Source: Bigelowiella natans CCMP2755
Lineage: Eukaryota > Protista > Cercozoa
Direction of reading: 5' to 3'
DNA: 64,000 bases
Assembly (NCBI GenBank): GCA_000320545.1
Contig: ADNK01000981.1
Coordinates: forward strand, 62,001 to 126,000
The stretch's first letter is position 1. The number at the start of each line of letters is the position of its first letter. Below the pieces are notes generated by a model. The model made no database searches, was not told where the DNA came from, and saw only the letters and a program-made list of their open reading frames with translations. Made by a program: the position numbers and the translations under genes. Positions 1 to 64,000 of this stretch are shown in pieces.

Positions 1-68
1 GTTAAGGCAATGCGGGGTAGGATGATCATCACAGAATTAGCAGCACGCTACTACTACTACTACTCCTG

Positions 69-697
69 ATGATGATGATATGCACTCGCTATGATCTAAT
101 AAGATATAATAGATACCACAACAAATTGATGAAACTTCTTCTCTTAACTACCACCACCTTCAAGATATATCTTGACACTGAGATGCTCAAAGCTTTCATC
201 GATGTCAGCTTCTCCTTATGGACTGCAGAACTCATGGTCAAACATCATCCTCCTCCTCCTCACCATCATCATTATCGTCACCATAAGCATAAAATACCAA
301 CATCAAACAAGAAGTAGTAATCGAAGAACAATACTAACGTGTGTGGTGATGTGTTTGTCAATCTATGTTATTGTCTAATGTGCCTATTAACAGCGAGAAG
401 TGTGCGAGGATACCGTCGCTGATGCTTCTTCACCATTATCATCATCATACGTGCCGCTACTTCCTCGAGATGACCCCATCACCCTATTGAAGGCTCTTTA
501 CATCTTTGTCCATGAAGTAGTAATAGTAGTAGCAGCAGCAGCAGCACTTATACCGTAGTAACAACATCGTTTAACACAAGACAGCTTTATTAGTATTAAA
601 AAGATACTAATCAGGAGAGGCTGTTGGTTATTTTCTTTTCTCGCGCTTCCTTTTGCCATTGTCGTCATCGTCGTCATCGTCAATGTCGTCGTGTGTT

Positions 698-738
<41 letters not shown>

Positions 739-1472
739 ATCATCATCATCATCATCATCATCATCACCATCATTATTTAGAATTGCGTTCCTGATGAGGA
801 GGTCGTCCTGGCAATGTTAAATGCTCTCTTTGCTGAGAACAACAGTGACAGCATATCATTATCACTATCCACACTCTATGAGGAATCAGTGCTAAGATTC
901 GTGAGGGAGGTGAAGGAGGGGAGAGAATTCCTACAAAAGGATGAGGACGTCGATGATGATAACGTCCACGTAGAAGAAGAAACCTTGTAAGATGACTTTA
1001 ACTTGCAGTAGATCATAAGAGCAGCCTAATTTGACTCGACCAATTCCAAGCAATGATGAGCAAAAACAAGAAGAAAGAAGAGAGTCATGATAAATGAATG
1101 AATGAATGAATGGGTTGTTATTATCTTTATGTTATTCTTAATGTTATTCTTTCTTATCTTCTTAACAGCCAATCCAATGCCAAGACTTTCGTGATGCTTA
1201 TGGAGCTATTATCGAGTTTATCATCATCATCATCATCTTCGTCGTCAACCGTGGATAGCGATGTTGAAGAGGATATGAAGAGGGTCACAACAACTGCTTT
1301 ATCCCTCGCACTATGGGCGTCTGCGCTTGCAAAGTCGGAAGAGGGCAGGGGGGAGGAGGAAAAGGACGAATTACATCTAAAAAATAATACAAATTTGCAA
1401 GCTGCAAAAGAGAAGTGTGCTATGGCTTGTGACAAATTATTACTCCTCGATCAGGTGAGAGGATCTCTTTCT

Positions 1473-1545
<73 letters not shown>

Positions 1546-1616
1546 ATATACATATCACATAAATAAGTATCCTGTGCTTATGATGATTCTGTCTTCTCTT
1601 AAAGTGAATAGTGATT

Positions 1617-1648
<32 letters not shown>

Positions 1649-1797
1649 ATGTGTATATTGTCTCTCATTTTCCTCTCCTCCTCCTCCTCCTCCTCCTTCT
1701 CCTTCTTCTTCTTGTTGTTGTTGCTATGATAGGGGGGAGAGCAAGATCCGTTGATATCTTCAGCCGTTATGCGTGCAATTAAAGTATGTATGAGTTT

Positions 1798-1848
<51 letters not shown>

Positions 1849-2148
1849 TATTATATATATATAATATGCTATGCAGGACACAAAGAGTTACGAGCAGTAT
1901 CTTAAAATGGTTTCGAAACCAGAGGACAACCAAGATGATATGGTATAGATAATACAAGCATGTAGGTTGTATGGGCAATGATCATCTTTGTGTTCTTTAC
2001 TCATTATATGATTTATGACTGGACTTGTACACCATCTTCTATTTTCAACATCATAATGCGTGTTTATACACAAAAATAGGAGGAATTTAATAAGTTATTG
2101 GCGATCTTTGAGGAGGGAAAATTTTGGTCAATATACCACCCTAGAGGA

Positions 2149-2181
<33 letters not shown>

Positions 2182-2683
2182 TACCATCACATAATCATAA
2201 CTCATATTTGTCAAATTATAAACGTTCATCGTCAGGCTTATTGAGAATCAACTGATGTTACTCGTGACTAATGAAACGTAAGCAATATGATGCTGCTAGT
2301 GGTGGTGTTGTTGTTGATGATAGGATAACGATGATGATGTTGTTAGAAGTAGTGCTGTCAAAATCGATATTATGAGAATAATAAGCAAAGGATATGAATG
2401 AATGAATAGAGTAGTGTACGTATGTAGAACTTGACTGCTGTACAGTAAACATCAATCATCATGTAGAGGAAAATAATGGAGAATGAGCAGGGAAGGGATC
2501 ATCGTTCGTCGGTAGGAAATGTTGAAAGAAGTGGTGCTTTATCACCATCTATTTCTTATTCTTTTTGAAAATTTCAATGGTCATTAGCTCTGCAGAGGAA
2601 TGGAGGAAAAAGTTTTGTTTATTCAAGTACGAGTTCTTGATCATTGTATTTGTACTAAAAATACGCAATATATTTCTGAAAAC

Positions 2684-2718
<35 letters not shown>

Positions 2719-2796
2719 AGAGCGCATGTGTTGCAAATAATTTCCCGCTGACTGACGCTGATCATGATCTTCTTATGATCCGTCGCCCTACCGATG

Positions 2797-2830
<34 letters not shown>

Positions 2831-2962
2831 GCGCACTCTCACGCATGATTAAGTATGTTGTAGTTGTAGTAGCTGGTAAGAGGAGAAAGAGGAGGATAAT
2901 CCACATCAAAACTTGCTTTTTTGCTCACTGTTCTCATTTACTTTTTCAATGGGACATTGCCT

Positions 2963-3006
<44 letters not shown>

Positions 3007-4073
3007 TCTCTTTTTCCTCCTTTCCCCCTCCTATCCCCCCCCCGCATGCGAACAACCGACAGGATATTCAGAACTCTCTTAGTAGCTGGGCCAAGCTTGC
3101 TGAACATTTGAAACAACGAACGGAACATGAGGGTCACGACAACATCAAGACGGTAGTAAACGACGATGATGACGAGAAAATTATAGAGAATACGAAGAGG
3201 CTACTGAATGAGAACTAGATATGATCCTATTAAGTAGTTTTGAGTAGTACTGCTGACTTCTAGAGTGTTCAAATATCATCATCATCATGATGGCCATCAC
3301 AAAAAGTATCATATCTGATTGATTCGTATGCTGCCGGTGCGGAACTCTCTCTCTCTCTCTTTCCCTCAACCTCTCATCTCTCTCTCACCTACCTGCAGAA
3401 TAGCATTTTGCTCCGACGTGCTACCTTGGATTTTGACGCTATTCTTGAGCCTTTGTTGATTGACCAAAAGGCGATTAGCACCAAGAAGCAAATCAACGAT
3501 TTTGCAAATATTGTGGTAGTAAGTAGTAGTAGTTAAAGTAGCAGTAGCAGTAGTTTGTTGTTTTTGTATTAGTTAAGCTATTCTATCATGCTATGATGAT
3601 TATATATTGATATCAATCTAGTAGTTATGATACCTAATATTGTGGGTCGTCTCACTCTAGTTGTCGTTAAAATGCCAATGTACATTGTATATTCAACGAT
3701 GATGATGATAATTTCATAAATCTTCTCTTGCCCCTCTTTTTCTTCTCCTCCTTCTTTCCTCTTCATTTATACTGTTCTGTCTCTGTGTAACAGCGAATGC
3801 AGATGAAGGATGATGCTAAATTCATGAAATCATGGAACGTTCTGACCTACCTCAGGATAACTAGGCAGGTTTGAGACAACACCTCGTCACAACACTTGAA
3901 AACGATGATAATGATGATAACCATGATCATGCATGTTGTCTTTGTTCATAACTAGGTTGCTGTTGTTGTCGTTGTTGTTGTTGTTGTCGTTGTTGTTTAA
4001 TTGGTAGTAGAATTACTACATATACCTACCATACAATATCTATCTACAGTGATGACTGAATCTATTGAATTAC

Positions 4074-4118
<45 letters not shown>

Positions 4119-6699
4119 AGAAGGAAATGGGACAAAATACATTTATTCTTTAAGTTTCTTAATATGATGGGCGATGGTGTGTTCTATCGTATAGATTCGC
4201 ATCAAATTCAAACCAGGAGGACCTTTTCACGATAAAAGATTAGCGTATTTGCATGAGCAGTACATAGATCTGGAGATGCTGCTCATTAGAAAAGTGATGA
4301 CGACGACAAGCACCACTACCACCACCACCACCACCATCCTCCTCCTCCTCTTCCTCCTAGCTACATGTATAGTATATGTTGAATATTGATGCTATCGAAG
4401 CGTGGTATACAACTACCGTAATACTCCTGAAATGGGTGATGTATTCTAATAAGTAAGAATTATATTGTAAGGCTTTACATCTAATTCAAAATTGAGTGTA
4501 TTGATTTTATTTCACACACACGCACACGCACACACGCTCTTACACAACACCACATCTTCATCTTCATCTTCATCATCATCATCATCATCATCACTGTTTC
4601 TTCCCGTACGACAACTATGAAAAGGCAAAAGAATCAGGAGAGGATCGAAGATTACTGCTATTAAAAAAAGACTCGCTCTTTTTCCTCATGCTCGACAAGA
4701 TGCAAAACTGCATGGATCAGAAGCTACATCATGTGATATTGAGAGCAGTGATATAGATAGATAGATAGATAAAAGTAATAATAACAAAAGGGGGAGGGGT
4801 GACGAGAAGGATAATTAACCTTTGATGGTTGACTTCTCTATAATTTATTAATACCTGATGATGATGATGATGATGATGATAATGATGCTGTTGTTGTTGT
4901 TATTGTTGTTGTTGTTGTTGTGCGTATATATCAGCGCGCAATGATGAGTGCTATCAGCTTGGATTTGGAGATAGATCACCAAATTCTTAGTCCTTCATCA
5001 AAGCATGCAAACATGTTCCTTAACGTGGTTCGCCGTCTGGAACGTACAGTCTTTGCCAAAATTGGTAAAGCAAAAGATACAAGAGGCGAGAAACGACGAT
5101 TAGTTGAACAAGTATCAGCGGAAATGAAGCGGGTCTTCGCCTCTTTTTCCTACTTCTCTTATGACAAAAGGCTATCTACCAAGGATTTTCTTAAGGGGCT
5201 CTCAAATAAGTCAAAAAGAGGATTTGGGGATGCAATTTTGAAGATCGAGTCTTCTCTTATGGTACAGATCTTTATTAGCGATTGCGGCTGCTATCTTGAA
5301 TGTTGTAGTATTATCCATCCATTGATTCATTAATTTATTGATAATCGCAAGTATCATCTGTTGTTATACTCACATCGCCATGTAGTAAAATTACTTCACG
5401 CCACATATGAAGATGATTGTTAATAATAGAAACTCATTCCAAGCGAAAGTATGCGCCACTCTGAGAAGGTATATAAGCTCCCGAGCTATTGTCATCCTCC
5501 TCCTCCTCCTCCTCCTCCTCCTCATCATCATCATTATTGTAGTTATTTATCATTGCAATTGTATTTGTTGCTAACTACAAAAGCATACATTTAAGGCAAG
5601 CACGGTGTTCCGTAAGCAAGCTCTACTTTTCTCTATGCTCAAATCAATAAAGCTTCAAATCGTACCAGTTTTAAGGTATATATCATCTGTTCTCTCTCCC
5701 TCCTCCCTCTCTATTCTTTCAAATATACCGCTAACACTCCACATAAACAACATATGTTGTCGTCATAATCAAACAGTGACATCCGCGGAGAAGATATGAT
5801 CATCAGGCTTATATCTACATTTCCAAACTTCAATATTGTCTGGTATTTTGAAATGAAGAGAGAAACTTCGCTGCTGTTGCTGCTGGCTCTTGCAAGCTAT
5901 CCACTCGATGGTTGTTAATATTGTTGAATACTAACATATGATAGGTATTATATTCTAGAACCTCTAATTCGTCAAGTGGATGAAAAAGAAAATGCTACTT
6001 CTTCTGACGATCATGTGGAAAGTGGTAGAATATCTGGTGCTCTCCGAATTCTCTATTTTGCTGCCGCACAGCATGATTCAAGGTCGTTGATAAAACAAAA
6101 CAAGCACGATGATAGCAACCAACGACGAGGAAGTGCGCAAATTTAGTGCGTGTATTTTTTACTTCGGAACTATATGAAGCGTTTTCTTCTTCTTTTCCCC
6201 CTTTCTTATTATGATCTGAAATAGCTACTACTACTACTACTACTTTTCTAGGATGTTATCTCTCCCTCCATTTGAGGGTTATCAGTACACGCATTATCCA
6301 GACGGCTCTGAGGTACCCCCCCCCCCATATGGATGATTCATCTTGCAACATCACATGAAATCCTATTGTGTAATACTATCTCAGTTACTCATGACTGATA
6401 GACGTAAGAACACCCTCTCCTTATTTGCCGTGCCTTTCCTCCTTCAACGGGAAGTCGCTCTTTGTTCCCCTCCTCCACAAGCAAGACCCAACAACAACAA
6501 CAACAACAACCACCACCACCATATCGCCGATGAAGAGGAATCTGGGAATTACATCTGGAGAACGGCCGATGTAATCGAGAGCGTTCGCGGAGGAGAGACA
6601 GAAAGAGGGGAGGGGCAACCTACGACGCCAAACATCATCCTCTACAGAGTAGCGCTCAAAATTCGAGATATGGTAGCAAATTGTAATGTTTCACCATGA
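69..6699 (+). CDS. Large multi-exon hypothetical protein, predominantly alpha-helical, 5' end outside window
   Basis: Many GT-AG bounded exons join in frame: REVCEDTVADA (~394), DTKSYEQYLKMVSK (~1877), NSILLRRATLDFDAILEP (~3399), RMQMKDDAKFMKSW (~3794), RAMMSAISLDLEID...IESSLM (4934-5261), YYILEPLIRQVD (~5944). The last exon LLMTDRRKN...CNVSP ends at the stop at 6699. No family recognised; start coordinate approximate. Confidence 0.7.
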
Positions 6700-7149
6700 C
6701 ATCTATACTTCTACTCAACATTAAACTATATTTCTCGTACCATTTACTCTTACCAAACATTTCCCCTCTCCACATCCACTTCCATTGTAATACTACAGGA
6801 TTATGATGCTTTTGAAACGGAAATGCCCAGGTGTTACTATCAAACACTGCAGCAGAAAATCGATGAGCAACTTTCATTGCTGGGTCACAACTTACCACCA
6901 CGTCGTTCGACAGATTCTCCCCGAACTCTATTAGATTTGTAAATTGAATCATAATGTACATGACAACGTCACAAGTGAACAAAATGATGATTCGGAAGAT
7001 CCAATGCTTAAATCGACGACGGCATGACTTACAACCAGCCATTGTCGTCTAGGATGAGCTCATAACCATGAGCTGTTTGTCTAACAGTGTCGAGAAGTCA
7101 GTGCAGTTCAGGCACACATAGATTCATTTGGAACCAAGCTCAAATGAAT

Positions 7150-7565
7150 GAGCAGGTGCACTACAATCGGTTTCCGATGCGCATTGCATCGATCATGCCA
7201 CCCAGAGATGCGTGATGCGGCACGTGCCATGCTCGCTAGACGCTAGCTAGCTAGCTAGGCTGCAGTGCGCGATCGAGGGCCATTTGCTGTTCTCTCTCAG
7301 AACTTCTAGATCTATGCATGTTTCCAGTGTGTGGACTGCAATGCGATGCCGGGCACAGCTAGACATGCAGCACCGCGACACGTGTAGATGAACATGCTGT
7401 CAGCAAACAATGCAACCAACAACGAAGAAGCCTTTCTGGAACAAAATGACGGCATTTTGCTCGTGATGCAATCTAGCAATGTGCGTGAATCATCATGGTA
7501 CAAGATCATTGCTCATTGGTGCCAACTAGCTAGCTAGCATGTGGAGCGCAATTCTAGCATTTTTT
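7150..7565. other. CTAG/CATG/TGCA palindrome-rich island 1 (convergent spacer)
   Basis: (CTAG)4 at 7243-7258 and (CTAG)3 at 7526-7537, with dense CATG/TGCA/CACGTG. Lies between the stop at 6699 (+) and the stop at 7607 (-). Confidence 0.85.
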
Positions 7566-7606
7566 GGCCAACAATTGTGTGTGCTTTCTACGTTCATTGA
7601 ACTCCT

Positions 7607-10600
7607 TTACAAGTTTTTGTGTGCAAGTGAGACCACAGAAGCCTTTCTCTTCCTTTCGTTCTCTCTTTGCATTTGGTCTTTCCGTTCTCGCTGAGCACCA
7701 GACGTCTCATCTCGTACGTCGAAAGTTACGAAAAAATGCTTCTGGATTCTGTTGACTTTCTTGAGCTGAGCGAGACTGTCTAGTTTCGTTGCCACACAAA
7801 CATCGTTAATTTTCAGGACACGCCAGCCGAGTCTTACCCCTACTTTTTGTGCTTGGGGGTACAATTTAACTACAGTGTTATTATCGCCCAACTTGAAGAT
7901 GCCTTCGTCAACATCAAATTCGTACGTAAGTTTTAGGTGAACACGGGCACTTTTCTCACTGCATGGGCTGCACAGAATGCAACATGGACAGAAGACAAAA
8001 ATGAATGGAGCAGTCATGACAGCCTCGAACCACGTGATCGTAATTACGCGCAACACAATGTCCTGTAACCATGTCAGGAATGCTGACGTGACAGTTTCTA
8101 GACCAACTCCACCCTGCACGTTTTGGTACGAAAGAACAACTGTGATGAACACGCAACCAACTACGGCAACGATGCAGAACACCACGCCCACAATGTCCCA
8201 AGAACTCCATTCGTAGTGTTTCATGTCAGTTATCTCTTTGGCTGATCCTGGCTTCGGTCTTCCCATCAAAGGCCCGTTCATGGATTGTGCGGAAACGTTC
8301 AAATCTGAATTTCGCCTACGAGCACTGCTGTTCTCTTGTTTCTGAGTAGATCAATAAGATACCAGGATATTTTTCAAGAATTGCAATAAGAGTTGTTAAT
8401 TGAATATGAAACGAGTTGAAAGGAGAATATTCGCATCTTAATTGAGACAGGGTATCAATGTTCAAACTCTATGCACATTCACACACTTTCTTCCATCCTT
8501 GCTCTCCAAGTGCTGCTCCATATGCCCCCCCTGCTGAAGATCCAGCGATTATAATATTTTTATCTTTCTCATCATCGTTTTCGTCTTCGTCTTCGTTTAT
8601 GTCCTCATCATCCACACGATCTTTTTATTGAGGGGCAGGAGAGATCGCAACACAATTGAAGATGCGTATGAATTCAAAGTTTAGCATACAGAAATGGAAA
8701 AGTCGCAACTGTTCTCGAATATAAACGGAAATTTTTGAATATTTTACAAGAATCACGTGCTTGGGTACCTGGTTCGTCTCCTTCTTCTTCTTCCTATCAT
8801 CACAATTATCGATGCAACAGAGGACATATCATGTATAAATTTGTGTACATGTAAATGATCCCTTCAACCCCCTGTTTCTCCTCTAAACAGATTACCATGT
8901 TGATGTTGATAAGGTCAAATTCACTTAATGCGATGCTGACAATCCAGAGCACCCATGGTAGCGATGAAGCGATGCCAACAGCTTCGAATCTCACTCTGTA
9001 TCTTGATGGAATGTCTCTATTGAAGATTGAACTTATAATGTATGGTATAGGATAACCGATCGCCATCGCAACAAGGGCAATAGCAACAGGCCCTTGAAGA
9101 AAGCCTAATTTTTGCTCGGTTCCCAGCTGTGGATAAATGAGAAATCGTCCGTGTTTCAGCAACGAATAATGATGAATTCGAAAACAACCCCAAAGGAAAG
9201 GATTGATTTCTTGATAGGGCTCAAAATAAGACACATTTACTTTCGTATGATGTAATATAGTTACTAACCCTTCCCCCCCTTCTCCCTGTGCTGATACAAC
9301 AGATACGCGCAATGCATCAAATTGACGTTTTGCTTTACCAAGAGTGAACAAACAGCAGCAGCGTTAAACATTAGAACCGCCAGAATCAGCAGCCTCTTCC
9401 TGGCGTTCAAATGGTCACCGGGCATTCGTAGCCACGTAGAAACCCAAGGATGTCTTCTACGCATAGCAAATTTAACTGATTCTTTCCAACTTACCACAGA
9501 ACGAGGGTCAGCATAGTGCCTTTTACCTGATAGTAGTACCAAGGAAATTGAAAGTTTGATATACCCACAGCCCGTAACCAGAATATTAATCGAAGGATCA
9601 AGAGGTTTTTCGACATCGAAACACTCAAAACACTACCCCCCCCCCCCCCCGGCCCTTTCTCTTTCTTTGCGCCAAAAGGAGAAAATGCGAAATATACGTT
9701 GCTATCAATACTGTTGTTCTTGCTGTTCCATGTATTGCGTTTGCTCTCCTACGTGATTGATTTATCCCGCGGTAGAACTCCCGTTCAGTTGCATGGTTGA
9801 TTTCCTCAGTCCCTACTGTTCCCTTATCAAGATAGTAAGCGGCTGGGAACATTATGATCAATAAACCAACGAGGGCTAAGGTCATAGCCATTGCCGGATT
9901 CCTTAAAGGGTTATATGTGTCGCTATTCTCAGCATCGCTGGCAGATAATGTATTCACTTCCACCCTGAACGCTGGCTGGGTACTGAAAGTTGACTCTCCT
10001 GGCTCGAGATTAGATGTTTCACATATGTGGTTTCCATTTGAGCTTAAACCTATTTATGTAGTCATATGGGATAAACCTCTCAAATACATTAGCACTAACT
10101 TTCTACTGTTCATTTGTTGTATTATATACCTTTGTACTCGACACCCTCAGAGCTCCACGTCTTGGTAGTATTAGACCAAACAGCACATTCACGAACGGGT
10201 GTGCCTTCTTCGTTCGTAGGTAAGGAATCCCCGTCATCATCGGTTGGGATGTGGATTCGAAACGGGGCAACTGGCTTATGCGTTATGGGAACTTCCTTTA
10301 CCTCTGCGTAGTTGGGGTTGGTCAGGCGGGGGGCGATTAAAAGGAAAACATCACATGACAACCAGCACTGCAACGTGTACATGACCAAATTCGAACACAA
10401 AGTAGAAGCCCTTCTTCGGGACATTTCCACCTACACTTGCATTTTACCAGCTATCAACACACACACGCTCGACTACCTCCTGCCGCCGTTTTACCCTTGA
10501 TCTCCACTATACCTAGACCACTGGTAAATGCACTAGTGATGTTCCTTGGGAATGGGAACAACGAGCCGCCCCTTCCTCCCGTAATTGCAATGTATCCTAG

Positions 10601-11531
10601 TTGCACGCTCGCAAGGCCTTCCACTGATGAAGAGATGTTGAGAAGATCAAACTCGACTGTGGCGCCGTCGATACTTGTTAGAGATGCATTGAATTCTCCT
10701 TTTGCGCTCATTATTCGGGATGAAATAGAAACAGTTGCCATGCCCGCCTGAGTGGATTTACCCGTCACTATCTGGTCTTCACCTAAGAAGGAAGGTGAGT
10801 ATAAACAACGTCATCGGAAAGAGTCTGATGCACAGTCGCTCGTGCGAACACTAATTCATAAATGTTCTATAAATGCTGAACGACCTCTCCAAAGAAATCC
10901 CTATCTCAACATTAAAATTACGGCTGAGACTAGATCTATATTCCAGCGGGCTTACATACACTCTTTTCGATGCGATTACGATTGCTAACGAACTATCCTA
11001 ATGCGCGACCTGGAAGGAGCGATGAAGAGAGAATCGTCGACAGATTAGAAAGTGTTCTTTCAAGTCTATCCGCATCTGTAACCTCTGCAGTAGTCGCATT
11101 TGTGGCAGTGAGAAGGTTTGATATAGCCCCGCTTGCAGAAGCCACAGTATTTTCCTCATCGTCTGCTGACATTTCTCCTGGATTGAACGAGGTGATAAGG
11201 CTCTCCATAATGTTTAAGGTTGTTGATTTCACACTCGCAGTGATCTCATCTGCACGAGGAGATGTTGTGACAGCTTTAGCAAGTCCTGCGATGACGGGGG
11301 CGGACAGCGAGGATGCTGTGCTGTCACTGGTGACTGCGATGTCAGCGACTTTGTTCAGCATTAGGAGCCGTGATTCCGCTGCAGCAGATGCTGAGCTTTG
11401 GGATAAACCAGAATTAGATGAAAGGAACGATGCGATCGCAACCTTTTACACGAATACAACACACACACACACACACACACACAACCACAACCACAACCAC
11501 AATCACAACCACAACCACAACCACACAAGTA

Positions 11532-11573
<42 letters not shown>

Positions 11574-13010
11574 GTGTGTGTGTGTGTGTGTGTGTATGCG
11601 TGCGTGCGTGCATAATGTGAGGCGGGGAGAAAACACATGAATAGTTCATCATCTTTCTGCATGTATTTTTGCTTAGTTTTCGTACAAAAAGCAGAAGTGA
11701 GCATAGGGGTGCGATGATGATGAGAATCGTGCACATAAGATTCAACCCAATCTCTATATATTCCTCTATTTAAATCAATGTTTGTCTACACATCCCTCCC
11801 TCTTCTAAAAATGACGACCACTTCTGGCACAAATGACTGCGTATCGCCCTCCTGCAACCTCTCCTCAAGTGCAAGATTTGCTTCGGTAAGGTTTAATGCA
11901 GTTGGTTGTGTGACATTGATGGAGAAGTAATAATACCCTTCTGCACCAACATCGTCACTAACAACTGCTCTCATCAGCATCTGAGGAGAGGAGTCCAAAG
12001 GAGCTGCAAGCTTCGTTTTGTAAGACGCGAGTTGACGAAAGGCGCACATGTCCAAGTAGGTAGCTCCCTGGGTGAAGACATATGTCGTCGGGGAAGAGAG
12101 CACGGTCTGCAAATTCTCATTGGTGACAGACTGATACTTATAACGGAGAGGCAGGTCCTCCGCATCGTCGATATATCCCTCACAGGAGAGAATAAACTCA
12201 GTCTCTAGAGCTACGCCAACGAGTGGGGAGGACGCACAGGTGCCTGACCCAGGTGCTGAATTGATCCGGATAGACACTGATGCAGATCCTACTGCCTACA
12301 TTGGAGAAGGAAGGTACATCGACACAGACTATCAGCTGGAGAGCTGAGGCCTTTAATACACTGTTTCATTATCAACCGCCAAGTTACCACAATCACAACA
12401 CAAGACGCAACTAGGTGTAGTAGCAATATGTTCAAAGGAAAATTACCACCACTCCCCCCGAAGTCACCGATGATTGGACAGAAAATTGGTACGTTTTCCC
12501 CGGAATGAGCACGTTTGGTGCGATGATAAGAGTTCGCGCATCAACTTCCGACCGCAAGTTGGCACGATTCAAGATATTGAAATCCGACGCATCAGTAGAC
12601 CAGGAGAGGGGGAGGGAGGCATCATCATCGCCGCTTAAGCTGGTAATGCGTATGGCCTTTCCATTCAAAACCAACTTCTTTCCTGAATCATGAGCTTTCG
12701 ATGCTAGATTGACGTTGAGAGTCACCTGTAATTAGAAATGCGGACACAGGGAAGCAATACATTTGACGCTGCTGGGAACCTTATCTATACTTTTATCACA
12801 TTATCCTCTACTGACAGACGAAGTGTGTTTGCGTGTTCAAAACACAACGATACGGATGCTACTATTTATTTGGTAGTTGTGCCTTTGGAGCAGGAAGAGA
12901 GGTAGTGATGAGTGTCTGTGACGCCATTGCAATGGCGGTCTGAGATCGATTTGTGGAGACATTCACTTGAATCTCGTATCCGCTGAGATTATTCGAAACA
13001 TAATATCTTT

Positions 13011-13042
<32 letters not shown>

Positions 13043-16000
13043 CGTGTAAACATGCTAAGCATATTGAGCATCGAATCTCAGCTGGTTCGGCTTGATATTG
13101 TCTCCTATCTGCTAATGTCTTCATGTGTCGTATGACAGTATCACACTTTCTTTTGCCAGGCTAAGCTAGCTTATCTCTATTGTTTTCCGCTAACTACCGA
13201 TCTCCAGCGAGTTGAGCGGTTGACAAAGTTAGGACAGAGCCATTAGAATGAAATGGAGTGACAGACGTGGAAGAGTTGTCAAATAGAGACCAGGAGAACG
13301 AAAGGGTTGACCCAACGGGATATGCAGGATCGACAGAAGATGATGCGTCGAAACTAACACTGTAGGGAGACTGGGAGATTACTGGAATAGTGCGGGAAGT
13401 ACCTGATTATAAATTGGAAATGTCTTCTTAATGCCCATCGGAGTCTCCAATCGAATTTATCATCTAGCGAGTAGCAATAAGCCATGTTTGGAACTTCCCT
13501 GATGGCTGCACATTCCTCTCACGTGAACACACACGAGATTGCTCACCTCCTGCAATGATAGCCTCAAGTGGCTCGTCTTCGACATGAAGAACGATAGTCA
13601 CTGACTGCTGACCAAGGGTGGCATTCGTTTGCAGTGAAACAGTTTTGGCTGTGAATTCAAGCAGGTACGTTGAGTATGTCTGAAGAGAGAAGGCTGGAAT
13701 CCGTAGATATGCAGAGCGTGGGTTAGATATTGAGATAGGGGGCCCTGCGAGCTGTGACCAGAGGACGTCGACACGGAGGTTGTTGACGCATTTCGGAGTA
13801 CGGACCTTAGATGTAACCATTTCATTTCTTTGTTTGGGATCCAATATAAGCACCCAATTTGATCCAATATTTGCGATAATCGTAAGATCCCCTTTTTTTT
13901 TTTTCATAAAACATGCTCTACTCCGCGACAAAAATGATAGAGGAAATCGCAAGGGGGCAAGGACTCCGGCATCTAAATTTTCATGACTTAACACTTGTCA
14001 TTGTTACATATTGATTCTGCATCACGCTGCACATTAACCTGAATATTAATGTCGGTTACTCTGCTCCTTTTCGTAGTGATATTGTTGGAGCTGGGAAGAG
14101 TAAGAGAGGGAACTATGGCACTCACCTTCCATACAATGAAGTTATATTAAAGATAAACATAATGATCATAGTAAAGATAATAGCAAACCCTAGACTGAAA
14201 TGGCATAAATTCTTACAGGAGACGAAGGAACTTCACGATTCAGACTTACTTTCGAAATTTCAAATCGGGTTGATGCAGAGTCCTTCAGCCAATTTGTAAT
14301 TGATAGCGCAACTGTGACATCCTCACCAAGAGGTACCACGCTTCCGTTTAGAGCAAAAACGTTTGTAGTTGTCGCCTGTGCGAAGGCGTTTAGTGAATTC
14401 TTCCACCCTGAATCCGTATGGTTTACGATGCTCCAGGAGTATCTGAGACAGATGCAGCTCTCAATGGTGAATCTTTTTGTGTTTCACTTTCGTAATCAAT
14501 GCAGACAGTTCCAAGACAGCATTCGAACCCAAAACAAGCGGCACTCTAGCACACACGCACTCAAGGTATCAGATGCATTATTAAAGAGAATAAGAGAAGT
14601 GATATATAAGAAAAATAGTAAGCCAGACAAAAGAAAAGAGAGAGAGGAGGGGGGGGGGCGGAGGAAAGGTATAGATTGGAATAAAATTAATAACACAAGA
14701 TGCATTAAGGACGTTTAAATAATATTCTTCCATTTTCATCTAAGATGAAAACTTTCATGCATACTACAACATTTCCTGCCCTAGCACTCTTTTGTGTTCG
14801 CATTATAATCCCAGATGGATAAAACAACGGTAAGATTACGTGAAGCTCTTAGCCATTGACCCTTTTGTATTAGCTGTTAGATCGACCACGCCACCGCACG
14901 TTCCAATAATTGTATCTCCCACAATGGTAACTGCCACGGCTGTAATCGTCGATGAACGTAAGACTACCTAAAAGATGATTCAATCAAAATATGCGTTTAT
15001 ACAAGAGTCGGAAGTCATAAAAATATGCGAAGGCAACAGAAATTCGGATGGGAGATGAAAGAGCGTGTGGCAGTGTTCACCATCATCCACAAGTGATGAG
15101 GAAGCAACTAAGTAACAGTGTAATAAAGTTGAATTACCACAGTAGATGCTACATTGGTACTTAAACTATCGGCAGATTGGATTGAACCAGAGAGTAGAGT
15201 CAACGTATTCCCAGGCACAAGAAGGAAGTTTTCGCCCATATTGACAACAAGAGTTGACGGATCTTTCCAGTAACAGCTGCACAGAAACATGGAAAAGTAT
15301 GGAAAAGTGAGTACATTAATACATATTGGTTTTTCATTGATCCGTGCAAACATCTTTGGATAAAATAAATGAACATCATGTGAATAGCGACGCCAAGCAA
15401 CCAGGGTAACTCTAACAGCAATATATCGAAACCATTCAAGAACAGATCCATTATTCCATCTTTTATTTCGTTGAATTACCCGTAGTTAAAGCCAAGTAGA
15501 GCCACAGAAGATGTCCCAAGAATCATATCGCAAGTCAATTTCGAGCTAGTATAAGACGGCTGAGATGTCGCGAGCTGAAAGCCTATGTGTACTGCTTGGT
15601 ATGTCCCTGTAAATATCGCCGATCTAGGTGTAGGCCCTACTGGACTACTGGAAGGACCACTGGAAGGACTACATGTCTGCACTGCCGGGCTACTAGATGG
15701 GCTTGCACTAGGGGCCGAGGTTGAAACACCAGGGCTAGCACTTGGGGCCGAGGTTGTAACAGCAGGGCTAGCACTTGAGGTCGAGGTTGTAACCAGCAGG
15801 CTAGCACTTGGGCCTGAGGTTGTAACAGCAGGCTAGCACTTGGGGCCGAGGTTGTAACAGCAGGGCTAACACTTGGGCCGAGGTTGTAACAGCAGGGCTA
15901 GCACTTGGGCCCATGGATGGGCCGACGTTTCCAGCAGCAGGGCTAGCACTTGGGGCCGAGGTTGTAACAGCAGGGCTAGCACTTGGGGCCGAGGTTGAAA

Positions 16001-17115
16001 CAGCAGGGCTAGCACTTGGGGCCGAGGTTGTAACAGCAGGGCTAGCACTTGGGGCCGAGGTTGTAACAGCAGGGCTAGCACTTGGGGCCGAGGTTGAAAC
16101 AGCAGGGCTAGCACTTGGGGCCGAGGTTGTAACAGCAGGGCTAGCACTTGGGGCCGAGGTTGTAACAGCAGGGCTAGCACTTGGGGCCGAGGTTGTAACA
16201 GCAGGGCTAGCACTTGGGGCCATGGATGGGGCCGACGTTCCAGCAGCAGGGCTAGCACTTGGGGCCGAGGTTGTAACAGCAGGGCTAGCACTTGGGGCCG
16301 AGGTTGTAACAGCAGGGCTAGCACTTGGGGCCGAGGTTGTAACAGCAGGGCTAGCACTTGGGGCCGAGGTTGTAACAGCAGGGCTAGCACTTGGGGCCGA
16401 GGTTGAAACAGCAGGGCTAGCACTTGGGGCCGAGGTTGTAACAGCAGGGCTAGCACTTGGGGCCGAGGTTGTAACAGCAGGGCTAGCACTTGGGGCCGAG
16501 GTTGTAACAGCAGGGCTAGCACTTGGGGCCATGGATGGGGCCGACGTTCCAGCAGCAGGGCTAGCACTTGGGGCCATGGATGGGGCCGACGTTCCAGCAG
16601 CAGGGCTAGCACTTGGGGCCGAGGTTGTAACAGCAGGGCTAGCACTTGGGGCCATGGATGGGGCCGACGTTCCAGCAGCAGGGCTAGCACTTGGGGCCGA
16701 GGTTGTAACAGCAGGGCTAGCACTTGGGGCCGAGGTTGTAACAGCAGGGCTAGCACTTGGGGCCGAGGTTGTAACAGCAGGGCTAGCACTTGGGGCCGAG
16801 GTTGTAACAGCAGGGCTAGCACTTGGGGCCGAGGTTGAAACAGCAGGGCTAGCACTTGGGGCCGAGGTTGTAACAGCAGGGCTAGCACTTGGGGCCGAGG
16901 TTGTAACAGCAGGGCTAGCACTTGGGGCCGAGGTTGAAACAGCAGGGCTAGCACTAGGGGCTGAGGTTTGTGAACGAACTAAAAACATATTCACATCATT
17001 TCGCTGCCTTAAGTTTCAACTCAATAATCTCATTTTCCTTACCTTGTAGAGGCATGAATGAAACCAGTGCTAGTGAAGCCAGAAGAACCATTTTGTTCTT
17101 AGAATGTGATGCCAT
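7607..17115 (-). CDS. Polycystin-1/PKDREJ-like receptor: signal peptide, mucin-like repeat stalk, REJ domain, GAIN/GPS-like motif, about 6 TM helices, C-terminal PDZ-like domain
   Basis: Exon 1 (17115-17043) MASHSKNKMVLLASLALVSFMPLQ is a signal peptide spliced to VRSQTSAPSASP at 16978. REJ hallmark SAPGSGTCASSPLVGVALETEFILSCEGYIDDAEDLPLRYKY (~12260-12140). GPS-like CAVWSNTTKTWSSEG (~10185). PKD1-like HPWVSTWLRMPGDHLNARKRLLILAVL (~9450). Hydrophobic helices at 9890-9830, 9090-9030 and 8200-7980. Stop at 7607. Confidence 0.85.
15693..16966 (-). repeat. Coding 33-bp tandem repeat (about 36 units) encoding TSAPSASPAV(T/S), with 45-bp variant units containing TSAPSMAP
   Basis: Unit gggctagcacttggggccgaggttgtaacagca is repeated nearly perfectly. 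Units at 15790-15900 are degenerate and carry indels. Confidence 0.97.
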
Positions 17116-17777
17116 TGAATGGTGGTAGAATCTCATTGTTCAGCTTCACCCTTTTTTTGATTTTCGAAGACTAAAATACAAGATGATTCCCCGCGCTAGA
17201 TTCTTTGCCTGTCCTATCAAAATACGTACTTCAAGATTCAAATGCAGCAACAACCGTTGCGAAGACACTTGTGATCTTGTGATGGTGGTTTGAGTTTGCA
17301 TAGAGTGATAAGCACGGCATCGTAATCGCTGTTTCGTAAACCAAAAACAGAAAATTGAGGTGATTTCCTAGGATTTCCTAGGATTTCCTCTAATTATTTT
17401 TGTTTACCGGTACTCGTATTATGTTGATGCCATCAATCATTTTATTTAGATCTATATATAATCTAGATCTAGATCTCTGTATTTCCGTTTAGTTTTTCTT
17501 TCTGTTTCTACACTTAGATCTTAAGAGACATCTAAGGGACAAATGATGCCAGTTTTACATGTTTTTTTTCTCTGTCCCGAGGTGCCGCGTGTCGATCGGT
17601 GATTCGGTGATTCCTCGAGATTCTACCGATATTCGCGTCAGTACCGGGATTTACCTAATTGGTCGGAACGACAACGAGAACAACGGGCACTGCATACAGG
17701 CAGAGAGATGATGTCGGGGGGGGCATGAAACAAAGATTTTCATGAATTTCAAAATTAGTAAGAGCCCTTAGCTGCAA
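17116..17777. promoter_or_regulatory. Putative bidirectional promoter between the REJ-like and TOR1-like genes
   Basis: Head-to-head ATGs are about 660 bp apart and the spacer is microsatellite-free. It contains (GATTTCCTAG)~2.8 at 17362-17389 and AGATCT repeats at 17448-17521. Confidence 0.5.
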
Positions 17778-18741
17778 ATGAGATCGATGGCAGTTCGTTC
17801 CTCAAAGGCGAAGCTCGTCAACGAGCAAGAGAAGGCTTTCCAAACGCATGGTAGTTTTCTATAAACTCCTCCAACGGTTACTCCATTCCCCCCCTCCTTC
17901 TCTTTTGAAATATCCTTTTGTGTCCTGTGTGATTATTGATCTATTATTTTACAGTTATTGGCTCGTTGACAAAGCTGGATTCAACGCACACTGGTCCTTT
18001 AGGCTTGAAAGAGCTGAAAACAACCATCGCTCAAATTACTCCAACTCAATTGCCAATATTCCTGGTTGTATTCGGGAAGGGAAGGATTTATTGTTGGAGA
18101 TTGTAGGCAACAATTACAGTGTTGCTGCTGCTATATTTGATCGTACGGATCTGAGCACGTTGTTTGATCCATCCACAATTTGTGTGTTTCAGAGCGCTCT
18201 ATGCAAAATTCTCGACGACAGGCCCATTTCCACCCGAAAGGAGTCGGCGTATATTTTTGGTTATTTAGCAGGTAGTACTATCATTACATTTATATGTATG
18301 CACCTCAACCTTGAACTAAGGGAAAATTTCAAGTGGCAAAACACTTCGTTAAAAATATCCCTTTGTGTCGTCGCAGCTGAATGTATCTAACTGATTCTAC
18401 CACACTCATCATATTAGCAATGAAAGGTCTCGCCCTAGCTCCATTCTTAGACAAAATGATCAAAAACCTTATCGAAAGAGCAAATGACTCAAATTTCGAG
18501 GTTCTCTCCTACATGTGACTTGTATGCAGGCACAATAGACAAACACACATAAGAAATGAATGAATAAATGTGTGGTTGTCCCTTGTGTGGGGGGCGGAGG
18601 CTAGTTTGTTTGTTCTATGTGATTTTACGTTTTCTTTGAACTGAATTAGGTTCTAGATAGAATCGCTACTTCAATGGCTCAGTTTGTCAGGCATATTACT
18701 CTCCCAGTAAAAATACAAGAACACCACCCCATGTGTATATA

Positions 18742-18780
<39 letters not shown>

Positions 18781-20749
18781 ATATAATGATATAATATGTG
18801 TCTTCTTCTGCTGTGTTTAAAAAGGCTTACCATTTACGTACGACACAAATCGGCAAGAGAGAAGGACGCCGAAACCGAGTTGATCGGTAATGTTTGTAAG
18901 CATTCTTGTTTGACTAACAACCTTAGATGGCCTACTAATGTACAATAACTTAACTACATATCCAGTCAAACCCCAAGCGTGGTGAAGGAAAATTTTGACC
19001 ACAACCAAGAGTACCATGACGACACAAAAAGAACCCTATTTTCTGTAGTCGGCAATGGTGACGATGAAAATAATGACGATGACGATGACAATGAAAGAAG
19101 GAGAAGGGACTTTCCTCGCAACTCCGATGAAGAAGAGGGGGAAGAAGGTTTTTCTGTAATTAAAGCCAAGAAATCTGCAATAAATGAAGAGATAGGAAAG
19201 CAAAAGGGACAGAAAAGTAGTGATGGAAGGGGGGAGAAGAATGGCGTCTTAGAGGATGATGAAGATAGTGACGAGGAGAAAAACTCGAGGAGAGTATACC
19301 ATCATGATGATCATGGGGGTGGTGGTGGTGGTGGTGGTAACGTGGATCTAAATGGAAGAGGAGGCGCTGTGAGCATAAAAAGAAGTTCATCCTTTGATCG
19401 ACGTCATCTTAGTAACATTAGAAAGAATAATAATAGCAGCAGAATAGCAGGTACTAGAAGCCAGTCAGCAGTCGGAAAGCGAGGAGGGGGAGAAGAAGAA
19501 GGAGGAAGCATATCCATGTCAAGCAGCCCTATACTACCATTGGGGGGTGGGGGAGGAGATGGGTTGGACGCTGATAACAGCATCAGGAGAAGCAGCAGGA
19601 GGGGAAGGAGGGAAAAGGGCGGAAGGGACAAAACACCGATACGCGATCCATACTTACCACCGCATAACTCTCCAGCTGGCTTGGACATCTACCTTGGAAG
19701 AATTCTTCCTGCATTTTCATCAGCAACGAGGTTTCGTAAACAAGGAGCAGCCTGGTGCTTAGCCCGTATCATCCATGTCTCTCAGGCTACTCCTATCCTC
19801 GTCACCTCAGTGTTTGATAGGATCTACACTACTCTCCTCAAGCACATTCGAAATATGGGATCCTCTAAACACGCACACCCAAACGCACACTACTTGTCAT
19901 GTCTAAGTAATTTGATGCTCTTGGCGAGGCAGCTGATGGGGTCGCATATCACTGAATGTATTGAAGCGATTGTTGACCTACTAGCCTCCAGGGAATGGAC
20001 AGTAGTAAAGGCTGCAGCAGAAGCTCTCTATGCAACCGCACTCTGTATTGTGGGGGGAGGACACATTGTTCCGTGTTCCTATCGTAATGCCGTTACGGAT
20101 AAGCTGCAGAAGGTCAAGCATCACAAAGTGTTACAGGTTCGCCAAAGTATTAAGGGAGCTCTGTGTGCATGGAAAAGCCTAAGAGAAGTTGATGGGGATA
20201 GGATACGTAATCATGGTGAGGCTGTAAACCACGAATCATTTGATTTCTCTGAAATAACTGGAGCAAAAGGTGCTGTATTGGGTCTTGAGTTTAATGCATG
20301 GGCAACTGAGATTTTGCAACGAGGAGAAGGAGGTGTGGTTCCTGATCACGAACTAATCAAGAAAGCTCAAAGAAGAGACGGTGACGGCGACGACGACGAT
20401 GCTCACGATCAGTCATTATTTGATATTTCAATCGGAAAACACGTCAATCCGCTGATGACGCCACAACAAACACTTCGCAATAGCATGGCAAATGCTGCAG
20501 CAGCATTTAGAGGAGGAGGGGGGAAGGACCGATATGCTCCACTAAGAGAACATCGAGACGAGAGGGGCGATGAGGATAACCAGCAGCAGTTCTCAGACAC
20601 GAAGAAAAGCAGCTTGCATATTCCTTCAACAGATCTGCACACTCTTCAAAAGGATCTTAAACGAATAACAACGCTTGTAAGGAAGGTAGTAGTAGTAGTA
20701 ATAGTAGTAGTACACGTTACTACAACACTACGTGCGTGCGTGCATGCGA

Positions 20750-20807
<58 letters not shown>

Positions 20808-21125
20808 TTGTGTGAGAATTCGAATAGCACAAAATAAACCCATTACGCTGCTCCTTAAATGATGGATTATCTTAACATTAATATTTATTCCAGATGAATA
20901 ACTGCCACAAAGTGATTTTGACACGAATGGACGACCTCCAAACAGGTAGTAGTAGTAGTAGTAGTAGTAGTAGTACCACTATTATTATGATGACATAGTA
21001 GGGTTATGGCGGTGGAAGAGGAAGAAGAAGAAGAAGAAAAAGAAGTTTTGTTCGTTTATGGTACAAAGTACAACTTGATAGTGTCTGGCAAGAGCACACA
21101 CACACACACGCACACAACTAAACGC

Positions 21126-21165
<40 letters not shown>

Positions 21166-21782
21166 CATGTGAATCTGGCTTCAAGGCACTCTCGCATCGC
21201 CTGATAGACGTTGAGAGAAGGGTAGTAGTACCAGTAGTAGTAGTTTGTAGCAGTAGTAAAGCTATACCGGTGATCAAGTATCATCCTTTTGGTTTTCTTG
21301 ATGATGAATGCTTGAATATAGCAGTAGACACACTTGGACAAAGTACATGCACGAGATACGTCATATGAATCCATTGTATAAGAACATGTTAAATAACTTT
21401 TACGTACATCTTAAATATGTTAGAATAATGCACACACTTCATCATCATGATAATGTGATTGGCATTTAGGTGTCTCTTGTGCAAAAGTCTGTAGAAGGAA
21501 CATTGCCTGCAGAACAAGCAGTAGCACAGGGAGGAGGAAGAGGAAGAGGGAACAATATGGATAAAAATAATGCAAACGGCCGTGACAGCAAGAACAACTA
21601 CATGAGAAGTAGAGACCTTATATCATCGCCTGCACTTCACTCTTCCTCCTCTCATAATCATCCTCTACACGGAGGAAACAACCCTAACCCATTTAACTCC
21701 GGAAGAGGAGCAGCAGGAGGAGGTGGTGTGAATTGCATGCATCGTGACACACAACAATGAACACATAATTAGATCTTTTGCT

Positions 21783-21818
<36 letters not shown>

Positions 21819-21950
21819 TGTGTTTGTATTGTACCCGTGGACTATGTAGCGAGTTGTTAAATGTGTGAATGCACGTGTAACATCCAATGATCCGTATAAA
21901 TACCGATCACATACATCCTCTATATCCTTTCTCTCTACATTGATGATGTG

Positions 21951-21996
<46 letters not shown>

Positions 21997-22290
21997 ATGT
22001 AGGGATTTGGAATTCAGCTGTGTTTCACCTGCGTGTGAGAGAGTACGACAATGCTTTTCGAAGGTAGTAGCTTCTTTTCCAGAACAACAGCTTTCCACCA
22101 CATATATACGATAGTGTAATTAACACACACGCACAATATGTATGGCAGAGTTTTGGATGCACGAGATGAGCTTTTGCTAGTCCGGTTACTAGGAAGAACA
22201 CAAGCATTTCCGGGTAATAAAAGGCAAAATGATGATCATAATTTAGCACCTTACTCATGCACACAAAAGCATATTTGCACGTACAAGTAT

Positions 22291-22341
<51 letters not shown>

Positions 22342-22613
22342 TATTTTCAATATTTGCAGAACAAGTATTGTCGGGATTACATCCAAATACTGCAGAGAGT
22401 TTATTTAAAGCCCTTTCTGATATGATTGGTAATATCGATGTATAGGCATATAAACACACTTCTGTGTATGATTAACGCGACTGTCAACAACATATGTATT
22501 TTCAAGGCAGTCCATCAGCTCTACATCACCTCTCCCTCTTTTTCTTTCTCTTTCTCTTTCTAATTGACACACACGTAACGCACACACAGACAGACAGATA
22601 GGCAAACCAACAA

Positions 22614-22660
<47 letters not shown>

Positions 22661-22662
22661 AA

Positions 22663-22720
<58 letters not shown>

Positions 22721-23147
22721 TGTGTGTGGATGCATGATTACTTCGTACAAAGGAGGGCGAACATTTGTGCGTAACACGTTGCCCTGGATATGCGCAGCTG
22801 TGAAGGTTTCTCTTTCTCAATAACCTTATCTTTAGTTGAAGAAATCGTAACAGATGACGGGACTCATCATACTATATATTTCCCTCTTACTTTAAGTTAT
22901 CGAATTGATTAAGCTTTCATCATAACCACAGATGTCTCCGGTACTACCAGCAAATATTGAGACGGTGAAAGCAATAAGCAACGGCCTAGCTGTCTTGTGC
23001 AAAGATTCGACAACGAATATAGGCCATCAAATAGCTGGAATTGCCGCAATGTTTTCCAAGGCACATGTGCACAATGCAACAATGGAGCAACAACCACAGT
23101 TAGTTCAGAATAATCCACCGGCAATTAGTAGTAACACGCGGTATTGA
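17778..23147 (+). CDS. TORTIFOLIA1/SPIRAL2-like HEAT-repeat microtubule-associated protein
   Basis: Spliced N-terminus VIGSLTKLDSTHTGPLGLKELKTTIAQITPTQLPIFL/SALCKILDDRPISTRKESAYIFGYLA/LAPFLDKMIKNLIERANDSNFE resembles the TOR1 N-terminal HEATs. The window also encodes IVDLLASREWTVVKAAAEAL...HKVLQVRQSIKGALCAWKSL and a coiled coil ending ALSHRLIDVERR. C-terminal IWNSAVFHLRVREYDNAF-RVLDARDELLLVRLLGRT resembles the TOR1 C-terminal domain. Confidence 0.85.
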
Positions 23148-23269
23148 ATAGAAATAGAGAAGATGACGAATATTAGTACGACAAATATCTTAATTTACGA
23201 TAGTGATATTGCCTAGATATCACCAACCCGACAAGTAGTACTAGGAATGGAAATAGAAGTGCAGTTGTA

Positions 23270-24605
23270 ACAGTAGCTAGGGTAGTAGTGGTGCGTAGTA
23301 GCAATCTAGCGACAATGGACATTATGTCTAGAGATGTCAACCCTGATGCAGCTTAAAGAAGCTGCTGCCGTGCCTCATGTTCGTACGTAGAGACTAGCTC
23401 TAGAGCTATATACTCCTCATGATCAGGATCCTTGGACAAGCTTATCAATTTTGTGCGCGCGTGCATGCAACGCTAGTACGTACATCTAGACCTAGCTAGC
23501 TAGAGACCGAATAGACATGCTAGTATGCTACATCCTAGACTTCAATTATCTATATAGATTGTTGTCAACTACATGCCATGCATGCATTGAGGTACGATAC
23601 ATACACAAGTTAAACCGGTTTGTCTTCACATGTATTAGCTAGGCTTGGCTAGTACGCTAGTACGTAGCATGCTCTAGTGCTACGTACCTACCGTCATTTC
23701 CATAGTGCGGTTTCGGAGCTACGCTACTACGACGCACAACAACGCATACATATGCGTGTATATCTCATATCAGATTGCGCAATCAATTGAGCGCAATCAT
23801 GAATCGCAACGACGAGACAAACCGGTTGACAAAGGCTGAAAAGGATTCTAGAACTGTTGCGCGCAGCGCGCGACAACATCGGACACTTGAGGACGCTTTC
23901 GCATGCATGAAGCACGTGGTGGCAGAAACCAACAGACACAACATTAGCGCTGACATGTAGCCGCTGCATTGCACAGCTACATCAGGATGACCATTGAAAA
24001 AATTTAATTGTTCATTACATCCGTCTCATATCAATGCATGTACATATATGCGTATACTAGCTAGCTAGCTAGCTAGATACACATACATACATAATGTGTA
24101 CATATACATTAGCCAAGAACCGGTGGCGAGATTAGGATAAAGCTGTCTAGCTTTGTTGCTGCGTTCGCACATTCTGGCCACTCGCTAGCTAGCTCTGCTT
24201 TGACATATAGCAGTAGCATTTTTTGCTAGATTGCTAGATTGTGGCCGCTGTGTGACATGCTAGCATGCAACTAGCTAGCTAGTTAAGCACTGCGAGCCTG
24301 ACCTCTCGTGCACTCATTACGCATTAACAATCTACATCCAAACATCATTTAAAGCAGGTCGCTGTCGCGCATGCATGTACTAGAATGCATGCATGTGTCG
24401 ATGTCAAAAATTCTCATCTCCTAATTGCTTTGAAGGGATGCTACAGCTAAATCTAGCACGACTAGACGGTGAGGTTGACGAGCAGCAGCAGCAGCAGAAA
24501 GAGAAGGAGGAGAGCATGCATGCATGCCACAATGCATGCCGCCATGGCTAGATGAGCTACGATGGATTGTTTCATTACATGCTACCTGACTCATCATGTC
24601 TAGCT
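23270..24605. other. CTAG/CATG/TGCA palindrome-rich island 2 (convergent spacer)
   Basis: (CTAG)3 at 23492-23503, (CTAG)5 at 24057-24076 and (CTAG)3 at 24271-24282, plus GCATGCATGC and GTACGTAC runs. Lies between the stop at 23147 (+) and the stop at 24610 (-). Confidence 0.9.
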
Positions 24606-24609
24606 GCTG

Positions 24610-26643
24610 TTAGCAACGTTCAAAAATTCTATAGAGCTTCTCCAGCGCAGCAACCTAAGAATCATGGGGAATCGGCCAATTATGACAAACAGGTACGAAG
24701 AAGACGACAACGATGTCACTTAGACAGCAGCAGCAGCACCATGTTGCCTGCCTTGGCAAATATCGTCGTACATTCCATTCGTCATCACTTAATACCTTGA
24801 CGACACAATTCTCCTTCTGAAGAACGTTTGGAGGATGAAAGTCGGTTCGAAAGGCTGGCAATATTGTGTGCTGTATAATCCACTTGAGAGATACATTGTC
24901 TCCTCGTGAAGTGGTAGTGGTAGTAGAGTGGTCTATGTACATCTTGGGTTGAATCTACGACAATGAACGACACAACGCAACACACAACCAACAGTGGGGA
25001 GAATAATGACATATCTGTAGCATGTTATGATCGTACAAATATTATGATCATACTACGGCTATTACTACTACCTTATAAAAAGCTGCCAATTCATCGCAAA
25101 TACCCCTAAAGCACGGTTTTTCTTCATACCAGTTAACATCAAGGCTCAGTTTCAGGAGGAAGCTGGGAAGAGCCCTAAAGACCACCAAGTAATATCAGGA
25201 CTACTACTACTAGTAGTAGTAGTACTACTACTACTACTACTAGTAGTCGTCGTCGAGTGTGCAGGAAGTAGTGCAGCAGTATCATAATAAAGAAAGGAAG
25301 GAAGAGGGTGCACTTAGATATATTAGTGGTTTGGATATTCTTCTTCTTCTTTGGATAATAAACGAGTCACTAACGACGACTACTGCACCTACTACTTCCA
25401 CTACCACCACTACGACTTATCACTACTAGCAGGAAATGAGAAGCAAAATACCAATGTAATTGTAACAACTATATGTTTGTATATCTATCAAAGAATAACA
25501 CAACAACATGCTTTAGACTGATGGGCTGGCTGCTATCTATGTATCTATCTTACACCGAACAACCCACCATCATTAAATGATAGTATATTGATCGCCATTA
25601 TCATCACCACCATCATCACCATCGTATTCATCGTCACAGCAACGTTCAGTTGGTTAATACTTACTTACTAAGTTACTTACGTACCCCATTGGAGGGACAT
25701 AATTCTCAATAATCTCTGGAAGCGATCTCAGCTCTCCATTCCCCGTAATATCGATTGAAAAGTACTCGTTAAGCATTGCACTTTTAGAGAGCAACAGCTT
25801 GGTCAATTTCTCTGCGATGCTATCACATTCCTCACCCATATCCCCACCCCCTTCCTTCTCTAATGCCATCCGCAGTAGCGGTGTAATGGGGGCGGGAGGA
25901 GAGACTGCAAACGATTCCATTGAGGAGAAGTCGATCAATGCTCTCTCATAGAATAAATACTTTGATATATTGGGGATATGAGTGAGATATAGTCCAGTTT
26001 TGTGCTGCAAGAGGGCATATGTGTCATCCACACACCCTACAAACGTGTTGTCCCCTAATATCTGCACCATTCAAATTTTAACACAGTAAGTAACGTGTGT
26101 GTGTTTGTTTTTAATGCGGTGGCAGAGAGCTAGTTCATTCATTTATGTTGTTGTTGCTCTTTTTCCTCTCTTCAACCACAGCATCCACGACAACTAACCT
26201 CTACCCACCCACCTCCTGGATATTTTCATCACACATAGCACTGAATTCAGTCAGCAGCTCTTTTACACTTGTTAGGTTCGATCTTGTAGCAGCAATCTAG
26301 CAATCAATCAATCGATCAATCAAAACACAATAAAAAACAGGGTGGTGGGAGTGGTGGTTGGTATATGAACAGTGAATAAGGAGGTCATCAGCAATTTGAC
26401 ATATATATGATGATAATGATCATAATGATCATAATGGTGATGACAACATTGTTTACATATTCGATTATACTACTAATTCGATTACTTATACTACTACTAC
26501 TACTACTACTACTAAACTGCAGCTACAACTACAACATATAAGCAGGTCGTTGCTACTTCTAATTTTTGCTCCTTAACAAGTTCTCAATTACTAAAGTTCA
26601 GCATGATGATGACGAAAGTATAATTTATGCAACTACTAAATAC

Positions 26644-26675
<32 letters not shown>

Positions 26676-26691
26676 AATGATCCAATCGTTG

Positions 26692-26724
<33 letters not shown>

Positions 26725-27825
26725 TTCTCCTTTTCCTCAGTACGAGTTCGGGATGACGAAAGTATGCATCCAAACGGCCTGTACCATTGAATGATCGATG
26801 ATGATGATGATGATGATGCTGGTGGTGATGATGATGGTGATAATGATGGTGAAGTGACACATATTTATGAATGAATAGCAATACTTTTGCAAGACCAGAT
26901 GAGAGTTTCGAATCATCATCACCATGAAGTTGATCATCAATCATCATCATCATCGTCATCATCAGCACAATTATCATCATCATCATTATAGTCGTTGTCG
27001 TAGTAGTAGTAGTAGTAGTAGTAGTAGTAAATGTTGATTATACACCTATCGGGTTCTTCGAATCAGTGCGAACAAGTTTATGCGGCTCATAAATGCGCTT
27101 CTTTGGTGCGGAGGACAATAATGATGACGAAGATGACGATGATGATGCCGTCGAATTATGTCGTTTCTTAATTTGGTTGCTCCCCTCGTCCTGATTCTGT
27201 TTCTTCCCATTCTCATCATCCTCATCGTTATTATTTCCTGAGGGGTAGGTTAGTAGGTGTTCCACCGCAAGATATCATAACTATGAAAACAATAATATGT
27301 ATTATTCTTGTCTTCTTATATTAGTATTTTTCCCCCTCCTCCTCCTTTTAGTCATAAAGCAGCAGCAGTATGATAAACGCAAGCATCTGAAGCTATGTAC
27401 ATGTAGTATGGTGTATGTGTATTCTCTGTTCTTTTTCTTCTTCTTCATCTTCTTCTTTGAACGCCACGCACTACTTCTACTACTATTACTACTACTACTA
27501 CCTGCTACAGCTACTCCTTTGGTTGTAGTTGAATCGGTGATAAGCGCCTGGGTCAAGAATACTCTAGACGCATTTCCTCTAGGAAGTATGTAAATAATAA
27601 TGAACAACAACATTACCATCAATAGATACTATCTATACCACACTCAAGGAGTATGTGGCTTTGCACAAACACATAAACACGCACAATTAATAATATTCTA
27701 ATACGTTTTATGTGTAGTAGTATTAAATTGATTGATTGATGATACCCAGTGAGAGCTTTCTCGAAGGCAGTCTGAATCTCATCAACTATGTGTTCTTCAT
27801 GGAGAAAGTGAACCTTGTCAACAGA

Positions 27826-27865
<40 letters not shown>

Positions 27866-28138
27866 AAACTATTTACACCACACGTGTCATATAAAGATAT
27901 TTACACATACTCTTTTACTTCCTCCTCCTCCTCCTCCTCCTCCTCCTCCTCCTCATCTGTATCTTGTTCATCCTACGTAATACTACTACTACCTCTCTTT
28001 TCGTCGGATGCACGTTTACATCGACGGACTTAGGCTCAATATTCAGACTTAAGTACACAAATGGGTGCGATTGCGATGGAAGATACTCGCGATAAACCTT
28101 GAAACATGATGATTTACATACATTTAAGTGTGTGTATG

Positions 28139-28182
<44 letters not shown>

Positions 28183-28671
28183 TGTGTGCTAAATGAACGT
28201 GTGCCTCTGCTGTCAGTGTTAAATTATGTTGAATGAGACCGATCATACTTACCCCATCAACCATCTTCTTTATCGTTGGTGAATCCACGAGGCGATTATT
28301 TATAAAAAGTATAAATGTAAGGCTTTTCTTCGTGCTAAAGTTAGCATTTGTTGCCCACGATTCCATCGAGAATGAGAATTCCTGTCAGTAGTCAGTGGTT
28401 TTGTGTTGCTGCTGTTGTCATTATGATGATGATGTAGTGTGTGATGTACTCCCGCATTGTGCTGCCAAAAATAGGAAGGAACACGATGATGGAAATGTGG
28501 TGGTTGTAGATATCCAAACACAAAAAGAAAGACAAGCAAAAAAATAACACATGCATTTTAACAACATACAATACTTTGGATTCAGCCTTAATTTGAATCA
28601 ACTCCTTACTCACATTAGAACCAAATAACTTGCGAATATTCTGCCTGTGTATATTGATTGCATTAGTTCAC

Positions 28672-28707
<36 letters not shown>

Positions 28708-29022
28708 GTACATGTTTGATGATGACAAAGAAGAGAAGAAGACAAATTGACATTTGGGAGGAGAGAGGGGAAGAAAAGAATAAAAAATATCATTGAGTAA
28801 AATATTTAGAATACAGAATTACAAAGAATGTATGTGTATGTGTGCTTATAATATGTATACTACTATATTACATCAATAGATACGACTATATTCTTATTCA
28901 TTCCATGCCTGATAGTTGCGTTTTTGAGAGTATGAACATCCACTGTTCCCTGCTTCTTTATAATGAAACTCACACCTAATATCAACATAATGAATCAGAA
29001 AAATCACGTTAGTTCATATTTA

Positions 29023-29070
<48 letters not shown>

Positions 29071-29520
29071 TAATAAGAGCAAATATACTCCTAATGTTCG
29101 AGAGTGTGTCCTGCTTCTATGATTACAGTTGTGGGGCTGTATGGTGTATGTGGTCGTTGTTCATGTGGTTGACCACACACTTGCTACTACTATTATTCCA
29201 CTTTTATTACCTGAGTAATGGATCGCGTAACGTGTTACAACGTTTACGCACCTAATTATTATTAATATCATTTAATCATACATAACTTCAAACATACATC
29301 AATACATCAGTGGTATACACGTGGTGTATCTCATACATATACATTGTATACACAATTTATTACCTTCTATACTCTTCCGATGAGGAGCGCAAAGCACCAC
29401 GTCTTATGGGTATGTTATAAAACAGATCTTCTGCTAAAATCGTAGTGCCCTTTACCCCTGCAACCGGACGAGGAACTGCCTGCTCGCCTAGAAATAAAAA
29501 GCAGCATCATAATAATAATG

Positions 29521-29552
<32 letters not shown>

Positions 29553-30082
29553 TAATAATAATGATAATGCACAGATATTAAATGATCGATAATACTGAAT
29601 CGGCTGTTTAGAATGCTAAGCAAACCTGGTGCACAGGGTATTAGCTTTCCGTCCGAAAAAGATGCTCTAAACACACACAAACGCGCATTTATACACACAG
29701 CCACACATAAATATATATATATATTTATATTCGCCTGGCAATAGGTGTTTCTGAATATTAATATCACCGATACGCACAAGCTGCTGAAGGTGTCTTCGAT
29801 GTGATAGTAACATGTGCAACGTGGCTGATACTTGCCAGAGCCTTTATTGCAAAACAATAAACCACATATTATCGTTATTCTAAAAAAAAATACACCAATA
29901 CGTAAGATGGCATCCTGTTACCTCTCCTCGAAAACCGAAGGACTTGATGCCGTTCAGATCTTTATACGAACGAATTTTGCTAGTCGTAAACCTTCGTCGA
30001 TATAAATTTCACGATGTTTGTGTAAAGGTAAGGACACTCCCAATGCATGCATGCAGGCACATACATACAACACATCTGCGAC

Positions 30083-30127
<45 letters not shown>

Positions 30128-30539
30128 TGGTTGTGTATATAATATAGCATCATAAATTTCACCTTTCGCAAAGCAGTGGAAAATCCTCGGCCTTTTGTTT
30201 TACGAATGCATCACACCAGTATCAACATCAATCACGTGTTAAACAATGAGGTTCAATTTGATACTAATCTTTATTCGCTTGTGGAAAAATTAGCTGTAAA
30301 TTTTTGTATGGTTCTTCATCACAATCTACCCGAATTCCGCATCCGTTGTCTTGAATCTGCAAAACTTTAAGTCCCCCTTGCTTCAAAAGTATAGAGATTG
30401 ATGTGGCTTTTGCGTCTAGTGAGTTTTCGATTAGTTCTTTAAGTGCATTCGCCGGCCGAATGATAACTTCCCCCGCAGCTATTCGATTGACAGTCGATTT
30501 TTCGAGTCTTCGAATGGTCGGTGTTGCTTCAGAATCCAT
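24610..30539 (-). CDS. MLH1: DNA mismatch repair protein MLH1 (MutL homolog 1)
   Basis: Exon 1 (30539-30330) reads [35 protein letters not shown]...[10 protein letters not shown]. Later exons give [69 protein letters not shown] and [10 protein letters not shown]. The last exon [14 protein letters not shown] has the invariant MLH1 FERC terminus (stop 24612-24610). Confidence 0.97.
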
Positions 30540-30968
30540 GAGTACGATGGAAGCGGCGTGCGAGGTGGGCAGGGAGGCGAAGAGCACGCGTACTGCTTCC
30601 CGCGGTACAATTTCAGACCTAGGATGAAGCAATATATTATGTAACCTATTTCCAAAAGGCCCCAATATAGTGTCTCAATATTGTATAATATTAAGTCGTA
30701 GTATAGAATAGAGGGCTCATTTCTCTTCAATGTCGAATTCTGTAGATACCCGAGAAAATATATGCATAACAAGAAATATTAAATCGCTCCGGTACGGGAG
30801 TCGTCGCACCAGACGAAACCAAAAAGCCAGGTGACGCCTAATTTAGAAAAGCGTCAAGAGGGTGTGTATGACGTCGAATATAAATTAGATGCTTTTTTGT
30901 CTGAAAAAGGTGATTGCAAAGCAAGATCTCGCTCTGCCCCGGCCTTCCCCCCCCTGCCCAAGTCCACC
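30540..30968. promoter_or_regulatory. Putative bidirectional promoter between MLH1 and the QCR10-like gene
   Basis: Divergent start codons are only about 430 bp apart, with an AT-rich core flanked by GC-richer 5' UTR-like segments. Confidence 0.55.
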
Positions 30969-31452
30969 ATGCAACGCTTCACTAATTCCATCGCCAGCAA
31001 GAAATTGATCCAAGCTGCCCCTATTCGCCGCATTACGGGTCATACTGATCCCAGAATGTTTATGAAGTCTCTCCAAGGGGTGAGAAGATAATAGAAGTGA
31101 ATGCTATCAGGAGATACGCCCTATGTTCGTCATTCCCACATTTTTTTTCCTACGTCAGCCTTCTCTTCCCTATATTTCTCTTTAAATTTCTTTCCCGTCT
31201 CCTACTTTCGTTCAAAAACCCTTCTACCCTTTTTAGCAAGCATCAAAGAGCTTGACTCTCCTTAAGTTCGCTCCCTGGGGGCTCCCCGTAGCAATGATTG
31301 GGTCATGGATGGTATATCCTGCTTTAGGAGATGAGGTGAAGAGTGATTATAATCTCATGTGGATAGTCCGAAATAAAACATGTACTTCTGACAAAGCGCG
31401 CAAGCAACTTGTTCACATTATATAAAATTATATTTATATTTATTATGTATGT

Positions 31453-31497
<45 letters not shown>

Positions 31498-31611
31498 GTG
31501 TGTGTTTGTTTGTGTTGGGTTTTCCTTATCTCCTCCCCTTAGAAACGTGCAAATTTTAAATTCCTCGTAAGCTTCGGTCTGATGGGCAAGAATCCGTTCA
31601 CATCAGAATAG
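30969..31611 (+). CDS. 92-aa single-pass, probably mitochondrial protein; candidate cytochrome bc1 subunit QCR10/UQCR11-like
   Basis: Three phase-0 exons (30969-31079, 31237-31335, 31543-31611) give MQRFTNSIASKKLIQAAPIRRITGHTDPRMFMKSLQGQASKSLTLLKFAPWGLPVAMIGSWMVYPALGDEKRANFKFLVSFGLMGKNPFTSE*. It has a ccaccATG start context, a basic amphipathic N-terminus and an APWG..G.W.V.P helix. Confidence 0.65.
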
Positions 31612-31780
31612 AGAGTCGGTAGATGGTGCCGGAAAATTGCGTAGAAGACTGCTTCTACTTACTTTCTACGCCTTCGACGTGATTTCGTTTGTTGTGCTGT
31701 TGAATTTCATAGAATAAGACAAAACAAATCTAATGCAGTAGAATGAGTACTAGAGTAATTTCCTTTCGCATAATGATGGT

Positions 31781-31819
<39 letters not shown>

Positions 31820-31829
31820 TGACAGTTTG

Positions 31830-32520
31830 CCCGCGCGCATGCATTTACATTATGTTTGACATGTAGCTAGCACGTTCTTGGAAACATGCAGATGGCATAG
31901 CCGCTACGGTTACACGGTCTAGCTAGCTAGCGCGGTGTGCGCGCAGGCATCGTGCTCTCCTGCTCTGTAGCAAGTCAGTGTAGCTAACTTTAGAGCTCTA
32001 GAGCTAGCTAGCCAGTGGACACCCATGGAGACATGCATCTCCATCTAATGAAGCCATTGTACCATGCATGCTAGCATAGCATGCAGCATGCAGCATGTCT
32101 AGATGTCGCAGCGCACAGTTCGTGGCATTGCTGTCTAGCTGTCTAGCTGTGCGTCATACACAATCTCGTTCTGTCTGCTCTAGTGCTAGCTGTAGCGCTA
32201 GCTAGCTAGCTAGAGAGCTGCATGTGAAAACATCAAGCTGCTGGATCTAGGGATGTCTGGATGTGGTAGTCTGTCTCGCGGGACCGTCTACAGTGCCATC
32301 GAGCCATTCTAGCTACAGTCCGTGCTAACGGGCTTGTCCATCGAAATTATATGCACACCACATGCATGCCCATAGCACATTCAGTTGTCACACTGTCTAG
32401 CTGTGTTCATAGTCATGGTACTTCAGCGCGTATCACCATGTTGTTCGCTATAAGCCGCTCTCTCGTCTAATGACACACACAGAATCGCATTGGCTGTGCA
32501 AGTGACGTAACGTAACGGTG
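31830..32520. other. CTAG/CATG/TGCA palindrome-rich island 3 (convergent spacer)
   Basis: (CTAG)3 at 31919-31930 and (CTAG)4 at 32198-32213, with repeated GCATGC/AGCT/TCTAGA. Lies between the stop at 31611 (+) and the stop at 32819 (-). Confidence 0.9.
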
Positions 32521-32818
32521 ATCAGAGGGTGAAGATTATACAAGCAACAATTGTATTGCCATGTTTGCACTAGTGGTGAGCTTCTAATGGGTATTGTTGA
32601 ACTCGAATGACCATAACATCTGAAGACAGACTTATCCGATGCGTATCGGCTCTGCTTTTATCATATATGTTCGATGCTCTTCGTAACTACCGTTTTCTGT
32701 TCTCTCGAGCCCTCTACCATCCTCTTCATGTGTAGTTGTCGACCAGTTTGTTATAAACCTGCTGCCACTACTCCCCCCGCCCCCTCTCTCGTTTCACCAA
32801 CCTCAAAGTCAAAGGCAT

Positions 32819-34524
32819 TTATGACTGAGAGAGCTCCTTCATTTTCTTGCTTAACTCCATTACCTATAAATGACGAATAATTCGAAGTATAGCAGATTTG
32901 GAAATCATTCTTTTCGAATCCCATCACAAATACAAATACACATTTTTACACAATTACAAGCGCTATAAGGGTGGGGGGGGGGATAAAAATAAGTGTCATG
33001 TGATTTTGTGGTTTCAGATTCTAAGGCGTACAATGTGCGGGGCGTTTGTGACTTAATTACCCTATTCATGTCCCCCTTTCGTGCGGCAGCCTCGATCTCT
33101 TTTTGTAGGGCCTGATAAAGGCGGAACATTAGTATCAGTTAAATTATTTTCATGGCTACGATATAACTGACAATGATAATGATAATGATGATGATGGTGA
33201 TACACAAACAAATGTGCGTCAGGTCACCAAAAACCAGCGTTTAGCTGTCAAAACAGGATTACTTATGAATTGCGTTAATATTTTGGAATGGAAAGGATCT
33301 TCAATATGTCAACGAGACATTGTCCATGAACAAAGGTGATGTGTTACAGCGATGTGCACATGCAGTGATGATTGTATGTGAATCATCTATCCATCAATAC
33401 CGCCATCTTTTTATCCCGCTCCGCAGCCTTCTTGACTTCCGGAGATGGACCCTATGTTGACAATTGCTTAAGTAAATACAAGTGGACACAAACTATGTTG
33501 TGATTGTGCACAAGTCCACCACAAAACACAAAGAGGAACAGATAGAGGTTGGGGGTTTCTCGCAAAAGTTCCACATACATATCTAGCAAACAAAAAATTC
33601 TTCTACCGTGGAAACCTCGATATGATCACCAAAGTTTGGACAAACTGCGCGTCGATTGCCTCCTGTTCATCAATTTGCATTTTATAAACACGCATCCTAT
33701 ACCCCCTCCTACCACACATGCACATCCTATGTGATTCCATACATCCACTCAGCACACACAAAAACACGGCGCACTTGATAAATACGTGTCAGATCTTGGT
33801 GTTCTTGAGAGAGAGGGTGATTCAGTATTTTATAAGATATTTTGTTATACTCACCAAGGTAGACTTTTGTGCAATTCGTGTACCTGTTAACATGAGGAGG
33901 AACGTCAGAAGTAAAAGATGAGATATTGATTTAACTGAATCAATTGAGTATCAGACATATTTTATATCCCTATCACTATTGCATGTATTTTATACACTTA
34001 ATAGTACTTGACCTCGGAGGGGGCGGAAGATTTCCGCGAAAAGTGAACCGTCCTTCCCACACGCTACAATCTGGCATCTGCGAAGGCGGTACTACCCTGG
34101 CATTTGGGGAACGAGGAGCTTCCACATGCTTCTTATTCGATGGCAACGGTGCTGTCGGTTTTGATGGTGAAGGGCGATTAACATTTCGATTATTTGGGGG
34201 TGGTGGAGCGGGGGGTGACGACTGTGCGAAGGGAGGCGAGATTGGTCTATTCGGCAGCGGCCGCCCCGGGGGGGGAGGGCTTTTTTGGAGACGACGTAAG
34301 GGCCCCTTTGGAATATTAGGAGAAGAAGCGGGGCGATGTGGGGGACGAGGCACTGCTTTGCGTGGAGGTGATAATTTTCCATCCCGCGGAGGAAGCTTTG
34401 GTGGTGGGGCGGGGGGTGTGAGGGCGTGGGTGCCTCTTGCGGGAGATTTATTTCGCCTTGGAAGGCGAGGAGGAATATTGGGTCGATTAGGAGGCAAGCG
34501 TGGGGGGAGGGGCGGCGCGGACAT
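32819..34524 (-). CDS. Proline-rich WIP/verprolin-like protein with WASP-binding motif and short C-terminal helical hairpin
   Basis: Exon 1 (34524-~34012) is polyproline-rich and ends WEGRFTFRGNLPPPPR, spliced to YTNCTKVYL (cf. WIP WESRFYF..DLPPPEPY...KSYP). Further exons give GPSPEVKKAAERDKKMA, ALQKEIEAAARKGDMNR and VMELSKKMKELSQS* (stop 32821-32819). Confidence 0.7.
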
Positions 34525-35479
34525 TACTTAGCTGATGCTAAATGCTTAGTCGTTCTATTTCTTCCAATCGCGCTTCCTTCGCCTCCTCCAAGTCCAAACA
34601 AAAATTTTAGATCGTTGGAAGTTATGAGGGATACGTATGATAGTTGTTCTCTTTATTCGATATTTCCTTCTCCTCTAGCTTTGCGGTTTCTTGGCCAGGG
34701 GTAGGAGGGTGTAATTCGAAAGGTGATGCTCTCGATCGTTCCCTCCTCTCTCTCTAAATGAATCTACAGCAGTAACAACGATTTTTAAGTCACAATCTAT
34801 TTTTTAAGATCTCCATAGCTCTCAACAACACCATTGCTTATTTCCAAATTAGGCCAATACTTCAAGTAATTCACCAGCATTCGACCTAATCTAAATGAAA
34901 TCTGCAGACTATTTTGAGATCCTTCGCCATGCAATCGACAAATGTAGGTGTAAATCTGCATAAACAAACCAGCAACACATTGACTGAGAATTGTCTAATT
35001 TTACATTCTACGACAAGAACAGGAAAAGTCTTTATCGATAAAATATAATTCATTTACGACAACATGCTCGGCCAGAAGGGATCCTGTAAGTCCTTGAGCG
35101 AGCACAAAACTTCGGGAGGCATTGGGATCCCGGAGATTCCACAATAAGTGTGCCGTGTTGTTGCAGCATTATTGCCAGTAGTTAGTTAAATTTTATAGCC
35201 GACAATTACCATCTTATACGACGGCACGTGGCATACTGTCGCAAGTGCGAAATATTCTGTGTTTTTACTAGATTTGAACACGAAAGTGGAGTATTCTACT
35301 GGTAAATCGGCTACTCACACCGGCGACTCGTCGTTCCGATAGCACGCGTGGTGGGGGAGAGATAATACTGGAGATAAGAGGAGAGGGGTGAGGAGTCTCT
35401 CGACCACAACCACGATCACTCGAACACAATGAGCGAGAATACCGGCTAAGAGGGGGAGTTTTCAGAAACAAAAGCTTAG

Positions 35480-35961
35480 ATGCAACTTTTAACAACAACA
35501 ACGACAACAACCTCGATTCTATTCGTCATATCAAGCCTAACGATCGCTTCACCGCATACCCCAATCACGCGTCCAGGGGTCCCTTCTTCACAGTTACAAC
35601 TCACATGCTTTACATTGCCCTTACTCTCAACGATGCCATCGAAAGCAGCGATCCAACTCGTTGGAGCTAGAGGTCATCATCTGTATAACAACTACAAATT
35701 ATTACGGAGTGGAAGTGGAGAAAGAAAGTTAAGACATATATGGAGGCCCCGTAGTAGCACCGCTCTTTATTCTTCTTCTAGTGGTAAAGAAGTAGGTAAG
35801 AAGGGAAGATGTGATAAGGGAGTTGTGTGTAATAAAAACATCGTTGTGCTCGGGGGATCATTTGGTGGATGGACAGCGGCAAGACGGCTATCGGATTATG
35901 CTTATAATTCACAAAAAAGACCATTCAGGTGGAATACAAATGTTTTTTGAAGATGATGCCC

Positions 35962-36000
<39 letters not shown>

Positions 36001-36290
36001 GCACGCACATGCACACATACACACATTGCAGGAATCATAAAGGACAGCAAGTTAAGTTGAATATAACCCTAATCGAGAGAAAGGACTTCTTCGAGTATAC
36101 GCCGTCGATACTAAGGGTAGTTCAAATTATGATAGAAAAATGGCATGCCTGTTAGATATGCATATACATGCTAATATTTATAACGTGTGTACCACCGTAG
36201 GCATTAGTGGGGGTTGACGCTAAGACTGGAAGATCACGTGTACTAAAGGATATCTACGCACGCACGGCAGCAGGCACAAAAGCAACGTAA

Positions 36291-36342
<52 letters not shown>

Positions 36343-37352
36343 TGTGAGTGAAAGTCTATGAAGGATGAAGGAGGATATTAGAAAAACACAAAGCTTCTTA
36401 TGCAATATCTAGTTGACACACTTGTATGCTCCTTGTACTATTTATGGATGGGCTAGGTTCTTACGGGGCGACATCTTCAACTTATCTCCGGATGCGGTGG
36501 AGGTTCGGCCAATAGTCTCCAATGATGGGGTTGCTACAAACAATGGCAGTAGCAGTATCAGCAATGATATCGACGACATTGTGAAGATTCCCTATGACTA
36601 CTGCATAATCGCCACAGGGGTTGGTTATTATTACCCACATCACTCAACAACAGAAAAGAAAGAACGAGTACGACACATGATCCCTTCGTCGTGTTTATAT
36701 TCTCATATCACATACTCTAATAATCTTCACTATCACCTACCATTCTTCTCATTATGTATCAGACTGCATATAAATCGCCCATAAGAGATTCTTCCTCAGA
36801 AGAATGGACACGTTCTCAGAGAGAACGGGTATTATTAACATACAACAATACTTATCGTAATCGTCGTTATCGTCTTCTTCGTTATCATCATCGTTGCCTT
36901 CGTCGTTCTTCACTACAGTGTGATATTGTACAAAAAGATGGTAAACCAATGGGCCTTGAAACTCCAAGAAGCAGATGAAATTGTCATCGTAGGAGGTAGA
37001 AGAAGAAGAAGAAACATGAGCAAAGGGATAATGCTTAACTTAGCTTACCTACTACCTCCTAAACGCCTTCTGGTCCTCATCACCTTCGTCCATATATTAC
37101 TATCAGCATTGGACATTATCCCTAACAATCTGTCGCTGTTGTTGTTGTTGGTTGTTGTTGTTGTTGTTGGTTAAATGTGGAATATTTAACCTCCACTCCG
37201 TAGGGTGGGATTGTGGGTGGTCGAGTTAGCTGCGGATATTATCTACAAATATCCCCAACAAAACAGTGTGTTGCTTTTTCTTCTTCTTCTTCTACTTCTT
37301 CTTTTTCTTCTTTTTCTTCCCTGTTCACATGTATTATTTAGTATCTCTCTCT

Positions 37353-37397
<45 letters not shown>

Positions 37398-37663
37398 TCA
37401 TACTCTTACTCTCTTCTCAGGTGCGGTTGATATCGAAGAGCCATATTCTGCTACCAGAATTGCCGCCCAAGTAGAAATATTATATATATTGTGTATATTG
37501 TGTATGGGGAGGAGGAGTAAGAGAAGAATTAATGCAATAAATAAAATATTTGTATCATATGCAAAGATCCATCATGATCACCATTATAATAGCAATAGTT
37601 GTATCGTAGATATGCTCTCGTCGTATCATTATGGTAGAAATAGTTGTATAGTAGAGATGCTCA

Positions 37664-37695
<32 letters not shown>

Positions 37696-38703
37696 ATCGT
37701 TGTTGTCGTAAGTAGGATATAAATGCCTCTGCCTCTTCCTAATCGCCGTTTGCATATCTACACCCTATTTCCAATGTGATAATCTTTCTAATAAAACTCC
37801 CTGTTTATGTATTATGTTGACTCCGTGATTGTTGTTGTTATTGTTGTTGATGATGATGATCTCAGATGCGGTGAATATGCGGCTAAATGGCTTCAAAGAC
37901 ACGGCGTTCGGTTAGAAATGGACCGGGTTCTATCCAACGAAGAAATTGCTACTATCACTAAAGGAAAAGATGGAGGAGGAGGCACACAAAAGGAAAAGGG
38001 GGGGGAAACGGTGGGATGATGTTGTGAATCAACATGTATTATTACTACTATTATCGTACCAATGAGATTCTTTCTCTTTGCCTTTCACTCGTTTCTCCAC
38101 TTTTTTTAAGATGTAATGAAAAGAACACACACACACACACACACACACACTGTGTTCTGCAGAATATATTGCCCCTCTCCATTGAGGATAAAAAAACGAC
38201 AATGTGATCAAATGCAGGTGAGTCTTCTTCTCACGTGCGTGGGAGGCGAGCCCTCCACCCATATCTTTGATGATAAGTTCCAGAAGCATCAGCGACATGG
38301 TTATAAAACAAAGAAAGGTACTCGCCAGTAAGAACAGAGGAAAACATCACATCACACGTACATGCACACGTCGCCTCTACTTCTTCTTCTTCTTCTTCTT
38401 CTTCTAATGCACATGTTTTAATATCCTCCTCATCCTCCTCCTCCACCTCCTTCTCCACCAAAGCTACTACTGCTGCTGCTACGATCATATCAAAACCATT
38501 ACGAGTTAACAATAAGGTGATAATACGACGACACCATGATACATGAAGATAATACTACTAAATTAAATGTTTTTGGTGCAGTATCATCACCTATTGATAG
38601 TAGTAATAGCAGTAGTAATACATGAGCAGTAGCCGTAGTAGTAGTAGTAGTAATAGTTGTTGTTGTAGGAGAAGTAGGTCTATCATACCATCAAGGAGTG
38701 TGG

Positions 38704-38749
<46 letters not shown>

Positions 38750-38870
38750 TATCAGTTAAATGTGATAAGCTCGGTGACGCTTCCCGGTCCTTCTTCTTCT
38801 TCGTCTTCTTCTCGTTCTTCCTCGAATGATGATGATGATGATGATGGTGATGGTGATAAATCATCACCAC

Positions 38871-38902
<32 letters not shown>

Positions 38903-39055
38903 CGGGGGTGGCAAAATGGGCATGCTATCCCAAACGTCTTCGCCATAGGAGATATCTCGTAAGATCTATTAGCACCAGTATTCTTGTTATTAGTAGTAGC
39001 AGATAGATAGATATTTGGATAATAAATAGCGAGTACCAGTCGTAGTATCTCAAAT

Positions 39056-39096
<41 letters not shown>

Positions 39097-39338
39097 CTAC
39101 TACTACATTATTGTAGAAGAAACCCCATGGAAGGAATGAAGACTGCGTAATATCAATATCAACAAACATGCATATACATGCATACATACATACATACATA
39201 CTAAACAAATTACCTATATCAGATAACAAAATTAATAATGGCAATTTTCATAATAATATAAATTGATTTCACTTTTTCAGCTGCTTCCTTTCCATGTAAG
39301 TGCATAAGAAATGTCCAACACAAGTTTGGTTTTTTACC

Positions 39339-39371
<33 letters not shown>

Positions 39372-39455
39372 AGCGATGACAATCACGATATTACAGATAT
39401 ACGGCTGATATAGATGGTGCATACGTTGCGAAAGCTATTCTACAGGTGGTTTTTG

Positions 39456-39489
<34 letters not shown>

Positions 39490-39986
39490 ATAGAACCCGA
39501 CGACGATCAATCAATAATGCTCATTCGATGACAACACAAAACAAAAGCCACAACGAACGTTGAAAAGGAAAAGACTTCTGACTCTTTATCATCCTCCTCC
39601 TCCTCCTTCCTCTTCCCTCTCCCTTCCTCTCCTCTGTCTGTTATATGGCTAACCGCCTACGCCTTGTTGAAGGACTTATACAGCAGCAGCAGCAGCACCT
39701 CTTTAGATCCAACAACAACAACATCAACGACAACTAAATCAATAATTGGAGATTATCCTTCGCCTATCACAGGTGGTGATTTTAAGTAAGAACTTTACCT
39801 ACTACCGCTGCTATTATTTGTCTGTGTATTTGTAGTTGTAATAGTAGTATATATATGATCATCCTGTATAGTATTAAAGAAAGCAACCACACAGCAAACA
39901 GTTGTTCACATGATGATCTTTAAAACCACCACCACCACCATCGCTACTAATACTCCTCATCATCCTCCTCCTCCTACCACTTACTG

Positions 39987-40020
<34 letters not shown>

Positions 40021-40989
40021 AAGGGGTGGGTTCTCTGCCAAGGCTCTCTGCTGTTTCCTTAGGTATTATTATTACAAAAATTTAATGTCATTTTGATCAT
40101 ATTCGCACATATATGGGATGATCGTGATAATTACCATGAGCGCCTTTATCATCATCATCATCATCATCATTATCATCATTGTGTTCCCCGTCATCATAAC
40201 CATTTCTCATCAACAAAGGATTTCGTGACGGTGTCCTTGTATTTAACGATTGGATCTTGACAGGTAGTAGTAGTAGTAGTAGTAGTTGTTGTTGTTGTCG
40301 TTATCGAAGAAGAAGAGAAGAAGAAGAAGAAGAAGAAGAAGATCTCAAAGTACACAAGTTGGACAAAATATTCTGCGAAGAAACATTGCTTCTAGATGAT
40401 GGTGATAATTATGGCGATAAGAATGATACACATATATATAAGATTGACACTGGTAGGAATGATAGTCTCATTTGTCAAATGGAGCGTTAAGGTGCTGAAA
40501 GTAGCTCAAATGAACGGTGGGATCCATCATCATCATCGTCATCATCATCATCGTCCACATACATAATATTTATAATTATAATTATAATAATGATGACAAT
40601 AAAAACAACAGCCTAGTGGTGTGATATGACAACTATCTCTAAAGTAGATGATGATGCTATTGATGTTTTGACATGTTGTGCGTGTCTTCATCGTGTGTGC
40701 ATGCATTTACCTGCTTGTTTATGGATTTATGAACTCAGGAAATAGCTTAGCGGACTTTACTTGGAATGCTGCAGAATCTCTTACCTTTATCCTTCATAGG
40801 ATAGATATCTGGAGGGAAAATATGGTAGTGGTGGTGGTGGTAGTGATGGGGGTATACGTGCTGTTATGGTTACTACATAGTAACATGTTATTTAAAATAA
40901 TCAAACTCTGAACACAAATAATGTCTACATATTTCTACATTCGTCATTACGTACTTATATTACTACATATCGTACGTATTTTTGTGCGG

Positions 40990-41026
<37 letters not shown>

Positions 41027-41147
41027 CCACTCGCGTGTTGTCGATATATGTACGCTTGCACCCGTATTATTATTAATCTGGTAGATCATGAGATTATTCA
41101 ACGTCGTTTTATCATCATCCATCGATTACCACAGGTTTTCATTGTGA
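35480..41147 (+). CDS. AIFM2/FSP1(AMID)-like FAD/NAD(P)H-dependent oxidoreductase (pyr_redox_2) with a long N-terminal targeting-like leader
   Basis: Motifs in order: KNIVVLGGSFGG, ITLIERKDFFEYTPSILR, IPYDYCIIATG, EIVIVGG-GIVGVELAADI, VFAIGDIS, YTADIDGAYVAKAI, AVSLGFRDGVLVFNDWILTG. The 3' exons and the stop at 41147 are less certain. Confidence 0.85.
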
Positions 41148-41379
41148 GAGAAGCACTTAAAGGAATACGTACCATAGTACATACTATTACGAGAAAGAAA
41201 GCTGCTTCTTCACACTTGCCCCCAGCAACATCACCAAGAGGATAGGAGGCGGAACTACGTGATGAATAATGACCACGCTATTTTACGTTTTCATGCGAAC
41301 AACATGTATAATAGTGTCAATGATACTATATGATATACATCATCGCTTCATATTGGAGAAGTTGTTCGTAGGACGCTAC

Positions 41380-42000
41380 AGCTACTATCTAGCTATCTTC
41401 ATTGATCAGATGATGCCGCATGATCGAACATTGATGATAAGACAGCAGTACACACTAGCACATCACAATGTCTCGTTGTTATCTGCATGTATGATGCGTT
41501 GGTCTGCTGCATTTTGATCGCAACCCAGTTGTGATGCTGTTGCTGCTCTCTAGCTGCTAGCCTAGCTAATGTGCACAGAGTATCGTACGACAGAAGCAGC
41601 GGTGTCGGAACGGTTGCGCACTGTGGACAGCACAATAACGGCACGCCCATTTTATTCTAGTTATTATTTGTTGCCTGACACTCTGTGCAATCACATCGAT
41701 CAGGCTAGCTAGCTAGCATGCAGGCGTCGTCATTGTGCACATCTAGTGTCTAGTTATTAGCATGTGCGGAGCGCTTATTGCAAGTCGAGTAGCGACACAT
41801 CTAAACAATGAGCGCTGCAGCTGTGCGTGTGCAGTGTTGTTTGCCCAAGCGTGCTACATCATGATGAGCTTAGGGCATCTCTCACCCACTTCTATTTTCG
41901 ATTCTAGTTGTTTCAAACAAGTGAACCATCTATTTGTATATCGTTCCCACCAGCTTTCTTTAACAAAGCGTGTGTATATCTAGACATCTGTTGTGACAGA
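41380..42000. other. CTAG/CATG/TGCA palindrome-rich island 4 (convergent spacer)
   Basis: (CTAG)3 at 41705-41716 followed by CATGC, with many CTAG/TGCA/GTGCAC/TGCGCA. Lies between the stop at ~41147 (+) and the stop at 42606 (-). Confidence 0.8.
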
Positions 42001-42605
42001 GGATGTACGCTCTTACATTTGGGCGACAATTACAATAAAGCCGAAAATGTAAATTTAAAGAGCACTCATTCACACATCTGCTGCATCACTGTGCAGTGAT
42101 GGCTTTTTATCTGATGTTCTGAGAGGATTGTTCGAATAGTGATGTAATGACACATCACAGTGGTTGTGGGACATTGATCATTATGTTAGACCAACATCAT
42201 GGTCTGCATCAACTATGCGTAGAGCCAAACAGCTCAAATGTTGCCTCATCTTACAGCAATCCCACATCATCTCAGTGTAATACTTGCGAGCAATTTCAAG
42301 TGAGTTCACACCTAAGATGATAATGTTGGGTAGTAGAAACTATGTATTATTATATATTGACAATATACTACTCAGGAACCACATCAGACATCATACTGTG
42401 TGTTCATATCTAGCCTTATCATTCAATGCTATCATCACCATCATCATCATCATCATCGTCGTCATCACTACATTATTCAACAACATCATCAACAACAACA
42501 ATAACAACCTTTAAGAAGTCTAAACATCATCATGGACTTTATATTGCCTCCTCCTCCTCCTCCTTGCCCCCCTTTTACAAACAGATAATACCACAACCAA
42601 ACTAC

Positions 42606-43714
42606 TCAAACAACACTACCAATGAAAGATATAAGACATCTGATTAGACGCACCCGTCGTAACACTCTTCTTCTTGTTCTTTTTGTCTGGTGTTGCCCCA
42701 TCTTAGTATTCTGAGAATCTTTTACCCTATAACTATTACTACAGCCTCTAGTATCGTTGACTTCCTCCAAAAATGCCGTCACTTTTTCCTCATACTCTGC
42801 AGCAAAATCTCTCCACGCTTCCAAAAATAGCCTTAACTTCACCACGGATCCTTCCATGAATATTAGTTAGTTAGTGAGTGTGTGTGTGTGTGTGGGCATG
42901 TACATGATAAACATAGGCGATAGTGCAATAATTGTGCAAACAAAATGGTCAACATCGACGATGTAGTATGTATGACAATTAGCTACTACAGTAACACACT
43001 ACCATGGAGAGATGATGATGATGATGATGATGATTGCATCAAATAGTGTACTTTGTGCTCAGTCATCAATCCCGCTGATTAATTAGTGATGATGATAATG
43101 ATGATGATGATGAAAATGGTGATAGCGAAGAATGACGTGTTGCTCGAGTAAAATTGTACAACAATTGCGCAACAATCTTCTTCTTACCAGTGCTACTAGT
43201 AGAGTGGGTGCTGCCCCCCCAGTGATGATGATGATGATGATGATAATGACGATGGTCGATTGAGGGAGGAAGATGCTTTATGTGAGGTGATAATGGTGGT
43301 AATAATGCTGCCATAATTGACGATATGATCTCCCTGATGATGTGGTGTACAACACTCAGCATAGAAATAATTATATTCACACATAATCTAGAACAAATTA
43401 ACATCTACTACCGCTTAACATCAGGGAGACATATCGCACTATCATTGCAGCACCAAATATATACTCCTCCTCTAGCATCACCATCATCATCATCATCATC
43501 ATCATTTTGCTCAAGTATTCTCTATATACACATATTACTCTTCTACGAAGGATAGAAAGAAATGAGTAGTAGTAGTAGCAGTAGTAGTGGTAATGACCAT
43601 AAGATATGTAGAGAATCTGCAAATATCGTAATATGAAAAGCGGTCATTGATTTATGCACCCGAACCTACGTAATAACAACAACAACAACAATTACACGAC
43701 AATGATACCCAATC

Positions 43715-43747
<33 letters not shown>

Positions 43748-46645
43748 GTATGTTAGTGGTTGGATATGCAATTCCGCGTATATAACAGCATATATATGCT
43801 CAGTGACGACGACACACAAATACACACCCATACACAACGTGTCATTGCTACTACTATACTGATACTGCGACTAAGACAACGATGATGATGATGATTATGA
43901 TCATTATCACCACCTGCAGGAAGGTGTGGCCAATATCTGTTGGCTTTCTCCACCATGAAGTTGTAGTAGTAGCAGTAGCAGCAGCAGTATTACGATCATC
44001 ATGATGGTGATGATGATGATGACGAGGAGGAGGAGAAGGTTGATGACGGCTTTTCACCTCCCCCCCTGCCCCCTTCTCCTTGTCGCCGTCCTTTTTATCA
44101 TCATCGTTATCTATGATGGACCTGCTCATGTTACCCATCATCTGCATCACCATCTTGCTTACATCCTTTCCCCAATTGGGTGATGCTGTTGTTGTCTTCT
44201 TTGCCGTCGTCATGATCGAGGATGATGATGAGGATGATGATGAGGAGGAGGAAGAGGAGGAGGAAGAGGAGGAGGAAGAGGGGGATAATGATGGCAGCAG
44301 TATTCCATCAAGCTCTTCCCCTCCCACATTTCTCATCGCTTTTGTTTAAATCAAAGCACAAAGAAACAACAGTAATATCACATGTTAACAATAACGCTAC
44401 TACTGCTACTACTCTACTACTACTACTACTACTACGTTTACTTCATAGAAAGTGCATACTAACCAAATGGAGCTGTCTTGAGGACAGAGATTATCCTCTC
44501 GTAGAGGCCCTTGTTTGGCCGTAGTAGTAAATCACGAGAATACCGATTCACTTTTATCCATTCTATTGACCCACCAGCAGCACCTTGATTGTGTATGTAT
44601 ACAAATAAATTATACCGTTGATGTGTTGTTGTGATAACGATGTACATGCATCATATGCTACCATAACTGCTGCCCTATAAGACCCTTCCCCCCCCCTCTT
44701 AGTATTATTACCTCTATGTCCAACAGAATCAAAGAATGATGATGAGGAGGAGGAGGAGGATGAAGATTCCTGATTATATCGTCGTTTTCGTTTGCTCGTC
44801 CCTCCATACAGCAACCCATCAAATGGTTGTTGTTGTTGTTGGTGGTGGTGGTGGTGGTGGTGCTGCTGCTGCTCTTGTTCCATGGTCTTACTGCTAGCAT
44901 CGTAGCATCTGATGTCAGCAGCACCATCATGACGACTATGATGATGATGATGGGGATTAGGTTGTAGACGACTAGAATAGTGACTTCTTAGAGGAGGAGT
45001 AGGAGCAGGATATATCGGTCCTGGGGAAGGAAAAATTGGTATTTTTATATCGTACGGTGAGGAGAGGAGCGATGTTGATGATGATGATGATGAAGCTACT
45101 CCTCCATGTTCTCCTATTTCTTCTCTACATGATGAGAATCTCAGTGCTAGCGACAGAGGCACAGAAAAGGTAGCCCCACTACTACTATCAAGCTGCTGGT
45201 TTCCATCGATTGAAGAACAAGAAGGACCCTCTGCAAGTCGTAACTGCGACAATCGAAATGACAGCTGTAGTTCTGCATAAGCACGGTGGTATAAATGAGG
45301 GCATATATCAGCCTTTGCTTCGATCGCTACACGACGACTCTGAGTGCGACTCTTCTTCTTCTTCATAGTTAAACCACATCTTCCATGTAGAGTTCCCCAC
45401 ACTCTGGGGGTGATATTGATAAGTGTCCTTCTCCTCCTCCCACTGCTGCTGCTATTGTTCTTAGCAATGAGAATCAATCTAATTGTGTCGCGATCACTGT
45501 CGCACCATGCAAATACCCTTTCTATCACACAGTCACTACACGAATGTATGCTGCTACTGCTACTGCGTTTTGATGATGATGATGATGATGATGATGAGCA
45601 TGTACGCCACCATGGCTCAATAAGTCCCTTTGTCCATTGGTATGTACTACCATCAAGAGGGGGGGGGGGGTAAGCAGTATTAGATCGTAGCCATCGATTA
45701 GGAGGAGGAGGAGGAGGGGTTCTTCTATTACGGGAAAGAATAATGTTATCGTTGGATCCTCCTCCTCCTCTTCCTCCTCTTCCTCCTCCTCCTCCTCCTC
45801 CTCCTTGTGTTCTGTCTTGCTTCCGATCATCGACATCATTATTATTAAGAGACAACTTAATAATATCTCTCTTTTCCTCCTCCTCCTCCTCCTCTTTGCT
45901 ATCCCTCCCCCTCTTGGTGGCAATATGAAGTGCTGAATCATCATCAGCAGCATCAGATGACAAACCGATAAGCGGGACGAAGAGTGAAGAAGAAGAAGGA
46001 TAAGAGGGTGATCGTGGTGATAATGAGGAGAAGAGAGAAACATGATCATGATTCTTCCTCTTGTAGTCGTCGTCGTAGTAGCTTTCATCTTCTTCGATGA
46101 TTCGTTTCAACATCATCTTTGCATGATGTACGAGTCTTGTCTTGTTTTTTGCCTTGTCTTCTAGGTGATTCAATAGGCTCCAACTATGAGCAATTTGGCG
46201 TTGTAGAGATGAATATACAGCAAGATAACTTGGAGAGTGAAGGTGGCCTTGCTTGATAATATTATCACTATAATGACGACTATTTTGACGACGACTTATA
46301 GCAAGAGCAGCTTCTGGTAAATCTTTGAGCGATTTTATGAATATCAAGGGATAACCCTTGTTCTTTTCTTTGCTGCTCTTTCTGCCGCTGTTACTGCCCC
46401 AATAGGAAATGTTGTTTTCGGTAGTAGTAGTAGTAGTAGTTGTTGTTGTTGTTGTAGTAGTTGTTGTTGAGGCTGCTATGGTTGGAGGGGATAGATCCGC
46501 CATGGTCTAATGGTGATTGAAAGTAGATGATGATGAATAAGTTCCATTATCGGTAAGCTACATGATATATTACTGCTGAAAGCACACTTATCACCATACC
46601 CATTATCTCTCTTCTTCTTCTGTCTTCTTCTTTATGTTGTTGTAC

Positions 46646-46677
<32 letters not shown>

Positions 46678-46780
46678 CTGCATTACAACCCCCAGTAACC
46701 CTCTCTCTTCAGGGCAAAAATTGCTGCATATAGGCGGAGCAGCCACGAGTCCCGCAAAAGAAGCGATCATTACCAAACAA

Positions 46781-46829
<49 letters not shown>

Positions 46830-48708
46830 AAATCAGCTTATTCTCCATCATCCCTTTTGAAGAAGAAGAAGAAGCAGCAGCAGCAGCACCCACATAATGA
46901 TGATGATCGTGATCATGAGAACGGTATGAGAATATGTATACGTTCATTTCTTCCATAGCATTTTCACCAACCTCTCCTCCTCCCCCTCCTCCTCCATCAC
47001 AACTACCATCACCATCACCATCACTAGCAGCAATGGTAGAGTTCTTTTCTTCTCTTCCCTGTTCCCCAATTGTTGTTGTTGTTGTTGTGACAACAAGGAG
47101 GGGATGGATGCTCTGATATCCCCATACCTGTGCATTATTATTGTAGTAGTAACATATGATGGTGATACGAGGAGGAGGCACATCGAAACAACATACAACA
47201 CAGTAGTAGAACAACATCATAGCACTTACATAGTAGTACTACCGTGAGGGCTACGGGAGACCCCTTCAAACCAGATGTACGTTTAGGAATAACCCGACTG
47301 ATCTTCCCATCTCGAAATTCAAGAATTCGGCCATCGTCGCAGCAGGCAAGAAAATGAGTTGGGGGGGGTAGAGGAAGTGATGGCTCTCCGTTGCCTATAT
47401 TTAAGGAGAATGGAGGGATCCATGCACAGGTTATCGACGGAAAATAATGCTCTGGAATGGCTCCAACCCCCCCCCCTTCTACTCCTCTTGCGAGTAGGGT
47501 AATCTTTGCTGCTTGATTAAGACCGCATATGAGGTGCAGAATCTCGGTAGTAGGACAGTCGTCGTAGTCAGCCCTAACCCCCCCCCTTCTCCTTCTTCGC
47601 GCACAGGCAATCAACATCGACATTCCTCCTCCTTCTCCTCCTTGTTCATCTGGGCAAAAGCACGCGTGGAGGGGCTTTGTGATCAGTGTTGCAGTAGTAG
47701 TACTACCAGTGCTCCCCTTGAGATCGAGGTAGGTTACACAAAATTCCTGATGATGACGAGAATAAGGAAGGAGAATAACATAAGATACATAGGAATGAAT
47801 ATACAGGATTGGCAGTGACAGAGAGGGTGAGGAACAGATAGTGATAATAACAACCAAGAAGAACGGGGTAAACACTGATCCGAGAACATCCATGATTTCT
47901 GGTAAAAGATATCATAAATTACCTGTGTTTCGGGGCAAACGCGGCCACAATACACTCTTTGCGACACTACTACTAGTCGATTGTCATTGTTGCTATTGGA
48001 TCTGGTATTCAATTCACCATCCCTGCGGCGCTTCTTCCAGTTACTACTGTTCATCTGGCTCATTGACAACGATGACGACACACCATCATCAGCTGCAGCA
48101 GTAGCTGCTTCTTCGATGATACGTGGAGCGGTAATGATCCAAATGGCAGGTCCGTCTGTAATGAAACACTTTGGCCACTCCTTTGCTCTACTACTACTAC
48201 TACAAGAAGAATAAGAAGAAGAAACAGAGAGTGGCGTTGATGAACCAAGGGAGTAGCTGGGAAGCCCAAATATAGTGAGTATCTCTCCTCCTCCTCCTCC
48301 TGCATCACTGTCTGCCTCATTCTTCTCTTTATCTCTAGCTAATGAAGAGAGATTTGAGGAGTAGTAGAAATGTTCTGCAATAGCACACGTGTTTCGCTGA
48401 GCGTCGAATAAGCAAGCGAAGATGGAATATTGTCCATCAGAGAAACTACTTAAGGAAGCCTTTCCCTCTATAAAGCTAAAACCGGTCAGTTCTCGGAAAA
48501 CAGTGCGTGAAATCTGCTTGGAGAACCCGCCGCAGCCTTCTCCTCCTCCCCCTTCTTCTTCTTGGTAGCTGAAGCGAGAGATCGTCGGTGGTGCCGAACC
48601 GTCACTATGTAGGACGCATAGGTTTCCCAGCCCATCAGGTATGGTAATTGTAGGAGAACCATGCCGAACTACTGCACGAGGAGGAGGAGCACCACTGCTG
48701 GGTTCCAT
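42606..48708 (-). CDS. Fanconi anemia core-complex FANCB-like protein (beta-propeller, helix, Ig-like), heavily interrupted by homopolymeric tracts
   Basis: The motif order resembles FANCB: FITDGPAIW; IPEHYFPSITCAWI; FLACCDDGRILEFRDGK...GSPVAL; long helix LAVYSSLQRQIAHSWSLLNHLEDKAKNKTRLVHHAKMML; FVPLIG; VIERVFAWCDSD..IRLILIAKN. Long ORFs at 47734-48708, 47138-47893, 44563-46503 and 42606-42857. Confidence 0.55.
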
Positions 48709-48824
48709 TATTCCGTAGAAGCCCCGTCAGACACAAACACGACCGGCAGCAGCTGCAGCTCTGAGGATGATGATGATCATTGCACACACACACACACGCG
48801 CGCGCGCGCACGCACGAACACACA

Positions 48825-48855
<31 letters not shown>

Positions 48856-49827
48856 TCACACACAGGAGAATTCAGCAGCTTTTTTACACAATACTCTCTG
48901 TGAATGCAATCGACCTTCATCTTAGATACTGCGACAAGAATGCGGCTATGTCTTTAAATAAAAACGTCATTTTTTGTACTTAAATGGACTATCCGAATGC
49001 TTGGTTGGAAAAGAGATGGTTACCACCCAGGGATATGAAATTAAGACAGCAAAATAATGTTGTCGTTTTCCATAAAAATCTGCTGAGCTACTTGAGCTTT
49101 TTGAGATGATACTGTCATCTCAAACTGTCAATGAATATTGCAACGGTACTGAAAAATAAGAATATTATTTTGATACGACATACTAAATTATTATCTCGAT
49201 TGTAAATAGTATGGGTTTTTATACAATTATGTCAAGATTAAGCTATACTGTGATCTGACGAAGGAGAGGGTGTCACTCAAGGTAAAAGTGACCTTTCACT
49301 TCGGATAATCGCTCGTAAATTTATTAAAGACAAAGAAAAATATAGAAATTTAGCTCTACAACAATGGGATTTTCTACAAAGTATACATCTTTTTACTTGT
49401 TGAAAGTGTGGGTTATGCTGAATAATTCAACGATCACGAACGAAGACGCCAAGGATGGAGACGGATGATGAGCCCTTCTCGCCTCAGCCCACCTCCACGG
49501 TATATCCAATCTAAAATACGTCAATTTCCCACATCCGTACTCAGAAAAATCGTGAAGAAAGGGTGGAGAAGCATGGATCGTAGAACGAAAGAGGGGGGGA
49601 AACAGATGCTCTTTGTTCGTGCTCGTGGTGGTTGTGCTCGTTTCTCACTTTTCAATACGCAACCTTGAATATTTCTGTTGTAGCGTACCATTGAGAATGA
49701 AACTAGCTTATTTTATATAATATGATACGAAGATACATTAAACATATAAACTAGATCCTTTGCAACCCAAGTCTTTCCGGTGATAGGTTTTTTCTAACGA
49801 TTGTCAATTAATCTTTAGGAGAGAGAG

Positions 49828-50567
49828 ATGAACTCAAAGTTCGTTGATGCCCTTGATGCCAAATCCTCTCAAATGAAAGCTTCTACATATGCGACGAAGA
49901 GTAATAACTTCAATAGTAGTCCGAGTTTTCGACGGACAATGAAAAGGAAGCCATCATCTGCTGCACCATCGCCTACTACTATCACTTCTACTACAACCGG
50001 TAGAGAATCCAAAGGATCTTCTGGGATGGAAACAGGCGACGTCGGGTTAAGAACAGAGACTGACCAACCCAAGGTAAAGAGGAGAAGGAGGAGGAGGAGG
50101 AGAAACAGCATTTTTGCAATGCGTGTTTGGCCGAATTTGCAGCCAGAGCCTGAGAGAAAAAATTACCCACCGTAGCAGCGCCCATCATCCATATACTACT
50201 ATAAATTAACATCTACCAATATGACCCCGCAGAAGCAGGCGCGCAGACGATGGGAAGACAATAATGAACCCTCTTCTCTTTTCTCGGATACAAAAAACAC
50301 TTCGACTTCATCAGAAAAAGAAGGAAATGAAGGGGCTAGTTGGGAGAAGAGAGGTACTTGAGAAGAGGAATAGTCTTAACTAGATATTAGAAAACACACA
50401 TACGCTGTGTATATATTACCTTAACACCAATGTGGATTTGGATATATGTGGGTGATTGAGTATGTTTGATGATGGTGGTTTAAGGCTTTGTGAGAGTTAG
50501 GGAGGGAGGGTCGCAATGAAATGATGAATACTCTCTCTCTCTCTCTCTCACACACACATACATACAC

Positions 50568-50625
<58 letters not shown>

Positions 50626-51912
50626 CACTCTATATTTAATGAAGGAGTTCGATTAGCAGTTAACGTCATGTATGTATTACAGGCGAAGAGAATGATTCAC
50701 TCAATGATCTGCTGCAAACTTTCGCAAAAATGGTCAAGACAACACCTACAACGCACATAGTGGGAAGAGAACTGGAGGGAAGGGGCACCATTAATTGATT
50801 ATATATACATATATATTCATAAATATTTCTATATTATTGTTTTATTTATTTGATTTGTGTGTGCGTGTGCGTGTGCGTGTGTGTGTGTGTGTGCTTGTCC
50901 ACAGGCGATTCCCAAGAGCGATCATGAATATTGTCCTTTGTGCTTTAAACAATTTAAAATCGGTAGTATGAACTAACTAGTAAACAAAAGACTTGACAGC
51001 TTAAGTCGCACAAATCAATCACTACCTACGTTACATTGATGATTTGCCTAAATTACGAAGAAGAAAAAGATGAAGAGGAGCGCCCAGTTAATGCATACCA
51101 AAATATTAATAGAAAACTAAATTGTTTTGTTTTTATTACAGGAGAAGAATTTTCAAATCACGTGCACAAATGTCTAGACAAAATGGAAACGAACCTGAAG
51201 CAGCGTGATGATGGTTTAGGTGTCAGTATGTTTAATGATGATGATGATGACACCAAAAACGCTGCTGCTAGATCCTCCTCGGACGATTTAGATTGCTTTC
51301 CCGGTGGGGATTGTCCAAACGGTGTCAAATGTACAATAACAACTGCGGAGCATTTTCGGTTTTGCCGGCACCCAAAGGTATAAGTGATGTTATGTGAATG
51401 ATAATGATGATGGTGATGATGATGATGATTTCTGCAGTGGTAGTATCGATAGAAAAACTGACGCCTCTCCTATAATACATGCACGTGTGTTTGCGTGTGT
51501 TATTATGATGCCATATGATGATCATGTGGGTGTGAGGTGCTGTGTTGTCTCATTATCGGCAAAGAAACAGTGTAAATTGTATATGTGTTTAAATATGTAT
51601 GTATAAAATATTTAGTGCGTGTGTGCGTGTGTGTGTGTGTGTTGCGTTGTAACATCAGCTCCTTTATTATCAATATGTTGAGATTATTAAATAATTTCAA
51701 TAATTCCTAATGCTATTTACTGACGTCTGCTACTGGTACTGGTGCTTACATAGGTCGAATGTCCCATATGCTGCGAAAAGTGGCACATGCACGAAATCAA
51801 CGCACATGTCACCTTTTGTCTCAATAAAGGAGGAGGAGGAGAAGGGTAATTTGATCTACTTTTTAGTAAGAAGATAACAATGCTGAGCTATGTAGTAGTA
51901 TCAATCACACAC

Positions 51913-51949
<37 letters not shown>

Positions 51950-52137
51950 GCGCAGGGATTCTGAGGTGGAAATGAAGAAAGCATCTACAGAGAGTAGTAG
52001 TAGTAGTAATAATAGAAGCAGCAGTGACGTACAGCAGCCTCCCCGTCTTCCATCGATGTCAACGCAACAAATGGCAGCCTGTGCAAAAGCTATTCTCGAT
52101 GCTAAGGTGGTGGTGGTGCGTACTTAGGTTTAGTAAT

Positions 52138-52174
<37 letters not shown>

Positions 52175-52406
52175 AAGTGACACAATTAATCATCATCATG
52201 TCGTCATCTGTCTGTATGGTAGATGGATGGAAGGCTGACAGTGTAGTATCTGCAATTATTGTGGTGTTGATCTGTATGTCTTCTTTATCATTATTATTTA
52301 TTTTTTTTTATCATTCTTTTTCCCCATCCAGGAGAAAGAAGGAGGAGGCGACGACTCATTAGTCAATATGCTGCAGCGCTTCAAAACCCTAGGTTAGCAA
52401 TGATGT

Positions 52407-52437
<31 letters not shown>

Positions 52438-52720
52438 TGCACTTCTGCTGCCACCACCGTGTGGGCATGATAAATAAAATATGTGCGTCGTCGTAGGTTT
52501 TACACGAGAGAATTTAAAGAACAGACTAAAGGAAATTAATGATAGCGACGACGTCTCTGCCTCCTCCTCTTCCCAATTCTCTACTGAAAGAAGAGCGCAG
52601 CAGCAGCAGCAGCAGCAGCAGGGTGGTGCTGCTCTTGCTCCTTCTCCTGCTGTTTCTACGTCGTTTGCCCTGAAACCGCCCTCCTTTACTTTCAACGCAA
52701 ATTCCTTCTCAGATGATCAG
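49828..52720 (+). CDS. UBZ-PBZ-UBZ zinc-finger protein (ubiquitin and poly-ADP-ribose binding); no catalytic domain seen; last exon uncertain
   Basis: Spliced exons give YCPLCFKQFKIGEEFSNHVHKCLD (UBZ), CPNGVKCTITTAEHFRFCRHP (PBZ, C-x5-C-x6-H-x5-H) and VECPICCEKWHMHEINAHVTFCL (UBZ4). The tail is MAACAKAILDAKEKEGGGDDSLVNMLQRFKTLGFTRENLKNRL. Confidence 0.75.
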
Positions 52721-52738
52721 GTATATAATATACATTGC

Positions 52739-52786
<48 letters not shown>

Positions 52787-53094
52787 AGTAGTAGTAGTAG
52801 TAGTGGTAGGAGTAGTAGTTATGCGTTGTAATGAGAGCTATTATTCCATGGATGATAAGTGAAAAATACGTAGTTGAATGAACGAAGGGAGAAGGTAGAA
52901 GCTAGATTGTATTGTTTTTAGTCCCAATCACATACTTCTGACGCTTGCTGCTATTTCATCAATAATCTTGTTAATCTGATAATAAAAGGGAATGAAGAAA
53001 GAAGAGAAGAAGGGAACAAACTAATAACAGCACACATAACAATTAGAAGAATATATAGCAGGTTGGCCAACACACGAAGACAGACAAACAGAGA

Positions 53095-53317
53095 GAGGGA
53101 GAGAGAGAGAACTTAGTTACCTAGCTTTCTTCTATCTTTCGCTCGTAGACGACGTATTCTAATTTGCCAAGCATTAAATCAAAAGAATGATGAGAAAACA
53201 GGAGAGAGAGAGAGAAAAAAAAATTAGTTACCTAGCTTTTCTATCTTTCACTCGTAGACGTATTCTTTTCGCCAGGCATTAAATCAAAAGAATTATGAGT
53301 AAACAGGAGTAAACAGG
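53095..53317. repeat. About 110-bp imperfect tandem duplication in the 3' region
   Basis: ttagttacctagcttt..ctatctttc.ctcgtagacg..tattct...gcattaaatcaaaagaat.atgag.aaacagg occurs twice, starting ~53113 and ~53224. Confidence 0.9.
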
Positions 53318-53699
53318 CGTCTCTTCGCGACCACTTATTATTACCTTTGCTCTATTTTTATTCCAATATATTCTATCATCATCATATCAAACATCTGCCT
53401 TATCTTTATTATTTGATATGAATTAATAGATTATTGTCTGGATAGTGCTTCTTTATGCACCCTCGTGGTTATTCTCGCTTCGGCGGACGATTGATTTTGA
53501 ATTTGAAGATTAGGAAAGAGGACACTTTCCCAATAAAAGGTTAAAAATACATGCATACAAGTGCAATATTTTATATTTTGCAAAAAATGTGTTTTGTGTT
53601 TGAATGTGTGAGGAAATACTGCATTTGTTATTTAAACTTAACCATCACCTTGTCGTGAAGGAGCTTTTATCATCGTCAACTTCGATCATCTTTCATTAG

Positions 53700-54285
53700 C
53701 ATTGACAACTTGTAGCTGTGGATCGCTACGCTACCACGCACTGCTAGCTAGCTAGATCGACTAGAGCTAGCTAGCTAGCTAGAGCACATGGAACTTTTTA
53801 GCTGCACCAGCCTAGCTAGCTAGCTAGGTGCATCCAAAACGTTGCATGCCAGCATGTCAAGACGATGTCTAGATGTGCTGGTGTGCAAATTGTGCACCAT
53901 GTCAATTGCAGTGCAATTTTCACACTCACACTGCACGCATGTGGCGTGCTAGCGTGCAGTCAATGCGCACATCTACATGGACAATTCTAGAATTGACTCT
54001 GGCCATGTCTAGCGCTAGCTGTGTTGCACACAGATGAGCGCGTTACAGATTACGTTGCATGCACACATGAGACACGCAAAGTAATGTGCACACGTCACGT
54101 GAACTGTCCATTGTCCACAGTGCTAGTCACATACGCAGCTAGACTCATCACACGAAAAGGTGACATGCAACACACACTAGCACATGCTAGCATGGCATCG
54201 CATGAAATCACTTGCCTGCCACCATGCTAGCATGGCTAGACAGATGCACACATTATAGCATGGACAATGTGAGTGCATGCGTGCG
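53700..54285. other. CTAG/CATG/TGCA palindrome-rich island 5 (convergent spacer)
   Basis: (CTAG)3 at 53744-53755, (CTAG)4 at 53767-53782 and (CTAG)4 at 53812-53827, with dense TGCA/CATG/GCTAGC. Lies between the UBZ gene 3' end (+) and the sulfotransferase 3' end (-). Confidence 0.9.
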
Positions 54286-54700
54286 TGTGTGTGTCGATAA
54301 AATCTCAATTTTTGCTTTGTTCAGGGATTGCATCAGACTGCTCAGCACTTATTGACCTACTACTAATAAATTTACTTCAGTTACATGTCTCCCATTCAGT
54401 AATGCTGTTTTTGAAAGTAGACTCTTTCATGAGCACCATTCTCTTCTCTCGCCAGCCAGACACAAGAGTATCGATAGAACCTTATTGTCAACCATCGCCG
54501 TATTTGAAGTACAAGTTGTAATTTAATTCGATTGAATTCGTAGGAATTATAAAATATGATAACAAGAACAAGCGACTTGTTCTTGAAATTATGGGATGTA
54601 GACAACAAAGACTAAACAGTAGAGAAAATGTGTACTGGTCGTCGTTGTCTCGTTGTCACAATGATTGCATATGATCTGTATCGTTCTGCTGTTCTTAGCT

Positions 54701-54993
54701 TTAGTTGTTATTGGCATGAATACAAGTTGTCGTCATCCTTATCATTCCTTTTAGTCCTAATACTATAAAGATCAATGGCTACGAACTAGACGACACTACC
54801 ACGTATGACCTGTGTGCATTTTTTGGAAGCCATCCAATTTGATATCCTTCATTTTAACAGCATCAACTTGGAGGAAGCTTTGAATGTCTTGCATGTACTT
54901 TTTAGGATCATCCATCATGTCCTAAGTTATATATTTGTTGTTGCTCTATCAACATCAAGTGCATCATGATCGTGTTCTACTACTTCTGCAACC

Positions 54994-55034
<41 letters not shown>

Positions 55035-55166
55035 TACATATTCAGATTACTTTTATAATCAATCATCACCACACTTGAATAAGTACCTCATAATCAATTT
55101 GAAGCGATGATTTTACGCGATTACTAAATTTTCGAATTTGCTCTTGGGCCCAGCCAATCCTATAAC

Positions 55167-55198
<32 letters not shown>

Positions 55199-55451
55199 CA
55201 AAATGTGAAGAAAGGATCGATGAAAGAGATAATGTTGCTGGTTATTTACCATTTTATTTTATTTTGTAAGAATTCAACAGGAATATCCACCGCTTGCTCC
55301 TCCGGAAGTGTTTCCTGAGAAAAGGAAATTTAGAAGGGAGAAAATTAGGAAAAAAGAAGGAAAATTTGGAAAGGAGCAGCTACAGTAGTACTAGTGGTTT
55401 GAACCAAGAAAGATTAAGTTATAAACGAGATGATCTTGTAGCATGATGGTA

Positions 55452-55484
<33 letters not shown>

Positions 55485-55729
55485 AACACATGACAAAATC
55501 AATTTACAAACAGAGTCTGCAATAAATTCAAGCATAATGCATCTTCTAATCCTTCCTTCTATCAACGTCACATGAATCGTATGGATCTTACAGTGCTAAG
55601 GACGTGGTTTTGATAAATAAAAGATGGTGGCTTACGTTCTTCTTGATGTTATATTTCTCACGCATTACCCCTTTATCATACATTGAAATTGCTTGTCGAA
55701 GATAATTTTTTCGGTCTGTTATGTACAGC

Positions 55730-55767
<38 letters not shown>

Positions 55768-56229
55768 TATCACCAAGGGTGGAAATATAAAAAAGAATAG
55801 TTAAAATGGTTTGACTCATCGGTCAAAAGGGCTGAAGTTCATTTAGCATGTCTTTCTTACGGAGAAAGATCACTCTGACGTCATTCTTGTTGCAGTACTC
55901 CACAACTTCGTCTACATGTCTGGAGAGCCCATCACTGAAGATCCACTTCAAACCCACTGATTTTACCTAACAGCAGAAAATAATAATAGTTGGTTGTCTC
56001 GTCTTCTTCGCTATCCTTGTTTTCTTCAAGATGATGTTCTTGTTTATGTTGGTGCTGCTCCTTCCCCCCTATCGCTGCTTTGTCTGCCTCTATTACACAT
56101 AACTATGTACCTGTGGGTTGAGTGATTCTGCTAAGCAAACGTTGAGCATTTCCTCCCAATTGTTGCCATAGTCAAAAGGCCCCTTCAACTTCGGACTCAA
56201 CTCATTGAAAAACCTTACATATATGTGTT

Positions 56230-56273
<44 letters not shown>

Positions 56274-56842
56274 ACACCTGTATCAATGAAACCTCTTGTG
56301 CCCTCCTTAAGAATGTGCTTCTACCCAATGTATGCACTACCTTTCAATTTGTGTGGATTTTTTTTTATTATCCGCAACACTGTGCAGGTGTTGGTAGGTG
56401 ACCATCTCCCCGTAGTTCTCAATTTGAGGATGAGATTTCAGCATATCACCTATAATATTTAAGATCATTTCATTTATTCTCTCTTTCCACTTCCTCCCAA
56501 CCAAACCCACTCTCTCTCTCTCTCTCTCTGTCTTGATAGACGAGTGCATACATAGCCATGTTGAGCCAGATCGCCGCACGTTCACAATAATGTATTTGGT
56601 GCCTCCTCCATTTTTGTGTCCACTATAATTTTGTTCCGATATGGCCAACCCTAATGACGCACATTTTCATCTCCGTCATGCAATTTGACAACTGTTTAAA
56701 GAACGAGTAAAATAATAGAGTATTCACTTTTACCACTTGCTCCCAGGCTAGCAGTATCTTCTACCCATGCCCCCATTGAGCAGGATGATGAAAACAGAAA
56801 TATCACAAATATAAAAGAGGCAATCCGAGTTGTAACCATCAT
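54701..56842 (-). CDS. Secretory-pathway sulfotransferase, NodH-like/Stf0 family
   Basis: Signal/anchor MMVTTRIASFIFVIFLFSSSCSMG. 5'-PSB loop YIIVNVRRSGSTW-MLKSHPQIENYGE. VGLKWIFSDGLSRHVDEVVEYCNKNDVRVIFLHRKNYLRQAIS (3'-PB). IDYEDMMDDPKKYMQDIQSFLQV...FQKMHT. The final exon and stop are uncertain. Confidence 0.85.
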
Positions 56843-57421
56843 TGTGCTGTCTAGATCTAGTTAGATTTAACTATTTTTGTAGGGGGGGGGACGGAAGTGC
56901 TCCAAGATTGGAATTGAGCTGTATTTATCTTTGATGGTTATATATTTTGTTGTCGCACATGGATATTCAAAGCGGATTATAGAATAAATCGCATATACTG
57001 CAAGCAAATACTGATGATTTATTCATCGAACTATTACAGGCTAATAATCTCTCGAGACTCTCTGTCTCTCTCTCTCTCTCGTCTCTCTCTCGTCTCTCTG
57101 TCTCTGTCTCTCTCTCTCGTCTCTCTACAGGCCTGTAGATGAAATAATGATCATGCAAATTGACAAAATGATCGCCGGTACGAGTAAGCAACTTCAGCAG
57201 GCTATGACGCATAGAGGGAATGTAGACGGTTTTCCTTGCCGACAGATACTCCCAAGCGAAAAATGCTCGTTAACATAAAATGCTCTACTGTTAGCCTGGA
57301 ACATCGAAGAATTTTGGACCAACATAATATAAGATAAATGACCTGTAATTCATGATGTTTGATGTAAAATACCATGTCATATTGAGAAAATGCACCTCGT
57401 TCACCATTCTCGCTCCGCCTG

Positions 57422-57872
57422 ATGGGGCCGCGCGCCCGGGTTTCGCCCAACGGCGGCGCGCGTCTCTGTCTTCGAGCAACGCTCCTCGTTATCTCCTCGA
57501 TAGTTCTTATCCTTCCAGAATGCATGAGGACCAAGTGGCCAGCAAGGTATAACTCAATATCTGCACTTTTAAGACTAAAGAGTAGGAAATTCTTTGTAAA
57601 GCTTGCGACGATTACAAGCCGTTGGTGTAGTAGCAGCGTCCATTGCTTCTGAGCCTTCAAACACATTTCAAAATTTACGATGTTGATAATCGTCACTACC
57701 TCGCTGATTTAGCTTTTATACTCTCCATGATCTCGTAGGTTTGCCCTTGCTTCGCCTGGATGTGGGAGGGGCGTGGGGCCGTCGAACAGGCATGAAACAC
57801 AGCAGCAGCGTCAGTGGCAAATAGGTAGTTGACGACGCCATTGTCACCACCATCACCACCACCACCACTATT

Positions 57873-57916
<44 letters not shown>

Positions 57917-58785
57917 TCCCATCTCATCCTTCTTCTCCTTCTCATTATTATAATTTGTTACATCGGTCATCAGGAGATCTTCCCCTTCAACTTTCTTCAG
58001 ACGAACGTGCTCGCTTTGGACGCCTATGGAAGCTTGCAGGTGGTAAGGTTACGATGGAAGAGCGATTCGGTGATGTACCTTGGGCTGTAGAACGAAGAAC
58101 AAGACGACAGCAGCAGCAGCAGACACAAGGAGGAGGAGGAGGAGGAGGAGGAGGAGGAGGAGAGGGAGGAGAAGAGTGGGACTTACTACCATGGTCGAGT
58201 GCAGAGAATTTACTGAAAAGACAATGGGACTATCGTATACGGATGTAGCTGCAATTAAGAATGCGTTGGGGGCGGATGGTTATCGGCAATCGATGAGTCG
58301 CAAACTGTTTGCTGTTGTGTTAAGATTAGCTGGTCAAGCTTCGTGTAAAAAACCGATTGCTCTCTCAGAAGAACTTATGATGATGGGAGAAGGACAAGGA
58401 AGACAGAAGTTGCAGCACCACCAGCAGCGGCAGCAGTATGAAATGCATGATCCCCTTTCCTCCTCCTCTCCTTCTCCCTCCTCTTCCAGATGAACCCCTC
58501 TACCCTACGGGCTTCCTCATTTGTTGGAGGGATTGTCCAGGGAATGGGGGTTGGGAATCAACGTCATCATCGGCATTATAATCATCGACATGATCACAAT
58601 CAACAGCAGCAGCAGCAGGATCAGATGCAGTCGCATAATCGTGAGACCTCCTCTCCTCTTCGTAACCCGGATGATGATGGTCAATTGAAATAACAACTAA
58701 CGTCGGGTTTTTTTAAGCAATAACAGCAGCAGCAGTTGTTAGTAGTAGTGAAGGTAGAATGGTGGTAGTGGTGGTGGTGGTAGTT

Positions 58786-58824
<39 letters not shown>

Positions 58825-60467
58825 ATTTGAAGAGGAGAACCATCCACTACCACTACTTCCCTTTACTACTACTGTTTGCTCTCACCTTCAACGTGATAAC
58901 AACAACTATTTATTATTACTGTTTCGTCTCTTCCGTTCATAGATTGCTTTCTGCTTTCTACTAAGTACGATTGTATTGTTGTTTGTGGTGATAGCAGACT
59001 CTCATCATCACCATCATCATCATCATCATCATCATCATCTGGATTCTGCTCACACTACTAGTCCCAGCAGCCGGGTAATGACAACACCATCGTCATCTTA
59101 CAAAGTAGCAGCAGATTTAAATGCTGCCAATTATCATGATCATCATCACCACCATCATCACCAGAACGATGACCTTGGAACAACGAGGACTGCTTCAATG
59201 GCAGCAAATAATCCAAGAGTAGTAGTAGTAGGAGCTACTACTGGCGAAGGTGTCCACCAACAGCATGCACGTAACAACAACAACAACAACAACAACAATC
59301 CTTTCGATTCAAGCGCTATGATGGAACGGCTACAGGTGAATAATGATGACTACGTATTGACAGAGTAGTAGTAGCAGTAGTATAGTCGAGTGGTATCATG
59401 ATGATGATCATTGGGATGATAATGCTGCTATATCAATACAGTTTCAATTATGATCAACGCTGAGTAGATACACTATGTTGTTTTTCTCTGTCAATTATTC
59501 ATCATCACAACAACTCTTATTCCTGATAACTATGTACTACTACTTATGTTGTGTGCTGCAACCACCATTTCCACCACCATCATCACCACTGTGTATTATT
59601 ATTACTATTATTATTATTAAAAGGCGGAGCTAGCAAGTAGTAAAAAGGCCATATCGATACTCTCTCGTGAGCTGTCAGTAGAAAAAGCTAAGGCACACCT
59701 TTCTCAACATCGTGAACAAATGCTCAAAAACCAACTCAAAACGACTATTTTGAGGCGGAAGAGAGACCGCAACAAACTAGTAACCCTCAGTACCCAATTG
59801 AAAAGTGCTGCGGCGAAACTATATGCTAGGGGCGAGCTTGAAGAGGCCGGTGATATGTACACAGCATGGCTGCAAGTTAACGGAATCGAAGAAGTGGAAG
59901 ATAATAATAATAATAATAATAACAATAATGAAGAGGAGGAGGAGGAGGAGGAGGAAGATTCTTCGAGTTGGAAAGAGAAGAGAAAGAACAAACAAGGTGG
60001 AAGAGTAGGAGGCGGAGGGGTAGGAAGAATGAAGGACTTGCAGAATAATCCAGACTGGAAGAAAGGAGGAGGAGGAGGAGGAGGAGGAGGAACTCCGATG
60101 GTGATAGAAGGAAAAGATGAAGAACAGCAGCTCTATGATAAGAATACTAATAGTGGCGCTGCTGGCATGGGAAACAATGGCCAAGGATGTATACAAACCG
60201 ACGATGACAATCATCATCATCATCATCATCATCATCATAACACAACTACTGCTGCAGCTGCTGCTGTCATCTACACAAATAGGGCTGCTACGGCAATGAT
60301 GATGAAGGTACAATGAAAAGAAGACAAGAAGAGAGGATAATGGGTTTCTTGTATTGTGTGTCGTCATGCATATTGAAGTAATGTATATCAGAACCGTGAT
60401 GATGATGATTTTTGCCTTTTGCCGTCATCAAATCACGCGATACGATGTTACTGAGGAAGAGTGGGAG

Positions 60468-60503
<36 letters not shown>

Positions 60504-61162
60504 ACGCGCGCTGAAGCAGCTTGTATGATTATTGCACTAGAGAAAGAGGAGGAGGAGGAGGAGGAGGAGGAGGAGGAGGAGGGTTCTCTTGTTTCTTACT
60601 AAGATTATGTATTAATACTCTCTTTCCTCTCTCTTTCCTCTCTCTTCTCTCTCTCTCTCATCTATCTCTCCCAGAGCTATATGGAGGCTATTAGCGACTG
60701 CAAGAAAGCAATAGCACTGCAACCTTCGCTAGTAAAACCGGTTGTTATAATTATGAAATAGAGGAACAATAATAATGATAATTATAAGAAGAAGGCGGTT
60801 GTTATAACTATGTAATAGAGGAACAATAACAATGATAATAATAAGAAGAATAAGAAGATGAAGAAGAAGAAGAAGAAGAAGAAGAGGGGAACAAACAAGT
60901 GATAAGATGATAGTGATGAAAGAAACCTTGATAGTATTTTGTCTATATGCTGCTACCTAGTTGTTCTACGTAGCAATTTGAGCACATGATGGATTATTGT
61001 ATGTTTGTCATGACGTGACATTCATTATCATCATCATCATCATTCATCTTTGGCAAAAAATAAGCAGCAGTCAGTCGATACACAGATCTCTCATCAAGGA
61101 TTTTATTCTTATTTGATTCTTAATATATTTTGAGCTGCTTTAGCAAGGAGCAACGTGCGGCG

Positions 61163-61199
<37 letters not shown>

Positions 61200-61559
61200 C
61201 TAATTACCCGTGTTTCTCTCTCCCTATTTCTCAATATTTCTCTTTATGATTATCGAGCAGTATCTTCGATTAGGAAGATGCTACCTGATGCTGGGGGAGG
61301 TGATTAGTTGTTCTTTTTCTAGAATGTATGTTGGATGGTGGAACAGATGCAAGCGGCACTGATAGAATGTGATGATGATATTATGATGATGCAGGGAGAG
61401 GAGTCCATAGATGTATTCCGTAAAGGCTTAAGAACGCAATCATCGTTGTGCAGCAGCAGCAGCACACAAGATGATAATAATAAGAAGAATGATGGTATGG
61501 CAGCAGGGGTACGTAATACTGCAATTCAACGTTAACATAATGAGTGTATGTATGTGTAT

Positions 61560-61595
<36 letters not shown>

Positions 61596-61762
61596 CATCA
61601 TGTGGTTGGCATGGAGAACAACGATAAATTGGAATAATAATGTAAACATTCCTCTCATTCTTCTGTTTGTCCCACAACCACAAACCACAACCACCCGCAC
61701 CAGCACTTTGTCTCTATTATCGGTGTTGAAGTATATAAGATATTATATATACCATATTGTAT

Positions 61763-61801
<39 letters not shown>

Positions 61802-62393
61802 TACATATATACACATTATCGTGTTTTCTGATGATGGTGACGACAATTAATGCTACTACTTACTATGCATAGCAGCATTCTTCTTCTTCATCATCATCAT
61901 CATCATCATCATGGGTCCGAGAGGCACAAGAAGGTCTTATCTTGGGGCAGCATCTTCAAAAAGCAGAAATGCAGGCCTTTGAGGCTCGAGCAACAGGAGA
62001 TTATGAACGTGCTCTAAGGTGGGCTGAGGCAGCGCTTTCTGTCGCGGAAACAGGCTGCTTTCTCCGCGAAATCAAGGCTGAAAGTCTGTTGATGATGGGA
62101 AAATGGCCCGAGCTTGTGGCGTTTTTGGAAGAAACAGCCCGTGTTTTTGCGTTTAGCCCCAAGAATGGCCAGCGATTCACACAGCACCCTATTATCGGTG
62201 AAGAAGAGAGGAGAAGTCGATGTAGCAATAATAGCGCCTCCTCATCACCATCATCTTCTTCTTCTTCTTCACACAATATGCGGCTACCTGCAAGTGCTAG
62301 TAGCATTGCACAACGGCTGATGTCTATCTCTTCATCCTTAGCCCTCTGTTTTGCACGGTATGATGATCATGATGATCATGATGTTGCCTCCCA

Positions 62394-62449
<56 letters not shown>

Positions 62450-62616
62450 AAACACTTAGTAGAATTAGCAACAACCCCTCTGTCTGTCTGTATATCTGTC
62501 CTTTTGTACGCTTGTGCTATTATTTTGAGGGGAGGAATAGTAGTAGTAGTAGTAGTAGTAGTAGTAGCGACATTGAGTCGTCTGCAACTGATCATTCATT
62601 CGTTGTCATCATTCTC

Positions 62617-62657
<41 letters not shown>

Positions 62658-62846
62658 GTGGTTGTTGTTATCATTACTACAACATGCATCGTTCTTCGTT
62701 ATCGTTGTTTGTGTGTGTTGTTTGTTGTTATTATTACAACATGCATCTCGTTGGTTCTTCACTATCGTCATTCGTCTCGTCCTCGTTTGTTGGTTCTTAG
62801 AGCTTTGTGGGCAACACCTGGAAGAACTACTGACTCAAGTAGTAGA

Positions 62847-62880
<34 letters not shown>

Positions 62881-63592
62881 TATTGTACGGCGTAGTAGTT
62901 CGTTGTACCACAACAAATAAGTGATATGAATGAAGAAGACGAAGAAGAAGAAGAAGAAGAAGAAGAAGAAGAAACACGAGGTGGTGGTAGTTATTATTAT
63001 CGACTCTACGGCTACTATTACTAATACTACTACTAATACTACTACGAATACTATTACTCCTCAGAGGCTGCTATTCGAGGAGCGCTTCTTCACCTTAAAT
63101 CTCCTTCTCCCACGGTGAGTTATACAAACAAACCGGAGCAGCTGCTGATGTTTCTAGCAGACGATAAAAGGAAGAACAGCAGCAGGAGGCATCAAGTGGC
63201 AAGGAGGAGAAAGTCCCCTCAATTTGCTATTCTTTCCACCATGTTGGAAGTGGGAGGAGGGGCTGAAGAAGGAAATTCGACGAGGACGCGCTATAAGAAG
63301 GATAAAGTCTCAGAAACAGCAGCAGCAGCAGCAGAAGAAGAAGAAGAAGAAGAAGAAGAAGAAAGCAAGCTCGTTATCAGCGATCAGATGATAAAGAAAA
63401 GACTGTGTGAGCTGATGTCGTTGGTTGATATTGTGCAGGTTGTGAATGAATGCTAATATGATGATGCAGAGAGTGTGATATAGTAGGAGGGAGAAAAGAA
63501 GGAGGAAGAGGAGAAGGAGGACTCAACATTTTAAATAACTTTAAAACCGTCATTTCTAGTGCTTTATTAGGAATGTCGAATATGTGTATGTG

Positions 63593-63625
<33 letters not shown>

Positions 63626-63809
63626 CTAGTACAGAAGAAGAATAATTAGTTATATGCTCCTCTTAGAAACTAAAGACAAAAGGAGATGCAGCATTCAGGG
63701 ACGGAAAATTTCATGCAGCACACGGAGTAAGCAATAATAAAATATGATAATTCGCATACAAACGTAGTAGTAGTAGCCCAATTATAAATATGAGGAGTAT
63801 TGTGCATCG

Positions 63810-63861
<52 letters not shown>

Positions 63862-64000
63862 TGTGTAAGTGTATTCTTTGATACAACCTGTTGTGTTTGT
63901 GTGGCCATCAATCAGTTCTATAGTAAAGCACTAGATCGCATTCTAAATGTGAAAAACCGTCACATGCGGGCTGTTTTGCTATGCAATCGTGCTGCATCGT
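57422..64000 (+). CDS. DNAJC7/TTL-like TPR protein with N-terminal hydrophobic leader and EH-domain-like segment; 3' end outside window
   Basis: TPR motifs: LKSAAAKLYARGELEEAGDMY; VIYTNRAATAMMMK-SYMEAISDCKKAIALQPSLVKP-YLRLGRCYLMLGE; GDYERALRWAEAAL...EIKAESLLMMGKW; KLKTKGDAAFRDGKFHAAHG-FYSKAL...AVLLCNRAA (63668-64000). Exon 1 from 57422 is spliced at ~57546 to 57739. No J-domain is visible within the window. Confidence 0.75.
60741..60855 (+). repeat. 57-bp tandem duplication starting at an intron 5' splice site
   Basis: gttgttataattatgaaatagaggaacaataataatgataa at 60741 and gttgttataactatgtaatagaggaacaataacaatgataa at 60798. Confidence 0.85.

Follow-up and report, generated by a model that had tools for sequence, protein, structure and literature searches.

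CTAG-rich islands between converging genes of Bigelowiella natans as probable accumulations of insertion scars on a partly hypermutated background

Why do five intergenic spacers in one stretch of the Bigelowiella natans genome switch to a composition dominated by self-complementary 4-mers, each with short arrays of CTAG? We analysed a 64-kb window of a B. natans contig, in which an initial annotation had placed these islands in tail-to-tail gene junctions and proposed that they form a strand-symmetric termination or boundary signal; below, "rest" refers to the window outside the five named spacers. The compositional claim is real. CTAG occurs at 28.5 per kb in the islands and 2.4 per kb in the rest (11.7x), and five other 4-mers are enriched 3.5–7x (GCGC 7.0x, AGCT 6.6x, CATG 4.9x, CGCG 4.4x, TGCA 3.5x), with GTAC weaker at 1.75x and with ATAT and TATA depleted to 0.3–0.4x of the rest. 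All 11 runs of at least three CTAG units lie within the five spacers, at least one in each, and none occurs elsewhere in the window, including its exons, introns and divergent spacers, just as had been described (Table 1). The islands show no similarity to each other save via CTAG runs, which agrees with the annotation, and the microsatellites common elsewhere in the window are generally absent from them, the exception to that claim being (GT)16 at 31785–31816. A further CTAG-dense zone at 15.7–17.0 kb, which the initial annotation did not list, was rejected as a sixth island because it consists of coding tandem repeats of 33 bp, each unit of which contributes one GCTAGC.

Table 1. Islands, CTAG runs, example scars and poly(A) addition sites in the window.
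Feature	Position	Strand	Details
Island 1	7150–7565		12 CTAG, 3 removable perfect scars, 2 CTAG runs
(CTAG)>=3 runs, island 1	7243–7258, 7526–7537
Single scar, CAAT-CTAG-CAAT	7469–7480		One of the non-run cases
Island 2	23270–24605		Largest island; 36 CTAG, 10 removable scars, three runs of 3–5 units
(CTAG)>=3 runs, island 2	23492–23503, 24057–24076, 24271–24282
Poly(A) addition site, gene left of island 3	31740	+	12 reads run into A after 31740
Island 3	31741–32502		Whole spacer between converging poly(A) sites; 21 CTAG, 10 removable scars, two runs
(CTAG)>=3 runs, island 3	31919–31930, 32198–32213
Two scars stacked on one target, CTGT-CTAG-CTGT-CTAG-CTGT	32131–32150
Poly(A) addition site, gene right of island 3	32503	-	8 reads with T run before 32503
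Island 4	41380–42000		13 CTAG, 3 removable scars, one (CTAG)3 run
(CTAG)>=3 run, island 4	41705–41716
Island 5	53700–54285		23 CTAG, 9 removable scars, three runs
(CTAG)>=3 runs, island 5	53744–53755, 53767–53782, 53812–53827

The claim that all five spacers are convergent was confirmed directly, by RNA reads, at island 3. The plus-strand gene on its left has GT..AG introns at 31080–31236 and 31336–31542, the minus-strand gene on its right has five CT..AC introns between 32864 and 34012, and the spacer is exactly the silent DNA separating their two converging poly(A) sites (Table 1). Raw-read RNA depth is 0–0.09 in the interior of this island vs 7–46 in the flanking exons. Its insertion scars, described below, lie outside the mature transcripts, the first 6 nt past the cleavage site at 31740 and the last about 100 nt short of the other poly(A) site. 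At junctions 1, 2, 4 and 5, convergence was assigned solely from ORF strand and coding scores, with the left flanks of islands 1 and 4 the least certain. Island 1 is followed by the stop codon of a minus-strand exon (7607). Island 2 lies between a TORTIFOLIA1-like plus-strand gene and minus-strand ORFs, with minus-strand introns further on (29.6–30.3 kb). To the right of island 4 is a robust minus-strand gene (42.0–48.7 kb, ORFs up to 646 aa), while ORFs at 35.4–41.2 kb suggest the plus strand on its left. No clear tandem (head-to-tail) junction is present within the 64-kb window, so "convergent" is here inseparable from "behind a 3' end". We propose that the islands are the only sizeable non-transcribed DNA of this gene-dense window, left between converging poly(A) sites, as the RNA data support for island 3.

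The CTAG excess traces, at least in part, to a stereotyped 8-bp insertion, which consists of CTAG and a 4-bp direct duplication of the target (a scar). In the window, identical 4-mers flank 38 of 104 CTAGs in islands vs 2 of 147 outside, against a chance expectation of 1 in 256 and a count of 2 in offset controls; none of the other palindromic cores tested (CATG, TGCA, GCGC, GATC and others) was flanked by duplications like CTAG. The length of the duplication is sharply 4 bp, with 54 observed vs about 2 expected on the whole 158-kb contig, and the 2 cases of 3 bp and 3 cases of 5 bp seen around CTAG are near background there. Twenty-three X4-CTAG-X4 cases in the window are not part of runs, and 21 of these fall in the named islands; the remaining two are at 31746, within the RNA-defined spacer 3, and at 26293, outside any island. 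Reconstructed empty sites carry C (54%) or A (31%) at target position 1 and G (54%) or T (31%) at position 4, and 69% of the bases flanking them are G or C. This target preference is palindromic, as would be typical of a dimeric transposase or integrase. Removal of perfect scars takes out only 35 of the 105 island CTAGs, and we assume that the others are decayed or nested scars. The islands have no excess of plain tandem 4-bp duplications lacking CTAG; the exceptions are repeats of CTAG, CATG and GT.

Such scars are found well beyond this window. The 12-mer CTGTCTAGCTGT has 1064 genome-wide occurrences vs 8 for its reversed control, and (CTAG)4 has 1159 vs 22. One paralogue pair, CCGTT-GCCT vs CCGTT-CTAG-CCGTT-GCCT, represents an empty and a filled site of a 5-bp variant. 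The cores of the scars decay by editing, a local mutation process: a scar common to two paralogue copies reads CTAG in one and CCAG in the other, and duplications with a CCAG or CTGG core number 24 on the contig, roughly half lying in TpA-poor zones. Harbinger-like and hAT-like transposon relics on other contigs contain or adjoin scars, and therefore mobile DNA does land in such sequence. The CTAG duplications and the scars in transposon relics favour the last of the options raised in the initial annotation, that a local mutational process left its footprint. We found no published description of these CTAG scars.

Overall, we consider that the islands are probably untranscribed spacer with two mutational layers, transposon-type insertion scars and a partly hypermutated alternating background. 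Judging from its anatomy, the scar is most likely the footprint of a cut-and-paste transposon; we infer this agent, the origin of CTAG from its ends and the cause of the confinement to spacers. An enzyme with a 4-bp staggered target cut would repeatedly insert, then remove, something, and each visit would leave two copies of the 4-bp target separated by an invariant CTAG (net +8 bp). The likeliest agent would be a DNA transposon of this type whose ends contribute CT and AG. Alternatively, the ends may form self-complementary CTAG overhangs, and the scar may be so uniform because these would re-anneal. Insertion into an older CTAG, then slippage, could produce the (CTAG)n runs. The pile-up in spacers may reflect selection against landings in exons, short introns and short divergent promoters, or the element may prefer such chromatin; against confinement through selection alone, an 8-bp scar would be tolerated by introns.

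A source element was sought on the contig and in the genome. On the 158-kb contig, terminal inverted repeats accompanied by the corresponding duplication were no commoner than in controls, and our searches found neither short internally deleted derivatives nor an element that ends in CT..AG or CTAG and duplicates a 4-bp target. Among the transposase families searched, Harbinger-type DDE_Tnp_4, pogo-type DDE_1 and hAT are present; none of these matches the scar: the element ends that could be seen are not CT..AG, and Harbinger, pogo and hAT make target duplications of 3, 2 and 8 bp, respectively. DDE_3, MULE and Transposase_21 had no match in the genome search, nor did piggyBac-type transposase (PF13843), for which the control of the search likewise matched nowhere.

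Two known kinds of excision are nonetheless informative. In Tc1/mariner-type excision (Tc1, Sleeping Beauty, Minos), the joining of short end overhangs yields a uniform footprint with a duplicated TA (2 bp). The B. natans scars resemble these footprints in having a duplicated target around a few constant letters, putatively from element ends, and a small net insertion per visited site. Unlike them, the scars duplicate 4 bp of nearly any sequence around a palindromic core, number in the tens of thousands and have no element found (DDE_3 being unmatched), whereas the Tc1/mariner elements are known. In piggyBac excision, complementary TTAA overhangs re-anneal and restore the site exactly, with no scar, and the duplication is always TTAA. 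Self-complementary 4-nt overhangs on both donor ends would re-anneal similarly, as proposed here for the CTAG core, but the B. natans scar persists at the site and its duplicated 4-mer is not a fixed word.

The second layer is an alternating purine-pyrimidine background that holds the excess of CATG, TGCA, GCGC and CGCG and is unaffected by scar removal. Purine-pyrimidine alternation is 0.59–0.67 in the islands vs 0.50, and the per-island rho is 0.16–0.80 for non-CTAG TpA and 1.34–1.87 for CpA+TpG. Island 1 has just 4 TpA outside CTAG (rho 0.16; CpA+TpG 1.60), island 5 is similarly TpA-poor (rho 0.29; CpA+TpG 1.87; alternation 0.67), and island 2 contains numerous mixed purine-pyrimidine tracts. 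TpA-specific A/T-to-G/C hypermutation of silent DNA has been documented in B. natans mutation-accumulation lines, in a study of integrated viruses and foreign genes in which gene-tail spacers, CTAG and 8-bp insertions go unmentioned (Mettrop et al, 2026; bioRxiv 10.64898/2026.01.13.699255). Islands 1 and 5 fall within the cut-offs of that study after CTAG masking. The resemblance extends to the species, the TpA-poor and CpA+TpG-rich signature, the transcriptional silence of the DNA and the expected CCAG and CTGG products in scar cores, but the scars, the alternation bias and the GpC excess are beyond the reach of TpA editing. Simulated TpA editing of intron-like DNA produced the CpA/TpG excess and about two-thirds of the CATG and TGCA density, and did not yield the GpC rho of 1.56, the GCGC/CGCG excess or the CC/GG rho of 0.48. 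As transitions cannot raise purine-pyrimidine alternation, TpA editing accounts for the background only in part, and the GpC, GCGC and CC/GG skews are outside that part. Same-line TA-to-CG double hits numbered 0 among 226 listed TpA-class mutations (211/211 on scaffold 10 and the first 15/20 on scaffold 146). The TpA-poor, CpA/TpG/GpC-rich layer would thus derive partly from TpA-to-CpA/TpG hypermutation of silent DNA.

The reading originally proposed, in which selection keeps the CTAG runs and palindromes as a functional strand-symmetric signal (a terminator, a chromatin or topological boundary, or a modification target), now appears highly unlikely. The association within the window is perfect (5/5 tail-to-tail spacers, each with a (CTAG)3–5 run), and RNA depth falls to about 0 within island 3. 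However, both poly(A) sites lie outside this island, so 3'-end formation precedes it and the island is what remains afterwards. The islands also differ in the position, order and number of their motifs and share no alignable sequence, and their fold energies relative to shuffles are inconsistent (z = -0.6 for island 3 and -5.7 for island 5, the latter because CTAG runs pair with one another). Target-site duplications mark insertion events rather than a conserved word, the scar cores decay, and identical scars occur in relics on other contigs. The two analogies drawn in the initial annotation, base J at the convergent strand-switch regions of kinetoplastids and the boundaries of convergent gene arrays in dinoflagellates, likewise place a special feature where transcription units converge. 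Transcription is polycistronic in those systems, where an epigenetic mark or a domain boundary is involved, whereas the genes here are monocistronic, ordinary poly(A) sites precede the island, and the feature, known from sequence and RNA, is a pile of scars. It is scarcely credible that TpA hypermutation and microsatellite slippage, acting on formerly (TA)n-rich spacers, could by themselves have led to the entire composition, with CTAG present as a context spared by the editing enzyme. Non-CTAG TpA is indeed depleted in islands 1 and 5, few TpA are left in Harbinger-like loci (with from 2/2 to 0/1 of them in CTAG), and CTA/TAG contexts make up about 10% of the listed published de novo TpA mutations by an approximate hand count. 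Yet sparing cannot account for a CTAG flanked by direct 4-bp duplications, or for paralogues of which one is empty and the other filled. Nor is CTAG immune, considering the CCAG vs CTAG paralogues and the edited cores, and the mutations of the published lines do include some in CTA/TAG contexts (bioRxiv 10.64898/2026.01.13.699255). As a full account this explanation is largely refuted and was rejected; its one remaining role is a share in the background composition.

A host process might instead write the scars with no conventional transposon. It would add a templated CTAG to DNA that is silent, or under topological stress, behind converging genes, and could involve either a transposase or integrase that has been domesticated or the error-prone repair of breaks with a 4-bp stagger. 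We regard this as unlikely, although our searches yielded no matching element and topological stress from converging transcription concentrates in exactly these spacers. Type II topoisomerases cut with exactly this 4-bp stagger, and mis-repair of their breaks is known to give 2–4 bp duplications, as in yeast top2 mutants, with a related indel signature in human tumours. By analogy, such breaks would be expected where converging transcription builds torsional stress. However, those duplications are plain tandem ones, which are not enriched here beyond the repeats noted above, whereas a constant CTAG always parts the copies of the scar. An insert that is always the same four letters calls for an equally invariant template; element ends provide one naturally and break repair does not. 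Scars also occur within transposon relics far from gene tails. The indel rate of the mutation-accumulation lines in intergenic DNA is about 9x that in genic DNA, with 17 of 21 de novo indels intergenic, but none of the 21, from 3,132 line-generations, contains CTAG (bioRxiv 10.64898/2026.01.13.699255). On current evidence, the DNA of these islands looks like a record of mutation rather than a purpose-built stop signal.

The palindrome and CTAG enrichment of the five tail-to-tail spacers (islands 1-5) is real and statistically overwhelming, and motif counts across the window confirmed that CTAG runs and palindromic 4-mers are concentrated there. A regular-expression scan of the window placed all 11 (CTAG)3-5 runs and both (CTAG)2 runs within these spacers, and no CTAG run was found elsewhere. 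CTAG was 11.7 times denser in the islands (3.65 kb) than in the other 60 kb of the window, with further enrichment of GCGC (7.0x), AGCT (6.6x), CATG (4.9x), CGCG (4.4x) and TGCA (3.5x). ATAT and TATA, which elsewhere come from the common (TA)n microsatellites, were down to one third. As the initial annotation had also proposed, the islands are not alignable beyond these motifs, and alignment among the five ran through the CTAG runs only. The sole other likeness seen between islands was a 137-148 bp segment of island 2 that is 78% identical to part of another island, 60 kb off on the same contig. The CTAG-dense zone at 15.7-17.0 kb is unrelated to the islands: it is a tandem coding repeat, each unit of which includes one GCTAGC, with a signal-peptide-like start upstream, then a GTAAG donor, and its sequence suggests that the product is probably a secreted mucin-like protein.

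Coordinates of the islands and other features (window positions unless a contig, C, or sampled locus, L, is named).
Feature	Position	Strand	Remarks
Island 1	7150-7565
Island 2	23270-24605
Island 3	31741-32502		31830-32520 in the initial annotation
Island 4	41380-42000
Island 5	53700-54285
33-bp tandem repeat, ~38 units	15699-16968, start near 17137	-	Ser/Thr/Pro/Ala-rich 11-residue repeat
TORTIFOLIA1 N-terminal domain ORF, 627 aa	18979-20862	+	Pfam PF24714, E = 4.8e-16
Island 2 segment and its match in another island	23904-24040; C2756:145779-145921
Mixed purine-pyrimidine alternating tracts	23452-23469, 23742-23763, 24034-24057, 54273-54294
TpA-poor, CpA/TpG-rich zones outside the window	C2756:41801-43300, 128001-130000, 140501-141900
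MITE, 408 bp	L004:6634-7041 (C2756:36634-37041)		Perfect 17-bp TIRs CACAAGTCCGTCAAACC
Pogo-type locus L018	C2661:200580-204035
Pogo-type locus L019	C2845:4546-8001

Identical 4-mers flanked 38 of the 104 island CTAGs, compared with 2 of the 147 outside the islands in the window; such identity is expected by chance at a rate of 1/256, and offset controls gave 2. These sites have the form X4-CTAG-X4, that is, an 8-bp insertion made up of CTAG and a 4-bp direct duplication of the target, and are referred to here as scars. Outside CTAG runs there were 23 in the window, with varied targets. No flanking-duplication pattern was found in the window around other palindromic cores, and CATG, TGCA and GCGC, being without flanking duplications, were rejected as scar cores of a second element. 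The window is chlorarachniophyte nuclear DNA and occupies positions 62001-126000 of contig C2756. Assembled whole, this contig (157,959 bp) had 76 scar sites, which clustered in approximately 12 islands and a few TpA-poor zones; 55 of the sites were not part of runs. Duplication length on the contig was sharply 4 bp (54 observed against approximately 2 expected, with 3, 5 and 6 bp near background), a direct target duplication of fixed length like that in the footprint of a cut-and-paste element. A symmetrised logo of the 55 reconstructed empty sites was 85% C or A at the first target base and 85% G or T at the fourth, with 69% G or C in the bases on either side, a weak palindromic preference of the kind expected from a dimeric transposase or integrase. 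Genome-wide, (CTAG)4 occurred 1159 times, compared with 22 for the reversed word, and one example scar, CTGTCTAGCTGT, occurred 1064 times, compared with 8 for its control; from our own counts, we estimate a total of roughly 10,000-30,000 scars in the genome. Two Harbinger-like paralogues (loci L012 and L017) represent an empty and a filled site at which the exact difference is CTAG and a 5-bp copy of the target; this is the single such case, and in a 5-bp variant. On other contigs, transposon relics of Harbinger-like and hAT-like type also had scars identical to those of the islands, either within them or alongside.

The scar is not the source of most palindromes in the window, as the enrichment of CATG, TGCA, GCGC and CGCG was unchanged when every perfect scar was deleted, an operation that removed 35 of 105 island CTAGs and lowered AGCT. 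The islands healed in this way had 59-67% purine-pyrimidine alternating steps, compared with 50% outside, and observed/expected dinucleotide ratios (rho) of approximately 1.7-1.8 for CpA/TpG, 1.56 for GpC, 0.48 for CC/GG and 0.16-0.80 for TpA outside CTAG. Mixed purine-pyrimidine alternating tracts were 3.6 times denser in the islands. A 2026 preprint on B. natans reports that TpA changes to CpA/TpG approximately a thousand-fold faster in silent integrated viral DNA, and that this TpA-poor, CpA+TpG-rich signature is also seen in other foreign sequences (bioRxiv 10.64898/2026.01.13.699255); CTAG, 8-bp insertions and gene-tail spacers are absent from that paper. With CTAG masked, islands 1 and 5 fell within the cut-offs of Mettrop et al (2026) for TpA hypermutation (TpA rho/CpA+TpG rho of 0.16/1.60 and 0.29/1.87), and islands 2, 3 and 4 (0.80/1.34, 0.68/1.57 and 0.62/1.54) fell outside the TpA cut-off; with CTAG counted, the pooled islands had a TpA rho of 1.01 and so, taken as a set, fell outside the cut-offs. 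Simulated TpA editing of intron-like DNA from the window yielded the CpA/TpG excess and approximately two-thirds of the CATG and TGCA density. It failed to produce the GpC excess, the GCGC/CGCG excess, the CC/GG deficit or the alternation, the last because transitions leave purine-pyrimidine alternation unchanged. Same-event TA-to-CG double hits were considered as a source of the CpG, GCGC and CGCG excess and found no support: there were no same-line double hits among the 226 published TpA-class mutations examined, and each of the four adjacent-position pairs in the published mutation table came from different lines. As the simulation and the mutation list leave the GpC/GCGC/CGCG excess and the CC/GG deficit unaccounted for, TpA editing explains no more than part of the background.

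The scar cores, too, undergo editing. CACG-CCAG-CACG in one paralogue corresponds to CACG-CTAG-CACG in a relative that is 95% identical to it, and C2756 contains 24 CCAG- or CTGG-cored perfect 4-bp duplications, approximately half of which fall in TpA-poor zones. CTA and TAG contexts also mutate in published lines (bioRxiv 10.64898/2026.01.13.699255), and these mutations together with the edited cores rule out immunity of CTAG to TpA editing as an absolute rule. By our count, editing has reached approximately 13 of the 46 scars in TpA-poor zones; the depletion of bulk TpA in these zones goes further, so the scars are either younger on average than the editing or a somewhat poorer substrate for it. 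The three TpA-poor zones of C2756 listed in the table contain both CTAG-cored and CCAG/CTGG-cored 4-bp duplications, and the stretch at 129.3-129.7 kb has short matches in common with the Harbinger-like locus L017.

Transcription around island 3 (window positions 29501-35500) was mapped with the raw reads of one RNA-seq run and with run contigs in three sets. The gene to the left (+ strand) has GT..AG introns and a poly(A) tail after 31740, and the gene to the right (- strand) has five CT..AC introns and a poly(T) loose end before 32503. Inside the island (31741-32500), raw reads reached a depth of 0-0.09, compared with 7-46 in the flanking exons. Because the poly(A) and poly(T) ends flank a zone of near-zero read depth, island 3 is exactly the DNA separating two converging poly(A) sites and is missing from mature RNA. 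This island, the sole one with RNA mapping, thus has the transcriptional silence that marks TpA-hypermutated DNA. The divergent spacer at approximately 30.7-30.9 kb had no CTAG excess. The initial annotation had described all five spacers as convergent, which RNA demonstrates for island 3; at the other four junctions, orientation comes from ORF strand alone. This assignment is good on the right of islands 1, 2, 4 and 5 and on the left of island 2, and less firm on the left of islands 1 and 4. Pfam searches of the island-flanking ORFs gave one solid match (TORTIFOLIA1-like, + strand), the others being faint; the TORTIFOLIA1 family, known mainly from plants, consists of microtubule-associated proteins. 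For gene orientation, a codon-usage strand map trained on the sequence itself proved too noisy, and splice-site word bias gave too weak a signal. No clear head-to-tail junction was found in the window, and therefore 'convergent' is inseparable here from 'behind a 3' end'.

We consider it reasonably probable that footprints of a candidate cut-and-paste agent with a 4-bp stagger have gathered in untranscribed spacers where two poly(A) sites converge, and that TpA hypermutation shaped part of the background. A cut-and-paste transposase is proposed because the stagger is fixed, the target preference palindromic and the core constant, as such an enzyme would leave them; donor ends with self-complementary CTAG overhangs would re-anneal and leave the uniform CTAG core. 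Among the possibilities raised in the initial annotation, the footprint of a local mutational process is thus the one favoured by the 4-bp-duplication scars and the partial TpA-editing signature. That a host process writes the scars without any transposon appears unlikely; plain 4-bp duplications of the topoisomerase type were tested as the material filling the islands and rejected.

A selected function of the islands as terminators or boundaries is very improbable, given that neither poly(A) site (31740 or 32503) falls within island 3 and that 3'-end formation precedes the island at this one of the five junctions. There is no sequence or architecture shared among the islands, and scars do not appear to be restricted to gene junctions, since identical ones occur at transposon relics and in TpA-poor zones. 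The strand-symmetric termination or boundary signal originally put forward for these junctions is unsupported on each of these points. The suggestion that the islands are hairpin- or cruciform-forming DNA fared no better: single-strand fold energy was ordinary for island 3 (z = -0.6), the strong value for island 5 (z = -5.7) was due solely to CTAG runs pairing with one another, and no long inverted repeats other than CTAG-run pairs were found. Designed hairpins or cruciforms are inconsistent with these fold results.

On the 158-kb contig, a search for elements with TIRs, a 4-bp duplication and ends reading CT..AG or CTAG yielded 21 matches, compared with 19 in controls (CTAG-run artefacts excluded), and short X4-CTAG...CTAG-X4 derivatives numbered 11, compared with 7.6 expected. 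No element with ends matching the scar core and the same duplication was found on this contig, a small part of the 91-Mb genome. Whole-genome profile searches identified 15 Harbinger-type (DDE_Tnp_4), two pogo-type (DDE_1) and three hAT copies, with no match for piggyBac, DDE_3, MULE or Transposase_21. Target duplications are 3 bp for Harbinger, 2 bp for pogo and 8 bp for hAT elements. These Harbinger-, pogo- and hAT-like copies were rejected as the scar source because their visible ends are not CT..AG, as was a 408-bp MITE, whose CAC..GTG ends do not fit; the MITE sits in a TpA-poor zone adjoining a neighbouring island. Searching the literature on excision footprints with CTAG, we found no matching element family, nor did the search find a publication describing CTAG scars in B. 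natans. The Amorphochlora genome paper does not mention CTAG, palindromes or converging genes, its one use of 'intergenic' and one of 'convergent' being unrelated.

The DDE_Tnp_4 loci (L012-L017, on C777, C1193, C2929, C1777 and C1458) are nearly without TpA (1-17 TA per ~3.4 kb, rho 0.01-0.08), and a large share of the TpA that survives sits in CTAG, several of these being perfect scars; by their composition they look like heavily edited transposon copies. The two pogo-type loci, L018 and L019, are 99% identical over 3.1 kb, with reading frames open over 543-600 aa and TpA only mildly depleted (rho 0.6), and may represent a young, possibly still mobile, element. The hAT-type loci (L020-L022, on C2149, C2351 and C2036) are 87-90% alike, with TpA rho of 0.09-0.35, and have the common end ...GTGCCCAGC(C/T)C(T/C)A, with the classic ...CCCTA in one copy. 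In two of these three, scar-rich DNA starts within 20-100 bp of the shared end. Transposon relics in or beside scar-rich DNA fit the idea of the island spacers as places where mobile DNA can survive.

None of the 21 de novo indels recorded over 3,132 line-generations contained CTAG (bioRxiv 10.64898/2026.01.13.699255), so no scar was seen to form in real time. At a steady long-term rate, we roughly estimate that at most about one new scar would be expected, and at this low power the result shows just that the process is infrequent in culture. The same study placed 17 of the 21 indels in intergenic DNA, at approximately 9 times the genic rate (bioRxiv 10.64898/2026.01.13.699255). In its Supplementary Table S2, 7 of the 15 de novo insertions end in ACA (for example +GACA, +CAACA, +ACA, +ACACA, +CATTACA) and several alternate between purine and pyrimidine. 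The ACA-ending insertions may come from another stereotyped process of insertion, or from slippage within alternating tracts.

What is new here is the RNA-defined placement of island 3, the sharp duplication-length profile with the logo of its targets, the division of the palindromes between two components, the tie to published TpA hypermutation along with the limits of that tie, and the evidence that scar cores are themselves edited. There is also a caution, in that palindromes at every convergent junction seem designed and are better explained as a product of mutation. For annotation, the islands mark untranscribed DNA between converging genes in B. natans. We put forward, as a rather unlikely extension, that a candidate enzyme system, either a novel type of mobile element or a transposase captured by the host, marks specifically the non-transcribed DNA behind poly(A) sites with CTAG and a 4-bp target copy. 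Over tens of thousands of such events, and with TpA editing alongside, it would have produced a separate class of spacer DNA with sharp bounds, which may in turn have been co-opted as a landing site for mobile DNA or to set converging genes apart. If the scars are transposon footprints, they would form an unusually clean and dense record of element visits (approximately 10,000-30,000 by our estimate), from which target choice, the use of safe havens and the age structure of transposition could be read in one assembly, with the element itself missing. Two processes related to genome defence, the scarring by mobile DNA and TpA editing, would then meet on the same silent DNA, with edited and unedited scar cores providing an internal clock.
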